Shown here piece after piece: positions 1 to 64,000 of a stretch of DNA of 64,000 nt. The translations under genes were made by a program, and so were the position numbers. The notes under the pieces were generated by a model. It did no database searches. It saw nothing but the letters and a program-made list of their open reading frames with translations, and had not been told where the DNA came from. The DNA lies in IMG/VR virus record IMGVR_UViG_3300047994_000374, positions 248,001 to 312,000 of that record. One strand, 5' to 3'. How positions within the stretch are numbered: position 1 is the stretch's first letter; each line of letters begins with the position of its first letter.

Positions 1-2593
1 GACCTGTAGCGCCCGTTAATCCTTGAATGCCAGTTGCTCCTTGAGGTCCAGTTGCACCAGTTAAGCCCGTAATACCTGGAGATCCCTGCGATCCTTGAGG
101 TCCTGTTAAACCTATTACGCCTTGACTACCTGTCGCTCCCTGTGGACCAGTACTTCCAGTTACACCTGGACTTCCTTGATTACCCTGCAATCCAGCTGCG
201 CCAGTAATACCCGGCGAGCCTTGTAAACCTTGTGCGCCGATGGGTCCCATTGCTCCAGTGACGCCAGTAACACCTTGAACTCCAGTCGCTCCTTGAATTC
301 CTGTAACACCTTGGAGTCCAGTTACACCTGGCGAACCTTGTGGTCCATTAGATCCCGTAACTCCAGGTGAGCCTTGAGGTCCAGTAGATCCGATTAAACC
401 AGTTACACCTGGAGATCCCTGAAGTCCTTGTGCTCCACCTGGACCAGTAGCTCCAGTTACTCCCTGTACACCTTGTGATCCTTGCGGTCCTGTAGCTCCT
501 GTTAAACCAGTAATACCTGGGCTTCCCTGTAATCCTTGAGGTCCTGTAGATCCTTGTGAACCAGTACTACCAGTTACACCAGGTGAACCTTGAGGTCCTT
601 GTGCTCCTGTAGAGCCAGTTATACCTTGACTGCCAGTTGAACCTGTAACGCCTTGAAGTCCAGTAACTCCCTGTGGACCAGTTGCTCCTTGAGGTCCGGT
701 CGCTCCAGTTATACCCTGCAATCCTTGTGGACCAGTAGGTCCTGTAACACCCGTAATACCCTGCGGTCCAATTGAACCAGTTGCACCTTGAATTCCTGCG
801 CTTCCTGTTGGTCCCTGTAAACCTGTTGCGCCTTGAGATCCTGTTGAACCTTGTGGTCCAGTTGATCCTGTTACACCTGGTGATCCTTGAAGCCCTTGTG
901 CACCTGCAGGTCCAGTGGCACCTGTGATGCCTTGTAGTCCTGTAGCGCCTTGTGGACCAGTAACTCCTTGTTGACCTTGCGGACCAGTTGATCCAGTTAC
1001 GCCTTGAATTCCAGCAGCACCTTGTTGACCTTGAGATCCTATAGATCCTGTAGCTCCCTGAAGTCCTGTAACTCCTTGAGGTCCAATAGACCCGGTTGAT
1101 CCTTGTGAACCGGTTGCTCCCTGAATTCCAGTAGCTCCTTGAATGCCTGTAGCTCCTTGAGGTCCAGTTGCGCCCTGAATGCCTTGTGGACCAGTTGAAC
1201 CGGTAACTCCTTGAACTCCCGTTGCTCCTTGTAATCCCTGAGGTCCTGTTGGTCCAGTAGTTCCTTGCGCTCCAACAGGCCCTGTAGAACCCGTTACACC
1301 TTGAATACCTTGAACTCCGGTCGCACCTTGTGATCCTGTGCTGCCAACACTTCCTGTCGAACCAATAGCTCCAGTTGAACCTTGTAATCCAGTAGATCCT
1401 TGTGATCCAGTAGCGCCTTGAGGTCCTGTAGGTCCTGTAGCTCCGATTAATCCCGTAGCTCCTTGTGCGCCTGTTGGTCCAGTAACTCCCTGAATACCTT
1501 GAGAACCTGTAGGTCCTGTAGCTCCAGTAGCGCCTTGTATACCTTGTGGACCAGTAGCACCAATGCTACCTGTAACACCAGTAACTCCTTGAATACCCTG
1601 TGGACCAATTGATCCTGTTGGTCCTTGGGCACCAGTATTTCCTTGAGCGCCAGTAGGTCCTTGAGATCCTGTTGGTCCCGTTGAACCTGTTGCGCCTTGT
1701 ATTCCTTGTGGTCCAGTAGATCCTTGAATACCTTGAGCACCAGTTAAGCCTTGTGATCCTGTTGGACCAATAGCTCCTGTTGGACCAGGTGCACCTGCAG
1801 GTCCCGTTGCGCCTTGCGTTCCTGCAGGACCAGTTGGACCTGTAGCACCAGTAGCTCCTTGCAACCCAAATCCCGCTGGACCTGTAGCTCCAGTTACACC
1901 AGGTAAACCTTGTGCGCCAGTTGGTCCTGGAAGACCTGTAGCTCCTTGTTGACCAGTAGCACCAAATCCTGCTGGTCCAGTTGGTCCTGTAGGTCCTGGT
2001 AAACCTGTAGCTCCCTGAATTCCTTGTGGACCTGTAGCTCCTGCTGGTCCGGTAGCTCCAGTAACTCCTGGTGCGCCAGTTGGTCCTGGAGAACCTGTAG
2101 CGCCTTGTGTTCCGCCACCAGCTGGTCCGGTAGCTCCAGTAACACCTGCTGGACCTGTGGTTCCAGGAATTCCTTGAATCCCTTGAATGCCTTGAATGCC
2201 TTGTGTGCCTTGGGGACCGGCTGGTCCTTGTGGTCCCTGAGGTCCTACTGGACCTCCTGCTGGTCCTGTTGGTCCGATTGGTCCTGTTGGGCCAGGAGGT
2301 CCGCCAAAAGGTCCTGTAGCACCTTGTGGACCTGTTGCTCCGGTAACACCAGTAACTCCAGGTGAACCTTGATTACCTTGTGGTCCTGTAAAACCAATTC
2401 CACCAGTAGCTCCCGTTACTCCAGGAATACCTTGTATACCAGCTTGTCCTTGTGGTCCAGGAGATCCTTGTGGTCCCGGATTACCTTGAACTCCCTGTGG
2501 TCCTTGAGGTCCTTGTGGTCCAGTGGCGCCAGTTATTCCACCTCCTCCACCGGATCCTTTTATCTGATCAGGATTTACTTTTGATATAACCAT
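1..2593 (-). CDS. Collagen-like (Gly-X-Y repeat) fibre protein, runs off the left edge of the window (>860 aa)
   Basis: ATG at 2593. Translation [37 protein letters not shown]..., then G-X-T/Q/P triplets with a few interruptions to the window edge. Absent from the ORF track because there is no stop in the window. Confidence 0.9.
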
Positions 2594-2608
2594 GTCAAGT
2601 AATCCTTC

Positions 2609-3211
2609 TTATGAATTATCAACATAGTAGTCAGCAGTGATCACATCGATGGGAGCTGGCGTTGTTGTAGGTGGGTCTGTTAAAATAACTGTATCATAAC
2701 CTGTTCCCGGACCGCCACTTTCTGCAATAAAATAATCGCCTAAATAAAGTTGTTTTACACCGTTAACATATACAATAATCTTATAAGGATCTGCTTGTAT
2801 AAATTTACCTGAAGGAATTGTAAAAACTGTATTCACATCATTTACAGCTCCGACCAATTGAATATCTTCTTCATGAACAACATTCGTTTGCGATGAGCCA
2901 ACTTTCAATCCATTGACAATGCCAGATGCTTTTAAGAAGGCAAGCTGATCATCATTAAATTGTAATAAATCAATATCACTATAAACAATTGTTATTTCTT
3001 TAGCTTTTAATTTATGAAGAATTTCGCCCTTCAATAAAGACGCACGAATGTCGGCTTCGCCAATACCCCTAATTGCCAATAAATCTCTTTCACACCCCAC
3101 AGGAATAGGATACTGAAAAATATTAATTGTTTTAGGAGTTCCCGTAATAATATTCTTAACAATAAAAGAAGTATTAAATTTTTGATAGGGAGCGAAATCA
3201 TTCATGCCCAT
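2609..3211 (-). CDS. Hypothetical virion/fibre-associated protein
   Basis: 200 aa ORF. C-terminal 'VYVNGVKQ..GDY' beta-rich motif is typical of tail and fibre proteins; adjacent to the collagen gene. Confidence 0.6.
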   Translation of the reverse strand: MGMNDFAPYQKFNTSFIVKNIITGTPKTINIFQYPIPVGCERDLLAIRGIGEADIRASLLKGEILHKLKAKEITIVYSDIDLLQFNDDQLAFLKASGIVNGLKVGSSQTNVVHEEDIQLVGAVNDVNTVFTIPSGKFIQADPYKIIVYVNGVKQLYLGDYFIAESGGPGTGYDTVILTDPPTTTPAPIDVITADYYVDNS

Positions 3212-3381
3212 CTAAAACGCTCCTTATTTAATTTGGAATAATTTTTACCTAATAAATCTCTCTGCGCACCAACACGAATAGGATATTGAAAAATATTAAT
3301 GGTCTTTGGCGTACCTGAAATAATATTTTGTACAATGAAAGAAGTATTGAATTTTTGGTACGGTGCGAACTGATCTGTCAT
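3202..3381 (-). pseudogene. Truncated 59-aa duplicate of the N-terminus of the 2609..3211 protein
   Basis: MTDQFAPYQKFNTSFIVQNIISGTPKTINIFQYPIRVGAQRDLL vs MNDFAPYQKFNTSFIVKNIITGTPKTINIFQYPIPVGCERDLL. Confidence 0.7.
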
Positions 3382-4127
3382 TACGAACCCAAATTTATAT
3401 TAATGGTTACCGTTTTTCCATCAGAAGTTTTACCTTGCGTTTGAATTACTTGAGAATCATTTGTTCTTACGGCTTGAACACTCTCTGACACAAGACGAAC
3501 AGGTTCATTTACCACTTCATTATTTTTTACAATTTGTGGTACGATATTAGAAAATGATTCGGATTTATAAATGGCGTTTTTTGACAATAATTCGTCCTTA
3601 CTTAAAATAACTTTTTTGAGGGCTTCTTTTGTTAGATTGGACAATTCATCGTAGCCCAGTCTATACCTTACATATAACAGCTCTTCAATATAGTTTAATC
3701 CACCTTGAGATGGTTGCGATTCCGAAAAGTTGCCATCCCCCTGTTTTATTCGTAATCCCGTATTCAATGTATTTAAAAGAATTCGAGCATTACTATCTAA
3801 CCATTCAAAATCTTTTCCATATTCTGCTTTTATCTCTTCAAGAACGCCATGAAGTTTTAGTAAATTTTTTAAAGTGTCGGCTGTTTTTTCAGATACAAAT
3901 GGCTCAGCGCGGTGATAATGTTGAAGTCCACGGCGAGGGTTAAATGTATCTTCTGAATCAATATGGCGTGTATCAAAAGCATTTTTTACCATGGGCAATG
4001 AATCAACCACGGCAGAACGTAATGCCTTTTTACGCAGCTTTATGGCATCATCTCTTTCAATAATAGAAGAGGTGCCGATTGAAATTAAGCCAGATATTTC
4101 ACATGCATCAGTACGAGAAAACGACAT
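3381..4127 (-). CDS. Hypothetical protein
   Basis: 248 aa ORF on the coding strand. Confidence 0.7.
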   Translation of the reverse strand: MSFSRTDACEISGLISIGTSSIIERDDAIKLRKKALRSAVVDSLPMVKNAFDTRHIDSEDTFNPRRGLQHYHRAEPFVSEKTADTLKNLLKLHGVLEEIKAEYGKDFEWLDSNARILLNTLNTGLRIKQGDGNFSESQPSQGGLNYIEELLYVRYRLGYDELSNLTKEALKKVILSKDELLSKNAIYKSESFSNIVPQIVKNNEVVNEPVRLVSESVQAVRTNDSQVIQTQGKTSDGKTVTININLGS

Positions 4128-4397
4128 ATACTAATACAAAGATATGTGGAGTAATTATCATTTTTAGCTACCATTATGAGAATGTAATAAGCAATCTAAT
4201 TTGAGATTCAGAAAGGGGAAGGCTTGATTGCAGGCGGAGCAGTGGGTTGGTGGATTCAATGCGCGATCTTTTTAAATATGAAAATTGGTTCAAACTTCAT
4301 TTTTCCATTTTGATCTAACCCTGCGCCGTATTTATCATTTTTACTTCCCAAAAATGTGGCGTAAAGTATTGGATTTTTAGATAATTTTAATTTCATA

Positions 4398-4718
4398 TTA
4401 TGCGAAGATCATTAATTTTTTAAGTCTATTTGCCGTAATATCAAATGGCGTATTGTTTGGTAGCTTCATGATGATCCTATTTGTTTTTGCGTCAATTAAT
4501 TCGCAAAAATGAACATCCAATTCTGATGTAAAATCCCAGCTTACATAATATTGTTTTTTATTTAATTTGACAGATTTTGAGGCAATATTGTAGAAAAATA
4601 TTCCTTGCTCATCCTTAAAATAAATATAAAACATCTTACATGGAGTGCATTCGGCAGATTTATTTTCATCGTAGAAGATGTTTTCTTTACAACGGAGACA
4701 TTTTAGATGGATTTTCAT
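4398..4718 (-). CDS. Small zinc-ribbon hypothetical protein
   Basis: CLRC...CTPC motif; ATGA overlap with the upstream gene. Confidence 0.6.
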   Translation of the reverse strand: MKIHLKCLRCKENIFYDENKSAECTPCKMFYIYFKDEQGIFFYNIASKSVKLNKKQYYVSWDFTSELDVHFCELIDAKTNRIIMKLPNNTPFDITANRLKKLMIFA

Positions 4719-6823
4719 TTTAAATTTCTGAACATATAAATTAATTCATATTTTTCGGTACCAGCAGATTTATTTAAATGTGATCTTATTGTTTTTAATT
4801 TAACTTCTTCTTTTATTTCACCGAATCTATCAATTGCCATTTCCAACATTTTAGGATAATTTTTAACATTTAGTCCAAACCATTTATTAGGTTTAAGCGC
4901 TTTTTTAACATTGTCAAGTGTTTTGGACCAATAAATATCGTAAAAATAATTCTCGCCATTATTATAAGCCTGAGTTAAATCATTTGAATAATATTCCTGA
5001 TCAAAATATGGAGGGCTGCTAAAACTAAAATCAATGCTATTTTCTTCTAAATTTACCGTTTCTGATCCTGCTTTAATTAATTTTATTTTTTTTAAACCGA
5101 GTGATTCTGACATAATTTTTAATTCGTCAGTAGTCCATGGATCAGTTCCAATATATTCTCGATTACAACTAGCCGCACCTAACATTCTACCACCCCAGCC
5201 AGCAGAATAGTCATAAACAATATCATTTTCATCACTATACTTCATATACATATATTTAGCAATATCTGGCTTAAACATAGAAATACTAGGAACTAAACGT
5301 GAAGATCTCATTCCTTGAATTAGCATACGAAAAGAAATATTAAAAGTTTCATCATTATTTTCTTTATCCCACCAATCAAAACCAAGCCTATTTTTAATTA
5401 ATTTTTTTAATTTATCATCATCATTAAATAATTGTATCATATTTAATTCATTTTTTTCAGTCGCCTCATAAAATTTATGACAAAAATATTTACAAATATC
5501 TGTCGCCAATGAACTATTATTAAATAATTCATTAGATGATAAATTTGGCTTAAAATTACATAATTTTTTCCAACTGTTATGAATTTTAGAAATATTATCC
5601 GGATAGAGCCAGCCTTGTGATCTAAAATATTGAAACAAAGGCTCTATTAAATTTTCACGTGACTCATAATCTAATGTTTTAACATATTTAGCAGTAATTG
5701 GCTGTCCATTAATAGAGACTATTTTATCATATAAATAAATATCATCATGTTTAATTTTAGTTATTGTTCTTTGATGTAAGTTATATTTATTAGATAATTC
5801 ATTTACTGATGATCCATTAGAAATGGCGTCAATAATTTCTTTTTTATTTTCTTCTGAAACTTTATATTCATTTTTTTTAAATGAACGATTATTTTGTTGC
5901 TCTATTAATGATAAATATTTTTCATATTTTCTGTCTAATCTAATTATTTCGGGAGAATCTTTATATAACCAATCCGCTAATTTAAGTACCTTTTCATTAC
6001 CATTACTTTCTAACTCATAAGTGTTATTGTTAGTTTTAGAAATATTTCTTAAATTAACTATTATTTTTAATTTATCTAAAATAATTTGTTGTATAGATTC
6101 TCCACACTCTTTGGTTGTTGCAATAGACCATTTCCATTCATTTGTTTCACGTTTACAAATAGAGCCGTCACCATCAAACAGCCCTCTAATAAAATGTACA
6201 TATAATTTTTCATCAAGCCATTCTGGATATTCTATAATAAAACTTTTAGCTTGGGGGCACCCTTTATCATTCAAAGTTTTACATAAGTGCTTGCTATACA
6301 TTTTAAGTGTAAAATATTCATGTCCCTCTTTATTTTTAGTGTAAGTTATTTTATTTGGTGATAAACCCATAAAATTAGCAAGTTTTTGTAAGTGTTTTAA
6401 ATCTCTGGTTTGTAAAGAAACAGATACTGTATTGGTTTTATTACAATTATAGGCATCAGCATAAAAAAATCCTAACCAGTAAGCCTTTTCGGATGAATTA
6501 ATAATATCAAAAATATTTTTATTAAATTCGGTAAATCTATGAGATTCACTTTTATCTCTTAATAAGTTTTTATTTTCTACCCATTTTTGTACTCTACGCT
6601 TATCAATGGAGTATTTTATTCCTAAAGACTTGGCAGATACGCCCTGTTGATATAAATCGCAAATTTTATCAATTTTATTTTCGGAAAAATCTTCTTTTAA
6701 GATCGCCCATCTATTTAAATTAATAATTTCTTTAATGTTTTTAATATCTAAATTTAAAATTTTGGCGATTCTTTTAATTGCAAATCCGTCTTGAACCATT
6801 TTTTTAATTATTTCAATATTCAT
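4715..6823 (-). CDS. LAGLIDADG homing endonuclease fused to an amino-DNA methyltransferase
   Basis: HTH N-terminus; KAYWLGFFYADA and FIRGLFDGDGS LAGLIDADG motifs; C-terminal SAM-binding DYSAGWGGRMLGA and catalytic SPPYF. Confidence 0.85.
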   Translation of the reverse strand: MNIEIIKKMVQDGFAIKRIAKILNLDIKNIKEIINLNRWAILKEDFSENKIDKICDLYQQGVSAKSLGIKYSIDKRRVQKWVENKNLLRDKSESHRFTEFNKNIFDIINSSEKAYWLGFFYADAYNCNKTNTVSVSLQTRDLKHLQKLANFMGLSPNKITYTKNKEGHEYFTLKMYSKHLCKTLNDKGCPQAKSFIIEYPEWLDEKLYVHFIRGLFDGDGSICKRETNEWKWSIATTKECGESIQQIILDKLKIIVNLRNISKTNNNTYELESNGNEKVLKLADWLYKDSPEIIRLDRKYEKYLSLIEQQNNRSFKKNEYKVSEENKKEIIDAISNGSSVNELSNKYNLHQRTITKIKHDDIYLYDKIVSINGQPITAKYVKTLDYESRENLIEPLFQYFRSQGWLYPDNISKIHNSWKKLCNFKPNLSSNELFNNSSLATDICKYFCHKFYEATEKNELNMIQLFNDDDKLKKLIKNRLGFDWWDKENNDETFNISFRMLIQGMRSSRLVPSISMFKPDIAKYMYMKYSDENDIVYDYSAGWGGRMLGAASCNREYIGTDPWTTDELKIMSESLGLKKIKLIKAGSETVNLEENSIDFSFSSPPYFDQEYYSNDLTQAYNNGENYFYDIYWSKTLDNVKKALKPNKWFGLNVKNYPKMLEMAIDRFGEIKEEVKLKTIRSHLNKSAGTEKYELIYMFRNLK

Positions 6824-6883
6824 GTATCTTACCTCTCTTAATAATATAAGATTATATTAATAACTTGTCAAGGTTCATCTCAC

Positions 6884-6916
6884 AAAAAAGAAAAGCCACA
6901 TTTAAGTGGCTTTTCT
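6884..6916 (-). terminator. Rho-independent terminator after the major capsid gene
   Basis: AGAAAAGCCAC/GTGGCTTTTCT stem with a T-tract on the minus strand. Confidence 0.8.
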
Positions 6917-6946
6917 ATTAAAGCATTTTATGCTTATTTTATAGGA

Positions 6947-9149
6947 TTAACTGCCGATAATAACGCTCTTTCGACCCGCCGCAACACCGCGTGGATTAAC
7001 TATCCCAATTCCGATTATTTCAGAAACTACCCATCCTAATTTTAATTGTTTGGGCTCATCTGCTGGCAATACTTCTATGTCCTGACGAACTGGCATAATT
7101 CCAACGAATTCTGGGTCAGCTGCCCCGTATACTGTTCCGGGAGGAACAATCTTTGACACGAGAATATCCGCGCCCCAGATATGACCGTAAAGACCAGTCT
7201 GAAGAACTTCACGCTGGGTAACTGGATCGAAATCACCGCCGCCCGTACCTTGACCACCACCAGCACCCCACTTGAGGATGTCGGTAAATTCGTTAATGTG
7301 CATGAAATATTTGGTCGTTACGAGGTCCCATTTATCAATGCTCTGTTTAATTTCAACGAGGTCACGCTTTAACATGCCCGCGTCCGTGATGTCCGTAAGG
7401 ACGTTTTCAACTGAAGCCGCTGCGTCCATCGCTGCGAAAACGTTTGCGTCTTCTTGCGCCATGATTTCTTGACGAGCTTTTTGAACGGCTCGGTCAATGA
7501 CGTTGAATCGACGACGTTTAACTTCTGCAATACGAACAGTTGGGTTCGCATAGATTTCGAATTCAGGAATTACAACGCGATCACCGAAGACGCGTGATTC
7601 TGGACCTGAACCGTTGCTTGAAACAACGACAGCCGCGACATCAATGTCTCGGTCGTAGGTTGGGAGTGCACCTTGTGGAAGCGCGTCAACTACGAGCGCT
7701 CGGCGTGCAATTCCATGGTAGTCTAAGTTTCTACGACGCTTGTTACGAACGACTATTGTTCGGTTAGTTCATTTCTGACTAACTCTTTATTTTTCAATAA
7801 AGGTCAGACTTTATCATCATTAAATAAAATTTAATGTTCAGCGTAAAGTCGTTGAGGGTTCTGGCATTAATTTATATTTCATACAATCCACTACATACTC
7901 TCTTATTATATTTGAGAGTTTTTGAGTATTTTCTTTATTTAAAGTGATTTGAAAGTATTGTTTGTCTTTCATTTTAAATCCCATTACTTTGGAATTTAAA
8001 TCAAAACATTTCTTTAAATATGATTGTAATTTATAATTATCTGACTCTGTAAAGCTCATTGTTGCAATCCTCATATTGACTCCTGATTTTAAATTCCCGT
8101 CATCCATAACCCAAACAGCAAGTGCCAATGGGGTTAAATAAATGTCGAGATTATCTGGAATAATTTTCACTCTATCATTGGTATAAAACATATCTGCAAA
8201 AATATTAAAATCTTTATGCGTTATTGTTCTTGTTTGTAGCATAATTGAATTTTTTCTTTTATTAACTAATCTATTAAATCCGTTAATAAAAGGGTCCATC
8301 ATTGCTACTTTCCAATGAAAGTATTGCTCTTGTGCTTCACATTGTCCTATTGAAAGTTTAAAATTGCTTTTTGGAGAGTCTTTATATAAACATCCGTCTC
8401 CAAGTAATGTTCCGACTATAAATTGTTTTTGAACACTATTTATAGGCGTCTCTCTTAAAATATCATATTTTTTATGTCCATCTATTACAGTAATGTTATT
8501 TGCTTTTAATAACCTTGCAATCGCCGGAGGAGACATCTCATACCACGCGGCGATTTCTTTTATTGACTGTTTTTTATTTACATATCTATTTATAATATTT
8601 TCAATCTGGTCTTTCGTTAAATCAGACACATAATTTCGTGTCCATTTAACTTTTTGACTTTTTAAAATTTGCCGAACAGTTTCATAACTTTTGTTGCACT
8701 GTTTGGCTATTTCTCTTATTGTTAAACCAGATTGATAGAGTATTGCAATTTCTTTTTCTTCCATTTGCCAGCCTTCCCTGCTGATTGTCTATATCATCCT
8801 TATGCTGTTACTTTAACTGATTGTGAGATTATCTGCAGTGATTAATCTATAGAGTGTTAAAGTGATAAGGCTTTTAGAGTTTCCAGCATATAGCTAAATT
8901 TATACCCCACTCGTATTATGAGTTAATGGGGTTTGCCATAGCCTGTGCTAAAGCAATTTTGCCGTCTTGGGTGTTGATTGCGCGGCTGATGAGATCGTCA
9001 CGTTGCGCATCTGAAAGCGATGGCTGACCTGACATTGACTGATTCGCGGGAAGGTTTTCCTGCAAAATACTGGCGTATTTTGTGAGCTGCGTAAGCATAT
9101 CTTTCATGCTTGACGCGTTCATTTCGCCGTTATTTGAAAAGTAATTCAT
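6947..9149 (-). CDS. Major capsid protein (HK97-fold); exons 8926..9149 and 6947..7736, 337 aa after splicing
   Basis: Joined exons total 1014 nt and are in frame: ...ALAQAMANPI|RRNLDYHGIARRALVVD...AQEDANVF...GWVVSEIIGIGIVNPRGVA. Lies in the head module and is followed by a terminator. Confidence 0.85.
7737..8925 (-). mobile_element. Group I self-splicing intron (1189 nt) in the major capsid gene
   Basis: P1: exon ACCCCAU pairs with IGS GUGGGGU, U.G at the splice site. P10: UACGA pairs with exon-2 UCGUA. P/Q elements TGCTGGAAA and AATCAGCAGG; P7 GACTTT/AAAGTC; terminal G. Confidence 0.92.
7838..8764 (-). CDS. Intron-encoded LAGLIDADG homing endonuclease
   Basis: IVGTLLGDG and LAVWVMDDG motifs plus N-terminal HTH; the ORF ends within the intron core (EPSTTLR). 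Confidence 0.9.
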   Translation of the reverse strand: MEEKEIAILYQSGLTIREIAKQCNKSYETVRQILKSQKVKWTRNYVSDLTKDQIENIINRYVNKKQSIKEIAAWYEMSPPAIARLLKANNITVIDGHKKYDILRETPINSVQKQFIVGTLLGDGCLYKDSPKSNFKLSIGQCEAQEQYFHWKVAMMDPFINGFNRLVNKRKNSIMLQTRTITHKDFNIFADMFYTNDRVKIIPDNLDIYLTPLALAVWVMDDGNLKSGVNMRIATMSFTESDNYKLQSYLKKCFDLNSKVMGFKMKDKQYFQITLNKENTQKLSNIIREYVVDCMKYKLMPEPSTTLR

Positions 9150-9270
9150 TTATAAACTCCAATTAATTGGGGATAGGTAGCCAACAGAATGTCAGCATAA
9201 ATTAATGTGAGATAAATGATATATATTGATAGATTTAATGAAAATATTTTAATTTATGTGAATTATTTTA

Positions 9271-9567
9271 TTAATATATTGAATTAACTTCTTTTTCTAA
9301 TTTTCTATATAGTTTAATATAGTTTTCCATTTCCCAAATTACCTCTTCTGAATACTTACCTTTATTGTTCGTAAAAGTATATATTCCATGGTTTTTAAAT
9401 TCTGTTATTGCTTTATTTGTTTTTAAAGATATATTTTCTAAATTAGATATAAGTTTATTTACAAGTGAATTTATATTTATTTCTTGGGCAGGTTTTTCTT
9501 CGTTATATTTTAAATCGAATTCTTTTCCTAATTTTATAATTAAATCTGTGCTCATAATACTATTCAA
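9271..9567 (-). CDS. Hypothetical protein, paralog of 9583..9888
   Basis: Shared 'IKLG...KY' N-terminus and 'T.KA..E[FY]' segment. Confidence 0.6.
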   Translation of the reverse strand: MNSIMSTDLIIKLGKEFDLKYNEEKPAQEININSLVNKLISNLENISLKTNKAITEFKNHGIYTFTNNKGKYSEEVIWEMENYIKLYRKLEKEVNSIY

Positions 9568-9582
9568 ATATATGTAGCTATT

Positions 9583-9940
<358 letters not shown>

Positions 9941-10082
9941 GCCCATAAACACTAAAAATATTTAAAAATTTAATTGATTTGGGATACCTGATTGATATTG
10001 GTGCAAATTCAAAAAGACATCGATTATATGAACTAACTAAAGTTGGTAAATTGCATTTTAATTCGCTTTGATTTTTGGTAAT

Positions 10083-10118
10083 AAAAAACCTCCAACTTTT
10101 TTACGGTTGGAGGCTTTT
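10083..10118 (-). terminator. Rho-independent terminator
   Basis: CCTCCAAC/GTTGGAGG stem plus T-tract on the minus strand. Confidence 0.75.
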
Positions 10119-10149
10119 AAATTTACAACTATCAAATCAACTAATAAGA

Positions 10150-10884
10150 TTAGCCGTTTGCGGTTGGAGGATTGAACGCGATAACTGCGTAGGTGAATTT
10201 ACGAAGTGATGACGCAGCCGTGGAGCCCGTTGGGGAGTTAAGCGCCTGAGTTAAATAGTTAGGCGTATTAACGAGTGAGCCGTTGGTTGCAAATTCAATT
10301 AACGTTGCAACTACGGGCGCTGATGCCGCGAGATTGGTGCCGTTACCAGATGCTGCCAATAGTCCCGCAGTTGTAAATTTAAGTGGCGCGCCGACCGTAA
10401 GGGTAGTATTGGTTGGATTTAAACCAGTGGTCGTGGTCGTATCGCATGCATCAAGTGATACTGCGAAAATGCCGGATTGTGACCAACAAGTCATTTTGCC
10501 GCTGCCAGTCGCTGAGCTTGGACCAAGAGCAGTTGCGCCGCCCTGACCTACAGTGCCGCCGATTACTGAGCCAAGTAAGGAACCATAACCAGTAATCCCA
10601 TCGTCACTTAACATTAAGGGTCGCGACGTTGCTAATACCTGTGGTGCACCAGAAACGCTGAAGTTTTTGCTTACTGCTGGGCGTCCAAGGGTAGTTGTCG
10701 TTTGAACATAACCGTCGAAAACATCATAAGCCGCCTGATCAGTTGAGCTAGTGACACCTGGTTGCGCTGAAGTAGTTACCGTGGCAAAGGTGCAAACTTC
10801 GCCGCCTTTGAATGAAGCTAATTCGCCGTCAACGCAATCGAATTGGCCGAGTGGATTTAAAGCATTTAATGGTCGTAATGACAT
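10150..10884 (-). CDS. Putative head decoration/cement protein
   Basis: Gly/Thr/Ser/Ala-rich 244 aa protein just upstream of the capsid gene, with its own terminator. Confidence 0.5.
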   Translation of the reverse strand: MSLRPLNALNPLGQFDCVDGELASFKGGEVCTFATVTTSAQPGVTSSTDQAAYDVFDGYVQTTTTLGRPAVSKNFSVSGAPQVLATSRPLMLSDDGITGYGSLLGSVIGGTVGQGGATALGPSSATGSGKMTCWSQSGIFAVSLDACDTTTTTGLNPTNTTLTVGAPLKFTTAGLLAASGNGTNLAASAPVVATLIEFATNGSLVNTPNYLTQALNSPTGSTAASSLRKFTYAVIAFNPPTANG

Positions 10885-11025
10885 GAGATTTCCTTATTAA
10901 AAATTCGCGCGGTTTAGCAACGAATGGCTTACACCTTAGATTTCTAAAATTATATGTTATTATTCATATTTATTATACATTTTTATTTACAAAAACTATG
11001 AATATTGTAAGATATATGTATACGA

Positions 11026-12207
11026 ATGCATAAATCATTTAAATATCGAATATATCCAACCGACGATCAGAAGTTGTTTTTAGCTAAACAATTTGGTGCG
11101 ACTCGATTTGTTTATAATTATTTTCTAGCAAATAGAAAAAATGAATATTTAAATGGCAATAAACATACAAATTTTAATAGCGACTGCTTACTTTTAACAA
11201 AGTTAAAAAAAACAGATGGTTACGAATGGATGTATGATATTAACTCACAAACACTTCAATCTGCTATTCGAAATTTAGAAGTGGCATACGAAGGCTTTTT
11301 TAAAAAACGAACAAAATTTCCAAAATTTCATAAAAAATCAAATAAACAAACTATTAAAATACCACAACTTTTTAAAATAAAAAATAAAAAATTGTTTATA
11401 CCTAAACTTAAAAAGTCTGGTATAAAAATTAATATTCATCAAGATCTTCCTCTCAAGCCTATTTGCTGTTTTATATCAAAAACAAGCAGTGGTAAATATT
11501 ATGTATCTTTTCTTTGTGATTTAATAATTACTCAACTTCCAAAATTAAATAAAAATATTGGCATAGATCTTGGAATAAAATCATTGCTCATTACATCTGA
11601 ACATGAAATTATTAAAAATCCAAAATTTTATCGTAAAGAAGAGAAAAAAATTAAATTTAAACAAAAACAATTATCTAAAAAGAAGAGAGGTAGTAATAAT
11701 CAAAGGAGGCAACGATTAGAATTAGCTAAAATAAATGAATACGTGGGAAATTGCCGAAAAGATTATCTTCATAAAACAACTAAAAAACTTATTGACGAAA
11801 ATCAAGTCATCATTACAGAGAGTTTAAAAGTTGCAAATATGATGAAAAACCATAAACTTGCAAAATCAATACAAGATGCGAACTGGAGAGAATTAATAAG
11901 ACAATTAGAATATAAAGCGAAATGGTATGGAAGAATATTTTATCAAATCAATACATTTTTCCCTAGCAGCAAAACATGCAATAACTGTCAATTTGTAGTA
12001 GATACTTTGCCTTTACAAATAAGGAAATGGGATTGTCCAAATTGTCATATTCATCTCGATCGTGATTTAAACGCTGCAAAAAATATAAGAGATAAAGGCT
12101 TAAAAGATTTATCTGGCTCAGGAATTGAGTCGGATATAAAACAAAAACTTGATGAGGCGCCACGTAGTAAAGTGGGTCTACGAAGCAAGAAAACTTTAAA
12201 AAGTTAA
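11026..12207 (+). CDS. tnpB: IS200/IS605-family RNA-guided endonuclease TnpB
   Basis: KYRIYPT N-terminus; RuvC motifs GIDLG, ITESL, DRDLNAA; zinc finger CNNC/CPNC; TTCAC right-end motif at 12208-12212. Confidence 0.93.
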   Translation: MHKSFKYRIYPTDDQKLFLAKQFGATRFVYNYFLANRKNEYLNGNKHTNFNSDCLLLTKLKKTDGYEWMYDINSQTLQSAIRNLEVAYEGFFKKRTKFPKFHKKSNKQTIKIPQLFKIKNKKLFIPKLKKSGIKINIHQDLPLKPICCFISKTSSGKYYVSFLCDLIITQLPKLNKNIGIDLGIKSLLITSEHEIIKNPKFYRKEEKKIKFKQKQLSKKKRGSNNQRRQRLELAKINEYVGNCRKDYLHKTTKKLIDENQVIITESLKVANMMKNHKLAKSIQDANWRELIRQLEYKAKWYGRIFYQINTFFPSSKTCNNCQFVVDTLPLQIRKWDCPNCHIHLDRDLNAAKNIRDKGLKDLSGSGIESDIKQKLDEAPRSKVGLRSKKTLKS

Positions 12208-12211
12208 TTCA

Positions 12212-13441
12212 CTAGTCGCTTAACCCAGTTAATTCGGAAGGTAATTCGCTTTCTAAATCATCCCAAGGGGCTTTTTCACCCGCATCATTTGTAGCTGGTT
12301 TTGTGGCTGTGGCTGGAGCTTCTGCATCCGTATTACTTACCATGGATTCCTGAAGACTATTTTTAGCATTATTTTCGACAGTTTTTGCGCCATCTAATAC
12401 TTTCAAAATATCCTGAACATCCTTCATATAGGTTTGGAGCGCGTGTTTCACATCATCAAAATCATCCGCAACCAAGCCATACCCGCCATGAAGACCGGGA
12501 ACTTTATCAATCAAATCGCTAAATATTCCTTTATCAACTACCTGACGTTTCTTATAAAAATCCGAGCCAAACTCTTGCATGACTTTTTCTAAATATGGGC
12601 TTAGATTTATTGCAGCTGTATGTAAATTATTATAAGCCGAAACGACCGCTTGTGTTTCTTGTTTGGTTGCCATTCCTTTTAATTCATCCGCAGTTTTTGG
12701 AGCTTCTAATTCGGACAAAATAGGCTCTATGCTTTCTTCTAATGAAGCAAATTGTTCAAGACGAGCTTTCAAATCACTAACCATAGATAAAAACTCTGGA
12801 CTATATTGATTGCCCACGCCAAAATCTGTATTGGAATTTAAAAGGTCATCCAATTCTTTCATAAGCTTTTCATTATCCGCTTTGAATCCGTCTGAAATAA
12901 AGGGCAAATGATTTTTTGCGTAAATAGCGCCAAGTGTTGCGGCAATTGGAAGAATAATCGCAAGAGGACCAATGCCTTCTTTAACGATCGACTTTCCTGA
13001 TACTTGTAAAAGGCACGCATCTGCTAAACTTCTTAATTCAGATTCATTTCGGTTATCAAGATCATTGGCAGCTTTAACAAGAGAAAGAATTAACTGTTGT
13101 GCATACTTCTGTTGAAAAATTTGACCTGATGGGGTTTTATTAAGAATATGACGAATAATATTTTGGCGCTCTTGATTGGTTTCGACGAGTCCATTTAATT
13201 TATCATAAGAAGGCGCAATGACCAATGATCCAGGATGTGCAAGCTCAGAAATATTATTATCATATTGCATGTCTTTGGGAGCATCAAGTTTTAGATCATA
13301 TAATTTCGTAACTTCTTCCATGGTTCTTGAATCAGCTCGTCCTGTTTCTTCTAGGATTTGCTTTGAAGTTTTCGCATGGGAAATTAAACCCTTCTCTTCA
13401 GCGATCTTGATAAAATTATTAAATATCTCGTTTTTTTTCAT
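12212..13441 (-). CDS. Hypothetical head-module protein
   Basis: 409 aa; carries the shared AHP...GLVET and KAANDLD modules. Confidence 0.75.
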   Translation of the reverse strand: MKKNEIFNNFIKIAEEKGLISHAKTSKQILEETGRADSRTMEEVTKLYDLKLDAPKDMQYDNNISELAHPGSLVIAPSYDKLNGLVETNQERQNIIRHILNKTPSGQIFQQKYAQQLILSLVKAANDLDNRNESELRSLADACLLQVSGKSIVKEGIGPLAIILPIAATLGAIYAKNHLPFISDGFKADNEKLMKELDDLLNSNTDFGVGNQYSPEFLSMVSDLKARLEQFASLEESIEPILSELEAPKTADELKGMATKQETQAVVSAYNNLHTAAINLSPYLEKVMQEFGSDFYKKRQVVDKGIFSDLIDKVPGLHGGYGLVADDFDDVKHALQTYMKDVQDILKVLDGAKTVENNAKNSLQESMVSNTDAEAPATATKPATNDAGEKAPWDDLESELPSELTGLSD

Positions 13442-13466
13442 GTTGGGCTCTTATTATTATATTGGA

Positions 13467-14477
13467 TTATGAGGCTTTTGCGAGATCATCAATAAAGAGA
13501 TCGGCGAGTTGTTTCTTTGAGGTAAATTCTTTAGGAAAATAAATGGCGTTATTTCCTTGTGTCGTTGAGTTATAGTATTTGATTTTATCTTGGGCGGCGA
13601 GAAATCCTGGAAGCGCTTTGATCTGCTCTTCCTTGCCATCAAGACCTGAATAAACGGATTTCGCAAAATTAATAATTGTTGAATCAATGTTTTCTGGTGT
13701 ATTTTGAATGGGCAACATAAATGGAATGGGCGAGTCTGATTTTAATGGAAATTTGGTTTGTGTAGAAGTTGGTAATGATGATTGAGCGGACGGAGCGGTT
13801 TCAGATCCTGTTTGATCCAATGCATTAGGACGACCAACAAATTTATTAACCACATCGCCTGCTACAAGAAATCCCGCTGCAGAAAGAGCTACTTTAAATA
13901 TCCAGCTTAATACTTGCGTTAAAATATTAGCTGTCTTTGAAGAAGCAATGACGGAAATTGGAGCCGAAGAAAGTGAAAGTGTTTGACGATCAAAATCTTC
14001 CATGGATAAACGAACTAATTTGGCGGCTCGTAAATTCTGATCAAATGTCAGTTTTGGTTGAATGGCTTGTGAAGTTCCTAAATTGGATTGAACTGCAGAA
14101 TGAACAACAGCATCAACTTGAGATGAAGTCGTTTGCTTACCCTCTCCAATTAGCCCTTTAATGTCCGTCCAAATCGTTTGTAAGACACTATTGATATCTA
14201 AATGAAGGGTGGATGCAGCCATTCCAAAGAGCACGCCAATCCATCCAAAGCCCATTGATTTTAAAGTCATAGAAATAACGCCGGGAGCTAAAATATTAAT
14301 GATGGAACCGGCTGGATTTTTTGGATCAATATGCGCGGAAACATAATCTTTAATTTTAGAAACAAGTCCTGCCATCAATCCAGAAGCATCCGCTTTTTTA
14401 TAAAGCGATTTGTTGCCGAGAATTTCCTCAACAATCATCATGTCTGTATAAAAAGAAATGGCAGTATTCTCTGACAT
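13467..14477 (-). CDS. Hypothetical head-module protein with hydrophobic segments
   Basis: 336 aa ORF in the co-oriented cluster. Confidence 0.7.
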   Translation of the reverse strand: MSENTAISFYTDMMIVEEILGNKSLYKKADASGLMAGLVSKIKDYVSAHIDPKNPAGSIINILAPGVISMTLKSMGFGWIGVLFGMAASTLHLDINSVLQTIWTDIKGLIGEGKQTTSSQVDAVVHSAVQSNLGTSQAIQPKLTFDQNLRAAKLVRLSMEDFDRQTLSLSSAPISVIASSKTANILTQVLSWIFKVALSAAGFLVAGDVVNKFVGRPNALDQTGSETAPSAQSSLPTSTQTKFPLKSDSPIPFMLPIQNTPENIDSTIINFAKSVYSGLDGKEEQIKALPGFLAAQDKIKYYNSTTQGNNAIYFPKEFTSKKQLADLFIDDLAKAS

Positions 14478-14478
14478 G

Positions 14479-15204
14479 TTATCGATGTCCTAATTGTGCG
14501 GTGGCTTCTGCGTGAAGTTGTTGCAGGTCGGCTAAATTAATTGAATATGGTGATTGTGGTCCGGAAATTTGAGCAGCGACATCATTAAACAGCTCCTGAT
14601 CTTTTAAATGCTGCTGCTCTGAATTGAAGAACTCACCATAAACTTGTCCGGCTGCAGTAATAGCAGAAATCAAAGCATTAATAAAAGGAACAATGGTTTG
14701 TGCTGCGCCTTGACCTGGAGCTGGTTTTACTAAATACGCCATGCCTTCCGGAGTTAAGCCTGACATTTGAATAGGAAGCGTAGATTGCATAAAGTTTGCA
14801 GCTTGAGCAATTGAATTTTTTGCAGCTTCAACTGTTGACTCGACGCTGGGATTGAGTTGCAAATATTCATCAAGGAAACCATTAATACGAGCTAAATCAA
14901 TATTATCTGAATGGAATGGGCGAGATGATGCAAGATGTTGAAGAATTTCAGGTGATACTGGTTTCGTTTGCAGATTTTGATTTAATCCTGCTTGTTCAAC
15001 ATTTGCTTTTTCAGGAGCTACTTCGGCACCCTCTTCTGTTGCAGGTGGACGGATTCGATGTTGAAGCGATGTAATCATTTTTTGAACCGCTGCATAATCT
15101 GTTGGTCCAGGAGCTTCTTGCGCTTTTTTAGAAATTTTACCATCGAGTTCATTTGCGATCTTTGCGAACATTTCAAGTAAATTCTTATCTTCAAAAATAG
15201 ACAT
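14479..15204 (-). CDS. Hypothetical head-module protein
   Basis: 241 aa; KIANELD and KKAQ motifs. Confidence 0.7.
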   Translation of the reverse strand: MSIFEDKNLLEMFAKIANELDGKISKKAQEAPGPTDYAAVQKMITSLQHRIRPPATEEGAEVAPEKANVEQAGLNQNLQTKPVSPEILQHLASSRPFHSDNIDLARINGFLDEYLQLNPSVESTVEAAKNSIAQAANFMQSTLPIQMSGLTPEGMAYLVKPAPGQGAAQTIVPFINALISAITAAGQVYGEFFNSEQQHLKDQELFNDVAAQISGPQSPYSINLADLQQLHAEATAQLGHR

Positions 15205-16055
15205 TATACCTTCTCCCCTAGTTGCGTTTTGAGGGCGGTTAAAATCTGATATAAATCTTCGTGTGGTAAATTCTTTTTACGCCATGCAAGAATTGAATCC
15301 ATATTTACAAGATCATGAACAGTTATTGGCGCTGGAGGATTTGAGCCAACCGTGACTGACATACCATTAAATTTATCATTCAATTCGGATAGACGCTCTG
15401 GAGATAATACTGCATCATTTGTTTTTAATGGCGCGAATGTTTCAGAACTTTTAATCGTATTTCTGATTTCTGTATAAAGGGAATTAAGTTGATTTAATAG
15501 TTTCGTAATTTCTGGTGCATTTTGTAATTTTTCTGCAATCGTAAATTCAGTTGGATCGTTACCAATTAAAGATTTATAAGCTTCTAGATCTTTTTGAGAA
15601 AAATCATAAACTAATGAGGGTAACTGACTTGATAAACTTAAAAGTGATGTGGCGAGAACAACTGCATTATGAAGTGCCGTGTTTGTGATTGGACCCCAAC
15701 TGCCATCTGCAAAATTTCCTTTTTCGGCGACATCTAAACGAGAGGCTTCATCACGAATAACGCGAATAAGAGTTGATGTGGTTGAATTGTCTTTATCTTC
15801 TTTGGTATCAATATTGTTGGTCGTTACATTTTTGGCGAGATTTACAAGAGCATTTTGCATGTCCTTGATAACCTTAAATGAACTTGTAGATCGCACTTGA
15901 TTTAAAGGTCCGACAACTTCATTATCATTTGGGCGCTTGTATTCATTCGTAACATTACCAGTTGGAGAATCGCTATGTTCACCGGGGAAATCAGCTAATG
16001 AATCTTGAGCCATTTTTTGAATTAACTTTGCGAGATCTTTTTTCATACGAACCAT
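15204..16055 (-). CDS. Hypothetical protein with a possible peptidoglycan-binding motif
   Basis: 'IKDMQNAL...ADGSWGPITNTAL' resembles the PG_binding_1 DG.xG..T..A signature. Confidence 0.55.
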   Translation of the reverse strand: MVRMKKDLAKLIQKMAQDSLADFPGEHSDSPTGNVTNEYKRPNDNEVVGPLNQVRSTSSFKVIKDMQNALVNLAKNVTTNNIDTKEDKDNSTTSTLIRVIRDEASRLDVAEKGNFADGSWGPITNTALHNAVVLATSLLSLSSQLPSLVYDFSQKDLEAYKSLIGNDPTEFTIAEKLQNAPEITKLLNQLNSLYTEIRNTIKSSETFAPLKTNDAVLSPERLSELNDKFNGMSVTVGSNPPAPITVHDLVNMDSILAWRKKNLPHEDLYQILTALKTQLGEKV

Positions 16056-17227
16056 TTTTGGCTAAAGGCATCTAATTTATTTTTTAATATCTCATACTTA
16101 TCGTTGTATCCTTTGACGATAAAAGGATCTGATTTGTTTTCAAGTTTATTATAATTGGTTAATGCTGTTTGTGCAAAAGGAAGCGCTTGTTGTTCTAACC
16201 AACCTCCCAATTTTGTTTGCAGTTCTTGATCGAAACCTACAGATAATCTTTCTCTATATTGCTTGATTGTGTTGATTGCAGACTGAAATTTAGCAGCAAC
16301 ATCATTTTGATTTTCAGAAACTGGCTTTGTATTGTTCGCGGTTGGTGAGCCAGCTGGAAGCGCAGGATCGTATTTTGATTTGACAGAATTTCTAAGGTTA
16401 TCTGTTTCTATTCTGCGAATATTTTCAATTATACTCTTGAAAGAATTGGCTTGCGCATAACCATAATCAAAAATTGGCATTATTTCATTTTCCCATTTTT
16501 GTTGTGTGGCGCCAGAGCTAAAAATACCGGGACTCATATCTTCTTTAAGATCATCTAGTAAATTAGTGAGTGAATTTTCCATTTCCGAAGCAGAATATAC
16601 TTTCTTATTATTTAATGTTAAGCTTAATGCATTAAACATTGCATCATTATCATTATTTTCGCCACCTGATTTTCGGGAAATATCACTATAAATTTGTCTA
16701 AATTTAGATAAAATACTTGATGCTTCTGTGTATAAGTCGTTTAATTTATTTGCATCTTGTGCGAAAACTAATTTTACAGCATTGATAATTTTTGAAGCGC
16801 TTGCAAGTTTGCCCGTTGGCTTTTTATTTACAACATCAACCATTTTAAGATGGCGAGTTAAAATAGATTCAAAGACTGCTTTATCTCCTGCAACACCATC
16901 TAATTTATGACTGCCTTTTGGATGAGCTTGATCAACAAGATCTTCGCCCGTTTCTTTGGAAGTATTATAAAGGGTATTAGCTTTTTTGTATTGAATAAAA
17001 TTATCTTCAATTTCATTCGCAAAACTATCAAACCCCTTGCTCGAAAGTCCTGCGCAAAGACGAAGGATATTTTGAGTAAGATTTGTGGATACGGTTAAAT
17101 CTTGCGGTGCTTTTTCAGATTGCTTTTTAATTGCAGGCTCATGTTTAAATGTGCCCTTTTCTTTGGCTAATTTTTCCAAAGATCTCATGATTGGACTATC
17201 GAAAAAGTCTATGTGCTTATAAGTCAT
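16043..17227 (-). CDS. Hypothetical head-module protein
   Basis: 394 aa; shares the AHP module with 12212..13441. Confidence 0.7.
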   Translation of the reverse strand: MTYKHIDFFDSPIMRSLEKLAKEKGTFKHEPAIKKQSEKAPQDLTVSTNLTQNILRLCAGLSSKGFDSFANEIEDNFIQYKKANTLYNTSKETGEDLVDQAHPKGSHKLDGVAGDKAVFESILTRHLKMVDVVNKKPTGKLASASKIINAVKLVFAQDANKLNDLYTEASSILSKFRQIYSDISRKSGGENNDNDAMFNALSLTLNNKKVYSASEMENSLTNLLDDLKEDMSPGIFSSGATQQKWENEIMPIFDYGYAQANSFKSIIENIRRIETDNLRNSVKSKYDPALPAGSPTANNTKPVSENQNDVAAKFQSAINTIKQYRERLSVGFDQELQTKLGGWLEQQALPFAQTALTNYNKLENKSDPFIVKGYNDKYEILKNKLDAFSQKWFV

Positions 17228-17271
17228 TGCGCCTCGAATATAGAACTACACTCAAATAATATACTAAATTA

Positions 17272-18642
17272 TTAGGGTAATTTTGCCTTTTTCTTTAACC
17301 TTATAATAGTGTCTCTAGAAACTCCGTAAGCGTTTCCAATCTCTTTTAATGTCCTATTGTCATTTAATATAGATGTTATTTGTTCATTTGTAAAATCTTT
17401 ATAGTTAGGATTTTTTATAGCAATGCCGGCTTCTTTTTTAATTCTTGTAATCACTCGGCGCGTGGAATTAAAAGTCTTTGCAATTTCGATGAGGCTTCTT
17501 TTATCTGCAATAATAGCTTTAACCTGATCTTCGTTAAATTCAACTTTATTTCTAGGTTTTTTAAATTTTACATATGTTCCCATTTTTGTCTTTAATCTTA
17601 CTATTGTCTGTTGCGAGCAATTATAAATTTTAGCTATTTGCTCATATGGACGAGGATCGTATGCTATATCTATTTTTTGTTGATCGGTAAAATTAATAAC
17701 ATTTGGTTTTTTTGTTATGTACCCTGCGGCTTTTTTGACGCGCACAATAACTGAATCAATAACGCCAAGATCGCGAGCAATTGTACTTAGAGGACGTTTA
17801 TCAGCTATAATGACATCTATTTGATCTTGTGTAAATTTCCTCTTTCCTTTATAATTAGGTTTTCGTGATATTAGGTCTCCATAGTTCAATAATCTTAACC
17901 CATGCTTATTACAATATCGAATGCCATCAATTATTTTATAGGGCTGATAGGCGCCACTGACATCACAATTTGGAGCATTGCATTTTAATTCGCCAGTAGC
18001 TTCTTTTTCCTGTAATTTTTCTGCCCAAACTTCTTTTAAGGATATGACTCTCTTTGCAATAGTTTCTTCTGATTGGACTTTCCCTGTAAGAGCCTCTGAT
18101 TGATGCTTTCTCATTTCATCTGTCCAAATTACTGGGTTAGCCAAACGAGCCCTGCTAAGCGTTTCTGATTGCTCTGGTGTGCGCTTTTTTCCTAAACCAG
18201 GGTGACCTTGAGTTGCAATTTGATTGAACATAGCTTGACGAGCTTTTTCATTTAACTCTTCTCTTTTATCTATAGGGATTGAAGCGTGCCATGCGCGCAT
18301 AGCCTGCCTCCATTCTTCGGATTTTGGAGCATTCATTCCACCGTGTGTTGCATTATACCCTTTTCCGTGCTGTACATAACTGCTATACTGTTTAACTAAT
18401 TCTGTTTCAAGTTCATTTGCATTATCTTGTCCCTTACAAGACGCAATAATTTTGAATTCAAAATTATGATTACCATGTTTTTTTATAGCAAAATGAAATG
18501 GTACTTTTGGATTAGCTGCGTCTCTACAGTGCGCTCTCCACCGCGTATTTGGATTTACTGTTTGTCCAATATATACTTTTTTATTTATAACACATGTAAT
18601 GCAATAAAGATAAATAATCCGAGATTCAATTTCAATTGTCAT
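17272..18642 (-). CDS. GIY-YIG homing endonuclease with NUMOD3-like and tandem HTH repeats
   Basis: IYLYCIT...KVYIGQT...RW..H...ELE...GYN; four C-terminal 'FT.DQ...I..D.R....IA' repeats. Confidence 0.88.
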   Translation of the reverse strand: MTIEIESRIIYLYCITCVINKKVYIGQTVNPNTRWRAHCRDAANPKVPFHFAIKKHGNHNFEFKIIASCKGQDNANELETELVKQYSSYVQHGKGYNATHGGMNAPKSEEWRQAMRAWHASIPIDKREELNEKARQAMFNQIATQGHPGLGKKRTPEQSETLSRARLANPVIWTDEMRKHQSEALTGKVQSEETIAKRVISLKEVWAEKLQEKEATGELKCNAPNCDVSGAYQPYKIIDGIRYCNKHGLRLLNYGDLISRKPNYKGKRKFTQDQIDVIIADKRPLSTIARDLGVIDSVIVRVKKAAGYITKKPNVINFTDQQKIDIAYDPRPYEQIAKIYNCSQQTIVRLKTKMGTYVKFKKPRNKVEFNEDQVKAIIADKRSLIEIAKTFNSTRRVITRIKKEAGIAIKNPNYKDFTNEQITSILNDNRTLKEIGNAYGVSRDTIIRLKKKAKLP

Positions 18643-18702
18643 ATAGCCATATTATAATATATATATCAACTAATTAGCTTATTTAAAAGCAAATCGGAAT
18701 TT

Positions 18703-19392
18703 TTACAAAAGTAAGAGACCCAAAAGCGAATTGATCGATGAAGGAGGATCTGTGACTAACGCAATGGCAGGATGAGCTGGACTTGGTCGTCTTGTAGTGA
18801 AAAAACCATTTTCACTTACATAAAGATTGGCATTAAGTGGGTATGTCTGATTAGCTTCATATGTAGATACTTGACAGAACATACGAAACGGCCAAACTGT
18901 CATTCTACCATTACCTAAAGTCGAATCATCTCCAGGAATATTCGCAATGGCATAAGAATAATTTACGACTGTTCTTATGGCATTTGGAGTGCCGACGCCC
19001 GTCATATCAAAATTTAATGGAGTTCCGGCAACGAAAGTAATGACACCATTAATAGGATTTAAAACAACATCAACCGTAGAGCTAAAACTTGACTTTACCA
19101 CATTTGGGCGCCTTAATTCTGCTTTAAGGTCAATGGGCGTAACAAGTGTATTATTTGGTCCTGCTACTCCAGTTGCGGGAACAATAATTACTTCGTTCCA
19201 AGAAATATTTGTAAAAGCTTTCGTCTTTACATCATCAATAATGCCAAGTGGTGCAGTGCCATTACTAACTGTTGCCATAACCGTATTACCAACAACAACG
19301 AGCTGCGCCACCTGTCCAGGCTCAAAGCTCGCGCTTGGGTCGCAAATATAGGACATTGGAATTGCTCCACCAATTTGAACAATTCTTAACAT
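18703..19392 (-). CDS. Putative virion structural (decoration-like) protein
   Basis: Beta-rich 229 aa; 'DSTLGNGRMTVW' resembles 'SATGSGKMTCW' of 10150..10884. Confidence 0.5.
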   Translation of the reverse strand: MLRIVQIGGAIPMSYICDPSASFEPGQVAQLVVVGNTVMATVSNGTAPLGIIDDVKTKAFTNISWNEVIIVPATGVAGPNNTLVTPIDLKAELRRPNVVKSSFSSTVDVVLNPINGVITFVAGTPLNFDMTGVGTPNAIRTVVNYSYAIANIPGDDSTLGNGRMTVWPFRMFCQVSTYEANQTYPLNANLYVSENGFFTTRRPSPAHPAIALVTDPPSSINSLLGLLLL

Positions 19393-19454
19393 GTTTGACT
19401 CGCTTGATCTTTATTCATTCTTGCCTTCCTGAACATGCTATATATCAAGCGATT

Positions 19455-20339
19455 TCAGTCTTTTTCTTCCTCAAAATCTAATTCTTGTAATGCTGGATTT
19501 TCTAATACTTCAAGAGATTGATCTTCAACATCTAAATTTAATAAATCATCCAAATCATCGTCGCTTGAATTCAAATCAAAATCTTCCACATCCATTAAAT
19601 CCGCTAATTCAGGATCGACATCATTCTTTGTAAAAATATCGGGTTTTCTTGTTTTTTTAAGCCAGCTGTAATATTCTTTTTGTTCGTCGGTTGCGTCTGC
19701 CAAATTATCATCGTTCATATTAAAAACGGTGCCGTGGTCCTTTAAATTATCGACCATCTTTTTGGAATTTAGCTTTTTTGTGTGCCAATCCGTTTTCTTC
19801 TTATTTACTTTTTTTTTAGCAGCATTAACTGTATGGATATTTATTTCATTAGGATCAATTTTCGGAAGAATAACTAAATCATCATTCTCTTCATTTTTCC
19901 AGTCGCCATGGTGGCTTGTTTTACCCAATAAACTAATCGCAGCTTCTTCTGACATTAAATTTTTATGACCAATCATCTTGACAATATCACTTTCGGACAT
20001 GTTCAAGTTGCGTAGGGCTAAATTCATTTTGGCGATGGCAGATTTATTTCCTTCACCGAATTCATAAAGGTCGCGCATCGACAATCCGGCTTGAATAAGT
20101 GATTTAACAGATGGCATGCTTATTTCGGTATTTTCAAGGTCCAATTCGGCGCCATCTCGAGCGACTTTAACAAGAACATTTAATATTTGATTGGATACCG
20201 AAGTTAATCCAGCCTCATCTAAAAGTTTCATTGCTGTATGTATATTATCAATGGCTTTTGTTAAATCATCGTTTTCGTTCGTTGATTTAAGTGTTTCGCT
20301 CATCTTATTCATTAATTCGCTGGCAAAGATTGTTTTCAA
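19455..20339 (-). CDS. Hypothetical head-module protein with acidic tail
   Basis: 294 aa; shared 'LLDEAG....NQI...LVKVA' module. Confidence 0.7.
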   Translation of the reverse strand: MKTIFASELMNKMSETLKSTNENDDLTKAIDNIHTAMKLLDEAGLTSVSNQILNVLVKVARDGAELDLENTEISMPSVKSLIQAGLSMRDLYEFGEGNKSAIAKMNLALRNLNMSESDIVKMIGHKNLMSEEAAISLLGKTSHHGDWKNEENDDLVILPKIDPNEINIHTVNAAKKKVNKKKTDWHTKKLNSKKMVDNLKDHGTVFNMNDDNLADATDEQKEYYSWLKKTRKPDIFTKNDVDPELADLMDVEDFDLNSSDDDLDDLLNLDVEDQSLEVLENPALQELDFEEEKD

Positions 20340-20342
20340 TTT

Positions 20343-20735
20343 TTATTCCTTGCTTGGATGTTCTTTTAAGAATGGAGCAACTGGGCAATCGTGATCGTGA
20401 AGCCCTTCTTGATAATCACAATAAGAACATGGATTACTAATATGCCATTGAGCAGATTCATTAGGTTCATATTCATGATCAAATCCACAAGCGCTACATG
20501 CCTCATAATCGTCAGGATCAGAGATAGATGCCGCTTGAGCAAATTTAAAAAGAATAGAAGTAATATCGTTTGCTTGATTTTGGAAACCGTTGCGATCAAA
20601 TATATCGGCGGCATCTTTTAACAAATTCAATGCAATTTCTAACTTATCTGCATTTTCGGTTTCTTTTTGACCGGAAATGTTTTTTTGCATTGACGACATT
20701 ACTTCTTCATCTATGGATCCGAGTTTATTAAACAT
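20343..20735 (-). CDS. Hypothetical protein, shared module plus Cys/His-rich C-terminus
   Basis: AADIFDRNG..QANDI; CSAC..H, CSYC..HDHDC. Confidence 0.7.
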   Translation of the reverse strand: MFNKLGSIDEEVMSSMQKNISGQKETENADKLEIALNLLKDAADIFDRNGFQNQANDITSILFKFAQAASISDPDDYEACSACGFDHEYEPNESAQWHISNPCSYCDYQEGLHDHDCPVAPFLKEHPSKE

Positions 20736-20741
20736 GAAGCC

Positions 20742-21428
20742 TTATTTTTTGGATGATTTTGAGGCTTTTTCTTTATCAGCCTTCTCTTTGGCTTTTTCTT
20801 TTGCTAATTTATCTTTAGCTGACTGCGCATCTTTCTTTTCTTTTTCTTTCGCTTTTTCTTTAGCAGCCTTTTCTTTTTCAGCTTTTTCTTTTGCTTTAGC
20901 TTTGTCTTTGGCGTCGTTTGAATCTTTTTTGGAATCTTTCTTTGATTCTTTGTCTTTCTTTTTTGCTTCGACAATCAGTGATGCAATTTTGAGAATCATT
21001 TCTGATCCTTTACCGAGATTGAGTTGATCACATGCAGCTGACGCCGTTAAAAGACCGTCAATCGCCATATCAAATGCGGCTGATGACTTTAATTCTTCGT
21101 CCTCTTCTTTCTTGTGTTTGCGAGCATCGTTCTCATCTGAACTCTCTTCTTCTTTCTTGTGACGACGAGCATCATTGTCATCCGCACTCGAAGAATCCGA
21201 GGAGCTTTCTTCCTCTTCTTTTTTATGCTTGCGCGCGGCGTTTGCATCATCTGCACTCGCTGAATCGCATTTGCATTTTTCTTCTTCGCACTTTGAACAT
21301 TTCGCTTTGCGGGCGTCATTTTCATCACTTGCATTTTTAACACGTCCACCGAAAAGGGTTTTGTGTTCTGCGCTGTTAAGGGTCGCATTCATTGAATTGG
21401 CGACGAAATCTGATATACTTTTTGACAT
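20742..21428 (-). CDS. Highly charged, repeat-containing head protein (Lys/Glu-rich tail)
   Basis: Likely start MSKSIS at 21428 (AAGGA RBS); repeats of D[DE]N[DA]AR[KR]HKKEE. Confidence 0.7.
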   Translation of the reverse strand: MSKSISDFVANSMNATLNSAEHKTLFGGRVKNASDENDARKAKCSKCEEEKCKCDSASADDANAARKHKKEEEESSSDSSSADDNDARRHKKEEESSDENDARKHKKEEDEELKSSAAFDMAIDGLLTASAACDQLNLGKGSEMILKIASLIVEAKKKDKESKKDSKKDSNDAKDKAKAKEKAEKEKAAKEKAKEKEKKDAQSAKDKLAKEKAKEKADKEKASKSSKK

Positions 21429-21441
21429 GTTTATTTTTCCT

Positions 21442-24400
21442 TTAGAAAGAACCCTTTTTGTTGCCAAATAACCCTGAGAGTGATGCGACCATATCATTTT
21501 CAACTAATCGCTTTGATGGTGATTCGTCATTTGAAAAGCCGACATTTGGAAGGCGTGAAGCTTGTTTTTGCATAAGTGGTTCATGCTTTGCGACGACGCG
21601 CTTGAATGATTCAAATGAAACGTCATCATATAACATAATTTCATCGACTTGACCTTTAACCTGAGCCTTTTCACGACCACAGAGACCACGATCAATCATA
21701 TCATAAGTGAGTTCATAGGCGCGAGCAATCTTGAGTTTAAACTTGTTGAGGTCAGCTTCGAGCTGCGCTTTAACATGCTCTTTAACTAATTCTGAAGCGA
21801 ATTCTGAACCGCCGTCAACTTGACCGTAGAATTTTTTCCAGTAAGCGACTGCATCTTTATCAAGACCTTCTGCTACGAGAGCATCAACATCTTTTGCATC
21901 TAATTTACCTTCTGAAACTAAACGCTGAATTGCTTCGGCTTCTTTGCGAACCTTTGGTGGAGCTTTTGCAAGATCCATGAAGGCTTTGTTTTGCTCTTCT
22001 TGAGTTTCAACTAAACCAAGATTACCTGATGGCTTGGTATCAAGTTTCGTTTGACCGTCTGCAAGTGAATCAGCTTTATCGAGCATATCACTAAATTTTG
22101 CTTTTGACATGTCTTGAGCTTCACCATCATCTTGTTTACCAAGAGCATCGGCAGCCAATTTCGCTCTAAATGATGCACGAGCTTCTTTGGTTTCGAGTGA
22201 CGCTTTTTTAACTTCTACTTGAGCACCCATGGGGACATCCTTTGGAACCGCTTCGCCTGGAGCAACTTCGAGCTTCATATCATTGTCATCCGCATGCATT
22301 TCTTCATCTTTGTCGTCTAACATTTCTTTTACGGATTCTAAATCTGCATTGGTGTCACCGATTAAATTCATAAGATCGGCACCCTCTGCTAAATGTGTAT
22401 CTTCGCTCATTGACTCTCCTTCAGCTAAAGCCTCCAGTTCTGCTTCGATTTCCGCACGTTTGACGATGGCATTAGTGCCTCGGGCGTACTTTACGAAAGC
22501 AGTCATTAGTGTTAATCCATCGGCAATTGAATGTTTGGTTTCTTTAACCGCATCTTCAACAATAGTGCCGACAAAATCTCTATTTGCATCTGAAACCGCG
22601 CCCTTATCATACATCGAGCTAATCATTTCTAACTCTTCTTGATGATTGGTGAGGTTTGCAATCGTCTCTTTCATTGCTTGAACGAGTTGCCCATTTAATT
22701 CTTTACGGGTTGATTTGAGTGCCGCAGTGCCGAAATTATCGCTTGCCGCTGCGCCCATTTCTGGAGCTGGTTCGGCGCCCATTTCAGCTTGTTCACCAGT
22801 TAATGCACGAACTGATTCGACGAGATCTGAATTAAGGTCGCGAGCTTTTTCTGCAAGTTCGAGAACATTTTCTTTTGGATCGCCAGTTTTGCCCGTATCT
22901 TCAGCTTCTGGCGCACCGAGGTCAGCAGGTGATGCTGCGTCTGGAGCGGCTGGTGCGGCTGGTGCCATTGGAGCTGCTTGTGATTTCTTAATTAATGCCG
23001 AAACGCCCGAAGCGCCTGCAACCTTAACTTTTTCAATCAATGAAGTGCCGAAAGGCTTGGTTGCAATTTGATCATAAAGCATTTCCGTGCGACCACCAGT
23101 GAGTTCATCAACTGATGCAGTAAGGATAAGTTTATCACCAAGGAATACTTCCCATGCTGAATTTGCTTTGTCCTGGGTGCCGTCTGATTTTGCAGCCTTT
23201 ACGAAACGAGCACGGAGCGATGCACGTTGAAGTAATTCTTTACGCTTGAGTTCATCTGGAACCGTAACTGAAGCAGGTGATGGATGAAGGCTATCAACTG
23301 ATCCGACGCCTGGGAATGGCTTTTGACCAACCATTTGTTTATCTTCTTTATCGCGATCAAGCTCATTGAGTTTGTCCGCTGGATATTTAACTTTACCTGG
23401 AGTTGGGGTACCGGGATTTTCTTTTCCGTCGCCGTTCTGGAAATATGCCTTTTTATCTTGAAGGGCGCCTTTTGCGAGTTGAAGAATTGCTGCTCGTTTG
23501 ACGGCACGATCTTCTGACTCTGCTCGGGCAAGCATCTTTTTACGAGTAAGCTCATCCGCAGTTTCGGCTGAGGCTGGTGATGGATGCATCCCATCAACTG
23601 CGCCAACTTCTGGAAATGGAGCTTGACCATTCATGTGCTTGTCCTCTTCTCTTGCCGTTTCATTAAGAGGATCTTTTGGATATTTAACTTGTCCGGGGGT
23701 TGGTTCATTGACTCCGCCAGCGCCTTGGTAGTAACCTTTTTTATTCATATCAGACATCATTTCCTCTTGTGTTTTTGAAGTTTTAGACAATTTTTCCAGA
23801 CTTTCTTTCATTTGATTTAGTTTTGCTTCAATAGTCAATGCGACTTCTTTAAGCTCTTCAATCGAATCCTTTTCCAAATTTACTGCTGCGTAACGTGCTT
23901 GCTGTGGTGACTGTAGCGATAAACCAGAATCGGTGGGAGTGCCCTCTGACATTGCGATGGAGCCCGACGATTGATTGTATGCAGAATTATTACTATCTTT
24001 TTCAGATTTTTTTGCTAAATCATAAATATTTGATAATTTGGCAAATGCATCATCAAGGTCTTGTTTAAATTTAACAAGATCATTTGCATTCACATTGATT
24101 TGCATATGATTAGGACCTTCATTACTTTCACTGTCATTTGCGTCTAATTGCGCATTAAAAGTAAGATCTGCTAATTTTTCGATTTCATTCTGTTTGCTTT
24201 CGACATAAGCGTTTAGATGATTCGCGGCCGCAAGAACTTGTTTAATGTGAGCTTTTGGATCGGCGCCATTAACAACGATAGAAAGTTCAATTGGATTTAA
24301 ATCGACGTTAATTTCACCGTAACCTGATTTTGTTTTCATATGTGAACAAAAATCAGACTCAACGCGAGCAACTTTCGCACAATCATAACAAATAGCTTGA

Positions 24401-24966
24401 CCAACGGCAGTACCCATGGAAACAGCAGTCTGCATTCCAGTTGAAACTTTTCTTGCAAGTTCCGGATAATTGGCTTTATCAAGAGCACAAAGAGCAACAA
24501 CGCGCTTTAACTTACGGTCATAATAAGTATCGACAATGAACCCGCGCGTATGATCGACAGATGAAGATTTATGATCTAAGCAAAGTGGTTTCCCTATCCA
24601 TTTTTTATGAGCCGTGATTAATTGTGATTCTGGGAAAATATCACCATTAGAATTTTTAAATGCCCGAACACTTGGGTCACTTGAAACCCAACGCCAAGTA
24701 TTATTTGACGTATCCCAACCAACTTTAACTTCTTCACCGAAACGATTTAATTTTGGGGTTCCATCATCATTAACGGCTGAGGCTTCCGCTGCGTGCATAA
24801 TTACGGCAACCATATATAAAAAATCATCTGCTTTTGGGGCGACTTTTTTCAAATCACCCGCCATTTTATAAAATTTATTTAATGCATCTTGATCAACCAT
24901 TGGAGCTGATGATTCTGTTGATTGAATATCAATCCCTACCAATTCACCGATTTTAATAAATGACAT
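21442..24966 (-). CDS. Prohead maturation protease fused to a long scaffold-like region (1174 aa)
   Basis: NGD.F...GKPL.LDH, YPELA.KV..G...VSMG and ELS.V..GADP.A motifs of HK97/herpes-type proteases, followed by a coiled-coil, repeat-rich region. Confidence 0.75.
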   Translation of the reverse strand: MSFIKIGELVGIDIQSTESSAPMVDQDALNKFYKMAGDLKKVAPKADDFLYMVAVIMHAAEASAVNDDGTPKLNRFGEEVKVGWDTSNNTWRWVSSDPSVRAFKNSNGDIFPESQLITAHKKWIGKPLCLDHKSSSVDHTRGFIVDTYYDRKLKRVVALCALDKANYPELARKVSTGMQTAVSMGTAVGQAICYDCAKVARVESDFCSHMKTKSGYGEINVDLNPIELSIVVNGADPKAHIKQVLAAANHLNAYVESKQNEIEKLADLTFNAQLDANDSESNEGPNHMQINVNANDLVKFKQDLDDAFAKLSNIYDLAKKSEKDSNNSAYNQSSGSIAMSEGTPTDSGLSLQSPQQARYAAVNLEKDSIEELKEVALTIEAKLNQMKESLEKLSKTSKTQEEMMSDMNKKGYYQGAGGVNEPTPGQVKYPKDPLNETAREEDKHMNGQAPFPEVGAVDGMHPSPASAETADELTRKKMLARAESEDRAVKRAAILQLAKGALQDKKAYFQNGDGKENPGTPTPGKVKYPADKLNELDRDKEDKQMVGQKPFPGVGSVDSLHPSPASVTVPDELKRKELLQRASLRARFVKAAKSDGTQDKANSAWEVFLGDKLILTASVDELTGGRTEMLYDQIATKPFGTSLIEKVKVAGASGVSALIKKSQAAPMAPAAPAAPDAASPADLGAPEAEDTGKTGDPKENVLELAEKARDLNSDLVESVRALTGEQAEMGAEPAPEMGAAASDNFGTAALKSTRKELNGQLVQAMKETIANLTNHQEELEMISSMYDKGAVSDANRDFVGTIVEDAVKETKHSIADGLTLMTAFVKYARGTNAIVKRAEIEAELEALAEGESMSEDTHLAEGADLMNLIGDTNADLESVKEMLDDKDEEMHADDNDMKLEVAPGEAVPKDVPMGAQVEVKKASLETKEARASFRAKLAADALGKQDDGEAQDMSKAKFSDMLDKADSLADGQTKLDTKPSGNLGLVETQEEQNKAFMDLAKAPPKVRKEAEAIQRLVSEGKLDAKDVDALVAEGLDKDAVAYWKKFYGQVDGGSEFASELVKEHVKAQLEADLNKFKLKIARAYELTYDMIDRGLCGREKAQVKGQVDEIMLYDDVSFESFKRVVAKHEPLMQKQASRLPNVGFSNDESPSKRLVENDMVASLSGLFGNKKGSF

Positions 24967-25015
24967 TACATTTTCTCCGAATGATTACCAAAAGATACAT
25001 TTTTATTGACATATA

Positions 25016-25168
25016 TCATTTAGTTTCCGATTTTTTATTGCCTTCGGTTAATAATAATTCTTCTTGTTTGATTTTTGCTTTTTTAACAGAATTTTTTTGA
25101 TCTTCCGTGAGATCAACTGACTCGATAATATGTGTAATCTGTACATCGCCTCTTTTAATAAAACTCAT
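25016..25168 (-). CDS. Small 50-aa protein (not in the ORF track)
   Basis: MSFIKRGDVQ...; GGAG RBS; N-terminus mirrors MSFIKIG of the protease. Confidence 0.55.
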   Translation of the reverse strand: MSFIKRGDVQITHIIESVDLTEDQKNSVKKAKIKQEELLLTEGNKKSETK

Positions 25169-25195
25169 TAATATCTCCGTTAATATGACAAAATA

Positions 25196-25843
25196 TTACT
25201 TATTAAGATGTGAAGGATCCTTAATTGCATCATTCAACTGTTCTTGACGAGCATTGAATAAATCTAAAATAAGTGGCTTTTTCTTTTCAATTTTCATTTG
25301 AAGATCATTACCGGTTGCATCTACCCAATTAGCTGCAAGTATATTGTTATTAATATGTGTTTTAATACGATCTTCAATTAATTCTTCAATATCAGTGCAT
25401 TGTTTTTGAATACTCTCAATTGACTCAACTATATTTTTAGAAAAATCTTTATCTTTAAGATTATTGAATAAATATGATAATTTATTAACTTCTGCCTCAA
25501 GTCCATCAATTGAAGAAATAAAAGATTTCATAATTTTTAATGTTTGCGTATCCGATGAAAATACTTGCATGACATCGACACAGCGAAATGCTACTTTCTT
25601 AAAATTATTAAAGTTCTCAATAACCTTATCTCTAAAACGACGAATGGCTGCGCGAGCGTTCATTACATCTTCAGGAGACATATCAGGTGAATTTTTGAAT
25701 GGGGTCTTCATAACATTTAAATGGTCCGATGCAATTTCTAAAGCTTTAGTGGCTGCGTTAAAGCAAATGACGGCTCGTTCAGCTTGTTGTTTCTCGACAT
25801 CAGAAACTTCGTAGGACATCTTAATTGCGATTGATTTAAGCAT
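25196..25843 (-). CDS. Hypothetical helical protein
   Basis: 215 aa ORF. Confidence 0.7.
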   Translation of the reverse strand: MLKSIAIKMSYEVSDVEKQQAERAVICFNAATKALEIASDHLNVMKTPFKNSPDMSPEDVMNARAAIRRFRDKVIENFNNFKKVAFRCVDVMQVFSSDTQTLKIMKSFISSIDGLEAEVNKLSYLFNNLKDKDFSKNIVESIESIQKQCTDIEELIEDRIKTHINNNILAANWVDATGNDLQMKIEKKKPLILDLFNARQEQLNDAIKDPSHLNK

Positions 25844-25858
25844 CGACTTTATACGGAA

Positions 25859-26605
25859 TTAATCGTAAATAAAGCCCGTCATATTTACTGTCGGTCCAGC
25901 CCCACTCAAACCGGCATCATTATTAAATACGCCGTTTTGTGGTATTTTATCAATTTCTGTAATGACTTTTGCATTCGGATCGTAGTTTTGACGAGTTTGA
26001 AATTGATCATTAATAGGATTATCTACTTGATCAAATGGCGAAGTTCTTGTTGAATCTAAAAATGGAGCAAACGAACCTTGATGACCTTCGTCTAAAAAGG
26101 AATCTCGGTTATCTCCAATGTATTCTCTTTGGTTAGAAACAATATCTGCATGATTGCTATCGGATTCTGATTTGCATGAGCGAATTATCTTTTCATAATC
26201 AGCGGTCATTTTTGGAGGAATTCCAACGCCAAATCCTAATTGTTTGGCTTCTTTAATAGCTTCTTCTGGCGACTTTCCTAAATACTTACATTGAACTAAA
26301 GCAATAGCAAGTCCCGTGCGATCCTTACCAGCCGAACACCCAACGAATACTGGTCCACCTTCTAAAAACAACTTCTTCATATCTTGATCTAAAAACTCTT
26401 TCAATCCTTTATCAAAACTAATATAAAGTTTTATCTGATCAATTCCTAATAACTTGCATGTTCTTGAGATAGTTTCGCCGACTTCTTTGTCTAAACTTAC
26501 GATCTTTTTAATGCCTAAATGATCTTGCAACCATTTGACATCTTTGGGACTTAAAGCGCCACCACGGTAGAGTCCTTTAGTTACTTTTCGAAGGCGCTTG
26601 ATCAC
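25859..26605 (-). CDS. Dual-specificity/tyrosine phosphatase-like protein (CX5R)
   Basis: LYRGG...GIKKIVSL...PVFVGCSAGKDRTG P-loop. Confidence 0.85.
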   Translation of the reverse strand: MIKRLRKVTKGLYRGGALSPKDVKWLQDHLGIKKIVSLDKEVGETISRTCKLLGIDQIKLYISFDKGLKEFLDQDMKKLFLEGGPVFVGCSAGKDRTGLAIALVQCKYLGKSPEEAIKEAKQLGFGVGIPPKMTADYEKIIRSCKSESDSNHADIVSNQREYIGDNRDSFLDEGHQGSFAPFLDSTRTSPFDQVDNPINDQFQTRQNYDPNAKVITEIDKIPQNGVFNNDAGLSGAGPTVNMTGFIYD

Positions 26606-27336
26606 AGTGCTCTCGACAAACTCTCTGAAACTTTCTTAACATAATTAGCGTCATGACCAAAAAGAATGTGTTTAGTAAATGTTATTGCCTGCCCTAATGC
26701 CGAAGATGCTGGCATTTGCTTTTGCCCAATATCATTTGGATTAAGTTCCATAAATTTTTGCTTTAAATTATTTAATGATTTTTGGCGATTATCTGGAGAT
26801 ATTCGATTAATTGTGAATTTAACAATGTCTGCTAAATATTTTCCAACCTCTTCTGCATTGCCAAGTTCCGCTATTGCCGCGTTCTTTACCATATCCTTAT
26901 CTAATTTAATTGGATGGACTTTGTTAAAAAGAACGAGTGTTTTTTGAAGTGCAACGCGGTCGGGCTTATGTAATTTGGCTTTAAGGGCTTTATCAAAATT
27001 TAGTTTAAATAATTTCATAAAATCTAACATTTGTTCTTGTGTAGCTTTTTCATTTAACTTGCGCATAATAGCAGAGTAAGAAACTTCATCAACATCTGTT
27101 AAATCGATTGCCTTATCGTTTGCTTTGTTACTATCTAAATGCTTAAAAAATTCGATCTGTTTTAAACGCTTTTGAGCTAATTCTTTTGACTTATAAGTGC
27201 CCATGTTCTTTCCTTTTTCAGATTGAACTTGGTATTTGCCATTTTCCAATTTACGGATCTTCGCAATTACACTTAATGATGCTTCGCAGTGCAATTCAAA
27301 TTGTTCCATCGATTGTAAAATTTTATTATAATTCAT
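26602..27336 (-). CDS. Hypothetical head-module protein
   Basis: Contains 'KYQVQSEKGKNMGTYKSKELAQKRLKQIEFFK', a small domain seen in phage head proteins. Confidence 0.7.
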   Translation of the reverse strand: MNYNKILQSMEQFELHCEASLSVIAKIRKLENGKYQVQSEKGKNMGTYKSKELAQKRLKQIEFFKHLDSNKANDKAIDLTDVDEVSYSAIMRKLNEKATQEQMLDFMKLFKLNFDKALKAKLHKPDRVALQKTLVLFNKVHPIKLDKDMVKNAAIAELGNAEEVGKYLADIVKFTINRISPDNRQKSLNNLKQKFMELNPNDIGQKQMPASSALGQAITFTKHILFGHDANYVKKVSESLSRAL

Positions 27337-27722
27337 TTTTTCTTTTCGAAGGCTTTTTTAATTCCAATGGAGTCTGTACTTCTCAACATCATGTCTCCAA
27401 TCACGCCTTTTCCATCTACTTCATTTAAAGCTCGAATCGCTCTTTCATTCACAAAAACCATATTTCCCATTTGAGCTGTATGAGATTTATCAACGTATGC
27501 GCAATTTAAAATCAAGCATTCTCGATAAGCTGCTACCACTGTTCCGACGAATACGGATGGATAAGGAGTTGATACTTGCTCGGTGCTAATATCTTCATAC
27601 GAATCGCCCAAATAAATTTCAATAAACTTATCTTTAAATATAAGTGCTAAAAATTCGGCAAATGTTTTTCCTGTTCCTTGCAAACTATCAATAACACTTT
27701 GCACATCTTTTATGTCGGGCAT
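27333..27722 (-). CDS. Hypothetical protein
   Basis: 129 aa ORF, translationally coupled to its neighbours. Confidence 0.7.
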   Translation of the reverse strand: MPDIKDVQSVIDSLQGTGKTFAEFLALIFKDKFIEIYLGDSYEDISTEQVSTPYPSVFVGTVVAAYRECLILNCAYVDKSHTAQMGNMVFVNERAIRALNEVDGKGVIGDMMLRSTDSIGIKKAFEKKK

Positions 27723-28864
27723 TATATTTTTCCAATAAATTTAAGGAGAAACTTTCGATAATTCGTTTCTGCGTGTTTGACGTTTGTTTCTTGAAGATTT
27801 GATTTTGTATCTTTGACTATATTAAAATAAACTTCGACGGACCCGATTTTTTTGGTTGCTGTTTTAAAATTATTTTTTACGAGCGTAGCAAGATTCGCAA
27901 TTTGCACATTATTGATACCTGATCTGTTTTTGCATTCTAACTCTACTTTACTCGTTCCATCTGTATAGGTATAAGAGCGCGTTTTTAATTCTTCATCTAG
28001 GACTGATCCTAATACTCTGGCAAACTCCATAGCATCCGTATAATCGGCAGTTTTAATTTGAATAAGATAAGTGTTTTTTGCTTCTGAAATTCCTAAAAGC
28101 GAATTTAACATTTCATCTATGCTGCTTGGATTTTTTGGTGGAAGTGCTTGCGCGGGAACTGAATTTTGATTAATTGAAGGCGATGCGGCAGGTGGAGGCG
28201 TATTTATAGATTTTGTTTGTTCGTTTGGTGGCGGTTGATATCCTGTATTATTTTTCATTGCCATAAGCGCTTTTTGATAAGTAGAAGTTTGCTTATTTTT
28301 ATTTACCTGATTTATCATATCTCCATAAGTAATTGCACCCGGAGTTGATCCATGAAATAAAGTATTTGCCGTATAAGCTTGACTTTCTTGACGTGGCGTA
28401 ATTCTTTGTCCGATATCATAATATTTTTTACTATAAACTTTACCTGTTCTTGGATCGGTTACGGTAGCAGGATTTTTTTCTAAAAATACCGTAGATGGAT
28501 CACCCGCTTTAATTCCAGGTAATCTTAAAGCTACCGGCCATAAATTTGCAACATAATATTGGGCGGCGGAAGTAAAAGGACCGCCGTTATATTTCATATT
28601 CCCTTCGATTAGCTTTTTAATATAGGGAAGTTGATTTTCCCCTGAAGTTTCTCGGAAATCACTTGGACTACCTTTAAACCCTGTTCCTGCTAAAATGCCT
28701 GGCATAAACTGAATTAAACCAGAAGCACCAGAACTCTTATTGCCTGCGCCTGGATTGATTCCCGATTCAGAAACCATAACGGCGAGCAGATCTTCTGGCT
28801 TCATTCCTAATTCTGAAGTCATCTGGAGAAACTTGGGGTAAAAGTTTGAGCCGAGGTTTGGCAT
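27722..28864 (-). CDS. Lytic transglycosylase (SLT-like) domain protein
   Basis: AVMVSESG (catalytic Glu) and ASGLIQFMP motifs. Confidence 0.85.
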   Translation of the reverse strand: MPNLGSNFYPKFLQMTSELGMKPEDLLAVMVSESGINPGAGNKSSGASGLIQFMPGILAGTGFKGSPSDFRETSGENQLPYIKKLIEGNMKYNGGPFTSAAQYYVANLWPVALRLPGIKAGDPSTVFLEKNPATVTDPRTGKVYSKKYYDIGQRITPRQESQAYTANTLFHGSTPGAITYGDMINQVNKNKQTSTYQKALMAMKNNTGYQPPPNEQTKSINTPPPAASPSINQNSVPAQALPPKNPSSIDEMLNSLLGISEAKNTYLIQIKTADYTDAMEFARVLGSVLDEELKTRSYTYTDGTSKVELECKNRSGINNVQIANLATLVKNNFKTATKKIGSVEVYFNIVKDTKSNLQETNVKHAETNYRKFLLKFIGKI

Positions 28865-28866
28865 AA

Positions 28867-30216
28867 TTAACCCCTCAAGTTTTTAACAATTTTAAATAAT
28901 CTTATGGCAATTTCTGGATCTTCGCTTTGAACTTTTTTAGCATATTTAGAAATAAACCCGGCTAACACTAGTGGGCTTTCACCAGCAAAACTCTCTAGTG
29001 TTTTAATAAAAGAATAATGTTTAGCTGCTTTGCCTCCCCACATTTCTTTTGCAAGTTGATCGCTCTTAAATCCTTCATCTTCGTCGCTTGCTTCCATGGC
29101 TGGTGCGGGCGAGCGCGATGTGTCACGAACTGGTGGAACTACTGTAGGTTTTTGTTCTAATTTATTTACTAGATTAAATGGTGCAGCGGATGATGGAGGA
29201 GCTTTAATTCCTGTGGGAACAGGCGGAAATTTAAATGATGGTTCGGGCTGCTTAAAATTTTGAGCGCTGGGCGGCGCCATTGAAGGAGGCGCATAAGGCA
29301 TAGATGATTGCATTGGTGGTGCCGCATCTCTTACCGTACCTACGGGCTGATCTGCCAAAGCAGAGGGATCGGCGACAGGAACTGAAGGTCCTGTAACCTC
29401 AGCTGCAGGTGAGGCTGGCGCTTTATCTTCTTTATCGTATTCATCTTGTTTATCTAAAAATGGTTTGATTACTTCATTGTAATAAGGTTTAAAACCATTT
29501 TTACCATTATCGAATTTAGTAAAAGCATTTGAAATCTTTTTTGCCTCATCAACATATTTATCAACTAATCTTCCAGACCTGGCAATTGACATTTCTTTAA
29601 GAGCCCCAAGCGTTTCGGATAAAAGTGATTCGGCATTGTCCAATAAATTAGCCAACCCATCTCTTAAGCGCTTCACAACATTTGGATATCTTTTTTCCCA
29701 AGCTTTTAGTGCGGTGCCGCGATGGGTGAGATTATTATAATAGAAGTCCATAATTCCAGCTTCTTTGATAAAAAATTCAATATCAACTGAAGCGCCCATG
29801 TGTTCACGAAGTTTTTGAATATTACTCTTTTGCTCTGTATTTAAACCTTGAAACAAAAAGTCATGATGAATGCGATCAACTCCTAAATTTAAGGTTTGAA
29901 TAAGTTTTGTGGCATCTGCCATTTTTTTATGGAAGCGTCCTAAATCTGAAATCGCTGACATGTACTCGCGGCGATTGTAATTAGTGCGGGCGGATTTTAA
30001 TAATTCTTTCACTGCACCTTTATCTTCAGGTGATGCGCCGGTTCCAATTTTTGTTCCTGTTAAAATAGAACGGATGGAATCATCTGCATTATTTAAAAGC
30101 CCCATCACTCGTTTTAATTCAGGGGCGAAAAACTTCTCAGCCATGAGTCCAGTGACATTTGTAACTGGATGCTTATATTTATCAAGTATGCTTCGTTTTT
30201 GGGCAAGTTTATCCAT
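28867..30216 (-). CDS. Hypothetical head-module protein with internal repeat and Pro-rich linker
   Basis: 449 aa; MDKLAQ and IKEAG motifs start two similar helical units. Confidence 0.7.
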   Translation of the reverse strand: MDKLAQKRSILDKYKHPVTNVTGLMAEKFFAPELKRVMGLLNNADDSIRSILTGTKIGTGASPEDKGAVKELLKSARTNYNRREYMSAISDLGRFHKKMADATKLIQTLNLGVDRIHHDFLFQGLNTEQKSNIQKLREHMGASVDIEFFIKEAGIMDFYYNNLTHRGTALKAWEKRYPNVVKRLRDGLANLLDNAESLLSETLGALKEMSIARSGRLVDKYVDEAKKISNAFTKFDNGKNGFKPYYNEVIKPFLDKQDEYDKEDKAPASPAAEVTGPSVPVADPSALADQPVGTVRDAAPPMQSSMPYAPPSMAPPSAQNFKQPEPSFKFPPVPTGIKAPPSSAAPFNLVNKLEQKPTVVPPVRDTSRSPAPAMEASDEDEGFKSDQLAKEMWGGKAAKHYSFIKTLESFAGESPLVLAGFISKYAKKVQSEDPEIAIRLFKIVKNLRG

Positions 30217-30255
30217 GTAAAATCCTCATTGAATACAAATCAAGATAATGCAAAA

Positions 30256-32034
30256 TTATGGCGTGCTTGGCGCTGGTGGAGACATAGATGGAGGCGGAGA
30301 CGAACCTAAATCTGGCATTCCTCCCGTTTCACCCGGTACTGGCTTTTCTGCGGGTGGTGGTTGCCCATCTGGTGTTTCTTGTTCTGAAATCTCATCTTCA
30401 TCGTCAAGTGCTCGCAATGAATTCAAGTCCATAGCTTCAAGCGCTACTTTTTCTTTTTTAGCAATTGTAGCCGAAATCGCTTCTTTGCGCAGTCTTCGGA
30501 CTTCATCTTCATATTCTAATCCAAGAGAGCGATATAGAGAGTGCAATGAAACTCTTCGTTGATCGTCTGTTCCTGATGTGAGTGTCACTAAATTATTTAT
30601 GTAGTCACCGGCATCGAAAAGAGACATGTAATTCCAATCCACTTCTGGAATTATTAATTGTTTCTCACCGCCTGCATAATTATAAAATCCTTGGATTTTA
30701 GCGATTGGGGCGAATATTTTATTTTGCAGCCAATCAGATAACATATTTCGGAAAGTCATATACCGACCGCGAAGAACATCCAGAGCGACGCCGCCGTTTG
30801 CATAGGTCGTATCAGCGCCACCATCCATAAGAACAGGTGGAACTTGTAGTCCAACATAAATTTCTTTTACAAGCTGGGTGATATCTCCAGAAATATCAAA
30901 AATACCTGAGCCGAAGCCAATTCTCTGAATATCAACACCTTCGTGCGTAAAAATCTTAAAATCTTTATTGCTTTGTGCGGCTTCGAAGGTCGCTCGCCAT
31001 TGTTCTAGCGCCTCGTAAGTTGGTTTGTAATCCGCTGAACCAATTTTTACGACAGTGGTTGGATTAATCATACCATCTGCTTGAGCAAACTTTGATTCTC
31101 TTAATAAATCGAAAAGCATAAGTTGCCTAAAAATACAAACTGGTAAACCTGTTCCTCTGATTTCGTAAGGGCTAATTCTTCGAGCTAATTGAGAAACATT
31201 GAAATTATCTAAAGGAATATTTTCACCACGACGAACTGCCTCAATAATACTTTGTGGAATTTGTTTTCTTTGCTCTTGATCGGATGCTTTATTCGACTTA
31301 ATAATATTTTTTAAATTTTCATCTGGACGCAACATGATGATTGGTTCGCTGCCAACAACCGTTCGTTTAACAATCATAAAGTCTGGATTTTGAATGTGAA
31401 TGCGACTCCACTTGCCAAGATTTTCATCTAATTCGGCATAAGGAAAAGCTTCACCTAATAAAAAATACTCTTGAGCAATTTGAACACAAACATTCATCAA
31501 ATCAATTTCTTTTGCCATATCATTAAAGAATTTTTCAATATCTTTATTTGCACATTTAATATTTAACTTACTAATTGGATAAGTTGAGTGCAAAGAAATT
31601 GCATTATGAACGAAAGGATTTAAAGCAAAGAATGATCGGCACCATGCATTAATAGTTGCCCGATCTCTTGGCAAACTCATATTGCTATTTAGCCAAAGTG
31701 GAGAATATACTTCTGGAGCTTGCATAACAGTATTGCCACCACTACCAAACATTCCGCCGCCAAATGCTGCGCCACCAAAAGCTTGAGCAACCTTTTTTAA
31801 ATCTTTTCCGCCTGTAACCACATAACCTAATGTATCATCCGCCCCACCAACAGATCCAGAACTTGAACCATCACGATAAATACCACGTCTAACATCTTCG
31901 GCTAGCGCATCTCTACGATATTCTGATACATTTTTAGCTACATACGGACTAATCGGTGGAATAGTTGATTTCGTATCCATATATTGGTTTGAAAATGAAC
32001 CGTATTCACCGATTCCGTTTTTTTTAATTGGCAT
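30256..32034 (-). CDS. Portal protein
   Basis: 592 aa directly downstream of the terminase; 'RRISPYEIRGTGLP' and acidic/Pro-rich tail typical of portals. Confidence 0.75.
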   Translation of the reverse strand: MPIKKNGIGEYGSFSNQYMDTKSTIPPISPYVAKNVSEYRRDALAEDVRRGIYRDGSSSGSVGGADDTLGYVVTGGKDLKKVAQAFGGAAFGGGMFGSGGNTVMQAPEVYSPLWLNSNMSLPRDRATINAWCRSFFALNPFVHNAISLHSTYPISKLNIKCANKDIEKFFNDMAKEIDLMNVCVQIAQEYFLLGEAFPYAELDENLGKWSRIHIQNPDFMIVKRTVVGSEPIIMLRPDENLKNIIKSNKASDQEQRKQIPQSIIEAVRRGENIPLDNFNVSQLARRISPYEIRGTGLPVCIFRQLMLFDLLRESKFAQADGMINPTTVVKIGSADYKPTYEALEQWRATFEAAQSNKDFKIFTHEGVDIQRIGFGSGIFDISGDITQLVKEIYVGLQVPPVLMDGGADTTYANGGVALDVLRGRYMTFRNMLSDWLQNKIFAPIAKIQGFYNYAGGEKQLIIPEVDWNYMSLFDAGDYINNLVTLTSGTDDQRRVSLHSLYRSLGLEYEDEVRRLRKEAISATIAKKEKVALEAMDLNSLRALDDEDEISEQETPDGQPPPAEKPVPGETGGMPDLGSSPPPSMSPPAPSTP

Positions 32035-32070
32035 GAAGTCTCACTTATATCTCTATTATATATCGGATAA

Positions 32071-35031
32071 TTACAACCTTTTTTCAACATACCCGCCCAA
32101 AACTAATGGCTTGTCGCGGTTGGTGATACTTCCTTGAGCATGCGGATTCATGTTTGTAAAAGAATTTGTAACTAAAAATCGATAAGCTATATAAGCATTG
32201 AGAAGCGCCATCATTCCGTCGTTTGGAGTGCTGCCTTTAACATAATGAATGGTCGGATCGCCACCATTTCGGGATATAGATGGCTTAATTTCCATACTGC
32301 AACAATGTTCAATTAACCATCCAACCTTATCATAATCTCCGTAAGGAAAACGAATCATACCCTTTTTCATTTGCTCATATAATTCTGCAATATAAAAATC
32401 TCTTTCAAATATCATTTCTTTAGGAAACGAGTCCTGGGTGTATTTAATATGTCCTGGAGCGTTAATTTTATTATGAGCGCGAGAAACTAAATAACGATCT
32501 CCATACATATTATGAAGTGTCACTGAAAAATCGTTTGAATATCCGATATCTCCTACTGCCAATTGAACATTGTATTGTCGCATTAATTGATCAATGATGC
32601 CTTTTTTGGATTCAGGATCATTCTTTTTAAATTTATGCGCATATTCAATGGAAAGTAAATTCGGACCCTTTGCTAATAAAATAACTGCAGTAGAATAAGA
32701 TTGCCCCGTCGTCTTTACTTTTTCTGGATTGGCAAGCTGTTCTAAATCGTTGCGCAGACCGTAGTCTAATCCCATAACTACAATTTGCTGTTGCTCTGTG
32801 TTGCTATCTATTTTTGCGCGATATTTTCTACCTACATCACCACAATATTCTCTAATTTCATCCGTAGTAATTGGACTTGTATCTCCAGCGAAAAATTCTC
32901 CAAGAACTTCATTTTGAAATACACGTTCGGTGTTAATTGGATGGACGCCTGGTTTTTCAGCAAGAATTGCTTCTTTACTGAACATTGGCATATATAAAGA
33001 GTTAATATGAAATCCAACCATTTTACAATCGGGGTCTTTATCATCTTTAAGCGCGATCCATTTGCCTCGTTCTGCGGCGGCGCGCTTATCTTGTTCATGT
33101 CCACATTTTGTACATTTAACTATAAATGTATGAAGCCATATTTTTTCCCAGTCATCAGAACCTGGAGTATACAGTGGAAAAAAATCTTTACAATTTTCAC
33201 ATCCCAAAAAATAATATTGTTGGGAAGAAGTTTGCCACATTTTATGGAACGATGATCCTTGCTTACGAGGCGTACCGAACATAACTTGTAATCCTTGTGT
33301 CGGTTTGCCATATTTAGCTGTAATTAAAATTTTCTGTGAGTTACCAATAGCAACATCAGTTGTTCTTTGTACTTCATCGAAAATCATTACATCTGCCGTA
33401 TTATGAGTTGGAATACATTGTTTTGTTATCAAATATAGGCGCGATGAGCTATCAACAGTTATACAGCGCATTGGAATGGATGGAATTGGTTTAACATCCA
33501 CAATAAATCTTTGATGTGCTTTTTTTGAAATATTTTTAATATTTGCTAGTTTTCGCTTCATTCTAAAAACTGGAAGCGTAGTCATAAACCGGACCCGATA
33601 TTTATCTTTATACTGAACGTCGTATCTCCAACTTTCTCTTTTATAAATTTTTGCTTTTATGCCTAGGCTTAAAACCAACTCTAATACTTGTCTTGCTAAA
33701 TTCTCTCTCACCTGAACAAACTCTACATTTCCTAATTTATCTACGTGCCCATCAGTATCAAGAAGTCCTTGTAATAGCGCCAACCGTTGATCAAATGACC
33801 CCCTCATATAAATGTCTGGAATGTGTTTATTATACCATTGCCCCTTTTTATTATGAGTATTTTTTAGTTGCTTTAATAATGTAAGCTTATTTGTCAATCC
33901 ATCTATTCTATACGCGGCGGATCTTGATGGAACTTTACTAAAAGAAGTTATTCGTGGCACCAAGGAAGAAGGAATAACATGATGAGAATAATTTGAAAAA
34001 ATTTCTGGATCGGCACTTTCAATATGTCCTGCCTGACACCCGTCACCAAGCCACAATCCTAATAAATAAGGATCTAATGGTAAATCTTTTTCTGGGTAAT
34101 TTAAAGGCTTACAATTTGGAATAGAATGGTTGCTTTCTTTCCCATATCTTAAAGTTTCGAAAATTTGTTTCGTATTTTTAATTTTTGGAATTGGCATATT
34201 TGGAGTTAGACCAACTTTAAAACTATTTGTATTTAATCGATCGCGTTTCGTATGTGTTAGCCAAAGGTGCTCTGCACAAGCATCTACTGTCGTATCATCA
34301 TCAAATGTTATTCTATACGCCTCGGGAGAAAAATTGATTGGATGTAATTTCGTAACTCGACAAATGTTACCATTTTCGTCGAACAATTCATCATTTTCTT
34401 TTAGATCGCGAAGTTTAATAAAACCCGATGGCGTTGGGATATCAATCTCCAATGAAAGTTGACGCCCCATGATGCGATCGCCGTCTAAACCGCAGGACTC
34501 AACCCATAAGTGATTACCGTTTTTAAATTGTTTGAAATGAAGTGAATTACCTTGGTCTGTTCCATCATCAAGCATCAGTTGCATATATGATTTTGCTTTA
34601 CCAGATTTATCTGGCTTTGAGCCTTCGGGAACAATAGAACCATTTATCATTTGAGATAATTTTGTTTTTGAATAAGCAGCTGCAAGCTCACCGAAAGGAA
34701 AAATATGCATTACTCGAATAGGTGGCTTTCCATTAACACCAAACAAACCACTTCCCATAAAATACATTTCAAGAGCCGACGCCATGGTAGTATTTCCCAC
34801 CTGGCGCGATTTTACAACAATCATAGGTTTCGCGTTGGGTTCTAATGCTTTGACACCGAAATACCTATACATATCTCCATAGGGTTTATATCCATTGCCG
34901 TGAATTCTGAATGGAGAACCATCTAATGTGAGATATTTTTCTACGAAATAAATAGGATCAATATTTAATAGAGAATTCTTTAATTGTTCAAATGTTTCAT
35001 TTTGTTCTTGTTTATCCGACTTGCTTTTCAT
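32071..35031 (-). CDS. terL: Terminase large subunit (GpA-like) with intein
   Basis: Walker A KSRQVGNT, Walker B VMIFDE, motif III GTP, CxxC pairs, nuclease GLDYG...ND. Confidence 0.9.
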   Translation of the reverse strand: MKSKSDKQEQNETFEQLKNSLLNIDPIYFVEKYLTLDGSPFRIHGNGYKPYGDMYRYFGVKALEPNAKPMIVVKSRQVGNTTMASALEMYFMGSGLFGVNGKPPIRVMHIFPFGELAAAYSKTKLSQMINGSIVPEGSKPDKSGKAKSYMQLMLDDGTDQGNSLHFKQFKNGNHLWVESCGLDGDRIMGRQLSLEIDIPTPSGFIKLRDLKENDELFDENGNICRVTKLHPINFSPEAYRITFDDDTTVDACAEHLWLTHTKRDRLNTNSFKVGLTPNMPIPKIKNTKQIFETLRYGKESNHSIPNCKPLNYPEKDLPLDPYLLGLWLGDGCQAGHIESADPEIFSNYSHHVIPSSLVPRITSFSKVPSRSAAYRIDGLTNKLTLLKQLKNTHNKKGQWYNKHIPDIYMRGSFDQRLALLQGLLDTDGHVDKLGNVEFVQVRENLARQVLELVLSLGIKAKIYKRESWRYDVQYKDKYRVRFMTTLPVFRMKRKLANIKNISKKAHQRFIVDVKPIPSIPMRCITVDSSSRLYLITKQCIPTHNTADVMIFDEVQRTTDVAIGNSQKILITAKYGKPTQGLQVMFGTPRKQGSSFHKMWQTSSQQYYFLGCENCKDFFPLYTPGSDDWEKIWLHTFIVKCTKCGHEQDKRAAAERGKWIALKDDKDPDCKMVGFHINSLYMPMFSKEAILAEKPGVHPINTERVFQNEVLGEFFAGDTSPITTDEIREYCGDVGRKYRAKIDSNTEQQQIVVMGLDYGLRNDLEQLANPEKVKTTGQSYSTAVILLAKGPNLLSIEYAHKFKKNDPESKKGIIDQLMRQYNVQLAVGDIGYSNDFSVTLHNMYGDRYLVSRAHNKINAPGHIKYTQDSFPKEMIFERDFYIAELYEQMKKGMIRFPYGDYDKVGWLIEHCCSMEIKPSISRNGGDPTIHYVKGSTPNDGMMALLNAYIAYRFLVTNSFTNMNPHAQGSITNRDKPLVLGGYVEKRL
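33400..34461 (-). mobile_element. 354-aa intein with LAGLIDADG domain, class-3 type, starting with Gln
   Basis: GR|QLSLEIDIPTPSG...ACAEHLW...LLGLWLGDG...LLQGLLDTDG...MRCITVD...IPTHN|T. Confidence 0.88.
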
Positions 35032-35049
35032 CGGACATATGCGATATTA

Positions 35050-35682
35050 TTAGCTTTTGTTAGGTAATAATCCATGGAAAGCATCATTATTACTTGGATC
35101 TACTTCAGAGTTCATATCGCGATCTCTCAGTCCTAAATTACTGAAATTCTGATGCGCTGCAGGATGATTGGCTTTCATTTCCAAATTCATTTTGCTAACT
35201 AATCTTAATAGTTTTTCATCATCCCATGCGCTTTGATCTTGAACATCATTTCCATGAATAGCCTGCAAGCGAGAAATAATGGCTGGTAAAGAAGAATTGC
35301 CATTTGTGTCTTTAATAATATTTTCAAGCGTTTGCAATACATGTGGATTTTCATGAATGGCTAATGGAGTTGTATCTTCTTTACTTTGAGCGACAACAAT
35401 TTTATTTCCGGCTTCATTCTGTGATTGTTTGCTAATATTTTTGAGATAATCCGTTAGTCCGCTTCTTTGTTTCATATCTTCAACGGCAGCATCAACGGTC
35501 GAATATTTTGACTTTGAGCCATTCATGATTGAATTTAGTTCATCAAAAATATTATCTTTTCTTGATTGAACTGCACCTTTTTCAATTTCAGAATTATAAC
35601 GATCTGACCAAGTACTATCATATTCACTTGAATCTGATTGTCGGGAAATAACGGATTGATGTCGATTATATTTATTTGTCAT
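35050..35682 (-). CDS. Hypothetical protein
   Basis: 210 aa ORF upstream of the terminase. Confidence 0.7.
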   Translation of the reverse strand: MTNKYNRHQSVISRQSDSSEYDSTWSDRYNSEIEKGAVQSRKDNIFDELNSIMNGSKSKYSTVDAAVEDMKQRSGLTDYLKNISKQSQNEAGNKIVVAQSKEDTTPLAIHENPHVLQTLENIIKDTNGNSSLPAIISRLQAIHGNDVQDQSAWDDEKLLRLVSKMNLEMKANHPAAHQNFSNLGLRDRDMNSEVDPSNNDAFHGLLPNKS

Positions 35683-35684
35683 GA

Positions 35685-36599
35685 TTAGCCTGAAAAGTTA
35701 GCTGCCCAGTCCATATTGTTACTGTCTGAAACTTCTAAATCTTCATCTGGAAAAAAGCCTCTATCGCCGCGAATTGGAAAATTCATATCTTCTAATAGTT
35801 GCATAACTTCGGCTTGTTCGCGAACATCCAATTTAAATTTTTTAACTTGACGCTGAAATAAATCGCGTGAATCATGTCCTGCGGAAACCGTTCCATTGAT
35901 AATGACACGGGCAACTAAAGAAATCAATAGAGGTACCGTAACAACGATACCACTAATACCGGCAGCCTTTTGTGCTTCTTTAACAAGCTCGTACTCTGTG
36001 TCTGACTTCTTTTTGCGATGGGGTTTTTTCGTATCTCGAACTTTCTTTAAACGATCATGAAGCCTCTCTAAACCTTCATCAATTTTAGAACGAATTTCTT
36101 CAACTTTATCAGCATCCAATTCGCCATCTAAATCTAATCTCATTGCTTTTGAAACTTCGGCATCAAGTTTTTCTAAATAAGAAATAGCTCGTTCTAAACC
36201 ACTCTCTTCTTGTCCAGAATGTTTTGGAACGCCTAACAACATATCTTTTACCCAGACAACAAAGCCTTCTGCCCCTTTGCTTTCCCAATCCCACTTACCT
36301 TTTTTACTTGATTTCTTTGCATCGTTCTCGTCTTCTTTTTCTTTAACATGCATGGGCTCTTCAGACACAACAATGGGTTCTGGATCGTGAGTGCCTGGTG
36401 GGGCGCCGGGGATTTCTTCAACAACGATTTCCACATCAACAGGCTCGGAAAGTTCAAGACTTTCTGGCATCTCCTGTAAATCAAGTGGAATAATAATATC
36501 AAGATCGTCATGGGCACTATTGTCATCAGCAGGCAATTGCGATGCTGGTGAGACGAGGTCGAGGGATAAGAAATCTTGGGCGAGTGATTTTAAAGTCAT
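35685..36599 (-). CDS. Hypothetical head-module protein
   Basis: Likely start MTLKSLAQ at 36599; VKEAQ, DDNSA and DENDA motifs. Confidence 0.7.
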   Translation of the reverse strand: MTLKSLAQDFLSLDLVSPASQLPADDNSAHDDLDIIIPLDLQEMPESLELSEPVDVEIVVEEIPGAPPGTHDPEPIVVSEEPMHVKEKEDENDAKKSSKKGKWDWESKGAEGFVVWVKDMLLGVPKHSGQEESGLERAISYLEKLDAEVSKAMRLDLDGELDADKVEEIRSKIDEGLERLHDRLKKVRDTKKPHRKKKSDTEYELVKEAQKAAGISGIVVTVPLLISLVARVIINGTVSAGHDSRDLFQRQVKKFKLDVREQAEVMQLLEDMNFPIRGDRGFFPDEDLEVSDSNNMDWAANFSG

Positions 36600-36642
36600 T
36601 TTAACCTTATTGAGAGAATTCAGATCAATGCCAAAATATTGA

Positions 36643-37413
36643 TTAAATCCAGGTATTGGAATAAGTGTCATTGCCTGAATTTGTAGTGCCATAATCAGGA
36701 TTTTCAATATCTATAGTTTCAGATCCGTCAAGAGCAGAATTTGGAACAATGCCATCTGGAAGTCCAAAAACTCCTTCACTTTCGGCAGCGTTTAAATATT
36801 TGTTCATCAGTAATTTAAGTGTTTTTTCGTCAATAATATCAGAGGGATATTCTTCAGCTACAAGATCATTGGCGAAATCCAACGCTGATTCTTGTTTATT
36901 ATCTTCGTCAGGCAAAGGATTATAACTGAAATTCCCAAATGGCACAGAGTTTGGATAACTTTCAATTTCTCCGGGACCGACCTCTCCTGGAAATTCGGCG
37001 TTCTCTCTGCTTCCTGGAGTCGATCCAATTTCTTGAGGCATTAAATAAGAAGTTGAATCTCCTGCCAACATAGGAGTAACTTGCTCATCTCTTGGAAAAT
37101 CGATAGCAAATTTTGTAATTCTTGATAATAACAATATTCTTGCTTTGCTTTTTTTAGCAGCTTCTTCGGGAATATAACTGTCACTTGCTTTATATTTATC
37201 TTTCATTTTCTTGCGGCGAGCTTTTAAAAAATCGGAAACACTTTTATAATCTTGAAGTCCTGAGTATCCTGATCCTGGTCCTGTATCACTATTTCCAACA
37301 TAATCGTAATTATGAAATAATGGCGTTTCAAATCTTGGCTGAATTCGAATAGCTTTTTCTTTTTTATATGTATGCGGTTCTTCCGTCCCTTGAAAATAAG
37401 ATTTTTTATCCAT
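36643..37413 (-). CDS. Hypothetical acidic protein
   Basis: Starts MDKKSYFQG, a motif shared with the protease repeats. Confidence 0.7.
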   Translation of the reverse strand: MDKKSYFQGTEEPHTYKKEKAIRIQPRFETPLFHNYDYVGNSDTGPGSGYSGLQDYKSVSDFLKARRKKMKDKYKASDSYIPEEAAKKSKARILLLSRITKFAIDFPRDEQVTPMLAGDSTSYLMPQEIGSTPGSRENAEFPGEVGPGEIESYPNSVPFGNFSYNPLPDEDNKQESALDFANDLVAEEYPSDIIDEKTLKLLMNKYLNAAESEGVFGLPDGIVPNSALDGSETIDIENPDYGTTNSGNDTYSNTWI

Positions 37414-38173
37414 TGGGATTTGCCTTTAAATGTTTTTGATAATATTGATAAATAAATTCCGTAATAGGTATATAATTCCAAAGTCCCATTTGAGTAATAA
37501 GTTTTGAAGCTTTATCAGCGTTTTTTTTAAATGCTTCGTTTAATTTTTCTGCCATAACTTTATCGGTAGAAATTTTAATGGTTTGTGGATATTTTTTTAC
37601 AAATTCAATAATAGATGGGTCAATATCGAAATCTAATTTACACGCCAAATAAATGGCTCGAACCACTCGATTACGGTTTGATGTAAGAGTGATTTTTGGA
37701 TCTAAACAAGTTCGTACCATTTTTTCTTTAATATCTTTGAATCCTTGGCGAGTAGGATCAGAAATATTTTTTAAGTCGAGAGACATTAAAAGTGCATTGC
37801 AAGTAAAGTCTCTTGAAAACATTTCTCTTTGTAGATTATTTGGATTGATAATTTGTTTTGCTTTCAAATAATTATCAATGTCATTTACAATAAAATTTGA
37901 AGAGAAATCCATTTTAAGATTGCCAAGAAAAATAGAAGCATGTCCATCTGGCATTTCTTTATAAGTAAGATTGTATTGTTTTTTTAATGAATCGGCGAAT
38001 TCTTTTGCTGCATATGCAATTGTTTTTTCGCCATTCGTTAAATCAATATCAGACACTCTTTCAAGATGCCCCATGTATTTATCGCGTGGAGTCCCTCCGC
38101 ATACACTGATAGTAGAAACATCAAGTTTTTTAGATGTCTCTTCTAATTTTTGAAGTATTTCTCGAAGTTTCAT
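37406..38173 (-). CDS. Class II tRNA nucleotidyltransferase/poly(A) polymerase-like protein
   Basis: VCGGTPRD...DIDL, RDFTCNAL, R..RA...A.KL.F motifs. Confidence 0.88.
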   Translation of the reverse strand: MKLREILQKLEETSKKLDVSTISVCGGTPRDKYMGHLERVSDIDLTNGEKTIAYAAKEFADSLKKQYNLTYKEMPDGHASIFLGNLKMDFSSNFIVNDIDNYLKAKQIINPNNLQREMFSRDFTCNALLMSLDLKNISDPTRQGFKDIKEKMVRTCLDPKITLTSNRNRVVRAIYLACKLDFDIDPSIIEFVKKYPQTIKISTDKVMAEKLNEAFKKNADKASKLITQMGLWNYIPITEFIYQYYQKHLKANPNG

Positions 38174-38189
38174 TCAAGAATATACTAAA

Positions 38190-39848
38190 TTATACGGTTG
38201 GAGGTAATGGCGTTGGAGCCGGTGGGGGAGCCGCAGGTTTTCCATCGAGATCTTCGTCAATTTCTACATTTGGAGTTTCTTTTGTAGCAAGATCCGCTTC
38301 TTCATTTTCTTGCTTCTTGCGATTTTCTTTACGTGCTTTTTCTTTATCAGCGTCAAGTTGCAAGTTATTTTTTACAGATTGAACGGCTGGATTATCTTCT
38401 TGCTGCCCACCTGTCAAATCAACATCGCCGCCTGCTGACGCTCCTCGTAATTTGGCAAGCATATCATCTACGCGAGTTGAAATATAATTGTTCGAATCCA
38501 ATGCTTTATTTTGTGCTTCACTTAAATTACTAAAATAAGAAGCAATTCCAAGTTGTTGCATCATAATATCAATTAGAGCAAGCTGACGAGGGATTTCTCG
38601 AACTTTAAATATTTTTGATAAGTCTTCAAGTTTCGCAACAACATCGTCAATTGTAATATTGGCAAGTGCTGCGTCGATTTTTTCATCGACCGCATTGCCT
38701 TTTGCTGCTTCTGCTTGTTCGTCGGTAGGTACATCATCCTCCGAAACTTCCAAAGGCTTCTCGGTGGCAGGTGGAGCGACTGTTGGGGATGCTGGAGGCG
38801 GAGGGACAACTTGAGCTTCCGATACCATGAGGACGTCATCTTCGACTTCAAGAACATCGTCGGCTGCCTCTAAATCTTTAGGATCTGTGTCGCCCGCAGT
38901 ATCCATTTGAACAAGAAATTCTTCAATACCTTTTGATTTTGGCTTATCTTGAACTTCAGGTGGAGGAGCTTTAAAGGCGCTTACTGGGGGCTGATCTTTA
39001 TTTTGATCGTTAAATGAAGATGTTTGCACATTTGGAACGCCGGGAATTGTTGCGGGTAGTCCTCCAGGTGCGCCTTCAGGTGTCGTTGGCGAAGGTGGGG
39101 GAGTGGCATTTAAATCTGGATCTGCTGTTTTGTATAAAAATTCTGCCGACTTTACTAAACCTCTGCGGCGTAGAACATTGCTTTCACGAACGATCATATC
39201 TTCATACAAACGAACAGATGAGCTTATTTTATTGACAAGTTGAATTTTCTTTTTTAATGAGTAAATGGATTCCATTAAATCTTCAAGCTCATTTCCTGCG
39301 AAAAGCTGTCCCTCTTGTGAGCGAAGTAGTTTCTCAGCAGAATCTAACCGACCAATAATTTTACTTCGTTGCGCCTCAATGGTTTGTTTTTTTTGTGCTT
39401 TTTGGGCTAAATCCTCTTGAACATTTTCGATGGAATGATGATCTGATTTTAATTGTGGAGCTGGAGGATCCTTTTTAAGGTGCAAGAAATATCCTGGTGA
39501 GCCATTTTCATACCATTGCGCAGTTTTATATTTCAATTGATTTCCTTCTTCGTAATATCTCATCCAGTTCAAAAAGTCGAAAGTTTCAGTTGGATTCCAC
39601 TCTTGAGTAACCGATTTAATGGCTTCTCTTCTTGATATTCCATTCTGCTTTTCTTGAGTATATAGCTTTTTAACGGTAGCTACCCACTTCTCTAAATTGT
39701 AATTCGTTGGGGTATACATGACGGCATTATCATTTGGATATGCCTCTTTATTGAGCCTATCATAATTAATGGCGTGAAAATCGAAAAATGAAAACAAGGA
39801 CGCAATTTCTTGTTCTAACCCATATGAATAAAGATTTTTTTTATTCAT
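38190..39848 (-). CDS. Hypothetical head-module protein (552 aa)
   Basis: Multiple KEAY/KTAQ/KSAE/KTAD motifs and Pro-rich linkers. Confidence 0.7.
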   Translation of the reverse strand: MNKKNLYSYGLEQEIASLFSFFDFHAINYDRLNKEAYPNDNAVMYTPTNYNLEKWVATVKKLYTQEKQNGISRREAIKSVTQEWNPTETFDFLNWMRYYEEGNQLKYKTAQWYENGSPGYFLHLKKDPPAPQLKSDHHSIENVQEDLAQKAQKKQTIEAQRSKIIGRLDSAEKLLRSQEGQLFAGNELEDLMESIYSLKKKIQLVNKISSSVRLYEDMIVRESNVLRRRGLVKSAEFLYKTADPDLNATPPPSPTTPEGAPGGLPATIPGVPNVQTSSFNDQNKDQPPVSAFKAPPPEVQDKPKSKGIEEFLVQMDTAGDTDPKDLEAADDVLEVEDDVLMVSEAQVVPPPPASPTVAPPATEKPLEVSEDDVPTDEQAEAAKGNAVDEKIDAALANITIDDVVAKLEDLSKIFKVREIPRQLALIDIMMQQLGIASYFSNLSEAQNKALDSNNYISTRVDDMLAKLRGASAGGDVDLTGGQQEDNPAVQSVKNNLQLDADKEKARKENRKKQENEEADLATKETPNVEIDEDLDGKPAAPPPAPTPLPPTV

Positions 39849-40614
39849 TGGCGAGCTTCTGGGTAATGGTTTCGGAAAGTAATTTTGTTTCGGCTAATCG
39901 TGTTGCAGTGGTTTGTTGAACAACAGTCGGCTCAACCAACTTTAGCGCTGACATTTTTTCATTAAACTTTTCTAAAAATTTGAATGAAGTTTCTAAATCC
40001 AACTCTGCCAATGTCTCTCGAATGCAATCCTGAAGGAGATTGACATGTTGATCGATGTGTTGGATAGTTCCCGAATGATTAATATTCACATTTACTTCGT
40101 TATCCGTTGTAAATTTAAAATATTTATCCATAACATTTGAAAAAGTATTCATGTATTCGATGAGAACACGATCCACTCTGGTATCAATATTTTGTGGGTC
40201 TGCCATAACTAAATCATAAATATTAGCAAGTCGTGCTTCAACTCCTAAAAGTAAAGTGCCACACATCTTTTTAATATCTAATTCATTATCGACCAACTCT
40301 AACATTTTCTTTCGATATTCAGAATTATCATTTAATGAAAGTTTAGTTTCCTCCGCCGTTGTTTTTGTTAATGATTGACGGGCTGCTTGAATATCATTAT
40401 TGATGTGCGTGTAGATGTCAATATAGTTATCTTTGAAATTTTTAAGAGCTGGAACTGCAATAACAAATTTAGTTTCTGATGTAGCAGAATATTTAGCTTT
40501 TAGCCATTCATTGATGTCCTTTAGGTCCATATCTAATATTATTTTAGATATGATCTCCTGACAATCTGGATGCTCTAGAATTTTGCGATATGTATTAGTT
40601 TTCGTTTTTGCCAT
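39841..40614 (-). CDS. Hypothetical protein, possible terminase small subunit
   Basis: N-terminal HTH-like segment plus helical oligomerisation-like region at the start of the packaging operon; function is inference only. Confidence 0.4.
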   Translation of the reverse strand: MAKTKTNTYRKILEHPDCQEIISKIILDMDLKDINEWLKAKYSATSETKFVIAVPALKNFKDNYIDIYTHINNDIQAARQSLTKTTAEETKLSLNDNSEYRKKMLELVDNELDIKKMCGTLLLGVEARLANIYDLVMADPQNIDTRVDRVLIEYMNTFSNVMDKYFKFTTDNEVNVNINHSGTIQHIDQHVNLLQDCIRETLAELDLETSFKFLEKFNEKMSALKLVEPTVVQQTTATRLAETKLLSETITQKLANE

Positions 40615-40659
40615 TAAAATTCTCGCCTTTATCAGGTAAATACGAGATTATTGGCGGTG

Positions 40660-41292
40660 TTATTTGCTAATTATATATATCCCTTTAAACATATTCTTTA
40701 AAAGATCTTTTAAAATTTGTTGAATTTCTGGAAGTAAAGTGGTGTCATAAATAACTGGAATTTTGGTATGATCAAATGCCATAGCTACTACATTTAGATC
40801 GTCGCTATTATCTATAACTGTTAAATTGTCTAAAAACGGAATAAACAACTTTAAATTATTAAGCGATCTTTGATATCGATCTCTAATTTTTTGCTCAGGA
40901 ACATCATGTCCGCCAGCCTCTACCCTCATTTTAACTCTTGCAATATTCAATTCAACTGAACTTAAAGCTACATAAATCATGGTAATTTTATAATTTTTTG
41001 CCCTTGCCATTTGGATATACGGTAAATATTTGTTGCTAGACAAAACGGTTTCAATAGCGATTGTATTATTATTTTTAATCGCTCTTTTAAGCCTCCACTC
41101 AACCATCTCAACTGCAATTTTATTTGTCCAATCTTTTGGAAAGATATTTAAAGTCCATTTAATTAACGATTTATTAATATCATCTGGATTTTGATGTTTA
41201 GGCATCATCCCACTATCAGTATATTTTTTAGCAACGGTGGATTTCCCTGACCCATTTAATCCAGCAATGATATATAAATTAGAATTTTTCAT
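40660..41292 (-). CDS. Zeta-toxin-like P-loop kinase
   Basis: IIAGLNGSGKST Walker A; ETVLS; RV..GGHDVP. Confidence 0.85.
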   Translation of the reverse strand: MKNSNLYIIAGLNGSGKSTVAKKYTDSGMMPKHQNPDDINKSLIKWTLNIFPKDWTNKIAVEMVEWRLKRAIKNNNTIAIETVLSSNKYLPYIQMARAKNYKITMIYVALSSVELNIARVKMRVEAGGHDVPEQKIRDRYQRSLNNLKLFIPFLDNLTVIDNSDDLNVVAMAFDHTKIPVIYDTTLLPEIQQILKDLLKNMFKGIYIISK

Positions 41293-41441
41293 ATCCAAAG
41301 AATTTTACCGGCGCGCATCACTGGAACTTTTCGACCAGCTTTATGATGTTGCGCAATGGCTTCTTTAATTGCTTCATTAGATAATTTATTTATTTCCGCA
41401 ACTTCGCTGCTAAGTTCGGAGGGTTTTTTAAAAATTTCCAT
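41289..41441 (-). CDS. 50-aa partner (antitoxin-like) of the zeta-like kinase (not in the ORF track)
   Basis: MEIFKKPSE...AIAQHHKAGRKVPVMRAGKILWI; GAGG RBS; ATGA overlap with the kinase. Confidence 0.65.
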   Translation of the reverse strand: MEIFKKPSELSSEVAEINKLSNEAIKEAIAQHHKAGRKVPVMRAGKILWI

Positions 41442-41463
41442 TGATTATACCTCAATAATATAT

Positions 41464-42417
41464 TTAATTATTAGGAAAACTATTGTCAAGTGATAATTTA
41501 TTTTTAATAGATTTTACGATTATTTCCCAATCTAGTTGCCAAATTGTAATAATATTATATCCATTTTCTTTTAAAAATTGTTCCCTTGATATGGTTTCTT
41601 TATATAGTTGTCCATATGTCTTTTTCAAAACGGGATGCATTTCTTCAGGAGGATACTGCGGATTATTGGGATTTCCGTGCCAAAAATCTCCATAAAATTC
41701 ATAGATAGTATTTGTTTTATGATCAAATGCGTCAGTTTTAATTAGCCGTCCATCTACTTTGAATTTTATATGATGATATTCTTCTGGTATTTTTAAATAA
41801 GCAATCCACTCTAATTCCATATTTGAAATAGATGACTTGCATTTTGGGCATCCAGAACCTGCTACGTGATGCGCCGCTTTTTGTTCAAAAAATCCATGTT
41901 TGGGACATTTTATTGTTATTTTATCGTGAGTGTTTATATATTCGCCAAAATACTCATACTTATTTTTATGAACTTTATTCGCTTCGCTTACGAATTTTTC
42001 CATTCCTTTTTTATGTAAGTTCGCCCGGACTTCGTCAGCGCAATCTCTACAGCCGCCGCCCGTTAAATGAGTATGTGGAGTTTGCCTAAATAAACCGTGT
42101 TTTGGGCATATAATACTAATTTTTGTTTCTGTATTTTTATATTCTTCTGGGAAAGGGTATGAATAAAAATTATTGTGCTTTTTGTTTGCGTTTTTTAAAA
42201 AATCTCCAAGTTTAGTTCTTTTCTTAATGTCAGCGCATGTCTTGCAACCACATCCGTTCAAGTGATTGCCCGGCTTCTGCTCGAAAGCTCCATGAATTTG
42301 GCATAATATATTTATTTTAGTATCCATATTTATATATTCTTCAGGATACGAATATTTATTTGAATGAATTTTATTAGCTTTAATTACAAATTGTTCGTGA
42401 GTTAGGCGCACAGTCAT
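41464..42417 (-). CDS. Putative homing endonuclease with three zinc-binding repeats and a Vsr/PD-(D/E)XK-like C-terminus
   Basis: Three C..HG.F.Q....H..G.GC..C repeats; D...IYEFYGDFWHG. Confidence 0.8.
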   Translation of the reverse strand: MTVRLTHEQFVIKANKIHSNKYSYPEEYINMDTKINILCQIHGAFEQKPGNHLNGCGCKTCADIKKRTKLGDFLKNANKKHNNFYSYPFPEEYKNTETKISIICPKHGLFRQTPHTHLTGGGCRDCADEVRANLHKKGMEKFVSEANKVHKNKYEYFGEYINTHDKITIKCPKHGFFEQKAAHHVAGSGCPKCKSSISNMELEWIAYLKIPEEYHHIKFKVDGRLIKTDAFDHKTNTIYEFYGDFWHGNPNNPQYPPEEMHPVLKKTYGQLYKETISREQFLKENGYNIITIWQLDWEIIVKSIKNKLSLDNSFPNN

Positions 42418-42435
42418 ACTTCATATATATCAAGA

Positions 42436-43158
42436 TTATTTATTATTTAAACGTCCGTCCCTTGAATCGAAAAATGTGGCAAAAAATCGGTTATCCAATC
42501 CCAAATCTGATTGAGCTGAAACGCTTCCACCAGGTACTTTAGTTCCATTTAAAAGCGTAAACCCATTTTCGAAATCGTAATGTTTATGATCTAAACTACA
42601 TATATAAACCGAGTCCGATCCTTCAAGCTTAAACATACCTGTACCAGGATGATCTGGGCACGACCGCGCCTTCAAGGGCGAACCTTCAATTGGCATATTT
42701 TTTACATATTCTGATTTTTCAACTTCTTTTGCTTGATCGGCAGTCTTGTTATAATCTTTTAATTTTTCTGCAGTTCCTTGGTACTTGAGGCGCAATGTTT
42801 CAAGACGCGCATCTTCTTCGGCTTTTTTATTACGAATGGCATCTTTTGGGGCGGCGATTGTTAATAGAAGCTCATCAAGAACACTTGCTTGTTTTCTCAA
42901 TGCAGGATCATCTGAACTATCCAATGCAGTCGCTAAATTTGCAATCTCTTCAATGGACTCTGGTGTAATAACAGATTCGGCTTCTGGTTCAATTGCATCT
43001 ACTTCTGACGCTGCATTCTTTAATAAGTCGGCAGCCTGAACTAAAGCGTGAGCAACCACTTCCAAACACTTTTCATCGTATTCAGAAAGGAGCAATGCTG
43101 GATTTTCGACATCTTCTAAATCATTTGCATAAGCTTTTAGTAAATCAGATATCCGCAT
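42436..43158 (-). CDS. Hypothetical protein with shared helical module and C-terminal Zn motif
   Basis: LATALD...KQASVLD; CPDH...C. Confidence 0.7.
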   Translation of the reverse strand: MRISDLLKAYANDLEDVENPALLLSEYDEKCLEVVAHALVQAADLLKNAASEVDAIEPEAESVITPESIEEIANLATALDSSDDPALRKQASVLDELLLTIAAPKDAIRNKKAEEDARLETLRLKYQGTAEKLKDYNKTADQAKEVEKSEYVKNMPIEGSPLKARSCPDHPGTGMFKLEGSDSVYICSLDHKHYDFENGFTLLNGTKVPGGSVSAQSDLGLDNRFFATFFDSRDGRLNNK

Positions 43159-43958
43159 TAGAACCTCTTCATATTTTGTAAAGTTTTTGTAATTTCATTT
43201 TTAACATCTAAAATCCATGGATCATTCTTTGGAATACCACCACGAGTGCTCATGTTAATAATATGTGACATTTTTTCTTTAAGTTCTGGGTTGTTTTCCA
43301 TCACTAATCCCCAATCATCACGATCTTCAATTCCGAATTCAGATCCATGTTGACGAATAAAATCAATTATATTATATACTGAAAGGGGCACCCGTTGCGG
43401 TTTAAAACGAGTGGGATCGGCCGCAATTGGATCAGTTTCTTCTGGTTCATGCGGATCAAGTTTTTCTAAATCTTTTACCATATCAAGCGCAATAGACATA
43501 AGTCGGCTTAATCCAGTTCGCATCTTTCCAAACTGATCGTCACGAATTTTACGATCATATTTGGTAGCCGTAGGAAATCCGGTGAAAATGAGTTCAGATA
43601 CATTCGCAAACTGAACGTTACTGCCTTCAACTACTTTATTTTCATCAATAACATTTGTTAATGCCAGTAATGCGTCTGTAATATCTGCAAAGCTAATATC
43701 ATTACGATTAGCTTTAAGATAATCAACGATATTTACAACTTTACGACAGAACTCAAAACCTTTGCGAGCTTGAACTTCCCGGTCACTTTCGGCTTTTTTA
43801 ACATCTGAATTGGCGCACCACTCTAAAATAGAGTGACTTTTATGAACGACATTATAGAGGGCGTCTATTTTATTTCTTAAAGATGCCTCTAAATGAGATG
43901 CGTCTTCGGCAACCTTATATTTTATAGCTAAAAATTGCCATAATCGATCTGTTTTCAT
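43158..43958 (-). CDS. Hypothetical protein
   Basis: 266 aa ORF. Confidence 0.7.
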   Translation of the reverse strand: MKTDRLWQFLAIKYKVAEDASHLEASLRNKIDALYNVVHKSHSILEWCANSDVKKAESDREVQARKGFEFCRKVVNIVDYLKANRNDISFADITDALLALTNVIDENKVVEGSNVQFANVSELIFTGFPTATKYDRKIRDDQFGKMRTGLSRLMSIALDMVKDLEKLDPHEPEETDPIAADPTRFKPQRVPLSVYNIIDFIRQHGSEFGIEDRDDWGLVMENNPELKEKMSHIINMSTRGGIPKNDPWILDVKNEITKTLQNMKRF

Positions 43959-43963
43959 TATTT

Positions 43964-45550
43964 TTACCCCAAAAAGATTTTAGCATTCATAAATGATGCG
44001 CCTTCGTAAGTTTCTGACATTCCTCTGCGATATAATGGACGACAATTTCCATGGTCGTCTTGATATACCTTATGAGCTGGAAGTCCGGTATGTGAACAAA
44101 TGGGATGTTCTGAAACGGCACTTTTAACCAATGCTGAACATTTGGTCTCTTCGACTGGTTTAACTCCAGCAAGGGCGCTCTTATAAATAGCAAATCCACT
44201 CGCATAAGCTTTTTCATCTTCACCATGAGCTAATACATTGAGGGCATCTTCAGCTTTTACTAAATTACCCTCTAAAACAGCTTCTCGAATATTGTTAATA
44301 ATTTCGCTTGGCTTTAAAGATGCCATTGCTGAAGAAACCGCGGCAACACGGATATCTGAAGCATTTTCAGAAACAAGCTCATTAATTCCAGCTTTATCAA
44401 ATGTTTTTACTGACCCGTTGCATAAAAGAACATTTGGTTTAATCATCGTTCCATTTGCAAATTTAACTGGAACAGTAAAAGCAACTCGACCACCATTTAA
44501 TGATACTGCGTAAAATAAAGTGGTCTCATCTGATTTGGCAAGCTTCATTTGAGGATGAGAGTGACCAAAACTGGCTAATTCACGAGCTAAATGTCGATGA
44601 GCAGCCGATACTTTTTCTTCGCCGAAATTCCATGAAGCAATTCCAAGTGGTGATTCAAATTTCTTTTCAAAGCTTTCAAATTCGTCAGAGGTCGTTTCCA
44701 TCTCAGACACTGCTGCATTGACGATCTTTTGACCTTCAGAGCTATTTGCGAAGAAGCTGGAAGTTCCGTAGCTTGAATTATTAAAACGCGCTAAAGCCAA
44801 TTCTGCTTCGCTTATGGTTGAACTCAAAACACCTAACACAATCTCACTTCCAATTTTAAGCTGTGAGCCCGCATTTGAAGTAATGTAGTTACGAATGTTT
44901 GTGTTGTTTAAATCTTGTGGTCCAGTGTTACCCATAAATACAGAGGCTTCTTTAACATCTGATCTAACAACTTCAACGGGGACATAAAAACTAGTTAAGC
45001 CTTTTGGAGTGTCATAATCTGCTTTAACAATGATAAATTTCTCATTTCCACTACCAACAGACAAATGTTGTGGGTTAAGGTTCCAAAGTTCAAGGGCGTT
45101 GGCGACGATTTTAAGGGCTCGATTAGCTGTACTTTGAGCATAAGTTTTAAGTGGAGTGTCCTTATCAAGCGCTGAATTTAATGCATTTGCGAGGATTTGA
45201 TCGCCAATTTCGTAGGTTGGAAGCTCTGCTGAATCATCTCGCTCCTTATAAGTCACTGGGGAAGCGGCTGGAGTAATACCTAATTCTTCTGCAAAAATTT
45301 CTGCAGCTTCAGTTCCATAAGAAAATAGCTTATTGTATAAATTACGAAAGTCTGCTCGACGGATTAAATCAGTTCCATTTTCAGACATCTTCTCGACGAC
45401 TCGATATAACTGACCTAGCGTCTTATCATGAGGGGCAACTTCAATGGCATGAGCTAATTTGATAGTCAATGCTGTGGTTGATAACTTATGATTGTCGTCA
45501 ATAGATTTCACTGTCGCAGTAACTAACTGATTAAATTTATCTAAGCTCAT
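43964..45550 (-). CDS. Hypothetical protein with internal duplicated domain
   Basis: SFYVPVEV and AFTVPVKF repeats; Cys/His-containing C-terminus. Confidence 0.7.
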   Translation of the reverse strand: MSLDKFNQLVTATVKSIDDNHKLSTTALTIKLAHAIEVAPHDKTLGQLYRVVEKMSENGTDLIRRADFRNLYNKLFSYGTEAAEIFAEELGITPAASPVTYKERDDSAELPTYEIGDQILANALNSALDKDTPLKTYAQSTANRALKIVANALELWNLNPQHLSVGSGNEKFIIVKADYDTPKGLTSFYVPVEVVRSDVKEASVFMGNTGPQDLNNTNIRNYITSNAGSQLKIGSEIVLGVLSSTISEAELALARFNNSSYGTSSFFANSSEGQKIVNAAVSEMETTSDEFESFEKKFESPLGIASWNFGEEKVSAAHRHLARELASFGHSHPQMKLAKSDETTLFYAVSLNGGRVAFTVPVKFANGTMIKPNVLLCNGSVKTFDKAGINELVSENASDIRVAAVSSAMASLKPSEIINNIREAVLEGNLVKAEDALNVLAHGEDEKAYASGFAIYKSALAGVKPVEETKCSALVKSAVSEHPICSHTGLPAHKVYQDDHGNCRPLYRRGMSETYEGASFMNAKIFLG

Positions 45551-45559
45551 TTGTCCCTT

Positions 45560-46021
45560 TTAGAGTAATTCTGGATACTTCTTATATGCGTTTATTTTGG
45601 CAGTTGGGCTTAATTCATTCAACAGCGCTTTCACTAATTTCTTGCTTTCGGCAAGTTTTGAAGGAAGATAGACTTCAGCTTCATTGAGTTCCGTTGGAGG
45701 GATGCCCAATTTCTGTGATGCTAAACAAACGAGTGGATCACCTTTATAGGAAACTTGTAATTGACCAGCTGATTTAACAAACTTTACGGACCAGTCATTT
45801 GCCGTTTTAACTTCAAGGTCTTCATCACCATAAAGGGCAACAATATAGTCACCATCATCAGAGCTTTGAACTTCCCAAAGCTGAGCTGCCTTATCTGCGT
45901 CTTTGAATCGTACTACGCCGAACGCAATTGACTCGAGTTGGTCTTTAACATCTGCCAACCGATATGCTTTCTTAGTAATGGTCGTATGTAAAGCGTCATA
46001 ATTCACTGTAAATTTTGGCAT
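45560..46021 (-). CDS. Hypothetical protein
   Basis: 153 aa; KKAY, KTAN and KSAG motifs. Confidence 0.7.
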   Translation of the reverse strand: MPKFTVNYDALHTTITKKAYRLADVKDQLESIAFGVVRFKDADKAAQLWEVQSSDDGDYIVALYGDEDLEVKTANDWSVKFVKSAGQLQVSYKGDPLVCLASQKLGIPPTELNEAEVYLPSKLAESKKLVKALLNELSPTAKINAYKKYPELL

Positions 46022-46110
46022 AGATGATCCTTAGATTAGAAATAGATTGCCTGTTGGTATGACAAAATATTGCTATTTGATTAGTAATATGTTATTTTTA
46101 TCTACCGGGC

Positions 46111-46610
46111 TCACCATTTTTGGGCACGGATTTCATTCATACGATTTAAAATCGCTAAAATTCTTTCATCTGTCTCAATAACTTTTTTAAGCTTCTTGAT
46201 AGTTCCCCCATAAGAAGTTTTATTGTTACTGTAATCGACATTGCCCCAAAGCGAAAAGGGTCCCCAATAAAATAATTTATTTATTTTTATTTTATTGGGG
46301 ACCAGAACGATTTGGTTACAGAACTTTGATTAATTCCTAATCCAAGAGCTACTTCTTGCTGGGTTTTTCCAGACGCGTATGATTTCATCACTTCTCTTTG
46401 TCTCTCTGTCAAATTTTCCTCAACAATTCTCCAAAACTCTACTTTCAATTGATCTTCCAAATCAAGTAATTCTTCATTATATTCAAATGGGTTCAAAATA
46501 TCACTAATACTATCCGCATTCGAAAATGCTTCCATCATATCATTACTGAACATCTTTTCTAAAAGTAAAAATTGATATTTGCTCGAGCGGCCTTTTTTTT
46601 TCTCAATCAT
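46111..46610 (-). CDS. Sigma-70 region-4/LuxR-type HTH regulator interrupted by a 56-nt hairpin segment (147 aa if skipped)
   Basis: LTERQREV....GKTQQEVA..LGINQSSVTKS, stop at 46287; the frame resumes as SLWGNVDYSNNKTSYGGTIKKLKK...QKW* to 46111. Confidence 0.75.
46259..46303. repeat. Perfect 17-bp inverted repeat with 11-nt loop inside the sigma-like gene
   Basis: GGTCCCCAATAAAATAA / TTATTTTATTGGGGACC. Confidence 0.95.
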
Positions 46611-46679
46611 TTCGCCTACTTAGGTTATATTGTTTATTTGTTTCTTCTTATTATATCTTTAATCGTATTTAAGCTACAA

Positions 46680-47465
46680 TTAAATATTCTCTTCTTCACT
46701 CACCCTGTCTTCAAAACATATATCATTAAAACTACGAATATTTTTATTTTTACTCAAATACTCATCAATATCTTTGTATTGTGGGCTCAAGTATAGATCC
46801 GTTACTTTTGCATGTTTCCCGAATTTTTTATGAATTAATTTTCTACCCTTTAACCCCGCTTCATCATTATCCAATAAAACAAATATATTTTCGGTGTATC
46901 GAGTGATTAGACTAAATTGATAAGCGGTCATATTCGAATTTCCTAAAGCGACAATATTATCAATACCATGTTCCAAACCTTTAATGACATCCAATTGTCC
47001 TTCTACAATAATCACACAATCTTTTTCAAGTATATTATTTTTATTTTCAAATAATCCAAAAAGATGATTTCCTTTAGTAAAAATGGTATTCTTGTATTTA
47101 GAAATATTTTGCGCTTTATATTCGACTTCAGGTAATAGAGTTCTACCAACCAAAGCTACGACATCGCCATATGCATTTTTAAATGGTAGGATAAGAGGAT
47201 AATTTTCGAAATAAGAGAATATTAAATCTCTTTGACACCAAGCGTCTGAAATCGTCTTGGAGTAACAAAGGCGATTTTTCTTTACCACATCAATATCTAC
47301 CATATTAAACAATACGTCCATTTGATCGGCACGAGGAAAATACCCAAACTTAAACAACTCTTGGCTATGCTCTGTCAAACGATCATTGATATATTTTTTA
47401 GCTTCCTCGGCTGTTGGGAAATTATTTAGCAGATAGTGGCAAGCCTCTACAATAGGTTCAAGCAA
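46680..47465 (-). CDS. dnaG: DnaG-type primase catalytic/TOPRIM domain, no N-terminal zinc finger
   Basis: GR....KYKN; VEGQLDV; LDNDEAG; KDIDE. Confidence 0.88.
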   Translation of the reverse strand: MLEPIVEACHYLLNNFPTAEEAKKYINDRLTEHSQELFKFGYFPRADQMDVLFNMVDIDVVKKNRLCYSKTISDAWCQRDLIFSYFENYPLILPFKNAYGDVVALVGRTLLPEVEYKAQNISKYKNTIFTKGNHLFGLFENKNNILEKDCVIIVEGQLDVIKGLEHGIDNIVALGNSNMTAYQFSLITRYTENIFVLLDNDEAGLKGRKLIHKKFGKHAKVTDLYLSPQYKDIDEYLSKNKNIRSFNDICFEDRVSEEENI

Positions 47466-47799
47466 TGTCTTTACCTGCCGATTTTAGCATTTCTTTGAGC
47501 ATGATTTTGAAAGGTTCCGTCAGATGTTCATGCTCTTTCAAACACGAGAAGCAGACAATTTTTTTATCCACTTCTTTAGGTCGTCCTTCTTTGCCGCATT
47601 TCGAACACTTTACGAAAAAAGAACCAGCTACTTTTGGTTTAAATTGTTTGAGCGATTTCATTTGGACTTTTGTGAATTGAGTGATGTTAGTCATTTCTTT
47701 TTCACAAACTGAACAATAAACGATATTTGTTTTGGGGTCGATGTAGGGTTCGTTTTGCTTGTTACAACCTTTATTTTGACAATTCGCTGAGAACGGCAT
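47458..47799 (-). CDS. Double zinc-ribbon protein
   Basis: CQNKGC/CSVC and CSKC/CFSC. Confidence 0.7.
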   Translation of the reverse strand: MPFSANCQNKGCNKQNEPYIDPKTNIVYCSVCEKEMTNITQFTKVQMKSLKQFKPKVAGSFFVKCSKCGKEGRPKEVDKKIVCFSCLKEHEHLTEPFKIMLKEMLKSAGKDIA

Positions 47800-48763
47800 T
47801 TGCTTTTCCTTTTAATAACTCAATGAGGTCTGATGTATCTTCCGGATAATCAATATGGAGAATAACTTTTTGCTCTCCCTTTCGATCTACTCCAACATTT
47901 TTAATTATGATTTCTTCTTTGTTTTTGGAAAGAGGCGGAATTGAAATTTCCTTATCGCCCAACACTGTTTTAACCGACCGTGTTGTTCCAGTTAAGGCAT
48001 CAAGAAGTGAAATATTATGATTTAAAATAACATAGCCATCTTTTAATGATAAATCAGGATCGAGTGCAACATTTATTTTACAATTGGCGTCGGTGAATTG
48101 ATCTTGCACACCCATAAAGGAACCAACAAAATTTCCGTACCCTTGCATCTTTAAAACGCTCTCTGAAGTTACGCCTCCGGGGATTTTAACAGAAACCGAC
48201 ACTTCATGATCTACAGTTCCGGCAGCCTTACATGGTTCACATTTTTCTACATTTGATCTACCATGACATAAAGGACAAACGGATTGAAACATCATATTTC
48301 CTTTTTGCGAAATAACTTGTCCTTGTCCATGGCACTTTTTACATCCGTTATTTAATTTAATGGTTCCTTGTCCATTGCATTTTTGACATTTATTTTTTCT
48401 TGTAAATTTCAAATCTTTTTTGCAACCTAAAACAGAATCTTTAAATGAAATATCAATGTTCAATTGAATGTGAGATGCTGGTCGCGTTTGTTGTTGAAAT
48501 GGGTTGCTACTGCCAAATGGATTAAAACCTCCGCCCCAACCATGATAATACTCTTCTGGAATGAAATCTTCACGGTCATTTCCTTTGCCACTTTTAATGC
48601 ACTCATAAGCTTGATTAATAGCCTTGAATTTATCTTCAGCACCAGGCTCTTTATTGATATCAGGGTGAAACTGTTTTGTGAATTGGCGATATTTCTTTTT
48701 CGCCTCTTCTGGGGTAGCGGTTTCTTCAAGTTCCAATAATTTATAAGCTTCAGTAAGTTTCAA
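47771..48763 (-). CDS. dnaJ: DnaJ chaperone
   Basis: J-domain HPD; CxxCxGxG repeats; C-terminal domain. Confidence 0.92.
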   Translation of the reverse strand: MKLTEAYKLLELEETATPEEAKKKYRQFTKQFHPDINKEPGAEDKFKAINQAYECIKSGKGNDREDFIPEEYYHGWGGGFNPFGSSNPFQQQTRPASHIQLNIDISFKDSVLGCKKDLKFTRKNKCQKCNGQGTIKLNNGCKKCHGQGQVISQKGNMMFQSVCPLCHGRSNVEKCEPCKAAGTVDHEVSVSVKIPGGVTSESVLKMQGYGNFVGSFMGVQDQFTDANCKINVALDPDLSLKDGYVILNHNISLLDALTGTTRSVKTVLGDKEISIPPLSKNKEEIIIKNVGVDRKGEQKVILHIDYPEDTSDLIELLKGKANAVLSELSK

Positions 48764-48765
48764 TT

Positions 48766-49335
48766 TTATTTAACTTTCTTCTTTTTAACTTTTGCTTTTT
48801 TAATAATTTTTCCGGTAAGAATAAATGCATGATATAAAGCTACCGCCCATGCATCTGCCATATCATAATTTTCGGGCAGAGTTTTACCTTTTCTGCCTAT
48901 ACGATATGGAAATTTAACATTCAAATGAGAAGATACAAGAGCAGGCATCTCTTCTTTTGGAGGTAATATTTTATCTTTCTTTAAACCATGACGAATAGAC
49001 ATGACATTATAGAGGTTTGGCATTTGTTGAAGAAAATCGAATGCAAGTAATCCAATCATCCTATTAAAAGTAGTTAAGGTTATAATAGTATTAGCTGAAG
49101 ATTTTCCAGGAAGATATTGAACTAAATCTTCGATAGCAATATAATTCGGTTTCAAATGTTCAATAAGTTTTTTAACTTTATCTCTTGTATCGGCAATTCT
49201 TTCAATAATATTTTCTGATTTAACTGGTTTTATATTATCCAGATACTTCATTGTTATTTTATTTTGCTCGTCAATTTCCAATAAACATATGCCTATGCAT
49301 GAGCTGGAAATATCGAAACCAAGAACGCGTATCAT
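48766..49335 (-). CDS. RuvC-like Holliday junction resolvase
   Basis: VLGFDIS, IAIED, DMADA; true start probably MIRVLG at 49335. Confidence 0.8.
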   Translation of the reverse strand: MIRVLGFDISSSCIGICLLEIDEQNKITMKYLDNIKPVKSENIIERIADTRDKVKKLIEHLKPNYIAIEDLVQYLPGKSSANTIITLTTFNRMIGLLAFDFLQQMPNLYNVMSIRHGLKKDKILPPKEEMPALVSSHLNVKFPYRIGRKGKTLPENYDMADAWAVALYHAFILTGKIIKKAKVKKKKVK

Positions 49336-49353
49336 ATTGGATATATATCGGGC

Positions 49354-49388
49354 AAAAACAAAACCCGCCAAGTTTTTAGGTTGGCGGG
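49354..49388 (-). terminator. Rho-independent terminator after the SSB gene
   Basis: CCCGCCAA/TTGGCGGG stem plus T-tract on the minus strand. Confidence 0.75.
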
Positions 49389-49419
49389 CGTTGAACAATC
49401 AAAGGAGGAGAGATTGTTT

Positions 49420-50148
49420 TTAGGTGGTTGCCGAATAGTCTGGAAATTCGGTATCCAAATCGTCGTCTTCATCTTTTACTGGTGTTGCTGCCGCTTTGGC
49501 TTGAACTGCTGCTGCAACCGAACCTGACGCAACTGGGGCGGTGGTTTGGGTTGGAGCGGGAGTTGAAGAAAGAGTAACGCCGTTAATCTTGTCCATTCGA
49601 CGCTGAACAAATGCGGCATCGGGCGGGGTAACGCGTTTCTTTAAATCTTCCAAATCAACGTTATCTTTGATAAGTTGATCTGCAGCTGATAAAGGTTCCT
49701 TGCTAATTGGCTGAACGGTGTAATAACCAACAGCTCCGCCATTTTTATCAATTACAATATCAATGTCATATTTTTCTGGCGAGCCCCATCGTGCGGTGTT
49801 CTGAGCGAGCTTACGGATTTGACCGAAAACAGCGTAAGACACGTCGAGAATCTTATAGGTGCCCGTCTTGCGAGAAATTACTCCCAAAAGCCAGCGAAGT
49901 TTTGGTTTATCGCCGAGCTTACAAAGGGGACATTCTCCATTGGCACTTGAACAATTAACCTTCTGTCCAAATCCCGTATCTCCTTCTTTCTTATACTTAT
50001 GAACCAAATATTGGTATGGTTGGGTAATAATTCTTAATTCATTTGATCCTTCATCGAGGCGCATCCACAAATCTTTTGAATTGGTTTGCTTTTTTTCTTG
50101 CCCTGCGTAAAGATCATCATTCCATGCTACTTCACCGAATTTACTCAT
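49420..50148 (-). CDS. Single-stranded DNA-binding protein (gp32-like)
   Basis: L..G.N.LRI, H...C...CPLC zinc site, acidic C-terminal tail. Confidence 0.7.
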   Translation of the reverse strand: MSKFGEVAWNDDLYAGQEKKQTNSKDLWMRLDEGSNELRIITQPYQYLVHKYKKEGDTGFGQKVNCSSANGECPLCKLGDKPKLRWLLGVISRKTGTYKILDVSYAVFGQIRKLAQNTARWGSPEKYDIDIVIDKNGGAVGYYTVQPISKEPLSAADQLIKDNVDLEDLKKRVTPPDAAFVQRRMDKINGVTLSSTPAPTQTTAPVASGSVAAAVQAKAAATPVKDEDDDLDTEFPDYSATT

Positions 50149-50236
50149 ATTTTATCCTTTTGTTATTATTTATACACACTTAAGTGCCACAACTCTTCTT
50201 TAACTATTTAATTTGAGTTATTTACTACTCTTTTTA

Positions 50237-50536
50237 TTACTTTGAGAACTTAACAATTCGAGTTGAAAAATGACCAATACGATCAAAGCTAACTCCAATG
50301 CGTCGAGTTCGGATACGGCTAACTACTCTGTTTAAAACAACTCGTAATGCGCTTGGCGAACCAGGAAGCATATGTGAGTTTCTACGACCAACTACCTTCA
50401 CGAGCGTTTGACCAAGTTTAGTCATTGTGCCCGTCCAGTTTTTAACATTGCGCCGTGAAAGAACTTCCAAAACGCCGTTAAAAACTACATCATCAACATT
50501 CATTTGAACTACTTGTTTATTACGATTAGATACCAT
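50237..50536 (-). CDS. Small basic, probably DNA-binding protein
   Basis: 99 aa, Arg-rich. Confidence 0.55.
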   Translation of the reverse strand: MVSNRNKQVVQMNVDDVVFNGVLEVLSRRNVKNWTGTMTKLGQTLVKVVGRRNSHMLPGSPSALRVVLNRVVSRIRTRRIGVSFDRIGHFSTRIVKFSK

Positions 50537-50567
50537 TTTATTACCATCTTTCTTGTTTGTTTTATTG

Positions 50568-50876
50568 TTATTTTGCTGCGTATACTAGATTTTGAATAAG
50601 TTGAACTCGATGCTGTGGAATCATAACTTCAACTAATAATTTTTGTAATGTGCCCGCGAGGATTTTTGAATAATCTTTAAGCACATCTTCAGTTTTTTCA
50701 TCTGTAAAAATTCCCTTTACAGTGGTCATTCCATTTATAAAATCAGGTTTATCCAATGATATAAATAAAGATGGTTTTTTGCCACCATCAAGCACAATGA
50801 GATGTGGAGGTTTTTTTGCAAAAGAAGAAGTGGGATGGATAAGATTTGTGATTCCAACAACGACATCTTCACTCAT
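50568..50876 (-). CDS. Hypothetical protein
   Basis: 102 aa, coupled to recA. Confidence 0.65.
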   Translation of the reverse strand: MSEDVVVGITNLIHPTSSFAKKPPHLIVLDGGKKPSLFISLDKPDFINGMTTVKGIFTDEKTEDVLKDYSKILAGTLQKLLVEVMIPQHRVQLIQNLVYAAK

Positions 50877-51888
50877 TATCTAATCCTTCCTCATCCCAAC
50901 CCGTCACATCGGACTTAGTCTTTACATCTTTCGCCAAATGAACGCCGTCCGCCGAGATAACTAAATCCATTTCGGCGATGCACTCATCTCCATCGAACAT
51001 GTGATTCTTTTTTACTTTTGCACGGGTCACGATGCCATACTTATATTTTTCTCCACTCTTTACTCGTGTTAAGTCTTGTTTGCGAGAAAGCTGAATAATA
51101 ACACTCGAAAGATAATAAATTTCACCGCCGCCTTTTTCAGTCTGGCCAACTGAACCAATATTGGCATAAGTTTGATTGATAATGAGCGTTGCAATCGTAT
51201 CTTCACCTGTATCACGGTCAAAATATTTATTTGCTAATTTATTGATTTTTCGAATGGCATAAGCATTTTCCTTTGCCGTAACACCTGGTTGTCTTGAAAA
51301 ATCTTCAGTGCCATCTTCTTTGTCTTCAGTTGAATTGACTGAAGCTCCAACAGAATCCCAAACAACTAAAATCTTAGTTTTTGGATCTATTTCTTTTGCC
51401 GCATGAATAAAATGGGCTACAGCTTTAACACCTTCAATAATATTATTCGTGTCAACAATTAAAAGTTCATTTGATTTACCACCGATTTTTTCATCAAATC
51501 GTGGAGCCGAAAACTTACGCTCAGAATCCCAAAGAATGACAAGAACATTTTGATCTTGCGCTTCCTTCATAAATACCATAGCGTGTGTTGATTTGCCTGA
51601 GTCTGGCTTTCCAGAAATTTGAATGATGCGACCCATTGGCAATCCAGGTAATCCAGTGAGCGCCTTCCAATGATCTCCGCCATTCCAAACGACATAATCT
51701 TTCTTATCTGTCGATCGAACAAGTGAACTTCCAGTTGCTAATTGATTGGAAAGCCCGCCTTCTTTTTTGCCATACGCTTCTTGCGCTTTTTTGACAATTT
51801 TGTTAATATCAAATTTTGATGCAACTTTTTTTTCTGCTTTTACTGGTTCTTTATTTTCTACTACTTCGGCTGTGGTGCTTTTTGGCAT
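50869..51888 (-). CDS. recA: RecA/UvsX-like recombinase
   Basis: GLPMGRI..ISGKPDSGKST; WDSE; WDSVG; IINQ; KVKKN. Confidence 0.9.
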   Translation of the reverse strand: MPKSTTAEVVENKEPVKAEKKVASKFDINKIVKKAQEAYGKKEGGLSNQLATGSSLVRSTDKKDYVVWNGGDHWKALTGLPGLPMGRIIQISGKPDSGKSTHAMVFMKEAQDQNVLVILWDSERKFSAPRFDEKIGGKSNELLIVDTNNIIEGVKAVAHFIHAAKEIDPKTKILVVWDSVGASVNSTEDKEDGTEDFSRQPGVTAKENAYAIRKINKLANKYFDRDTGEDTIATLIINQTYANIGSVGQTEKGGGEIYYLSSVIIQLSRKQDLTRVKSGEKYKYGIVTRAKVKKNHMFDGDECIAEMDLVISADGVHLAKDVKTKSDVTGWDEEGLDNE

Positions 51889-51905
51889 TTATTCTCCTTG
51901 TTAAA

Positions 51906-52328
51906 TTATTCTGCCCAGGTTTTATTTTTTGCTAAATTTCTGAAAAAAATATGAGAATCTTTAAGAGTTCCCAATACATAGTTCCATTTTTTTAATGTTG
52001 ATTCACTTTGGGCGTGTTCATTTTTGGCGGCAACAATATCCGGTGATCTGGAGACAAAACTTGCCGTCATGTTTTCTGTTGTCTTTTTTTCTGTCTCTTT
52101 TGATTTGAATTCAAAATATTTTTCGCCTTCAAGCCTAGTAATTTCGTTTTTGGCATGTCGGGCTTTCATTTCAACTTCCTCAATGAAAAATGATACTTTC
52201 ATTTGAGCTGTTAAAAACAGAGCTGCCGTTCTGTCTGCTTTATCCGTGTCATATTTTTCACGGGCAGCGGCGGTCATTTCTGTAAAGCACTTATCTATCA
52301 AACTATCTAAATCAGAGTAATCAATCAT
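51906..52328 (-). CDS. Helical protein, UvsY-like recombination mediator
   Basis: 140 aa coiled-coil protein adjacent to recA with a 'KKTTE' segment. Confidence 0.5.
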   Translation of the reverse strand: MIDYSDLDSLIDKCFTEMTAAAREKYDTDKADRTAALFLTAQMKVSFFIEEVEMKARHAKNEITRLEGEKYFEFKSKETEKKTTENMTASFVSRSPDIVAAKNEHAQSESTLKKWNYVLGTLKDSHIFFRNLAKNKTWAE

Positions 52329-52377
52329 ATTACTAATAATGTAAGTAAAGATTTGTAAATGTCAATGCTTTTGCTTA

Positions 52378-52704
52378 TTATTTTTTATTTAAAAGTGCAA
52401 TTTTTTCGTCTAGTTCTTTACACTTATTTTTCATCTCTTCGGCGATACCTTCAACTTGTTTATAAAGAAGGCGCATATGTTGTTGTTGAAATATAGAAAC
52501 AAGAAACATGAAAATTTCGAAAGATGTTTGCTTGGTTGATGGTGGTCGTAAAAAAATAATAATACCATCATCATTTACTTCAAATAGATCTTGAAAGTAA
52601 TCTTCACCCTTGTTCGTTGTCGTAGTATAGGATTTAACTATTTTCTGATAAAGAGCATATTCATCTGAAGTTAAATCTACTTTCTTATGATCGATGACAT
52701 TCAT
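52378..52704 (-). CDS. Hypothetical protein
   Basis: 108 aa ORF. Confidence 0.65.
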   Translation of the reverse strand: MNVIDHKKVDLTSDEYALYQKIVKSYTTTTNKGEDYFQDLFEVNDDGIIIFLRPPSTKQTSFEIFMFLVSIFQQQHMRLLYKQVEGIAEEMKNKCKELDEKIALLNKK

Positions 52705-52707
52705 AAA

Positions 52708-53460
52708 TTAACCTCTTGAAAAACTACCTAATCCAGAATTCATGCGATTACTACTATCAGCTGACTTATGGAGCATTTCTTGTAATTTTTGGACATCTTT
52801 AGAGTTGGTTTGCATTCCGCCGTTTTTATTTACCATGGCTCTTACAACTGCTGGAAGCTCTTCATCGTCCATATTGGGAGCGAATGAAGAGGCAACTGAA
52901 TTTTCTTCTGAAAACAGTTCGCCTGTTTCGCCAACATACTCTGAATCCATATCATCGTTCATATCTACGCTTCCACCTGTAATGCCGGCTTTCTCAATCT
53001 TTTCTTTCATTTCCTTAAGGAATGAAGTTCTTTCAGCCATACTTGTTTGTGGTCCGTTTTTCTTAATATGACCAGCTCGTTTAAAAAAGTCAGAAGCATC
53101 GGCGTCTGATTTAATCTTTTTGGTGAGAACCTCTTCTTCTTCACCACGATCGTTTTTAACCTTAATAATTTCTTCTTTTGCCTCTTCATTATTATGCACA
53201 GGGACTCTTTGTTGACGAGCTTGTGGTAAGAACTTTTGTATTTCGGGCGAGTCAGTTTTAATATAATTATGATTTGAAAAAAGCCAATCATTGAGTTGTT
53301 CTGGATATTTGGACAATCCGATCATTGCCTCGCCTAGAGTTGTTAGCAATACTTTTAACTCTTCTTCCATAATAATTTGTCCACAAAATGGACAAGCATT
53401 ATTATCAATAGCGAATTTCCATTTTGGATCAATAACTACTTCACAACTAATACACTTCAT
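52708..53460 (-). CDS. Zinc-ribbon hypothetical protein
   Basis: CISC...CPFCG at the N-terminus. Confidence 0.65.
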   Translation of the reverse strand: MKCISCEVVIDPKWKFAIDNNACPFCGQIIMEEELKVLLTTLGEAMIGLSKYPEQLNDWLFSNHNYIKTDSPEIQKFLPQARQQRVPVHNNEEAKEEIIKVKNDRGEEEEVLTKKIKSDADASDFFKRAGHIKKNGPQTSMAERTSFLKEMKEKIEKAGITGGSVDMNDDMDSEYVGETGELFSEENSVASSFAPNMDDEELPAVVRAMVNKNGGMQTNSKDVQKLQEMLHKSADSSNRMNSGLGSFSRG

Positions 53461-53948
53461 TTAATTGCCTTTTTGGTTCTTTTATTTTTGCTGGGCGTAT
53501 GTTTAATTTTTAATTCTCTTTTTGAAGGGGCTTTGATTGATGGCTTACGAATGCCTGAAGTTATCGCTATAGATTCTTCTAATGCAGCTTCTTCCTTTAA
53601 TTCGGCTGCAATATCGTAAGGTTTAGATTTTGCTTTTGCAAATGGTCCTGTATAAAAAGCCTTATATCTTTCAAATTTATCAGCATATGGTCCGCCCCAA
53701 TATTCAGATAGATCTCGTTTTAATTCATCAATTTTTGAAATTGGCTGCTTTGTTGCATCTAATCCTGCGGTTTCAACTAAATGTTCTAAAAATGAAACTA
53801 ATGGGCTTAACCATAAATTACCAAGAACCATTCCCAAATTAACATATCTATCTTTAAATGATAATTTCAATTTTTCTACTGGCTTTTCAGCAGTGGAATA
53901 AATTTTAGTTTCTAAAAGATTAACTGCTTTCGTAAAAATATTTTTCAT
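53457..53948 (-). CDS. Hypothetical protein
   Basis: 163 aa ORF. Confidence 0.6.
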   Translation of the reverse strand: MKNIFTKAVNLLETKIYSTAEKPVEKLKLSFKDRYVNLGMVLGNLWLSPLVSFLEHLVETAGLDATKQPISKIDELKRDLSEYWGGPYADKFERYKAFYTGPFAKAKSKPYDIAAELKEEAALEESIAITSGIRKPSIKAPSKRELKIKHTPSKNKRTKKAIK

Positions 53949-53988
53949 CGGTTCCTTTTAAAGGTTGTCATTTCTTTATATATCGAGC

Positions 53989-55242
53989 CTATTCATCATT
54001 TTCATCGTCTAATTCAATTAAACCTTCATTATACAGAATGTCTTCCAAATGATCTTGAATGTCTTTGGGTTCATTGAATTTTATCTCTTCGACAGGCTCT
54101 GATTTATTTTTAAGGGCTTTCATTGAAATCTTTTTGGATTTCAAATCGTTTGGCATAGATGGAGGCATGGCGAGATTAAATAAATCATAAAGAATAATTC
54201 CCATATTATCTTCATAGTTATTTGTGGTTCCAGAAAAATGAATACCGAGTCCAGCTTCAAATTTTGCTTTTTTATTGATTGCTTTCATATTCTGTTGAAG
54301 TTTCTCCCACTGTTCTGGAAAAATGGTAACGGAACATTGATCGCCTGTTTTATCTTCAATAGTTGCCTTAACCATCGTCTTACCGTAATTTTTCGAACCT
54401 TCTTTTTTAATTCGGAACTCAAAAAAATCCTTTACAATACCCTTCATAGATTTAAAAGTCGTTTTCTCTTTAGCCTTTTTAATCTGTTGAACAAGCGTAT
54501 GGTCATCTTCGAAAAATGCGCCATAAGCCTTGGACGGTTTACAAATAAATCCTTCTCCCAAATAATGATGTTCAAGCGCATATAGTTCTGGTTTCGTCCA
54601 TTCAATATCGGTCGGCCAAGGATACTCAAACTTTTCTTTTGCAGGATCATGTTTTTTTAACCAAGATTGGAGTTTCTTGCGATAGTCTGAACAGTAAAGA
54701 AACATGGCTTTTCTAGTAATCGTTTTTGTTGCGAAAATATCAAGTGCCCCTGATGCTGCAAGGGCTTGAATAGAATTGGCTCTCACCGCCTTTGAACTAA
54801 TACGATGCATGAAATCAAAGAAGCTAGTAAAAGGACGCTTTGCTAAAATATCCAAAATAGCATCGTCGCCGACAAATTTAATTGCATCAAGTCCTGTGAT
54901 TAATTTATCTCCCTCAACAATATAGGTAAGTTGAGCTTTGTTTAATTCGGGCGGAACAATTTTTACTTTATGTTGACGGATTTCTTTTTTGATTTTGTCG
55001 ATATTTGCTTTGGCATCAGGTGTGGCTGATTTTACTTCTGCCATAAGATTTGCGAGAAGAAACTCAATTGGGAAGTGGGCTTTTAGATAGGCTGTTTTAT
55101 ATCCAGTCATTGAATAAAGAATACTATGTGAATTGGATGTTAGCATGCCGTTAGCCAGATAAAATTGATGATCTGGATGATCTACTTCAAGGTCGTAGGT
55201 TTGAAAACTTCCAATCTCTTTAACTGATTTAATGTTACTCAT
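53989..55242 (-). CDS. dnaE: DNA polymerase III alpha C-terminal half, preceded by a 37-aa C-intein (55132..55242)
   Basis: MSNIKSVKEIG..QTYDLEV...HQFYLANGMLTSN|SHS..Y...Y.TAYLKAHFP.EF; HhH and OB-fold motifs. Confidence 0.92.
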   Translation of the reverse strand: MSNIKSVKEIGSFQTYDLEVDHPDHQFYLANGMLTSNSHSILYSMTGYKTAYLKAHFPIEFLLANLMAEVKSATPDAKANIDKIKKEIRQHKVKIVPPELNKAQLTYIVEGDKLITGLDAIKFVGDDAILDILAKRPFTSFFDFMHRISSKAVRANSIQALAASGALDIFATKTITRKAMFLYCSDYRKKLQSWLKKHDPAKEKFEYPWPTDIEWTKPELYALEHHYLGEGFICKPSKAYGAFFEDDHTLVQQIKKAKEKTTFKSMKGIVKDFFEFRIKKEGSKNYGKTMVKATIEDKTGDQCSVTIFPEQWEKLQQNMKAINKKAKFEAGLGIHFSGTTNNYEDNMGIILYDLFNLAMPPSMPNDLKSKKISMKALKNKSEPVEEIKFNEPKDIQDHLEDILYNEGLIELDDENDE

Positions 55243-56410
55243 ATGCTTTACCTATTTTATAAATCCCTGGTATTTTGTTATTTAATATTTCTAATAATTG
55301 AGCGATACACTCTGGTTTAAAATATGATTTTTCTATTTTATTTTTATCTACGTATTGATCATCTGATATTCTAATTAAAGTCCAATTCTTTTTTATAATT
55401 AAATCTTCGAGCTGGCGATCTTTAATTATAACCACTTTCAGCACGTCTTCTCCAAAAATCGGTTTAAAATGAGTTGGACCATCAAACTCTATATAAATTC
55501 TTTTTTTAACATCCATCATATCTATTTGTGTTTTAGATGTAAAAATTTTAGCTTTTATAAATTTATTTCTTTTAAATTTAAATCCTTTAAGTTCAAGCAC
55601 GAATTCGAACAATTTCTTTTCTGGTTTGCTCTGCCAACTATTTAACATTGGCTTTGTGCATTTATTATAAAAATCATCTGGATAACCATCTCGCCAAACT
55701 TGAAGTTGTTTAGTTCGGCTTTCAATAATATCTGGGCGAGCGGAGGTTATTTTGGCTGTATCAGAGGATTTTTGACGCATAACATCACTTTGATTGACTT
55801 TGGTCATGACGCCAGCTCTACGGGTTCTATCTTCTGGATTTGCCATAATTGCTGCACTTACTGCCTTGCTCATTTTTTCACAATATTCTGTTAAATCTTC
55901 GCCGTTTTCCTTCGCCCTATTAATCCAGTTGCCAGTAATTTTATTAGCTTCTGAGTGTGTTTTTGAAGATTTATTAGAAATAATTTTCCCATGATTTTCC
56001 ATATATTCTTTTTTGCTTAAATTGTGCACTAATTTTATATGCCCGGCGAGGCGTTTGGCGTGAACATTGCAAATTTTACAAACAACATAATCTTCATCTT
56101 CTATAAGATTAGCATAGTATAAATTGCACTTACTTTCACATTTTTTGCGATTATCTAATACCAAATATTCCGATGCACAAAATTTACATTTGAATTTTTC
56201 ACGATCTTTATAATACGAACTGCCGCATCCAAATCGACACTCAAAATCTTTTAACTTTAATATTTCCGTAAGCGATTGTGATGTATTGCACCCACACATA
56301 AATTTAAAGTTAACTTTTGTCTTACTTCCTTTAAACTTTTCTAATAATGTTAGATTATTTCTATATTTTTCAGGTATTCTTTCTATATATTCTTTTAACG
56401 ATTTCGACAT
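55235..56410 (-). CDS. Free-standing Vsr/DUF559-like homing endonuclease between the dnaE halves
   Basis: C..C...H...H zinc finger; SKPE...ID...IEFDGPTH...DR...WTLIRI. Confidence 0.8.
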   Translation of the reverse strand: MSKSLKEYIERIPEKYRNNLTLLEKFKGSKTKVNFKFMCGCNTSQSLTEILKLKDFECRFGCGSSYYKDREKFKCKFCASEYLVLDNRKKCESKCNLYYANLIEDEDYVVCKICNVHAKRLAGHIKLVHNLSKKEYMENHGKIISNKSSKTHSEANKITGNWINRAKENGEDLTEYCEKMSKAVSAAIMANPEDRTRRAGVMTKVNQSDVMRQKSSDTAKITSARPDIIESRTKQLQVWRDGYPDDFYNKCTKPMLNSWQSKPEKKLFEFVLELKGFKFKRNKFIKAKIFTSKTQIDMMDVKKRIYIEFDGPTHFKPIFGEDVLKVVIIKDRQLEDLIIKKNWTLIRISDDQYVDKNKIEKSYFKPECIAQLLEILNNKIPGIYKIGKAYE

Positions 56411-56414
56411 TTCA

Positions 56415-59108
56415 TTATCCTATAATAATAGATAAATTTAAATCTATTATTTTATGAAGTGGCAGCATTTCATTAGTCTCTTTAACGCGAAATTTATGAT
56501 CCATCGTGCACTTTACTTTTTCGCCCGTTGTCAATTCTACTTCAACTAATGGTAAGGTTCCGTGATCATGTTTATTTAAAATTTCAACAAAAATGTCTTT
56601 TTTCATTTTTTCGTCTCTTGATCTAACAAATTCACCAGCCACTACATTTTCTATGGTTTTTTGTTGAAGGAAAATACCTTCACTATTATATATATCGACC
56701 ATTTCTAAAAAGTGCACTGATTTGTTGAACCCATACCCACCAAAATTTTCAATAACTTCCGTCCATATACGTTGGGCAATCATTTCTTGGACGCCATTTT
56801 TTACGCAATCAGCAATAAATTCTTCGCGGAGAGCTTGAATTTTTTTGGGATTTTTACCTTTATCCTTCGTCATCTTTCTTAAACGGTCAGCATCATTTAA
56901 ACTCCAACACGCCACATCTTGTGCCAAATAGAATAAAGATTCTTCATAAAGACCGAATCCGAATGTATTATTGAATGCTCGACCTAATTTTGGATGTAAT
57001 AAAGAGAAGGCTCGTTTTCCATCTTTTGTTAAAATGAAGTCCTTTCTCATGTCTCTGGCAGATGGGCGAGATAAAGAGTTAATGTAACTAATATCATTAA
57101 TTGATTTTGGCTTAATCTGTCGGCAAAGATCAATGGTGCCACCAGATGTTCCTAACTGAAAAACTCCATAAGTGTCGCCCGATGAGATTAAATCATAAGT
57201 TGCCTGATCATAGGCATCAAAATCAATCACTGGAACTTCTTTGCCTGCCTGTCTAATAAGTTCTTCTGTTTTACCAATTAAATCAAGCGTAGATAGCCCA
57301 AGAATATCAATCTTAACCATTCCATTTTCTTCGGACTTATCTTTATCATATTCAATGGCAAGTGTTCCATCTTTATCTTTTCTTAATGGAACCAATCCAG
57401 TCATAGGGCGTGAAGATATAATAATTCCGCCTGCATGCGTTGACCACGCCCTCATTTGTCCAGACAGTTTTTTATATTTAATGAATTCGGGATATCTTTT
57501 GCAATACTCTCCAAATAATGGGATTTTAGCCAATGCATCATCTATGGATTTAATTTCAGCGGGAATACAGTCAGCAACTTCATTTCCAATCCGAACAGCA
57601 TCTTCTTTAGAGCCGCCTAACTCGCATGCTCTAGCGATATCTTTAACATAAACCTTTGGAGTAATTGTATTTACATTGGAGACGTGAGCTACATTGTTTT
57701 CGCCATATTTGTTAATAAGATAGTTTTGAACTCTATCTCTGCCTGATGGAGCAATGTCAGAATCGACGTCGGGGAATGCAATCTTATCTTTATTTAAAAA
57801 ACGAGCAAAAATCAAATTATGTTGAATAGGATCGGCAGTATGAATATCTATTAGGTAAGCTAATAAAGATCCTCCTACAGATCCACGACCTTCATTTATT
57901 GGAATGCCTTGATTTCGTGCCCAATCAAGGAAATCGGCAACAATCAACATGTAGCTGGAAAAATCTCGAAACTCAATAACATCAAGCTCTTCAATTAATC
58001 TTGCACGATATTCCTCTTCTTTACCGACAGGAACTTTATTTTTAAACCCCAACTCACACTTATAGCGAAGGAATGCTTTATCTTCGCTTAATATTTTAAC
58101 TTCATTATTCTGCTCACTCAACCAAGCTAAAAATTCTTGATAATTCAATTCATCTTTTACTGGAAATATTGGAAGCTCTTTGCCTGATGGATTTGAAAAT
58201 TTGGGATCAATCCACTCCGGCTTTTCACACAAGTCAGAAAAATAAATTGAATTATCACAAAATTCTTGTGCTTGCGCCTCTCCGTAATTTCGAACAAAGA
58301 AACTCTTAACTTCTTCACCTGACTTCAAATAAAAGTCTTCAACTGGATACCTTAAACGGAAATTTGAATAGATAGTTTGATGACTTCCGATTGCCAAAAG
58401 GGCATCGTGTGTTTTAGCCTCGTCTTTGTGAAGATAATGAGTATTACAAGCTACTACAACTCGAATACCGTGCTTCTTACCTAAATTCGTAAGCTGTCTA
58501 TTTAAGAATACCTGATCAATTTCATCGTTATAAATATTCGATCCACGCTTCATATTATTGGGTTGGATTTCAATGCCCAAATTGTCGGCGAAAATATCTT
58601 TTAATCGCAGTAATGTTTTTTCAGCTTCATCTGGCTTTCTATTCATGAGAAGCTGGCTGATGATGCCATTGCCACATGCTGTTAAACAAATCAATCCTTC
58701 AGCATGTTCTTCTAACAACTTCCAGTCAATAATTGGATAAACGCGCTTGCCAAGAAATGATCCTTGATCGAAGCCTTTTTTATTAATGGTGAGAAGATTT
58801 CGATACCCTATTGCATTTTTAGCAATGAGAATGATATGCTTTAATTTATTTTGCTTTTTTGCATTGGATTCTTGCGCTTTTTTAGTAGCATCATCTAAGA
58901 AGTAACACTCCATACCGACGATAAGCTTGATACCTATTTCCTGTGATGCCTTCCAAGCCTCCCAGAAAGAACCTCCGCTTCCATGGTCCGTTATGGCGAC
59001 CGCTGGCATGCCTATCTCTTTGGCGCGCTTTAAAAGGTCTTTGGGAGAGATAATCGAATCTAAAATTGAATAATGCGTTTGATTGTGAAGCGATACGAAA
59101 TTGGTCAT
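56415..59108 (-). CDS. dnaE: DNA polymerase III alpha N-terminal half, followed by an N-intein (56418..56720)
   Basis: PHP domain H.QT.YSILD/TDHG; GRGSVGG; PDVDSD; ...GYGFNK|SVHFLEMV...CTMDHKF. Confidence 0.93.
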   Translation of the reverse strand: MTNFVSLHNQTHYSILDSIISPKDLLKRAKEIGMPAVAITDHGSGGSFWEAWKASQEIGIKLIVGMECYFLDDATKKAQESNAKKQNKLKHIILIAKNAIGYRNLLTINKKGFDQGSFLGKRVYPIIDWKLLEEHAEGLICLTACGNGIISQLLMNRKPDEAEKTLLRLKDIFADNLGIEIQPNNMKRGSNIYNDEIDQVFLNRQLTNLGKKHGIRVVVACNTHYLHKDEAKTHDALLAIGSHQTIYSNFRLRYPVEDFYLKSGEEVKSFFVRNYGEAQAQEFCDNSIYFSDLCEKPEWIDPKFSNPSGKELPIFPVKDELNYQEFLAWLSEQNNEVKILSEDKAFLRYKCELGFKNKVPVGKEEEYRARLIEELDVIEFRDFSSYMLIVADFLDWARNQGIPINEGRGSVGGSLLAYLIDIHTADPIQHNLIFARFLNKDKIAFPDVDSDIAPSGRDRVQNYLINKYGENNVAHVSNVNTITPKVYVKDIARACELGGSKEDAVRIGNEVADCIPAEIKSIDDALAKIPLFGEYCKRYPEFIKYKKLSGQMRAWSTHAGGIIISSRPMTGLVPLRKDKDGTLAIEYDKDKSEENGMVKIDILGLSTLDLIGKTEELIRQAGKEVPVIDFDAYDQATYDLISSGDTYGVFQLGTSGGTIDLCRQIKPKSINDISYINSLSRPSARDMRKDFILTKDGKRAFSLLHPKLGRAFNNTFGFGLYEESLFYLAQDVACWSLNDADRLRKMTKDKGKNPKKIQALREEFIADCVKNGVQEMIAQRIWTEVIENFGGYGFNKSVHFLEMVDIYNSEGIFLQQKTIENVVAGEFVRSRDEKMKKDIFVEILNKHDHGTLPLVEVELTTGEKVKCTMDHKFRVKETNEMLPLHKIIDLNLSIIIG

Positions 59109-59222
59109 AAGTTTCTTTCTTTTTCATTTTGGCTAATAAATCAACCTACAAGAGGACATCGATCAAAAGATCGCGATTTTAGTCAATGAATGAGATGTGA
59201 GTGAGGTATAAAAATATAGACA

Positions 59223-59885
59223 TTACTTATCGAAAAGCAAGGTCTTTAATTGAAGCTCTTTTAGATTATCATCAATTTCATAGAATTTATTGATGACTTT
59301 AAATTGTTCTTTCCAAAATTCTCTATTTTTGGATTTTTTAATAATTAATCGCTGTAATTCTTCAAAGGATAATCTTTTATGTTTAAATAAGGCGTGGGCT
59401 ACAATTTGAACGGCATCCCAATGTTCTTGCAATTCACTTAAAACTTCTCTAATTATTCTTTGCTTATAATTGTATCGTTTTCTTCCTGGAGGACATAACT
59501 GGTACTTTATAATCAAATTTGTGGCGGATTTAAGATCATCCGATGCTCCATTAAGAACCATTGGAAACCTATCTGATCCAGAACTATATTTAAAATAACA
59601 CTTTTCAGCTGCGAGACCGGCATAACTTAATCCAATTTCTGCATGAACAAGTTTATCCAAAAGATCGGGGTCTTCAACCTTATTTAGGTCATTGGCGATA
59701 TAATAAGTAAATCCGTCAATGCGTTTTGACTTTTTAGCCTGAAACACTTGGACGGACTCAACTTTCATATATCTAAGTAAAGCGTAAATAACATGTCCGC
59801 TTTCGTGCCAACTTGTTAAAATCGTTTCCTGAGTTTGAGAGATTTTCTTTCGAACTTCCTCAATCGATTTTGACCGTTTTGGCAT
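59223..59885 (-). CDS. FtsH/M41-like zinc peptidase domain protein (no AAA domain)
   Basis: WHESGH; AGLAAE; GASDDL..A. Confidence 0.8.
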   Translation of the reverse strand: MPKRSKSIEEVRKKISQTQETILTSWHESGHVIYALLRYMKVESVQVFQAKKSKRIDGFTYYIANDLNKVEDPDLLDKLVHAEIGLSYAGLAAEKCYFKYSSGSDRFPMVLNGASDDLKSATNLIIKYQLCPPGRKRYNYKQRIIREVLSELQEHWDAVQIVAHALFKHKRLSFEELQRLIIKKSKNREFWKEQFKVINKFYEIDDNLKELQLKTLLFDK

Positions 59886-59887
59886 AA

Positions 59888-60166
59888 TTACTCCATATTT
59901 GTTAGCATATCCTCGAAATCAGTAAGGATCTTGTCGCAATCATCCTTTTGACACTTTGCTTGCAGTCTATTTGTGCCTATGGTTCCCGTTACTATTAAAT
60001 ACGAATTATTGACATAAATCATACCTTGCTTGGTAAAATGAGCAGATTCTTTATACCCATTACTAACCAAAAAAGTCAATAATTCCAAGGTGATGGGACG
60101 ATCAACTTTAAATATAATTGATTTTCGCCCACAACACCCTGTAATAGTAAAGCGCTCAGATTTCAA
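59888..60166 (-). CDS. Hypothetical protein
   Basis: 92 aa ORF. Confidence 0.6.
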   Translation of the reverse strand: MKSERFTITGCCGRKSIIFKVDRPITLELLTFLVSNGYKESAHFTKQGMIYVNNSYLIVTGTIGTNRLQAKCQKDDCDKILTDFEDMLTNME

Positions 60167-60167
60167 C

Positions 60168-60482
60168 TCACTCCTTGTCGGAATCGCTCATATCGACGCC
60201 TTTTCCTTCAAGAAGAAATAACGCGTATTGAATTCTCGCCGTCTGCTCACGTAAACTTTCTTTATATGGAGCGGACCATTCTTTTACGCTTTCTTTTGCG
60301 GCATTAAGTTTTTGATCTGACTCCTTTGCTTTTGCTACTTCATAAAGATTTGATTCGCAAGTAAGAATAATTTTCTTCAAATCTTCAGCGCTTGCTGCAT
60401 CTGCAGTTTCTTTAAACTCTGGCAAATTCTTAATAACTTTTGCCCACTTTGCTGGAAAAAACACTTCTTGGTCGTTGCTCAT
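60168..60482 (-). CDS. Hypothetical helical protein
   Basis: 104 aa ORF. Confidence 0.65.
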   Translation of the reverse strand: MSNDQEVFFPAKWAKVIKNLPEFKETADAASAEDLKKIILTCESNLYEVAKAKESDQKLNAAKESVKEWSAPYKESLREQTARIQYALFLLEGKGVDMSDSDKE

Positions 60483-60499
60483 TTTATTTTTTATCTTTC

Positions 60500-61747
60500 T
60501 TAATCAATAATTTTAATTGTTTTTGTTACGAAATCCATTGCAAATTCATCTCTAATACGAGCAAACAAAATCTGTAAATACCCTGAATCTTGCATTTGCT
60601 TAATGATTTCATCCATGGGTTGTTGCACTTGTGTTTGCGCTAAATTCTGCTTAATCACTTCAAATACTTCTTGATCACTTAATTGTGCTTCTGGCTCATC
60701 TTCCCGAATCTTATCAAGGATCAGAGATAGTTTAACATTTTTCTCTGCAATGTCAAGGAAGCGAACCTTATCTTCATCTGACATTGTAGCCCAATCCATT
60801 TTGCTTTTTTGTGCTAAATATTGCGCTTCTGACAGTGACATCCAATTAGGAACATCAACTGTATTATCAGCGACTAAACGATTAGCCACCGCTTCGTTAA
60901 TGGCCGCTTTCGCACTGTTCGCGGTTCGGGCAGAGGCGGTTGAAGCAACAAGGGCACGAAGTTCTTCGAATGTGCTCTTGCCCATGTGTTGCGCAAGTTC
61001 ATCATTGAGCGGGCATGGTGTTGATTTTGCGCCAGTTACAAGCTTTACTTTGAAATGAACGGTTTTTCCAGCAATAGAAGGAAGACCACCTGCAGGAACA
61101 ACAATATCAAACTCACGTTCCTCGTCAGTTTTCATTCCAAGCAAATTGTCATCAAATCCAACGACTTGATTTTTACCAACCGTAAGCATTTCTCCAGTTG
61201 CGCAAAGACTATCAACTTTCTCTCCATCAACTGATCCTTCAAAGTCAATTAAAAGATTATCTCCGGTTTGAACGAAATCGTCATTTGAAAATGGAGTAAC
61301 ATCTCCAAACTTGACGCGAAGTTCTTGGAGCATTTTTTCTGCCATTTCTTCGGATGACATTGGGTCAGCTGGTTTTGGAACTTCCATATTCTTAAAATCG
61401 GCAACTTCAAAATCTGGCTTGGTCAGCATTTCGAATTCACATGAAAACTTTCCACTTTCCATTTTAAGTGATTTGAATTGTGGGGTACCGTGAGCACGAA
61501 GCTTCTTTTCAAAGATAGTTTCATGGTAAGCCGTTTCTGCAAGGGCTCGTTTGGTAGCTTCATCGATTTGAGTTCGATAATGCATATTAATTGCTTCAAG
61601 AGGCGCTTTACCATCACGAAACCCCTTAACTGGAGCTTTCTTAAAGGTATTTAAAACCTCAGCCCGCTTTGCTTGAATTTCAGTAGAATCTGCTTCATAA
61701 TGAACTTTTAACTTACACTTTTCGATTTCTTGAACTTGAATTTCCAT
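60500..61747 (-). CDS. tig: Trigger factor
   Basis: Ribosome-binding signature GFRDGKAP; FKBP-like domain GD...IDFEG.VDG...GF...L.GMK. Confidence 0.93.
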   Translation of the reverse strand: MEIQVQEIEKCKLKVHYEADSTEIQAKRAEVLNTFKKAPVKGFRDGKAPLEAINMHYRTQIDEATKRALAETAYHETIFEKKLRAHGTPQFKSLKMESGKFSCEFEMLTKPDFEVADFKNMEVPKPADPMSSEEMAEKMLQELRVKFGDVTPFSNDDFVQTGDNLLIDFEGSVDGEKVDSLCATGEMLTVGKNQVVGFDDNLLGMKTDEEREFDIVVPAGGLPSIAGKTVHFKVKLVTGAKSTPCPLNDELAQHMGKSTFEELRALVASTASARTANSAKAAINEAVANRLVADNTVDVPNWMSLSEAQYLAQKSKMDWATMSDEDKVRFLDIAEKNVKLSLILDKIREDEPEAQLSDQEVFEVIKQNLAQTQVQQPMDEIIKQMQDSGYLQILFARIRDEFAMDFVTKTIKIID

Positions 61748-61759
61748 TGTCTTCCTTGT

Positions 61760-62545
61760 TTACCAGCTAACTTCGCCGAATGTTTTGTCAGGCTGAACTT
61801 TCTTTTTTCCTTCGTCGCAATGCTCTAAAAATTCACAAAAATTACACATGAAGGTCGGATTTGGTGTGAATTCTTTTTCAGTAAGCATTTGTTCCGCATA
61901 TTTTAAATACATATCTTTAACTGCTAAAATTTCATCGACATAAAAAGTTTTTGTGATATGTTCAAAATTATGTCGACATAAAATATATGACGCTCTAATT
62001 TCTTTGAGATCTGGGACTTTTTCTAAAATTACATAAGCATATGTTAATAGTTGAAACCAATCATCCTTTAAATACTTTTTGTTTTTAGTTGTTTTATAGT
62101 CGGCGATGTGTATTATATTATCATCATTCGTCTCTATTTTGTCAATCACTCCAACAACTTTTATTTTATTATCCAATATCAATTCAAAGTCTTGTTCACA
62201 TGCTAAAACGGTTGGGAGCTTATTATTCTTCTTTTGATCAATAAGAATTTTAAGATATTCTTGGCACATTCCAATGGCTTCTTGCTTCATTTCTGGAGTT
62301 AATTTTCCAGTAAATTCTTTTACAGATTCGTTGAAAGATTTTGACATAGCCTTGTGCATTGGAAATAAATAATCTTTCATGCACTCAATATGAAATAACT
62401 CAAGAATTCGATGACAAAATTTACCGTATTGATGATATTCAAATTCTTTACGGGGCATTTTAAGCACATAAGAGAACTCATATTGCTTTTTACAATTGGC
62501 AAATACTTTTGATTTTGATACACTTAATTTGAATAGATCGCTCAT
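61760..62545 (-). CDS. PD-(D/E)XK (RecB/Cas4-like) nuclease
   Basis: LSVS....F..C; G..CH..LE; GVIDKI...DYKT; QL..Y; C..C....C. Confidence 0.85.
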   Translation of the reverse strand: MSDLFKLSVSKSKVFANCKKQYEFSYVLKMPRKEFEYHQYGKFCHRILELFHIECMKDYLFPMHKAMSKSFNESVKEFTGKLTPEMKQEAIGMCQEYLKILIDQKKNNKLPTVLACEQDFELILDNKIKVVGVIDKIETNDDNIIHIADYKTTKNKKYLKDDWFQLLTYAYVILEKVPDLKEIRASYILCRHNFEHITKTFYVDEILAVKDMYLKYAEQMLTEKEFTPNPTFMCNFCEFLEHCDEGKKKVQPDKTFGEVSW

Positions 62546-62595
62546 TAATTTGGCTTCCGAATTTTACAATAGACTATATATCGAATGAAAATAAT

Positions 62596-63576
62596 TTAGA
62601 ACAACGATCTTCGTTGAAAGGCTACCCATTCAAATACTTTTCCACCCCAAGCGCTTGAACTTGTTGATAAATTCGTAACGGCATTAGGTCCTGGAGTATA
62701 CGGAGAGGTTGAGATCACCCATTTATTCGACCATGAATCTCTAAAATAAGACGTGAGCATTCCTGTTCTTGGATTGTATTCCGACCTTATGAATGTTCCG
62801 CTTGGTGGAATTCCTGAACCATCTGCATCAAATAATAAACTTCCGTCTCTTGATTTTTCTGGATCTTCAGTCGAAAAGAATTGACGATTGATCGTTGGAG
62901 GATCATTGGGATCCTCTTTTGTGAAATCTTGAAAAATAACCAAAGCCCTTGGATCAAACATATTGCTAAATTGTTGCGATTGGTTTGGAACTGGCGTTTC
63001 AGGCTTAAATGTAGTTGCGGCTGGCAAAGTCCCAATACCATTGCCTGTACGCCCCTCTGCATCGGTTGTAGTATAGGTTACTTCGTAATTCTGAGAGTTA
63101 TATGGTAAATTAGTAAAGTTAGTTGGGTAGCCATCTGCGTCGAATCCATTGGATATCGTTGGTAGAGTAGGATCATTGACCGTTATTCCGGAATCGGCGG
63201 GATTATTGTAATTGCCATTTGGGTAATTAGTGTTCGTACCAAAAGGATATAAATCTGGAATATTTACACCAACTGGAACATTACCTGATGAATGTGGTAA
63301 TCGTAAGCCGCCGTCTGTAATATCTGTTGTATAAATTTCGCTTAAAATAGCAGAAGAATCCGTTCCATTTGTCGCTAATGCTTGTAAATTAACAACTGGA
63401 CTATCTATAGGCAAAAAGATTGGTCCAGTATAAATGGTCGAAAAAAGGTTAGGAATCGTCCCATCTAGAGTATATAAAATAGTAGAGGGAACATTAGCAC
63501 TTAATGCTACAGTTTTTGGAATGCCAGAAACGATTTGGATGGCTGACTCAACAATAGAAATGCTTATAACTGCCAT
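62596..63576 (-). CDS. Protein with FN3-associated/chitobiase C-terminal-like domain
   Basis: ILYTLDGTIP....YTGPI motif. Confidence 0.65.
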   Translation of the reverse strand: MAVISISIVESAIQIVSGIPKTVALSANVPSTILYTLDGTIPNLFSTIYTGPIFLPIDSPVVNLQALATNGTDSSAILSEIYTTDITDGGLRLPHSSGNVPVGVNIPDLYPFGTNTNYPNGNYNNPADSGITVNDPTLPTISNGFDADGYPTNFTNLPYNSQNYEVTYTTTDAEGRTGNGIGTLPAATTFKPETPVPNQSQQFSNMFDPRALVIFQDFTKEDPNDPPTINRQFFSTEDPEKSRDGSLLFDADGSGIPPSGTFIRSEYNPRTGMLTSYFRDSWSNKWVISTSPYTPGPNAVTNLSTSSSAWGGKVFEWVAFQRRSLF

Positions 63577-63891
63577 TTAGACCGCTCTCAAAAACTTGTT
63601 ATTTGTTTTAGTTATTTGTTTTTTAATCATAATGCGGTGTATTTTGTGAGCAGCTTTGCGAAAAATTTTAGCGATATCCAAATGAATATCTTCACTTTCT
63701 CGACGATATAATATTAAAAACTTCTCGTAGTAATTTAAAAATTCAACATCAGGATAAATGCCCTTATAATCTTCTTTATCAATCGCAATCAATTTATTAA
63801 TGGCATAGGTTATCAAAAAGTTATAGAATTTTTCATTTCCAACTTTTTGATATTTTGGGATAAACTCTTTCTTTAATCCGTCCAAGTCCAT
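63577..63891 (-). CDS. Hypothetical protein
   Basis: 104 aa ORF. Confidence 0.6.
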   Translation of the reverse strand: MDLDGLKKEFIPKYQKVGNEKFYNFLITYAINKLIAIDKEDYKGIYPDVEFLNYYEKFLILYRRESEDIHLDIAKIFRKAAHKIHRIMIKKQITKTNNKFLRAV

Positions 63892-64000
63892 GTATAAATG
63901 CGATAATAACGATTATTTTATATTTGGTATGATTTTTGATAAAACTTCTTTTTCCAAATGCTGAATATCTTTTTCGTTATAGATAATTTGATCGAAATCT

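What the first reader, a model, noticed from the sequence alone, without database searches (positions are those of the whole stretch)
12212..46021. Shared K-x-[A/G/S] motif across ~20 head-module proteins: candidate prohead-protease cleavage code
A mostly hydrophobic-K-x-A/G motif sits at N-termini or domain boundaries of otherwise unrelated proteins: FIKIAE, LYKKAD, ISKKAQ, IQKMAQ, LVKVAR, LFKFAQ, VKNAS, MSFIKIG, MSFIKRG, MFNKLG, MDKLAQ, FIKEAG, LKKVAQ (portal), LVKEAQ, LNKEAY, YKTAQ, LYKTAD, RKQAS, YKVAE, VKTAN, LTKYAS (capsid), and about 10 times in the protease-scaffold. This parallels T4 gp21 and phiKZ gp175 processing of many head proteins after Glu, but with a different specificity. It would mark a large set of packaged or ejected proteins.
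Basis: partly seen in the sequence, partly recalled or inferred. Interest (0 to 1): 0.72.

Follow-up and report, generated by a model that had tools for sequence, protein, structure and literature searches.

The report
Candidate capsid-protease cleavage motif, jumbo phage
A short motif (hydrophobic-x-Lys-x-Ala/Gly/Ser) recurs near the N-termini and linkers of at least a dozen unrelated head proteins of a 394-kb phage and is conserved in its relatives; it is probably the cutting signal of the phage's capsid-maturation protease, though no cleavage has been shown.

Summary
The quoted strings are real, but the loose K-x-[A/G/S] pattern is barely above composition (z=2.0). A sharper form, [L/F/I/M]-x-K-x-[A>G,S]-[Q/G/E/S], holds up.

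- **Enrichment:** it occurs in the first 70 residues of 13/31 head-module proteins against 30/378 others. It is the top pattern of 5,118 enumerated, and the head block is the genome-wide maximum.
- **Conservation:** in about 160 related metagenomic loci the K and the small residue are conserved islands in hypervariable, indel-rich flanks (portal, MCP N-extension and at least 10 unknown proteins). The replication module shows no such effect.
- **Independence:** the motif-bearing proteins are not paralogues by BLAST.
- **Protease:** the 1174-aa protein at 21442-24966 has an N-terminal domain with the T4 gp21/herpesvirus assemblin fold (Z 10.2) and invariant His132 and Ser183. Sites sit just after the protease core and about 40 residues from the C-terminus.

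Best reading: a prohead-protease processing code, possibly doubling as a capsid-targeting signal, with a specificity not found described in the searched literature. By analogy I place the cut after the small residue (P3=Lys, P1=Ala/Gly/Ser). The cleavage and its position are inferred, not shown.

Verdict: a new variant of a known kind, and testable.

The parts
21442..24966 (-). Protease-scaffold fusion protein, 1174 aa. The protease core is about aa 49-246; the long C-terminal part is presumed scaffold.
   Evidence: PHROG 18299 head maturation protease, 1e-12. AF2 model pLDDT 88. T4 gp21 Z 10.2 and herpesvirus proteases Z 7-10. H132, S183, C193, C196 and C207 are invariant in 75 homologues. 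The C-terminal part matches phage G gp21. 19 K-x-A, about 12 conserved.
24166..24183 (-). IEKLAD (K264): site at the end of the helix that follows the protease core; candidate release-site analogue.
   Evidence: K 0.92 and A 0.83 in close orthologues, flank identity 0.38. K-x-[AGS] lies 8-30 aa after A246 in 53/75 divergent homologues against 41% in shuffles, mode at +18.
21556..21573 (-). MQKQAS (K1134): site 41 aa from the C-terminus; candidate maturation-site analogue.
   Evidence: K 0.96 and A 0.88. In 116 divergent homologues the last Phi-x-K-x-[AGS] lies a median 43 aa from the C-terminus (64% within 25-60 aa against 17% in shuffles), followed by a conserved x-x-P-x-V-G.
24856..24873 (-). 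FYKMAG (K34): site in the helix preceding the protease core.
   Evidence: K 0.96, A 1.00. Helix 26-42 in the model; residues 1-20 have low pLDDT.
24943..24960 (-). FIKIGE (K5): motif at the extreme N-terminus of the protease.
   Evidence: K 1.00, Gly (within A/G/S) 1.00, flank identity 0.36. K5 is invariant in 75 homologues.
25016..25168 (-). 50-aa ORF that starts with MSFIKRG, repeating the protease N-terminus.
   Evidence: Six-frame search. No orthologue test was done.
31783..31800 (-). Portal LKKVAQ (K81): the clearest island.
   Evidence: Across 67 distinct orthologues K is 1.00 and +2 is A46/G14/S7; Q at +3 is invariant in the orthologue sequences displayed; flanks are hypervariable with indels (flank identity 0.20-0.24). 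Homology to the phage G portal begins at aa 101.
9069..9086 (-). Major capsid protein LTKYAS (K24), in exon 1 and outside the flagged range.
   Evidence: K-Y-A is invariant in the 40 orthologues analysed. It lies in a 44-aa N-terminal extension that phage G gp27 lacks. The phage G MCP chain in PDB 6WKK has 280 of 282 residues.
6947..9149 (-). Split major capsid gene. Exon 1 ends at ...MANPI (about 8925). The intron carries a LAGLIDADG endonuclease ORF (7838-8764). Exon 2 starts at RRNLDY (about 7740) and runs to 6947.
   Evidence: tblastn with phage G gp27, junction against uninterrupted orthologues, Pfam LAGLIDADG_2 1e-35.
13397..13414 (-). FIKIAE (K12) in the 409-aa protein 12212-13441.
   Evidence: K 1.00, A/G/S 1.00; the conserved block F-x-K-I-A-Q/E-E-K-G is followed by an indel-rich region.
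14388..14405 (-). LYKKAD (K27) in the 336-aa protein 13467-14477.
   Evidence: K 1.00, A/G 0.95, flank identity 0.30, indels on both sides.
16005..16022 (-). IQKMAQ (K14) in the 283-aa protein 15204-16055.
   Evidence: K 0.86, A/G 0.79, flank identity 0.12, followed by a hypervariable Pro-rich stretch.
17162..17179 (-). LEKLAK (K19) in the 394-aa protein 16043-17227. Orthologues carry a second site near aa 33.
   Evidence: The alignment shows S-L-E-K/R-L/V-A conserved, and a second x-K-x-A about 14 aa later in 8 of 9 orthologues.
20157..20174 (-). LVKVAR (K58) in the 294-aa protein 19455-20339.
   Evidence: K 0.80, A/G/S 0.80, flank identity 0.14. Only 10 orthologues.
21327..21344 (-). RVKNAS (K56) in the 253-aa protein 20742-21503.
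   Evidence: K 1.00, A 1.00, followed by a hypervariable region with large indels.
30199..30216 (-). MDKLAQ (K3): extreme N-terminus of the 449-aa protein 28867-30216.
   Evidence: K 0.97, A/G/S 1.00, flank identity 0.32.
29755..29772 (-). FIKEAG (K151) in the same 449-aa protein.
   Evidence: K 0.95, A/G/S 1.00, preceded by a variable, indel-rich linker.
35569..35586 (-). IEKGAV (K35) in the 210-aa protein 35050-35682.
   Evidence: K 0.92, +2 A32/S12, flank identity 0.22-0.26.
35970..35987 (-). LVKEAQ (K243) in the 340-aa protein 35685-36707.
   Evidence: K 1.00, A/G 1.00. It follows a hypervariable Lys-rich linker with indels.
37102..37119 (-). ITKFAI (K101) in the 256-aa protein 36643-37413.
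   Evidence: K 0.94, A 0.90. In several orthologues large insertions begin directly after the Ala.
39141..39158 (-). LVKSAE (K233) in the 552-aa protein 38190-39848. That protein also has K34 (partly conserved) and K108 (invariant).
   Evidence: K233: K 0.97, A 0.94, flank identity 0.36-0.40, upstream of a hypervariable Pro-rich linker.
42883..43026 (-). LLKNAA (K47) and LRKQAS (K89) in the 240-aa protein 42436-43158.
   Evidence: K47: K 0.93, A 0.78. K89: K/R 1.00, A 1.00, but in a conserved context (0.74-0.76).
3975..3992 (-). MVKNAF (K48) in the 248-aa protein 3381-4127; a further candidate outside the flagged range.
   Evidence: A conserved K-x-[AGS] island, flank identity 0.35.

Best explanation
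The motif [L/F/I/M]-x-K-x-[A>G,S]-[Q/G/E/S] is the recognition and processing signal of this phage's prohead protease, which is the assemblin/gp21-fold domain at the N-terminus of the 1174-aa protease-scaffold protein (21442-24966).

Proposed mechanism:
1. During prohead assembly the protease trims the portal N-terminus (about 83 aa), a short N-terminal propeptide of the major capsid protein (about 26 aa), and the N-terminal propeptides or linkers of a dozen or more otherwise unrelated head-module proteins.
2. It releases itself from the scaffold at a site just after the protease core (K264).
3. It detaches and fragments the scaffold, including a site about 40 aa from the C-terminus (K1134).
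4. The conserved N-terminal segments that end in the motif probably also serve as capsid-targeting sequences, as in the T4 internal proteins.

By analogy with the P3-x-P1 grammar of T4 gp21, phiKZ gp175 and herpesvirus assemblin, I place the scissile bond after the small residue (P3 = Lys, P1 = Ala/Gly/Ser, P5 hydrophobic).

Shown here: the motif's enrichment, its selective conservation in head proteins only, its positions, and the protease fold. Inferred: that the sites are cleaved, by this protease, and at that bond.
For: **Enrichment.** Phi-x-K-x-A z=6.1 against shuffles. 13/31 against 30/378 proteins carry it in the first 70 aa, p=1.7e-6, with Arg, Glu, Gly, Ser and Leu controls flat. It is the top of 5,118 unbiased patterns, and the head block is the genome-wide maximum in the block null.

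**Conservation.**
- K and A of K-x-A are more conserved than other K and A in head families (p=3e-5 and 1e-5) but not in 17 replication-module families (p=0.43 and 0.31).
- Conserved K-x-[AGS] islands: 23 in the head module (2.83 per 1000 aa) against 2 in replication (0.44), and 0.25-1.48 for 11 control patterns. Fisher p=6e-5 against controls and 2e-3 against replication.
- The alignments show the islands next to hypervariable or indel-rich linkers in the portal, the MCP extension and at least 10 unknown proteins.
- The logo gives extra information at -2 (hydrophobic) and +3 (Q/G/E/S), positions that were not used to select the sites.
- There is no paralogy among the carriers.

**Protease.** T4 gp21 Z 10.2, VZV protease Z 10.1, and about 35 more herpesvirus protease entries. 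H132 and S183 are invariant.

**Scaffold.** In 116 divergent homologues Phi-x-K-x-A is 3.0x shuffles in the scaffold part (875 against 294), controls are 0.8-1.3 and the Arg variant 1.7. The C-terminal site is positionally conserved and the post-protease site partly so.

**Published precedent.** In T4 the processing determinants lie at residues 8 and 10 of a 10-aa capsid-targeting sequence. T4, phiKZ and SPN3US cleave many head proteins, and propeptides carry redundant sites (PMC9026906, PMC10052503).
Against: - There is no proteomic or biochemical evidence for any mature terminus in this phage or its clade.
- The motif carries only about 10 bits. Good matches also occur outside the head module (66 of the 96 best PSSM hits), so the motif alone does not identify substrates.
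- Within-genome significance after multiple-testing correction is marginal (Bonferroni about 0.04).
- Several conserved K-x-A lie in well-conserved, probably folded contexts (portal K315; protease K41-V-A-P with Pro at +3) and are unlikely to be cut.
- Sites at residues 3-7 (MDKLAQ, MSFIKIG) would remove only 5-7 residues, which is unusual.
- Phage G, the nearest cultured relative, shows no overall enrichment (36 against 27.9 expected), and its deposited MCP sequence (PDB 6WKK) spans 280 of the gene's 282 residues.
- Helical scaffold periodicity could contribute to the enrichment in the scaffold region.
Confidence: 0.58

Rival explanations
1. The motif is a docking or capsid-targeting signal that is not cleaved. 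It would be a short linear motif that binds the scaffold, portal or protease and recruits diverse proteins into the prohead, and it stays in the mature proteins.
For: - The same conservation and position data apply.
- The segments N-terminal to the motif are themselves well conserved amphipathic stretches, for example S-E-I-F-E-S-F-V-K-I-A in the 12212 family.
- Motifs at residues 3-7 make little sense as propeptide removal.
- In T4, targeting and processing determinants are separable within the capsid-targeting sequence (PMC9026906).
Against: - A pure docking motif does not explain sites at internal linkers followed by hypervariable or insertion-prone sequence (36643 K101, 35685 K243, 38190 K233).
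- It does not explain the many redundant copies in the scaffold, or the positions just after the protease core and about 40 aa from the scaffold C-terminus, which resemble protease-scaffold processing sites.
- A small residue at a fixed spacing from an anchor residue is the usual grammar for proteases of this fold.
Confidence: 0.2
2. The sites are cleaved by the prohead protease, but directly after the invariant Lys (P1 = Lys), with the small residue at P2'.
For: - Lys is the most strictly conserved position (0.98 in the logo).
- Arg partly substitutes: 42436 K89 is K/R 1.00, and Phi-x-R-x-[AGS] is 1.7x shuffles, as expected for a basic P1 pocket.
- From my own recollection, not checked here, HK97 gp5 is cut after a Lys.
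Against: - The known specificities for this fold place the anchor at P3 and the cut two residues later (T4 residues 8 and 10 of the capsid-targeting sequence, PMC9026906; herpesvirus Ala|Ser from my own knowledge).
- A strongly selected small residue at P2' would be unusual.
- In the 36643 family, insertions start after the Ala, not after the Lys.
Confidence: 0.12
3. The motif has no shared function. It reflects Lys/Ala-rich amphipathic helices typical of scaffold-like and internal head proteins, plus post-hoc pattern selection.
For: - The loose motif is at chance (z=2.0).
- A-x-K is also somewhat over-represented (99 against 75).
- The Bonferroni-corrected p is only about 0.04.
- The AF2 model puts K34, K41 and K264 in helices.
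Against: - Mirror and neighbour controls ([AGS]-x-K, K-[AGS], K-x-x-[AGS], K-x-[LIV], E-x-[AGS]) show neither the enrichment nor the conservation.
- The islands lie in otherwise hypervariable, indel-rich and probably disordered segments.
- The Ala/Gly/Ser interchange at one column with invariant Lys (portal) is not a helix-propensity signature, because Gly and Ser disfavour helices.
- Replication-module proteins of the same genomes show no effect.
Confidence: 0.08

Closest known systems
T4 gp21 and phiKZ gp175 / SPN3US gp245 prohead proteases with multi-substrate head processing
   Same: - The same protease fold (T4 gp21 Z 10.2).
- One short, low-information motif shared by many unrelated head proteins, mostly defining N-terminal propeptides.
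- Redundant sites in scaffold or propeptide regions, and a motif near the protease's own N-terminus.
- Likely overlap with a capsid-targeting function (PMC9026906, PMC10052503).
   Different: - Those enzymes all cut after Glu (L/I-x-E in T4; a short motif ending in Glu in phiKZ and SPN3US). Here the motif has no Glu: the anchor is an invariant Lys and the second fixed position is Ala/Gly/Ser.
- There is no detectable sequence similarity to gp21 (no Pfam or PDB sequence hit).
- The protease carries a Cys-rich insert (C193, C196, C207) and is fused to an approximately 900-aa scaffold-like region.
Herpesvirus assemblin-scaffold polyprotein with release and maturation sites
   Same: - Same fold (VZV, PRV, HSV, HCMV, KSHV and EBV proteases, Z 7-10).
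- Protease fused N-terminally to the scaffold.
- A candidate site just after the protease domain and another about 40 aa from the C-terminus, ahead of a conserved tail.
- A small residue, mostly Ala, often followed by Ser, at the proposed P1/P1'. The herpesvirus consensus hydrophobic-x-Ala|Ser is from my own knowledge.
   Different: - The proposed P3 is Lys rather than Val/Leu/Ile.
- Many additional substrates beyond scaffold and protease.
- The post-protease site is only partly conserved (53/75).
- No sequence homology; this is a bacteriophage, and the cut position is not shown.
Bacillus phage G head module (gp14 portal, gp19 protease, gp21, gp27 MCP)
   Same: - The nearest cultured relative: portal 33% identity, protease 34%, MCP 52%.
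- gp19 has K-T-A and K-I-A before the protease core and LEKVAS and LLKIAS after it (7 sites against 2.2 expected).
- The portal has K18-Q-A near its N-terminus.
   Different: - In phage G the protease (300 aa) is not fused to the scaffold.
- Its MCP lacks the 44-aa N-extension, and the deposited PDB 6WKK chain has 280 of 282 residues.
- There is no overall motif enrichment in its head module (36 against 27.9).
- No published cleavage sites were found in the papers I could read.
Protease-scaffold proteins of actinophages Myrna (gp97) and Rhodococcus E3 (gp77)
   Same: - A homologous protease core with the H...S-M-G arrangement and a Cys-rich insert.
- Long fusion proteins (895-1211 aa) next to the MCP.
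- Myrna gp97 has 26 K-x-[AGS] against 16.9 expected.
   Different: - Very distant (27-30% identity over about 160-180 aa).
- Enrichment there is weak and was not tested by conservation.
- An apparent MCP site match (K-L-A-S-I-L) proved not to be positionally homologous.

Membership tests
Assemblin/gp21-fold prohead serine proteases (phage prohead and herpesvirus proteases) | Characteristic protease fold | tested here: met
   AF2 model pLDDT 88, above 95 for aa 49-245. T4 gp21 (5JBL) Z 10.2, rmsd 2.8 over 132 of 165 residues. VZV protease Z 10.1. About 35 further herpesvirus protease entries at Z 7-9.5. Unrelated MCE-domain hits start at Z 6.6. Foldseek probability up to 0.98.
Assemblin/gp21-fold prohead serine proteases (phage prohead and herpesvirus proteases) | Conserved catalytic His followed by catalytic Ser | tested here: inconclusive
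   H132 and S183 (in V-S-M-G) are invariant in 75 homologues at 39-65% identity and are also present in phage G, Myrna and E3. The order and the 51-residue spacing fit the family as I recall it. I could not check residue-by-residue superposition on the gp21 or assemblin catalytic residues, and the third triad member is not assigned.
Assemblin/gp21-fold prohead serine proteases (phage prohead and herpesvirus proteases) | Gene located in the head module between portal and major capsid genes | tested here: met
   Gene order on the minus strand is TerL 32071-35031, portal 30256-32034, protease 21442-24966, MCP 6947-9149.
Assemblin/gp21-fold prohead serine proteases (phage prohead and herpesvirus proteases) | Proteolytic activity on head proteins | not testable with these tools
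   Needs biochemistry or virion proteomics.
T4/phiKZ-type multi-substrate head processing | One short motif shared by many unrelated head proteins, mostly near N-termini | tested here: met
T4/phiKZ-type multi-substrate head processing | Cleavage C-terminal to Glu (P1 = Glu) | tested here: not met
   The logo has K at position 0 and A/G/S at +2, with no Glu position. Phi-x-E-x-[AGS] is 0.95x shuffles, and E-x-[AGS] islands run at 0.49 per 1000 aa against 2.83 for K-x-[AGS].
T4/phiKZ-type multi-substrate head processing | Mature virion termini map to the motif | not testable with these tools
   No proteomic data for this clade. The papers on phage G and Myrna that I read give no termini.
Herpesvirus-type protease-scaffold polyprotein | Protease fused N-terminally to a scaffold domain | tested here: inconclusive
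   The fusion is real and typical of the clade: most of the 150 homologues are 1,100-1,500 aa. The scaffold role of aa 270-1174 is inferred from a match to phage G gp21, its position and its motif density; it was not tested.
Herpesvirus-type protease-scaffold polyprotein | Processing site just after the protease domain (release site) | tested here: inconclusive
   K-x-[AGS] lies 8-30 aa after the core in 53/75 homologues against 41% in shuffles, with the mode at +18. Cleavage is not shown.
Herpesvirus-type protease-scaffold polyprotein | Processing site near the C-terminus ahead of a conserved tail (maturation site) | tested here: inconclusive
   The last Phi-x-K-x-[AGS] lies a median 43 aa from the C-terminus; 64% fall within 25-60 aa against 17% in shuffles, followed by x-x-P-x-V-G. 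Cleavage and MCP binding of the tail are not shown.

The most novel reading that the evidence does not exclude
A large, mostly uncultured clade of jumbo phages (1,486 protease cluster representatives at E<=0.001) uses an assemblin-fold prohead protease with a previously undescribed specificity, hydrophobic-x-Lys-x-(Ala/Gly/Ser)|. It would combine herpesvirus-like release and maturation-site processing of a protease-scaffold polyprotein with T4-like cleavable targeting peptides on a dozen or more unrelated cargo proteins. If so, the packaged head proteome of these phages could be read from sequence, and foreign proteins could be targeted into their capsids.
Probability: 0.42. Interest if true: 0.75.

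Novelty: new variant of a known kind. Interest (0 to 1): 0.62.

Why it matters
Prohead-protease cleavage codes are known experimentally for only a few systems that I found or recall: T4, the phiKZ/201phi2-1/SPN3US group, herpesviruses, and single sites in a few small phages. In those systems the code has been the key to identifying internal and ejected head proteins and to engineering protein packaging.

This window offers a sequence-derived, evolution-backed candidate code for a different and very large jumbo-phage lineage whose head proteins are almost all unannotated. If it is confirmed:
- It would assign a role to a dozen or more 'hypothetical' proteins as prohead cargo or substrates.
- It would define mature protein boundaries for structural work.
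- It would show how far P3/P1 specificity has diverged within the assemblin fold (Lys/small residue against hydrophobic/Glu or hydrophobic/Ala).
- It would make the herpesvirus-phage parallel in protease-scaffold processing testable in a phage.

Tried and rejected
- **Megablast of the portal/TerL region against cultured phages:** no match.
- **Pfam and PDB sequence searches with the protease domain or its profile:** nothing significant.
- **First AF2 model, from 25 close orthologues:** unusable, pLDDT 47.6. It was replaced by a 75-sequence alignment.
- **Complex prediction of the protease core with the portal linker (aa 66-100):** no verdict, score 0.02. This counts neither for nor against.
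- **Genome-wide PSSM scan:** circular for the head region and too low in information to call substrates elsewhere.
- **Apparent MCP site match with actinophages E3 and Myrna (K-L-A-S/H-I-L against K-Y-A-S-I-L):** rejected as positional homology, because HMMER aligns that Myrna segment inside the phage G N-arm.
- **Phage G head module:** no overall motif enrichment, so I do not extend the claim to phage G.
- **Literature searches for a Lys-x-Ala prohead-protease specificity, phage G processing or Myrna/E3 termini:** nothing found. The phage G capsid structure paper is not held.
- **Rfam:** no hit at gathering threshold in the window, so the MCP intron's class is not assigned.
- **Assignment to the 'Jug' gut phages (PMC12880540):** considered because of genome size and the abundance of introns and inteins, but not tested.

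Full report
**Context**

The window is bases 248001-312000 of a single 394,192-bp contig. The genome is about 35% G+C, and 516 of 597 called ORFs are on the minus strand.

Head-module landmarks:
- TerL at 32071-35031, the portal at 30256-32034, and an SLT transglycosylase at 27722-28864.
- A 1174-aa protein at 21442-24966 whose N-terminal part matches 'head maturation protease' PHROGs.
- A split major capsid protein (MCP) outside the flagged range. Exon 1 lies within 8916-9149 and exon 2 at about 7740-6947, separated by an intron that encodes a LAGLIDADG endonuclease.

The nearest cultured relative is Bacillus phage G: portal 33% identity, protease 34%, MCP 52%. More than a hundred IMG/VR contigs, some 200-480 kb long, carry portals about 70% identical. 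The phage therefore belongs to a large, uncultured jumbo-phage clade. Its size and its abundance of introns and inteins recall the 'Jug' gut phages (PMC12880540), but I did not test that.

Every quoted string exists. Two details differ from the finding:
- MSFIKRG starts a 50-aa ORF (25016-25168) just upstream of the protease.
- LTKYAS lies in MCP exon 1, outside the stated coordinates.

The motif as written, K-x-[A/G/S], is close to the composition expectation: 215 observed against 194 +/- 10.5 in shuffles, z=2.0.

A sharper form is enriched:
- Phi-x-K-x-A totals 50 against 22.6 +/- 4.5 (z=6.1), a density 3.1-fold that of the rest of the genome.
- It lies within the first 70 residues of 13/31 head proteins against 30/378 others (odds ratio 8.4, p=1.7e-6). 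Variants with Arg or Glu in place of Lys, or with Gly, Ser, Leu or Glu in place of Ala, are flat.
- An unbiased enumeration of 5,118 three-position patterns puts Phi-x-K-x-A first (p=7.4e-6), which is only about 0.04 after Bonferroni correction.
- In a sliding-block null over the genome, the head block is the maximum (13 hits). No non-overlapping block of 31 proteins exceeds 7.
- The carriers are not paralogues by BLAST.

**Evolutionary test**

I collected orthologues of 45 window proteins from 177 related loci.

In head-module families:
- The Lys of K-x-A is more conserved than other Lys in the same proteins (relative conservation +0.19 against +0.025, p=3e-5).
- The Ala is more conserved than other Ala (+0.145 against -0.046, p=1e-5).

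In 17 replication-module families from related genomes there is no effect (p=0.43 and 0.31).

I defined an island as Lys at least 85% conserved, +2 in A/G/S at least 85%, and flank identity below 0.55. There are 23 such islands in the head module (2.83 per 1000 aa), against 2 in replication (0.44) and 0.25-1.48 for eleven control patterns. Fisher p is 6e-5 against the controls and 2e-3 against replication.

The alignments make this concrete:
- **Portal.** Residues 55-100 are hypervariable and full of indels, yet Phi-x-K-x-[A/G/S]-Q persists. Lys is invariant across 67 distinct orthologues and the small residue is 46 Ala, 14 Gly and 7 Ser; Gln at +3 is invariant in the sequences displayed. Homology to the phage G portal starts just downstream, at aa 101.
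- **Unknown proteins.** The same island pattern is seen in the 12212, 13467, 15204, 16043, 19455, 20742, 28867 (two sites), 35050, 35685, 36643 and 38190 proteins.
- **36643 family.** Large insertions begin directly after the Ala.

Of the 15 quoted instances testable in orthologues, 13 are conserved, one is partly conserved (LNKEAY) and one is not (LYKTAD). The logo from the 23 islands adds a hydrophobic residue at -2 (L/F/I/M) and Q/G/E/S at +3. Neither position was used to select the sites.

**The protease**

Sequence methods give no Pfam or PDB match. With a 75-sequence alignment drawn from an exhaustive search (1,486 representatives at E<=0.001, mostly 1,100-1,500-aa proteins), AlphaFold2 gives a confident model: pLDDT 88 overall and above 95 for aa 49-245.

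The best structural matches are T4 gp21 (Z 10.2) and VZV protease (Z 10.1), followed by about 35 more herpesvirus protease entries. Unrelated folds begin at Z 6.6.

H132, S183 and three Cys of an insert (C193, C196, C207) are invariant. I could not verify residue-level superposition on known catalytic residues.

**Sites in the protease-scaffold protein**

- K5 and K34 lie before the core, and K264 lies at the end of the helix that follows it.
- In 75 divergent homologues, a K-x-[AGS] lies 8-30 aa after the core in 71%, against 41% in shuffles, with a mode at +18.
- In 116 full-length homologues, Phi-x-K-x-A is 3.0-fold over shuffles in the scaffold part (875 against 294). Controls are 0.8-1.3 and the Arg variant is 1.7.
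- The last site lies a median 43 aa from the C-terminus (64% within 25-60 aa against 17% in shuffles), ahead of a conserved x-x-P-x-V-G tail.

This layout resembles the release and maturation sites of herpesvirus protease-scaffold polyproteins. That comparison rests on my own knowledge of those systems.

**The capsid protein**

Compared with phage G gp27, this MCP has a 44-aa N-terminal extension containing L-[VT]-K-Y-A-[AS], invariant in the 40 orthologues analysed. The phage G MCP chain in PDB 6WKK has 280 of the gene's 282 residues. Removal of a short propeptide here is plausible but unproven. The whole extension is well conserved, so this site is a weaker island (flank identity 0.57).

**Interpretation**

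The most economical explanation is a prohead-protease processing code, probably overlapping with capsid-targeting peptides as in the T4 internal proteins. There the processing determinants sit at residues 8 and 10 of a 10-residue targeting sequence (PMC9026906). In T4, phiKZ and SPN3US many head proteins share one short motif, with redundancy in propeptides (PMC9026906, PMC10052503).

The specificity differs from those systems. There is no Glu; instead an invariant Lys is followed two residues later by a small residue. By analogy with the P3-x-P1 grammar of this fold, I place the cut after Ala/Gly/Ser. A cut directly after Lys remains possible, since Arg partly substitutes.

The rival readings are a docking signal that is not cleaved, or a helix-composition effect. 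The second is disfavoured by four observations: the mirror and neighbour controls, the Gly/Ser interchange, the disordered flanks, and the null result in replication proteins.

**Limits**

- There are no mature termini for any member of the clade.
- The motif carries only about 10 bits, and good matches are scattered genome-wide (66 of the 96 best PSSM hits lie outside the head block).
- Some conserved K-x-A lie in folded, conserved contexts and are unlikely to be substrates (portal K315; protease K41-V-A-P).
- Phage G shows no overall enrichment.
- Several genes in the flagged range are not evidently head proteins.
- A complex prediction of the protease with the portal linker gave no verdict.

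**Novelty**

I found no description of a Lys-x-small-residue specificity for a prohead protease, nor any processing data for phage G, Myrna or E3, in the literature I could search. I rate this as a new variant of a known kind: multi-substrate head maturation by an assemblin-fold protease. The evolutionary support is good, but there is no biochemical proof.

Noticed in passing
window 6947-9149 (-): The major capsid gene is split by an intron of about 1.2 kb carrying a LAGLIDADG_2 + HTH homing endonuclease ORF (7838-8764). Exon 1 ends at ...MANPI and exon 2 starts at RRNLDY. Orthologues in IMG/VR are uninterrupted. Rfam gives no group I or II hit at gathering threshold, so the intron class is open.
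   Followed up: partly
window 32071-35031 (-): The 986-aa TerL carries an in-frame LAGLIDADG/Hom_end insertion (about aa 404-474) inside the ATPase domain, which looks like an intein. In most relatives TerL matches only in pieces.
   Followed up: no
window 11026-12207 (+): The only sizeable plus-strand gene in the block is a TnpB-type protein (HTH_OrfB_IS605, OrfB_IS605 and Cas12f1-like TNB domains), inserted in the head-gene block between the MCP region and the 12212 head-module gene.
   Followed up: no
window 25016-25168 (-): A 50-aa ORF directly upstream of the protease gene begins with MSFIKRG, almost the same heptapeptide as the protease N-terminus (MSFIKIG). It may be a small protein sharing the N-terminal signal, or a remnant of a duplication.
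   Followed up: no
window 60500-61747 (-) and 47771-48763 (-): The phage encodes a full three-domain trigger factor homologue (Trigger_N, FKBP_C, Trigger_C) and a DnaJ homologue (J domain, CXXCXGXG, DnaJ_C).
   Followed up: no
window 53989-59108 (-): The DNA polymerase III alpha-like gene appears to be interrupted. The 897-aa ORF 56415-59108 is followed by a 391-aa ORF with no Pfam hit (55235-56410) and a 417-aa ORF (53989-55242) that begins mid-domain. This suggests an intein or intron with an endonuclease.
   Followed up: no
window 2-2593 (-): An ORF of at least 864 aa, open at the window edge, has long collagen-like G-x-x repeats and is probably a fibre protein. G+C rises to 46% here against about 35% elsewhere.
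   Followed up: no
window 25859-26605 (-) and 37406-38173 (-): A tyrosine-phosphatase-like protein and a tRNA nucleotidyltransferase-like protein sit inside the head gene block. Both are conserved in relatives (59% identity).
   Followed up: no
homologues P0013, P0014, P0019, P0025 and others: About 20 of the 150 best protease homologues match in two stretches, with insertions of roughly 180-390 aa before the catalytic core (query aa about 104 aligns to residues about 236-497 of those proteins). They may be inteins or endonuclease insertions in the protease gene.
   Followed up: no
window 17272-18642 (-) and 41464-42417 (-): Free-standing GIY-YIG (456 aa) and HNH (317 aa) homing endonuclease genes lie between head genes. 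Few relatives have them at these positions.
   Followed up: no

What the first reader, a model, noticed from the sequence alone, without database searches (positions are those of the whole stretch)
12212..43158. Recurrent helical module 'A..LD..G....A..I...L.K.A' on unrelated proteins: candidate capsid-targeting tag
Instances include AMKLLDEAGLTSVSNQILNVLVKVA (19455), AADIFDRNGFQNQANDITSILFKFA (20343), ASAACDQLNLGKGSEMILKIA (20742), AANDLDNRNESELRSLADACL (12212), CAGLSSKGFDSFANEIE (16043), ATALDSSDDPALRKQASVLDELL (42436) and SNVLRRRGLVKSAEFLYKTA (38190). It usually precedes a K-x-A site and a different payload, as expected of a removable docking propeptide that loads cargo into the prohead.
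Basis: partly seen in the sequence, partly recalled or inferred. Interest (0 to 1): 0.7.

Follow-up and report, generated by a model that had tools for sequence, protein, structure and literature searches.

The report
Shared helical domain in phage head-module proteins
Three neighbouring genes beside the capsid protease-scaffold gene of a 394-kb phage share a real, undescribed 70-residue helical N-terminal domain found across huge phages. The other four cited instances are only generic helix-turn-helix look-alikes, and nothing yet shows that the domain is a cleavable capsid-targeting tag.

Summary
The window is part of a 394,192-bp jumbo-phage genome whose head module is distantly related to that of Bacillus phage G. 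The motif is real for three of the seven cited proteins. These are the tandem genes 20742-21428, 20343-20735 and 19455-20339 (all minus strand), directly downstream of a protease-scaffold fusion gene.

In these three the motif is helices 2-3 of a ~70-residue, three-helix N-terminal domain ("N-dom"). Cross-family HMMs built without window sequences give E = 7e-8 and 1e-14. The third paralogue carries the domain split by an acidic insert (profile-profile P = 6e-4, above all 23 reversed-alignment controls).

N-dom has at least 571 cluster representatives in metagenomes and no Pfam or PHROG model. It starts at residue 1-8 in about 140 of the 150 listed hits. It often stands alone (31 of 181 proteins).

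The other four instances are conserved helix-Gly-helix hairpins whose similarity to N-dom lies within the null range. Two of them (12212 and 16043) are paralogues of each other through a different N-terminal domain (P = 5e-11).

A pentapeptide Phi-x-K-Phi-A ends N-dom and recurs near the N-termini of the capsid protein, the protease and other head-module proteins. This fits a maturation site or docking helix, but it is unproven. The tag-plus-cargo idea remains a hypothesis.

The parts
20142..20339 (-). N-dom (res 1-66) of p19455, the 'long' paralogue. The domain ends in L-V-K-V-A.
   Evidence: Short-family HMM without window sequences gives E=6.8e-8. Alignments.
19707..19790 (-). Conserved C-terminal motif of the long paralogue (res 184-211, DWHTKKLNSKKMVDNLKDHGTVFNMNDD). 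It is followed by an acidic tail ending in FEEE.
   Evidence: Invariant columns. The same motif occurs in most long family members. 90 of 150 tails end in an F-E-D-E-like motif.
20538..20735 (-). N-dom (res 1-66) of p20343, the 'short' paralogue. It ends in L-F-K-F-A.
   Evidence: Long-family HMM without window sequences gives E=1.1e-14. The 74-aa orthologues in L001 and L002 consist of the domain alone.
20379..20519 (-). Cys-rich C-terminal add-on of p20343 (res 73-119), absent from its orthologues.
   Evidence: It matches the free-standing 94-aa protein P0007 (58% identity over the region), which lies among small genes in an unrelated context.
21372..21428 (-). Probable true start of p20742 (ATG at 21428) and helix 1 of its split N-dom (MSKSISDFVANSMNATLNS).
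   Evidence: Two-piece HMM hits in genes at the same position: HMM positions 1-25 at the N-terminus and 25-70 after the insert.
20982..21077 (-). Helix 2-turn-helix 3 of the split N-dom in p20742 (res 143-174). It ends in I-L-K-I-A.
   Evidence: hhalign score 26.7, P=5.8e-4, above all 23 reversed-alignment nulls.
20745..20981 (-). Lys-rich low-complexity tail of p20742 (res 175-253).
   Evidence: Sequence. Genes at this position in relatives have K-rich or D/E-rich tails.
21442..24966 (-). Prohead protease-scaffold fusion (1174 aa). Phi-x-K-Phi-A occurs at res 32-36, 39-43, 262-266 and 824-828.
   Evidence: The N-terminal part matches phage G gp19 and PHROG 18299 (head maturation protease). 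The C-terminal end matches phage G gp21. The sites at 36 and 828 are conserved in orthologues.
13010..13072 (-). Flagged hairpin of p12212. It is conserved in orthologues but is not significantly N-dom-like.
   Evidence: hhalign score 20.5, P=0.015, against a null maximum of 20.3.
13118..13432 (-). N-terminal domain of p12212 (res 4-108). It is shared with p16043 and starts with the motif SEIF.NF.KIA.EKGLI.
   Evidence: hhalign of the p12212 family against the p16043 family gives Prob 97%, P=4.7e-11 over 97 columns, with the shared sequence removed.
16805..17197 (-). Paralogous N-terminal domain of p16043 (res 11-141). The flagged hairpin (17006-17056) lies in an insert within it.
   Evidence: hairpin H50-63/H67-86 in a low-confidence model.
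42865..42933 (-). Flagged hairpin of p42436. It is strongly conserved in the orthologue alignment but is not significantly N-dom-like.
   Evidence: hhalign score 16.8, P=0.045.
39123..39182 (-). Flagged hairpin of p38190. It is conserved in orthologues but the similarity to N-dom is at chance level.
   Evidence: Forward score 20.5 against 20.3 for its own reversed alignment.
9072..9149 (-). N-terminal extension of the major capsid protein, carrying L-T-K-Y-A (res 22-26).
   Evidence: The motif is conserved as [VMLT]-[AVT]-K-[YF]-A in 3 of 3 orthologues. The extension is absent from phage G gp27.
18703..19392 (-). Beta-rich protein directly downstream of the N-dom trio, in the position of phage G's decoration gene. 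It lacks the motif.
   Evidence: Synteny. 0 of 30 orthologues carry Phi-x-K-Phi-A.

Best explanation
The recurring pattern is real only as part of a ~70-residue, three-helix N-terminal domain (N-dom). It sits on three tandem paralogues encoded directly after the prohead protease-scaffold gene:
- p20742, where the domain is split by an acidic insert and followed by a Lys-rich tail
- p20343, where the domain is followed by a captured Cys-rich module
- p19455, where the domain is followed by a mosaic middle region and a conserved HTKGL...FNM...FEDE tail

Shown: the trio arose by duplication.

Inferred: these are small accessory proteins of the prohead core (scaffold-associated or internal proteins), comparable in position and size to T4 gp67/gp68. 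N-dom would be the interaction module that brings them, and whatever is fused behind it, into the assembling core. This may work through pairing of the short and long paralogues. Phi-x-K-Phi-A would be either the last turn of the docking helix or the maturation-protease site.

The other four cited segments are family-specific, conserved helical hairpins that look alike because that pattern is generic. p12212 and p16043 are paralogues of each other through a different N-terminal domain.
For: - Homology of the p19455 and p20343 N-termini.
- Split domain in the p20742 family.
- Family size and position: 571 representatives at E<=1e-3 and 261 at E<=1e-10. In about 140 of the 150 listed hits the domain starts at residue 1-8. 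Lengths are 65-390 aa apart from four TPR-repeat proteins.
- Synteny across 49 metagenomic loci runs terminase, portal, protease-scaffold, trio, decoration-like gene, p16043...p12212, MCP. An N-dom gene lies within 3.5 kb of the protease-scaffold gene in 18 of 26 loci that reach far enough.
- AF2 model: helices 5-22, 26-48 and 52-69, with mean pLDDT of 89-96 per ten-residue block over residues 31-70.
- Multi-stretch hits of the profile are TPR_12/TPR_10 repeat proteins.
- Tail survey: 31 of 181 are domain-only, and 90 of 150 tails end in an F-E-D-E-like motif.
- Complex prediction of long with short N-dom: weak support, score 0.50 against a best control of 0.01. That mark was reached by 58 of 80 solved complexes and 2 of 110 mismatched pairs, but scores of 0.60 or under are more often wrong than right. 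The runs agree in at least 92% of contacts, and the partner's pLDDT is at least 70.
- Phi-x-K-Phi-A is concentrated in head-module families and absent from the portal, terminase, decoration-like and lysozyme families. It is also present in phage G protease gp19.
Against: - No proteomic, structural or genetic data exist for any member. The head-core role rests on gene position alone.
- Fold searches found no informative neighbour.
- The heterodimer prediction is only weak.
- The most divergent relatives (8 of 26 loci) show no detectable N-dom gene.
- Phi-x-K-Phi-A is only modestly enriched genome-wide: 73 observed against 50 +/- 7 in shuffles. Its pattern is expected in amphipathic Lys/Ala-rich helices.
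- One conserved protease copy is followed by Pro, an unlikely P1' residue.
Confidence: 0.55

Rival explanations
1. One reading: N-dom is a removable capsid-targeting propeptide. It docks to the scaffold or capsid, carries a C-terminal cargo into the prohead, and is cut off by the prohead protease after K-Phi-A, in the manner of the T4 capsid targeting sequence.
For: - The domain is almost always N-terminal.
- It lies next to the protease-scaffold gene.
- K-Phi-A is conserved exactly at the domain boundary, and several short members end at or 2-3 residues after it.
- The same pentapeptide occurs in the MCP N-terminal extension, at the protease N-terminus and in phage G gp19.
- Tails are mosaic and include a Cys-rich module that exists as a free-standing gene elsewhere.
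- The Lys-rich tail of p20742 resembles basic internal proteins (the comparison is from own knowledge).
Against: - One paralogue per genome, and 31 of 181 members, have no cargo.
- Most long members share one conserved C-terminal motif, so the cargo is not diverse.
- The module is a folded 70-residue domain rather than a short peptide.
- There is no evidence of cleavage. No paper found describes the specificity of this protease group.
- The conserved copy at protease residues 39-43 is followed by Pro.
Confidence: 0.2
2. No common function: the pattern A..L[DE]..G....A..h..hh is simply what antiparallel helix-turn-helix (TPR-like) packing looks like in Ala/Lys/Glu-rich helical proteins. On this view all resemblances beyond the duplicated trio, including Phi-x-K-Phi-A, are compositional.
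For: - The four extra instances score within the reversed-alignment null.
- The N-dom profile picks up ordinary TPR_12 repeat proteins.
- Genome-wide enrichment of Phi-x-K-Phi-A over shuffles is modest, z about 3.
- PDB fold hits are weak and include assorted TPR or designed helical repeats.
Against: - The trio is significantly homologous and conserved in position.
- K-Phi-A is conserved column-wise in unrelated head-module families (MCP, protease, p15204, p43964) and absent from others of similar composition.
- 6 of 22 other head-region families (i.e. excluding the p20742 family) reach P<=0.05 against N-dom, where about 1 is expected. hhalign P-values for helical proteins are not reliable, however.
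Confidence: 0.2
3. N-dom proteins are not assembly factors. They are packaged or early-acting effectors or DNA-binding proteins, such as internal proteins that coat DNA or are ejected into the host, and N-dom is an oligomerisation domain.
For: - p20742 has a Lys-rich tail.
- p19455 res 80-124 matches the TALE-like DNA-binding repeat protein BurrH at E=3.6e-4.
- Cys-rich zinc-ribbon-like tails occur in several members.
- Long members have an acidic F-E-D-E C-terminus.
Against: The BurrH match is short and no stretch passes on its own. The tails vary, and many members have no tail at all. Gene position argues for a role during head assembly.
Confidence: 0.1

Closest known systems
T4 capsid targeting sequence (CTS) of internal proteins IPI-III and Alt
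   Same: Both are N-terminal elements shared by otherwise different proteins. In T4 the CTS directs proteins into the scaffolding core and can carry foreign proteins (PMC3012670). Here the element is N-terminal, lies in the head module and ends in a short conserved motif.
   Different: The T4 CTS is about 10 residues and ends in the L/I-x-E protease site (own knowledge). N-dom is a folded 70-residue three-helix domain, often stands alone, and has no L/I-x-E. Neither cleavage nor packaging has been shown.
T4 prohead core proteins gp67 and gp68
   Same: Both are small proteins encoded beside the protease and scaffold genes, and gp67/gp68 are part of the scaffolding core (own knowledge). Gene position and size are similar here.
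   Different: There is no sequence similarity (PHROG searches were empty). The trio here are paralogues of one another.
Paralogous head and ejection protein families with propeptides in phiKZ-like giant phages (phiKZ, SPN3US)
   Same: Both are giant-phage heads with paralogous internal protein families processed by a T4-like prohead protease (PMC5694885 and PMC10052503, listed).
   Different: Those proteases cut after Glu (A/S/G-x-E; own knowledge). No such consensus is seen here. There is no homology, and the phage lineage is different (phage G-like portal, protease and MCP).
TPR_12 / TPR_10 tetratricopeptide repeats
   Same: Positions 23-56 of the N-dom profile align repeatedly to TPR_12-type repeat proteins such as P0008 and P0019. 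The packing signature is the same: helix, small-residue turn, helix.
   Different: N-dom is a single hairpin plus one helix, not a tandem array. No N-dom member reaches any Pfam TPR model.
P22 scaffolding protein coat-binding helix-turn-helix, and the targeting tails of the HK97 protease and encapsulin cargo
   Same: These are short helical elements that dock a protein to the inside of an HK97-fold shell (own knowledge).
   Different: Those elements are C-terminal, whereas N-dom is N-terminal. No sequence or fold match was found.

Membership tests
N-dom family (defined here: ~70-aa three-helix N-terminal domain) | Significant match to an HMM or profile built without the query: p19455 and p20343 | tested here: met
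   E=6.8e-8 and 1.1e-14. The best shuffled hit is below 11 bits.
N-dom family (defined here: ~70-aa three-helix N-terminal domain) | Significant match: p20742 family | tested here: met
   hhalign score 26.7, P=5.8e-4, against a null maximum of 20.3. Genes in the same position give two-piece hits down to E=2e-10. The window protein alone does not reach significance by hmmsearch.
N-dom family (defined here: ~70-aa three-helix N-terminal domain) | Significant match: p12212, p16043, p42436 and p38190 families | tested here: not met
   Scores are 20.5, 17.8, 16.8 and 20.5, against a reversed null of 12.4 +/- 3.3 with maximum 20.3. None appears in HMM searches of the genome.
T4-type capsid targeting sequence / propeptide | Located at the N-terminus of the carrier | tested here: met
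   The domain starts at residue 1-8 in about 140 of the 150 listed hits. The exceptions are four TPR-repeat proteins and P0150.
T4-type capsid targeting sequence / propeptide | A short peptide (~10 aa) ending in the protease site L/I-x-E | tested here: not met
   N-dom is a 70-residue folded domain. Its boundary motif is Phi-x-K-Phi-A, with no conserved L/I-x-E.
T4-type capsid targeting sequence / propeptide | Attached to unrelated cargo proteins | tested here: inconclusive
   Tails are mosaic and some are clearly foreign, such as the Cys-rich module P0007. However, 31 of 181 members have no tail and most long members share one conserved C-terminal motif.
T4-type capsid targeting sequence / propeptide | Removed by the prohead protease, with the carrier found inside heads | not testable with these tools
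   No cultured member or proteome is available. The phage G multi-omics paper gives no cleavage sites.
Tetratricopeptide repeat (Pfam TPR clan) | Match to a Pfam TPR model at gathering score | tested here: not met
   Among 20 long N-doms there were only single sub-threshold hits: ComR_TPR at 0.034 and SNAP at 0.12.
Tetratricopeptide repeat (Pfam TPR clan) | Tandem array of 34-residue helix-turn-helix repeats | tested here: not met
   The AF2 model has three helices, which is one hairpin plus a leading helix.
Phage G-like head module | Portal, prohead protease and major capsid protein homologous to phage G gp14, gp19 and gp27 | tested here: met
   Portal 33% identity (E=2e-76), protease 34% (E=2e-30), MCP C-terminal part 51% (E=6e-53).

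The most novel reading that the evidence does not exclude
Phi-x-K-Phi-A is the recognition or cleavage motif of the phage-G-type prohead protease, and N-dom is a natural, transferable 70-residue packaging module. It would load fused proteins (zinc-ribbon, TALE-like or Lys-rich DNA-binding tails) into the proheads of huge phages, with the domain-only paralogue acting as its partner in the core. That would be a second protein-packaging system, independent of the T4 CTS, and specific to megaphage capsids.
Probability: 0.2. Interest if true: 0.65.

Novelty: new member of a known kind. Interest (0 to 1): 0.35.

Why it matters
Head assembly in the phage G-like huge phages is almost unstudied. This work defines an undescribed domain family of at least 571 sequence clusters. 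It is fixed next to the protease-scaffold gene, occurs as three paralogues, and has a sharply conserved boundary motif that also appears on the capsid protein and the protease.

If the boundary motif is the maturation site, processed head proteins could be predicted across hundreds of uncultured megaphage genomes. N-dom could then serve as a packaging tag. If it is not, the result still gives a clean annotation: two paralogue sets in the head module, and a warning that TPR-like hairpins mimic a shared tag.

Tried and rejected
- All-vs-all BLASTP in the genome: no paralogy among the carriers.
- Leave-one-out HMMs from the three window segments: not significant.
- tblastn of p19455 and p20343 against 50,697 phage records: nothing useful.
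- IMG/VR scan with the single protease-scaffold protein: no relative. The alignment-based scans worked.
- Pfam and PHROGs on all carriers and on the N-dom alignments: no family.
- Foldseek of the N-dom model against PDB and BFVD: no hit below E=0.01 other than two uncharacterised viral proteins (30% identity, probably family members).
- ESM Atlas look-alikes of p19455: one unnamed viral cluster at score 0.76.
- The genome search on the metagenomic records: records not held.
- hhalign of N-dom against the scaffold protein: P=0.14, no N-dom-like segment.
- hhalign of the p12212 N-terminus against the p25196 N-termini: gave an absurd score (134 over 10 columns, 0% identity). Discarded as a gap artefact.
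- AF2 of p16043: low confidence (pLDDT 61), so not used for fold search.
- Complex prediction of long with short N-dom: weak support only, score 0.50 against a best control of 0.01. It is used as a lead, not as evidence.
- T4-like L-x-E or phiKZ-like A-x-E sites: an [IV]-L-x-E motif follows K-[YF]-A in the window capsid protein and its three orthologues, but no such motif is consistent across the other families. Checked by reading the sequences.
- Literature searches for a cleavage motif of this protease group: none found.
- Rfam and tRNA scans of the window: empty.

Full report
**Context.** The window is bases 248,001-312,000 of a single 394,192-bp contig with 36% G+C. Almost all genes are on the minus strand. 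The portal (30256-32034) is 33% identical to that of Bacillus phage G. The N-terminal 260 residues of the 1174-aa protein at 21442-24966 match the phage G prohead protease gp19 and PHROG 18299. Its C-terminal end matches phage G gp21. The major capsid protein (MCP) matches phage G gp27 but is split in the window.

Alignment-based scans recovered 49 metagenomic and 80 IMG/VR loci of a clade of huge phages, with contigs up to 459 kb. Gene order is conserved. It runs terminase, portal, several conserved genes, protease-scaffold, three small genes, a beta-rich decoration-like gene (18703-19392), p16043, p15204, p14479, p13467, p12212, p10150 and MCP. The other two (p38190, p42436) lie 3-8 kb upstream of the terminase.

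**The observation.** The coordinates in the finding are the stop-codon ends of minus-strand ORFs. The peptides lie inside the ORFs at the positions listed. Taken within the genome alone, the resemblance is not significant. The literal consensus fits only p20343, BLASTP finds no paralogy, and leave-one-out HMMs of the three best segments score at shuffle level.

**The real module.** Distant orthologues settle the question.
- p19455 has 30%-identical relatives in which the flagged segment is among the best conserved parts.
- In relative L001 the neighbouring 74-aa and 256-aa proteins share their first 69 residues at BLASTP E=3e-9. The 74-aa protein is the orthologue of window p20343 at E=2e-11.
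- HMMs built from one paralogue family only, without any window sequence, find the other paralogue in the window proteome at E=6.8e-8 and 1.1e-14. A ten-fold shuffled proteome stays below 11 bits.
- The shared unit ("N-dom") starts at Met1 and spans about 70 residues. AlphaFold2 predicts three helices (5-22, 26-48, 52-69) with high confidence for the last two.
- The first gene after the protease-scaffold (p20742; true start probably the ATG at 21428) carries the same domain split by an acidic low-complexity insert. Several proteins in this position give two-piece HMM hits, with helix 1 at the N-terminus and the hairpin 90-150 residues later, down to E=2e-10.
- Profile-profile comparison of N-dom with the p20742 family scores 26.7 (P=5.8e-4). 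Twenty-three reversed-alignment controls give 12.4 +/- 3.3 with a maximum of 20.3.

**Extent of the family.** A profile search of 1.84 billion cluster representatives found 571 proteins at E<=1e-3 and 261 at E<=1e-10. In about 140 of the 150 listed hits the domain starts at residue 1-8. Lengths are 65-390 aa, apart from four longer TPR-repeat proteins.
- No Pfam or PHROG model covers the domain. Fold searches return only two probable, uncharacterised family members.
- The few multi-stretch hits are ordinary TPR_12/TPR_10 repeat proteins. Their repeat (LDKAVEYIEEAIGIYEELGL...) mirrors the N-dom hairpin. The sequence signature is therefore that of a TPR-like hairpin.
- Among 181 proteins with a full N-terminal N-dom, 31 are the domain alone.
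- The 150 with tails mostly form one mosaic family. It has a conserved HTKGLTPEKMV.NL..HG..FNM..DD motif, and an acidic end (F-E-D-E-like) occurs in 90 of the 150 tails.
- Other tails include zinc-ribbon-like Cys-rich modules. The one on window p20343 also occurs as a free-standing 94-aa gene in an unrelated context.
- Relatives usually encode a short (66-80 aa, domain-only) and a long N-dom protein side by side. 18 of 26 loci that extend at least 2 kb past the protease-scaffold show at least one N-dom gene. The eight without one are among the most divergent relatives.

**The other four instances.** Each flagged segment is conserved in its own orthologue family as a helix-Gly-helix hairpin. 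Similarity to N-dom is within the null, however. p12212 scores 20.5, p16043 17.8 and p42436 16.8. p38190 scores 20.5 forward against 20.3 for its own reversed alignment. None is found by any HMM search of the genome.

They are best read as look-alikes produced by a generic packing pattern. Unexpectedly, p12212 and p16043 are paralogues of each other through a different N-terminal domain. That domain begins with the motif S.[IV][FM]..[FL].[KR][IL]A.EKG[LW][IV]. The comparison gives hhalign Prob 97%, P=4.7e-11 over 97 columns after removal of a shared sequence. The 24-residue motif alone gives P=4.9e-8. The head module thus holds two independent paralogue sets.

**The K-x-A remark.** N-dom ends in Phi-x-K-Phi-A (LVKVA, LFKFA, ILKIA). 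This is conserved in nearly all relatives, and several short members stop at or 2-3 residues after it. The same pentapeptide occurs in other head-module proteins:
- near the N-terminus of the MCP, in a ~40-residue extension that phage G lacks, conserved in 3 of 3 orthologues
- in p12212, p14479, p15204, p16043, p28867 and p43964
- twice at the protease N-terminus, and at residues 262 and 824 of the protease-scaffold
- in phage G protease gp19

These occurrences are documented. The motif is absent from the portal, terminase, decoration-like, lysozyme-like and p10150 families.

Genome-wide the excess over shuffles is modest: 73 against 50 +/- 7 overall, and 32 against 18 +/- 4 within the first 70 residues. 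The pattern is also one that amphipathic helices favour, and one conserved copy is followed by Pro. It is therefore a lead for a maturation site or a docking helix, not a demonstrated site. No paper found gives the cleavage specificity of this protease group.

**Mechanism.**

Shown:
- A conserved, N-terminal, three-helix domain sits on three tandem paralogues placed between the scaffold and capsid genes.
- Its tails are mosaic.
- Its boundary motif is conserved.

Inferred:
- The proteins are accessory components of the prohead core.
- N-dom is their interaction module.

A complex prediction of long with short N-dom gave only weak support. The score was 0.50 against a best control of 0.01. That mark was reached by 58 of 80 solved complexes and 2 of 110 mismatched pairs. 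Scores of 0.60 or under, however, are more often wrong than right. The runs agree in at least 92% of contacts and the partner's pLDDT is at least 70.

The tag-plus-cargo model remains possible. The boundary motif, the strict N-terminal position and the captured modules favour it. Against it stand the frequent cargo-less members, the single dominant tail family, the size of the domain compared with the T4 CTS (PMC3012670; its length is from own knowledge), and the lack of any evidence of cleavage.

**Verdict.** The finding is an undescribed but ordinary kind of feature: a paralogous head-module protein family with a shared N-terminal domain. It is of moderate interest mainly because it makes the maturation and packaging signals of phage G-like huge phages testable.

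Noticed in passing
window 6950-9149 (-): The major capsid protein gene is interrupted. Residues 1-~78 are encoded at 9149-~8925 and residues ~76-343 at ~7744-6950. The ~1.2-kb intervening sequence carries a LAGLIDADG-type ORF (7838-8764). It looks like an intron with a homing endonuclease, but Rfam finds no group I or II intron.
   Followed up: partly
window 32071-35031 (-): The large terminase is 986 aa here against about 618 aa in relatives. The ~370-residue insert contains a LAGLIDADG motif (LLGLWLGDGC), so it is probably an intein.
   Followed up: no
window 11026-12207 (+): A TnpB-like (IS200/IS605-type) ORF sits on the opposite strand inside the head module, between p12212 and p10150. Three further copies (33-41% identical) lie elsewhere in the genome.
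   Followed up: no
window 17272-18642 (-): A GIY-YIG-like homing-endonuclease ORF with repeated helix-turn-helix modules lies between the decoration-like gene and p16043. Paralogues occur elsewhere in the genome, and it is absent from this position in most relatives.
   Followed up: no
window 19968-20102 (-), p19455 res 80-124: The middle part of the long N-dom protein matches the TALE-like DNA-binding repeat protein BurrH (PDB 4cj9) at E=3.6e-4. It appears to hold about two ~33-residue repeats that are also present in some orthologues.
   Followed up: no
window 25859-26605 (-) and 27722-28864 (-): A tyrosine-phosphatase-like protein (Y_phosphatase3, E=2e-7) and an SLT/lysozyme-domain protein lie between the portal and protease genes. 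Both are conserved there across the clade.
   Followed up: no
window 13467-14477 (-): p13467 contains long Gly/Ala-rich hydrophobic stretches (e.g. GVISMTLKSMGFGWIGVLFGMAAS). These suggest membrane insertion, as in ejection or pilot proteins. It is conserved between p14479 and p12212 in relatives.
   Followed up: no
window 41464-42417 (-): A 317-aa ORF with three repeats of a Cys-containing ~50-residue unit has a 41%-identical paralogue elsewhere in the genome. It is present in only 7 relatives at this position and is probably another mobile endonuclease-like insert.
   Followed up: no

Follow-up and report, generated by a model that had tools for sequence, protein, structure and literature searches.

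A hairpin coding gap in a predicted regulator gene of an uncultivated jumbo phage

In the present study, we examine a small gene for a predicted helix-turn-helix (HTH) regulator in a 394-kb phage contig from a moss metagenome, which is interrupted by a 56-nt hairpin that its intact relatives lack. We will show that the insert is real, and that related phages carry other hairpins at or close to the same spot, in several cases next to homing-endonuclease genes. On the basis of sequence alone we infer that ribosomes probably have to skip the gap, as they do in phage T4 gene 60. This reading is the best available one but is held tentatively, since several of the gene 60 hallmarks are not seen here.

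Anatomy of the interrupted gene

The window, that is, the whole stretch of DNA that was analysed, consists of 64,000 nt (positions 248,001 to 312,000 of the IMG/VR record IMGVR_UViG_3300047994_000374, a contig of 394,192 bp). All positions below refer to the window, and all features lie on the minus strand.

46680..47465 (-), DnaG-type primase gene, the conserved upstream neighbour.
46555..46680 (-), highly divergent patch (intergenic region plus the first ~18 codons) between the primase gene and the regulator, at the position where relatives carry a free-standing GIY-YIG homing-endonuclease gene; none is present here.
46308..46610 (-), upstream coding piece of 101 codons, from ATG 46610 to the candidate take-off Ser codon TCG 46310-46308, comprising the N-terminal region and the HTH helices up to the middle of the recognition helix.
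46302..46310 (-), TCG TTC TGG, take-off candidates (TCG 46310-46308, or TGG 46304-46302 overlapping the stem base).
46252..46307 (-), 56-nt insert, absent from about 170 uninterrupted homologues and ending with the candidate landing codon TCG 46254-46252.
46259..46303 (-), perfect 17-bp hairpin with 5' arm 46303-46287, 11-nt loop 46286-46276 and 3' arm 46275-46259; the zero-frame stop TAA 46289-46287 is at the top of the 5' arm.
46246..46254 (-), TCG CTT TGG, the matching landing candidates (TCG 46254-46252, or TGG 46248-46246).
46111..46251 (-), downstream coding piece of 46 codons plus TGA 46113-46111, comprising the rest of the recognition helix, a beta wing and two C-terminal helices.

The open reading frame that starts at ATG 46610 ends at the TAA within the hairpin and would encode 107 aa. 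Its last third matches Sigma70_r4 / GerE-type HTH models and phage 'sigma factor' PHROGs, with the match breaking off in the middle of the HTH, and the gene is thus assigned to the sigma-70 region 4 / LuxR-type HTH proteins. The inverted repeat begins four bases after TCG 46310-46308, and its arms are 100% complementary. As RNA it folds at -32.1 kcal/mol (z = -5.07), and none of 200 shuffled sequences folds as well. The TCG recurs exactly 56 nt downstream, and from the following CTT at 46251 a different frame runs 46 sense codons to the TGA. This downstream piece has no ATG, GTG or TTG until the Met near its end, and no ribosome-binding site. Joining TCG to TCG gives 101 + 46 = 147 codons, which is the modal length of the homologues (146-147 aa).

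The observation made in the initial annotation, a sigma-like regulator interrupted by a 56-nt stop-containing hairpin with matched flanking codons, therefore holds, with two small corrections. The in-frame TAA had been placed in the loop, whereas it constitutes the last three bases of the 5' arm, and the downstream frame is in fact open through the whole insert.

A search with the upstream piece returned hundreds of homologues from metagenomes, almost all of 146-147 aa and encoded on contigs of up to about 500 kb, which indicates an uncultivated jumbo-phage family. DNA similarity and tblastn searches against isolate phage genomes gave no match. Both pieces of the window gene align end to end with these proteins, which read NQSS(I/V)TKSL(N/H/W)GNVDY and, further on, YGG..KK without a break, and removal of 46307..46252 restores TKS-LWGNVDY. 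The homologues read S-L-(N/H/W)-G, which favours a TCG-to-TCG junction over TGG to TGG. The corresponding junction peptides would be SLWGNVDYSNNK for take-off at TCG and SFWGNVDYSNNK for take-off at TGG. In an AlphaFold model of an intact homologue (pLDDT above 90 over residues 50-140), residues 95-103 (QSSITKSLN) form the recognition helix, followed by a beta wing and two C-terminal helices. The window gene is cut inside that predicted helix.

Palindromes can arise as assembly artefacts, but an assembly artefact, such as a palindromic chimera, is effectively ruled out here. An independent Logan assembly of the source sample carries the whole 3-kb stretch unchanged in a 162-kb contig at depth 42.8. 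In addition, a contig from a different run, here called L299, represents a diverged strain that is 93% identical over 1.68 kb, with the strongly divergent patch at 46555-46680, and it carries the identical 56 nt at the same place.

Recurrence of hairpin inserts in related phages

We scanned 187 related loci (designated L with a number) for split alignments, followed by 80 more, and also examined truncated proteins (designated P) from the protein searches. About 170 of the 187 loci are uninterrupted. The interrupted alleles, with the length of the insert, the residues after which it falls and the flanking triplets, are the following.

Window and L299: 56 nt, after TKS, TCG / TCG.
L003 (P0004, the closest relative of the window protein), insert 1: 43 nt, after AKTL, CTT / CTC.
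L003 (P0004), insert 2: 53 nt, after LNG, GGA / GGA.
L141 = L144 = L197: 46 nt, after NQSS, TCG / TAG.
L190: 48 nt, in frame but with a TAA in the loop, after NQSS, TCG / TTG.
L191 = L192 = L301: 43 nt, after NQSS, TCG / TCG.
L193: a different hairpin, inside which the contig ends, after NQSS, TCG / second triplet beyond the contig end.

Several of these alleles recur in two or three samples, with SNPs elsewhere. The sites fall after residues 91, 97, 101 and 104, a 14-codon stretch of a 147-codon gene that lies in or beside the recognition helix, and they represent at least five independent events. Six neighbouring genes (DnaJ, a 113-aa protein, primase, a 153-aa protein, a 528-aa protein and RuvC-like), each present in 90-170 loci, show nothing comparable in the same type of scan. 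P0075/L194 turned out to be a plain deletion of ~25 nt and not a hairpin. A tree of the gene has too few columns and is mostly unresolved, and only the groupings of the window with L003 (SH-aLRT 90) and of L191 with L121 (91) are informative. The closest empty-site allele available is no nearer than 84% nt identity, and the insertions can thus not be dated.

Every complete insert is flanked by a 3-nt direct repeat that coincides with exactly one codon of the upstream frame. Three of the repeats are perfect, one is a CUU/CUC wobble pair readable by one tRNA, and two mismatch at the middle base. The repeats could be a by-product of the insertion mechanism; the codon register has a chance probability of about 0.01-0.04. 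The layout is shared by non-homologous inserts, and consists of the take-off codon, 0-7 nt, a stem of 10-17 bp (-19 to -37 kcal/mol), a 4-8-nt A/U-rich spacer and then the landing codon. The stem starts four nt after TCG in the window and at the third base of the take-off TCG in L141, L190 and L191. The inserts of these three loci are homologous, and while their loops and tails have diverged, the stem is kept with one or two compensated pairs. Quasi-palindrome correction at the DNA level could, however, also produce such compensation. All Ser take-off codons are TCG, which is the rarest Ser codon in the window (6.0 per 1000), and intact genes use it at those positions in only 6 of 107 and 14 of 107 cases.

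The 17-mer arm has no other copy in the window, in the 394-kb contig or in IMG/VR, apart from one chance single-arm hit in L001, and the L003 hairpin is likewise unique. Searches for the L141-type hairpin returned the same lineage, a terminator-like intergenic hairpin in a 432-kb relative, and unrelated generic palindromes in phages and bacteria, none of which is informative on host or mobility. The suggestion in the initial annotation of a MITE-like element is accordingly not supported, and neither is that of a relic intron, as the insert is too small and an Rfam search gave only sub-threshold hairpin noise. An intrinsic terminator was not called by a terminator scan; the tail CUUUUCGCUUU is only moderately U-rich, and the relatives lack U-tails. 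A tRNA scan of the window for a phage tRNA-Ser found none.

Free-standing GIY-YIG + NUMOD3 + HTH homing-endonuclease genes flank the interrupted gene immediately upstream and downstream in L141 and in L191/L301, and lie upstream in L193 and in the 16.6-kb P0004 contig. They are thus adjacent in 4 of 6 insert lineages, while the window and L190 have none nearby; the only GIY-YIG gene in the window is at 17272..18642. The same upstream gene is also found next to many intact copies (45 of 161 loci, and a downstream one in 21 of 193), and the association is therefore modest and not corrected for phylogeny or multiple testing. Within a 180-nt region, the column most associated with an upstream endonuclease is the first two bases of the second Ser codon of NQSS, the codon after which four of the inserts sit. 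It is switched from TCN to AGY in 15 of 34 endonuclease-positive unique intact alleles, against 11 of 73 negative ones (Fisher p = 0.0017, not corrected for phylogeny or for the 180 columns). One-base indels occur at the same spot in L228, which has the endonuclease gene upstream, in L300 and in P0219. These indicate that broken alleles may be tolerated, or they may be sequencing errors.

State of the downstream frame

We now consider whether the interrupted gene is still in use. The window and L299, which share the insert, differ at 2 of 243 positions in the upstream piece (both synonymous), at 0 of 56 in the insert, and at 6 of 138 in the downstream piece. The latter six are all third-position changes that are synonymous in the downstream frame, while none is synonymous in the other two frames, which by chance has a probability of about 0.001. 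For comparison, the 153-aa gene has 34 differences, of which 30 are synonymous. It should be noted that the divergence is mosaic, with 0.8% upstream of the insert against 4.3% downstream, and if the insert spread by gene conversion with short tracts, some or all of these substitutions may predate its arrival. Among L141, L190 and L191, synonymous sites of both halves are saturated (pS about 0.8), dN is 0.09-0.22, and no stop or indel has appeared in either half. The downstream piece is not decaying.

No insert-less twin of any interrupted allele, including those of the window, P0071 and P0004, was found among 5.8 billion predicted proteins, which include Logan assemblies. In the sequencing data examined, the source run confirms the insert, the assembly of a second moss sample has a hole over the gene, the RNA run has contigs only on the two downstream genes, and a further run carries a relative that diverges inside the gene. 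Two metatranscriptome runs that hold this phage (X10 and X11) carry 100%-identical contigs on 45000-45770. These data give no evidence on splicing or heterogeneity, either for or against.

Proposed translational bypassing and its alternatives

The interpretation put forward in the initial annotation, a candidate ribosomal bypass or recoding switch, is partly supported. Bypassing remains the best candidate, and it gains support from the relatives, with more hairpin inserts at the same spot, codon-register repeats and adjacent homing endonucleases. In our preferred explanation, the most conserved stretch of the gene, which codes for the recognition helix, is probably the target of free-standing GIY-YIG homing endonucleases, and splitting the target would protect a genome from cleavage, with synonymous switches, small indels and hairpin inserts all being escape variants. 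In the window genome the endonuclease gene would since have been lost, and the divergent patch at 46555-46680 may be the scar of that loss. To still make the regulator, ribosomes would most likely take off at TCG 46310-46308, skip the 56 nt, re-pair the peptidyl-tRNA at TCG 46254-46252 and resume at CTT, giving a 147-aa protein. What the analysis establishes is that the insert is real and absent from homologues, that inserts recur at a hot spot, that the flanking repeats are in codon register, that the stem is conserved and that the downstream frame is under selection, with the reservations given above. The link to endonuclease immunity, including any blocking of cleavage, and bypassing as the rescue mechanism, including the production of a full-length protein, are on the other hand inferred.

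The logic is that of the T4 mobA / gene 60 cassette and its homologues in myovirus topoisomerase genes, where the 50-nt gap protects against MobA and is bypassed by the ribosome. According to Manning and Atkins (bioRxiv 10.1101/2022.08.31.505936), such cassettes outlive the endonuclease and are sometimes associated with GIY-YIG genes instead; the bypass signals are summarised by Atkins et al. 2016 (PMC5009743). The window insert has in common with that system a gap of roughly 50 nt in a highly conserved coding stretch with coding sequence on both flanks, matched codons in register, a hairpin at the take-off codon, an A/U-rich 3' part, no premature landing triplet, and, in some relatives, neighbouring free-standing homing endonucleases; in the preferred reading, the insert also persists after loss of the endonuclease. 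A GGGGA run lies 7 nt 5' of the landing codon in the window, and G-runs lie 5-9 nt upstream in the L003 inserts, while no such Shine-Dalgarno-like element is present in L141, L190 or L191, where the 3' arm is C-rich. However, the A-site signal of gene 60 is absent. The codon after take-off is TTC in the window (10.5 per 1000 codons) and GGA, GCA, GGT, TGT or GTA in relatives, which is neither a stop nor a hungry codon, and the zero-frame stop comes only 6-14 codons later, near the loop. No dedicated nascent-peptide signal is evident, as the upstream peptide is simply the conserved protein. The stems of 10-17 bp are far longer than the compact T4 take-off stem-loop, and two of the six landing codons are mismatched, although relaxed matching is reported for mitochondrial byps (PMC5009743). 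The host gene is an HTH regulator and not the Topo II large subunit, the endonucleases are GIY-YIG and not HNH MobA, there is no sequence homology to the gene 60 cassette, and several non-homologous inserts occupy four sites instead of one conserved cassette. The window insert is thus not a member of that homologous family.

The byp elements of Magnusiomyces capitatus mitochondria are also short (27-55 nt), G+C-containing inserts that break frames in an A+T-rich genome, with an A/U-rich 3' part and, as in L003, sometimes more than one in a gene (PMC5009743; bioRxiv 10.1101/2022.08.31.505936). They number 81 per genome and depend on an unused A-site codon and on mitochondrial ribosomes, whereas here there is one gene per genome, bacterial-type translation and no multicopy family. 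[quoted passage not shown] MITE / REP-like palindromic elements, and the Rickettsia palindromic elements inserted in genes, share a short perfect palindrome with short flanking direct repeats within a coding region, but the window hairpin is single copy, is not in frame and, in the preferred reading, is not translated as part of the protein.

Among the alternatives, all of which we regard as unlikely, the strongest is that the hairpin, like the 1-nt indels, is an endonuclease-resistant scar that inactivates a dispensable regulator and persists through homing drive or drift, with only the 107-aa product being made. Interrupted alleles are indeed rare (about 1-2% of more than 600 homologues) and patchily distributed on the poorly resolved tree, the ~25-nt deletion also occurs in this gene, and both the missing A-site signal and the mosaic divergence would be consistent with this scenario. 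On the other hand, the six synonymous changes, the conservation of both halves in every carrier at saturated synonymous divergence, the codon register of the repeats, the persistence of the insert in two diverged strains without an adjacent endonuclease, and the near-universal presence and strong conservation of the gene in the family all speak against it. Somewhat less likely is removal at the nucleic-acid level. A perfect palindrome flanked by short direct repeats is the classical substrate for slippage deletion during replication, which could act as a DNA switch, and the shared geometry and the patchy distribution are compatible with repeated precise loss. However, only the insert-bearing form was assembled and no insert-less twin was found, slippage or splicing would not require codon register, no known RNA family or ribozyme matches, and revertants should sweep in the absence of an endonuclease if the insert were costly, yet two diverged strains keep it. 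Excision from the mRNA with religation is the less likely form of this scenario. A structure-specific cut at the stem base followed by religation, that is, an unconventional protein-catalysed mRNA splicing in a phage, is very unlikely, but would explain why no A-site stop, nascent-peptide signal or exact landing codon is needed and why non-homologous hairpins of the same geometry all work.

Other translational routes were also considered and are more doubtful still than a knockout or excision. A -1 slip at A-AAA-TAA, where tRNA-Lys could re-pair next to the stop, would lead into the downstream frame, which is open through the insert in the window, and give a 166-aa protein with 19 extra residues. 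Alternatively, termination near the loop could be followed by reinitiation to give two polypeptides; L191 and L003 have an in-frame ATG inside the hairpin, and L190 has TTG and L141 has ATT at the resume position. The slip could work in the window only. Neither route is general, since in L141 the downstream frame is closed by TAG right before the resume codon, the in-frame insert of L190 holds a TAA, and the window lacks a start codon or ribosome-binding site for the downstream piece. Moreover, a 19-aa insertion or a cut inside the recognition helix should destroy DNA binding.

In current annotation, such genes are called as truncated proteins of 101-118 aa. If the gene is simply knocked out, the finding still maps a probable endonuclease target hot spot, which would be of modest interest. 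Natural translational bypassing is known from very few systems, namely T4 gene 60 and its homologues, the Hau3 terminase and Magnusiomyces mitochondria. If ribosomes skip the gaps described here, this would be an independent phage case, in which at least five separately acquired, non-homologous hairpins sit at four sites of one gene, none with a stop codon at take-off, and together they would form a natural mutational series for asking which features are truly needed for a ribosome to hop. It would also generalise the idea that homing endonucleases drive 'immunity' inserts into essential coding sequence and that recoding pays the cost, and would extend it to GIY-YIG enzymes and uncultivated jumbo phages.

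Other genes of the window

The stretch that carries the interrupted regulator also encodes endonuclease domains, an apparently split polymerase, chaperone genes and a RecA-like protein, which are located as follows (minus strand throughout).

4715..6823 (-), a 702-aa ORF with a LAGLIDADG_3 domain
17272..18642 (-), a 456-aa free-standing GIY-YIG endonuclease with a C-terminal sigma-70 region 4 HTH
32071..35031 (-), the large terminase ORF (986 aa), with a LAGLIDADG_3 domain at residues 414-474
47771..48763 (-), a full DnaJ (J domain, zinc finger and C-terminal domain)
50869..51888 (-), a RecA-like protein
53989..59108 (-), DNA polymerase III alpha, apparently split
60500..61747 (-), a trigger factor

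The LAGLIDADG_3 domain within the terminase looks like an intein or an inserted endonuclease. The GIY-YIG gene, on the other hand, is the only one of its kind in the window, and it lies far from the interrupted regulator. In the case of DNA polymerase III alpha, an 897-aa ORF holds the PHP, NTPase and finger domains, and it is followed by a 391-aa ORF without any Pfam hit and by a 417-aa ORF with the HHH_6 domain. An imperfect 16-nt inverted repeat was found at the first of these junctions (56418-56457). As to the trigger factor and DnaJ, chaperone genes are unusual cargo for a phage.

A plant/moss metatranscriptome run (X10) contains contigs that are 100% identical to the window at 45000..45256 and 45485..45770, that is, on the 528-aa and 153-aa genes just downstream of the regulator. 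Since an RNA library can also carry DNA, this shows the presence of the phage in that sample without proving transcription.

Variation in and around the regulator

When the window is compared with L299, a diverged strain that carries the identical hairpin insert, the intergenic region and the first ~18 codons of the regulator (46555..46680) are found to be almost unalignable, although the two strains are 97-100% identical on either side. This patch is located where relatives carry a GIY-YIG gene.

One-base indels were found exactly in or next to the Ser-Ser and Lys-Ser codons of the recognition helix, which is the same hot spot as that of the hairpins. They occur in two related loci, L228 (1460-1475) and L300 (2780-2790), and in the homologous protein P0219. 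L228 has the endonuclease gene upstream, while L300 comes from a long-read assembly and its indel could be an error. Another altered allele, P0075 (locus L194, 520-550), has a ~25-nt deletion that removes the conserved GG..KK segment and shifts the frame, and this is an ordinary broken copy or an assembly error.

A related hairpin outside the coding sequence

In L200, a 432-kb relative whose regulator gene is intact, a hairpin with the same core as the L141-type insert, L141 being one of the interrupted relatives, sits just after a stop codon (326-356). Similar hairpins therefore exist as intergenic 3' structures in these phages, and they could be the source of the inserts.

Follow-up and report, generated by a model that had tools for sequence, protein, structure and literature searches.

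A complete phage genome of 394 kb, assembled from moss metagenomes, carries its dnaE gene as two separate reading frames with a third gene lodged between them, which raises the question of how a continuous DnaE polymerase could be made from such a locus. The genome contains a single copy of dnaE, and a second dnaE has no match anywhere in it. We consider it highly probable, on the basis of the comparisons described below, that this only dnaE is a "fractured gene", i.e. that it is interrupted by a mobile unit composed of an intein and an EDxHD endonuclease and that its two halves are rejoined by protein trans-splicing. The split dnaE locus is known exclusively from DNA contigs, which come from moss and soil metagenomes. 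In the window (the whole 64-kb stretch of DNA that was analysed) all three genes lie on the (-) strand: dnaE-N at 56415..59108, the endonuclease gene at 55235..56410 and dnaE-C at 53989..55242. They comprise the following parts:

56721..59108, (-) strand: N-extein of dnaE, residues 1-796, ending in GYGFNK (Pfam, PHROG 405, tblastn)
56418..56720, (-) strand: IntN, 101 aa, followed by the stop codon at 56415-56417 (family profile against the Npu and Ssp DnaE inteins)
55235..56410, (-) strand: free-standing homing endonuclease gene, 391 aa (91 homologues; same position in dnaE of relatives)
55988..56098, (-) strand: Ros/MucR-type C2H2 zinc finger, endonuclease residues 105-141 (weak Pfam match to ROS_MUCR; homologue profile)
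55241..55636, (-) strand: Vsr-like (EDxHD) nuclease domain, endonuclease residues 259-390 (AF2 model, fold comparison, invariant columns)
55132..55242, (-) strand: IntC, 37 aa, MSNIKSVKEIGSFQTYDLEVDHPDHQFYLANGMLTSN, with blocks F and G, terminal Asn37 and penultimate Ser (alignment to Npu IntC)
53989..55131, (-) strand: C-extein of dnaE, residues 38-417, starting with SHSILYS (Ser+1), stop codon at 53989-53991 (Pfam, PHROG 405, intact relatives)

The dnaE-N product (897 aa) consists of an extein that ends with ...NFGGYGFNK and includes the PHP, Pol III alpha NTPase and finger domains (Pfam PF02811, PF07733 and PF17657), followed by IntN as residues 797-897, while the dnaE-C product (417 aa) begins with IntC (residues 1-37) and continues from SHSILYS into an extein with a HhH domain (Pfam HHH_6) and the C-terminal region. 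The ATG of the endonuclease gene, preceded by AGGA, is located 4 nt past the dnaE-N stop codon, and the final 8 nt of the gene overlap the ATG of dnaE-C. Promoter and terminator scans revealed nothing beyond the expectation from shuffled sequences, and we claim no internal signals; three genes that abut or overlap in this manner would probably be co-transcribed and translationally coupled.

Comparison with intact polymerases bears out the earlier assertion that joining of the two exteins restores an uninterrupted GFNK/SHS motif (here and below a slash marks a splice junction). In the DNA polymerase family PHROG 405, residues 1-797 of dnaE-N correspond to model positions 41-794 and residues 37-353 of dnaE-C to positions 793-1082, and because these intervals meet, the two halves abut. 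A tblastn search with dnaE-N against phage DnaE yielded 1440 records, and 24 of the 25 matches listed stop at residue 797; the Pol III alpha sequences of Taq and E. coli are alignable as far as ...YGFNKS. DnaE is intact in 30 of the 31 closest relatives in IMG/VR (63-73% identity), which read GYGFNxSH(S/A) right at the predicted junction, and in the intact relatives the similarity to the N-gene ends at residue 796-797 and that to the C-gene begins at residue 38. Since the intact alleles match the exact junction and the model positions abut, removal of the intein would leave an uninterrupted DnaE. The polymerase segments of one split and one intact allele (L012 and L066, respectively) are sisters on the tree, and their DNA differs by a 1365-bp insert precisely at the site. 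Judging from these alignments, the arrangement of the dnaE halves is not due to chance. Insertion of a mobile element can inactivate a gene, and dnaE might simply be broken and non-functional, with replication taken over by the polymerase of the host or by some other polymerase. We find this very unlikely, as the halves are both open over their full length and encode every DnaE domain, the genome offers no second dnaE, and the split persists in relatives with N-genes as little as ~27% identical to that of the window, including alleles that have lost the endonuclease and still retain both intein halves intact.

The sequences on both sides of the endonuclease gene exhibit the hallmarks of a split intein. 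The first-pass annotation had placed at the end of the N-gene (GFNK/SVHFLEM) a 101-aa IntN with a TMDH block B, and at the beginning of the C-gene a 37-aa IntC ending in TSN/SHS, with Ser at positions 1 and +1, and all of these elements are found in the sequence. Residue 1 of the intein is Ser797 of dnaE-N, located directly after the N-extein, as in class 1 inteins. IntN begins with SVHFLEM and holds an SRDE motif, K50-H51-D52-H53-G54 and Cys71, and its block B, within GEKVKCTMDHKF, has the TxxH pattern, with Thr72 and His75 (T72-M-D-H75). IntC ends with ...ANGMLTSN, and the junction ...YDLEVDHPDHQFYLANGMLTSN/SHS combines the terminal Asn with Ser+1, as expected for blocks F and G. A penultimate His in block G is common among inteins, but not universal. 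Here the position is occupied by Ser36, and all members of the family end with SN; the absence of the His had been correctly pointed out, but it is not a special trait, since the Npu DnaE IntC also ends with ASN, and for the same reason it is not disqualifying. Ser1 inteins are frequently slow. The combination of Ser1 with the missing His counts against splicing, yet the efficient Npu intein also does without that His.

The same split intein is present in ~40 other phage contigs. Across the ~40 split alleles residue 1 is Ser (35), Cys (4) or Thr (2) and never a non-nucleophile, no allele departs from the terminal Asn or from Ser+1, and IntC is 37 aa long without exception. His75 of block B is invariant as well, and Thr72 gives way to Ser in 2 of 31 sequences. 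IntN sequences are 35-66% identical to the copy in the window, which makes them about as conserved as the polymerase itself. The presence of H53 tracks an oxygen nucleophile, and the residue that precedes it is Asp, Tyr or Asn. In a cysteine-less split intein positions 1 and +1, and ideally the entire sequence, are free of Cys, and the NX-motif His is preceded by Lys or Arg (PMC10189870). The candidates for such a helper His are H53 and K50-H51; K50-H51 in the window fits the description, but position 50 is variable in the relatives, and Npu, a Cys1 intein, likewise has His there. Cys71, adjoining the Thr of block B, is invariant in the family, so the intein is cysteine-free at the catalytic positions only. 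This Cys prompted us to consider a class 3 mechanism, which we rejected for two reasons: position 1 never lacks a nucleophile, and Cys71 belongs to block B, where Npu has Ala. Class 3 inteins are defined by a Cys in block F, i.e. at a different position.

The two halves are encoded as separate polypeptides, with a stop codon after IntN and an own ATG for IntC, and their association is predicted by modelling. Among structures in the PDB, the family profile of IntN matches the Npu and Ssp DnaE inteins best (E 4e-13 to 1e-8; gp41-1 is reached at E 3e-5), the single IntN sequence matches the same inteins at E 3e-3, and IntC aligns over its full length to Npu DnaE IntC (4lx3_B). The model of the IntN-IntC complex obtained an ipSAE of 0.88, compared with 0.01 for the best of three controls, although the score may reflect memory of solved DnaE split inteins (in the benchmark, 51 of 78 solved complexes attained this ipSAE mark, as did 2 of 108 mismatched pairs). 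Between runs, 92% or more of the contacts agree, the pLDDT of the partner is at least 78, and the modelled interface takes in both splice junctions. This model supports binding of IntN and IntC to each other.

Such a complex speaks for association and not for chemistry, and it could be argued that the intein halves no longer splice and act as mere high-affinity docking domains of a non-covalent two-piece polymerase. The NrdA enzyme of phage Aeh1 is reported to be fragmented and kept together without ligation (PMC3045599), and Ser1 in the absence of a penultimate His could mean weak chemistry. We nevertheless regard docking alone as improbable. All chemical residues are kept in the ~40 alleles, and the restriction of residue 1 to the nucleophiles Ser, Thr and Cys is the pattern of catalysis, not of docking. 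Moreover, the site is located inside the invariant GFNKSHS motif, where ~140 added residues would probably disturb the enzyme, and the contiguous inteins of allele L026 and of Rhodococcus phage NiceHouse must splice to free that motif. Trans-splicing, our preferred reading, would begin with the DnaE-N-IntN and IntC-DnaE-C polypeptides coming together via the intein halves, as suggested by the model, and would follow the class 1 pathway with oxygen nucleophiles: an N-O acyl shift at Ser1, attack by Ser+1, cyclisation of Asn37 and a final O-N shift. Given the conserved residues and the intact alleles, the predicted product is a full-length DnaE reading GFNKSHS.

The gene between the intein halves encodes, in our view, a homing enzyme of the Vsr-like "EDxHD" type that also bears a Ros-type zinc finger. 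A word-index protein search of IMG/VR found 91 homologues, several of which were named Vsr endonuclease by their source. No matches were found by tblastn against GenBank phages, by a single-protein pattern scan of IMG/VR or in NCBIfam, and a search of GenBank phages with the DNA of the split dnaE locus was likewise negative. The profile of the homologues did not reach Vsr or I-Bth0305I in the PDB by sequence, and both were reached by fold comparison alone: the AF2 model of residues 259-390 (pLDDT 88) superimposes in VIA-align on Vsr (1cw0) with Z 12.5, rmsd 2.9 and 118 aligned residues, and on I-Bth0305I (3r3p) with Z 10.7, rmsd 2.7 and 96 aligned residues, as expected for a Vsr-type fold. Among 31 homologues E308, D310, H314 and D331 are invariant, and from the order of the motifs they are probably the counterparts of the catalytic residues of Vsr or I-Bth0305I. 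A profile built from 31 homologues reaches Ros (PDB 2jsp) at E 3.3e-6, and more Cys-rich motifs are located upstream of the Ros-type zinc finger.

Since group I introns also host EDxHD endonucleases, as exemplified by I-Bth0305I in a recA intron (PMC3239194), the interruption might instead be removed from the RNA, as a group I or group II intron carrying the endonuclease ORF. Rfam, however, gave no family match at E <= 1, and no group I intron, in the 64-kb window or in the region 54900-57000; the endonuclease ORF fills the entire gap, starting 4 nt after dnaE-N and overlapping dnaE-C by 8 nt, which leaves no space for a ribozyme core, and it is flanked by recognisable intein halves that are in frame with the exteins. 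Removal at the RNA level is in our opinion exceedingly improbable. The ORF sits between the two intein-bearing halves, on one strand and in one locus, and the junction, the lengths of the parts, Ser1 and Ser+1, block B, the class of the endonuclease and the lack of an intron all agree with the initial suggestion of a naturally split intein that encloses a free-standing endonuclease in a fractured-gene architecture.

The distribution of the unit points to its mobility. In L003, L004 and ~24 IMG/VR loci the endonuclease gene is found at the same place inside dnaE and the order of genes is the same; paralogues of the endonuclease or of the intein halves are absent from the rest of the 394-kb genome. 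Split and intact alleles are interleaved on the extein tree, which requires at least 10 changes between presence and absence (well-supported branches force 6 or more of these), with the proviso that the sample was gathered with two biased queries and that co-conversion of flanks during homing can distort the tree. The insertion point of the unit lies within the conserved GFNK/SHS motif, directly after the codon for Lys796 and directly before that for Ser. The endonuclease presumably cleaves the intein-less dnaE of co-infecting relatives, and repair by recombination would spread the whole unit; we propose homing because of the family membership of the enzyme and the patchy presence and absence of the unit among relatives. 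The endonuclease has been lost or degraded in L006, L009, L025, L027, L031 and L037, survives as a remnant in L022 and is frameshifted in L028; given such decay in relatives, the copy analysed here could be inactive, its intact catalytic residues notwithstanding. Contiguous versions of the intein also occur in nature, in L026 (a sister of the split L024) and in NiceHouse. At the FNK/S site, which is a recurrent place for inteins in dnaE, NiceHouse and bacterial MAGs have contiguous inteins of the Cys1...HN type.

Together, the locus and its relatives represent most stages of the proposed life cycle of a fractured gene, in one gene and at one site: an empty site, a contiguous mini-intein, a split intein with the endonuclease, decay of the endonuclease, and a split intein without it. 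A comparable series is hard to build from short metagenomic reads. The locus leaves the understanding of the intein mechanism unchanged. The split intein may be useful for protein ligation, and the family offers reasonable candidates: a split intein of DnaE that resembles Npu, comes from a mesophilic habitat and has dozens of natural variants, some with Cys1 or Thr1. The orthogonality suggested at the outset would be a candidate property at most; as IntN is most similar to the IntN of Npu and Ssp DnaE, cross-reaction with Npu should not be presumed absent. A more speculative idea, which we regard as rather doubtful, is that the family constitutes a natural series in which the nucleophile of the first step changes between Ser, Thr and Cys, including natural Thr1 inteins, while IntN position 53 alternates in parallel between His and Asn. 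Such a series would point to a helper His specific to oxyester chemistry within a scaffold of the Npu type. The family would also be more closely related to the cyanobacterial split DnaE intein than any other, and might be its source among phages. If true, the series would provide a mesophilic Npu-type split intein with no need for catalytic cysteines.

Dassa et al. 2009 (PMC2677866) had already described DnaE loci that are fractured and contain Vsr-like endonucleases, and this kind of arrangement is therefore known; judged from sequence, the split-intein dnaE is a new and widespread example of it, with trans-splicing predicted. The fractured genes reported in that study (gp41-1, gp41-8, NrdJ-1, IMPDH-1 and the loci DnaE-1, DnaE-2 and DnaE-3; PMC2677866) likewise combine an IntN gene, a free-standing endonuclease and an IntC gene in one locus of phage-like, environmental origin, and our IntN (101 aa) and IntC (37 aa) fall inside the reported ranges of 88-105 and 33-54 residues (PMC2677866). 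DnaE-2 also has a Vsr-like endonuclease, and the sites of the DnaE loci differ from the cyanobacterial DnaE site (PMC2677866). The comparison with DnaE-1, DnaE-2 and DnaE-3 was made by description only, and our locus may be equal to one of them, most likely DnaE-2. In contrast to the characterised members, which have Cys1, it has Ser1 and Ser+1. In addition, its genome is complete, at 394 kb, and it can be set beside ~40 allelic relatives and numerous alleles whose site is empty.

With the cyanobacterial Ssp and Npu DnaE inteins it shares the host protein and the split point (IntN of ~101-102 aa, IntC of 36-37 aa). The insertion at GFNK/S is four residues downstream of the cyanobacterial Y/CFNK, a distance asserted at the outset that fits the Ssp and Npu extein linkers KFAEY and CFNKS (bioRxiv 10.1101/196105). 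Ser1 and Ser+1 take the place of the nucleophiles Cys1 and Cys+1, the halves are neighbours with an endonuclease gene between them and not placed at distant loci, and the genome is that of a phage and not of a cell. Contiguous FNK/S inteins (NiceHouse; Chloroflexia and Bacteroidia MAGs) share the insertion point and have homologous N- and C-terminal splicing blocks; they are a mini-intein in NiceHouse and carry a LAGLIDADG-like insert in the MAGs, and, unlike the intein studied here, they have Cys1, a penultimate His (HN/SH) and Asn at the position of H53.

The endonuclease resembles I-Bth0305I and the EDxHD family (Taylor et al. 2011, PMC3239194) in its C-terminal Vsr-fold nuclease with invariant E, D, H and D, in the DNA-binding region N-terminal to it, and in the location of its gene within a gene for DNA metabolism. 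It differs in having a Ros/MucR-type C2H2 zinc finger, Cys-rich motifs and a helical domain at the N-terminus instead of NUMOD/HTH motifs, and in being encoded between intein halves instead of in a group I intron. Double-Ser split inteins are rare, and those described in PMC10189870 and PMC12707363 are all from PolB-type polymerases. Neq Pol, Aes123 PolB1, PolB16 OarG and LCGC14 PolB2 (PMC10189870, PMC12707363), cysteine-less split inteins most of which come from phages or metagenomes, share Ser1 and Ser+1 with the intein described here, and oxyester chemistry is expected for both; whereas all of them interrupt PolB-type polymerases, the latter resides in DnaE, is Npu-like and keeps the non-catalytic Cys71.

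Three abutting genes occupy positions 53989-59108 of the window on the minus strand, the first ending in the intein half IntN and the last opening with its counterpart IntC:

56415-59108, minus strand: N gene of dnaE, 897 aa, with PHP, Pol III alpha and finger domains (Pfam); its tail reads GYGFNK, followed by 101 residues that open SVHFLEM and contain GEKVKCTMDHKF
55235-56410, minus strand: endonuclease ORF, 391 aa, starting 4 nt past the N-gene stop, its end overlapping the ATG of the C gene by 8 nt
53989-55242, minus strand: C gene of dnaE, 417 aa, with 37 residues up to ANGMLTSN, then SHSILYS and an HhH domain

The two exteins were treated separately throughout. That the N and C pieces would abut on the polymerase is shown by their positions in the PHROG 405 polymerase model (N piece to 794, C piece from 793), by tblastn matches of the N gene to phage DnaE, which end at residue 797 in 24 of the 25 rows listed from 1440 records, and by the Pol III alpha subunits of Taq and E. 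coli, which can be aligned as far as YGFNKS. The first-pass annotation had placed the insertion four residues downstream of the cyanobacterial DnaE site, in agreement with the native extein linkers KFAEY and CFNKS of the cyanobacterial split DnaE (bioRxiv 10.1101/196105). Removal of the interruption by RNA-level splicing is very unlikely, as an Rfam search gave no match even at E <= 1 and non-coding space is absent at the locus.

The window belongs to a single contig of 394,192 bp (36% G+C), the genome of a jumbo phage; contigs of near-identical DNA come from moss metagenomes, and a soil metagenome contains a diverged relative. Nearly all genes lie on the minus strand, and they include tail fibre, portal, large terminase, homing endonuclease and trigger-factor genes:

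1-2593, minus strand: tail-fibre protein with collagen-like repeats
4715-6823, minus strand: protein of 702 aa that matches endonucleases and methyltransferases
17272-18642, minus strand: GIY-YIG-type homing endonuclease (phrog_314, phrog_5123)
32071-35031, minus strand: large terminase, 986 aa, with a contiguous intein
59223-59885, minus strand: protein of 220 aa carrying an HExxH motif (HESGH), immediately upstream of dnaE
60500-61747, minus strand: trigger-factor homologue, whose relatives have Pfam Trigger_N and Trigger_C

The G+C content is 52% over the first 2 kb of the window and about 35% elsewhere. The gene order around dnaE (HExxH protein, trigger-factor homologue) is kept in relatives, one of which has a DnaJ gene close to the trigger-factor homologue. 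The terminase intein is the second in the phage that carries the split dnaE; it has a LAGLIDADG domain at residues 414-474 (Pfam PF14528, E 5e-13) and ends ...CIPTHN/T (the slash marks the splice junction), and the terminase ATPase matches restart around residue 545.

Searched alone against the PDB, the window IntN matched DnaE split inteins only (E about 3e-3). When 31 IntN sequences of the family were combined into a profile, the DnaE inteins of Npu and Ssp matched at E 4e-13 to 1e-8 and gp41-1 at 3e-5; the window IntC can be aligned along its full length to that of Npu. The penultimate His, reported as missing at first pass, is indeed absent from IntC, but this is not distinctive, since the Npu IntC ends in ASN and an efficient known split intein thus shares the trait. 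A complex model of N-gene residues 787-897 with C-gene residues 1-47 supports IntN-IntC binding, with an ipSAE of 0.88 (best of three controls, 0.01) that may owe something to solved DnaE split inteins known to the model; among solved complexes 51 of 78 attain that mark, and among mismatched pairs 2 of 108. Across three runs at least 92% of contacts agreed, with a partner pLDDT of at least 78, and both splice junctions lie within the modelled interface.

The closest homologues of the endonuclease (46-52% identity) also lie between dnaE halves, adjoining trigger-factor and recA genes. A pattern scan of IMG/VR based on the C-gene alignment retrieved 44 loci (designated by L numbers), 39 of them dnaE loci, arranged as follows:

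about 25 loci: IntN, EDxHD endonuclease and IntC, the endonuclease being frameshifted in one (L028)
6 loci (L006, L009, L025, L027, L031, L037): adjacent halves with a gap of 35-117 nt and no endonuclease
2 loci (L008, L022): a 51-aa endonuclease remnant
2 loci (L015:4016-6001, L020:3951-6008): an unrelated ORF of 661-685 aa at the endonuclease position, with no match in a Pfam search
2 loci (L013, L014): IntN with an in-frame fusion of about 165 further residues (266 aa after GFNK)
1 locus (L026): contiguous intein
1 locus (L019): C-gene half alone, the contig stopping before the N gene

The contiguous intein of L026 (about 5560-6111) runs through …LKEQASIVLRRNESDGLEHRFASITSFFEIGEF…, and at that very point the split L024, its sister on the extein tree, is interrupted by the endonuclease gene; the common downstream flank is about 80% identical in DNA, and the two resemble a before/after pair in which the endonuclease either invaded or was deleted. 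The split dnaE is unlikely to be a dead gene, given that the two frames and every domain are intact, that the arrangement persists across deep divergence, and that the phage genome has no second dnaE. IntC is 37 aa long in all members, the intein terminus is always SN and the extein start Ser, His75 of IntN is invariant, and IntN is 35-66% identical to the window copy, comparable to the polymerase. Residue 1 (Ser in 35, Cys in 4, Thr in 2) is exchanged only for other nucleophiles, as a working catalytic residue predicts; docking of the intein halves without ligation fits the conservation pattern poorly.

In several related loci (L004/L005 at 2013-6017, L007, L010, L016, L029) the N half of dnaE carries a further contiguous intein around window residue 410, which in L004 gives an Intein_splicing match and faint LAGLIDADG matches; the window dnaE is without it. 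In L045-L048 other phage proteins hold contiguous inteins whose C-terminal block is closely related, QTYDLEVD...LANGMIVSN/SS, and L049 has one ending ...THN/SQRY, probably in ThyX.

A scan with the N-extein only yielded 31 IMG/VR loci (48-73% identity), 30 of which have an uninterrupted dnaE. GYGFN(M/V/Q/I/L/K/Y)SH(S/A) is seen in 29 intact loci, whose similarity to the N gene stops at 796-797 and whose similarity to the C gene begins at residue 38; the thirtieth, L079, was assigned from its abutting N and C matches. In a maximum-likelihood tree of extein residues 420-796 (58 rows, exact duplicates removed), interrupted and intact alleles are intermixed; at least 10 presence/absence changes are required, and branches with SH-aLRT >=95 force at least 6 of these; the tree is unrooted and combines two samples from different queries, and homing co-conversion can blur it. 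The split L012, which has the endonuclease, and the intact L066 are sisters with 100% support, and their DNA differs by a 1365-bp block from the Ser1 codon to Asn37.

Contiguous inteins with Cys1 and HN/SH are inserted at FNK/S in DnaE of Rhodococcus phage NiceHouse and in dnaE of Chloroflexia and Bacteroidia MAGs, on contigs some of which measure 1.15 and 2.4 Mb, so that FNK/S is a recurrent intein home and not peculiar to the window phage. The inteins of the MAGs contain an insert bearing LAGLIDADG-like motifs; in a Gemmatimonadota MAG (L081) the C-terminal junction is likewise HN/SH, the N-terminal one lying beyond the contig.

Every member with Ser1 or Thr1 has His at IntN position 53 (H of DHG; window 56560-56562), where seven Cys1 inteins at FNK/S (L023, L038, NiceHouse and four MAGs) have Asn and Npu has Arg; the only Cys1 alleles that keep His53, L006 and L018, are both found among Ser1 relatives. 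To our knowledge Thr1 is very unusual among inteins; it occurs in L009 (5651-5962) and L034 (N-gene tail near 5133), at the junctions GFNA/TLALFE and GFNK/TCHFEE, each read from a single contig, where sequencing error is possible. His53 may act as a helper used specifically with oxygen nucleophiles, resembling the His proposed for oxyester inteins (PMC10189870); we offer this as a hypothesis only, because few events are involved and the local motif is not the same. Cys71 (window 56506-56508), the residue immediately preceding the block B Thr, is present in 31 of 31 aligned IntN sequences, whereas Npu has Ala there; it probably packs in the protein core, and is relevant to any "cysteine-less" use of the intein.

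The endonuclease gave only weak DUF559 and ROS_MUCR matches in Pfam. Invariant residues in an alignment of 31 homologues include E308, D310, H314 and D331, and their profile matched the Ros zinc finger (2jsp, E 3.3e-6) and no nuclease when compared with the PDB by sequence. In the AF2 model (pLDDT 88.2), residues 259-390 match two structures above unrelated PD-(D/E)xK folds: Vsr, at Z 12.5 over 118 aligned residues (1cw0, rmsd 2.9), and the catalytic domain of I-Bth0305I, at Z 10.7 over 96 (3r3p, rmsd 2.7); by this modelled fold the enzyme is a predicted member of the EDxHD family. That family has been tied to fractured genes by Dassa et al. 2009 (PMC2677866) and Taylor et al. 2011 (PMC3239194); the window enzyme differs in its zinc-finger N-terminal region.

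Every cysteine-less split intein described in PMC10189870 and PMC12707363 belongs to a PolB-type polymerase, and among open-access papers we found no description of a Ser1 DnaE split intein. Dassa et al. 2009 (PMC2677866) reported three fractured DnaE loci at sites unlike the cyanobacterial one, including DnaE-2 with a Vsr-like endonuclease, and the window intein family, compared by description only, may include one of these loci. The fractured gene is an already known kind, to which the window locus adds a member.
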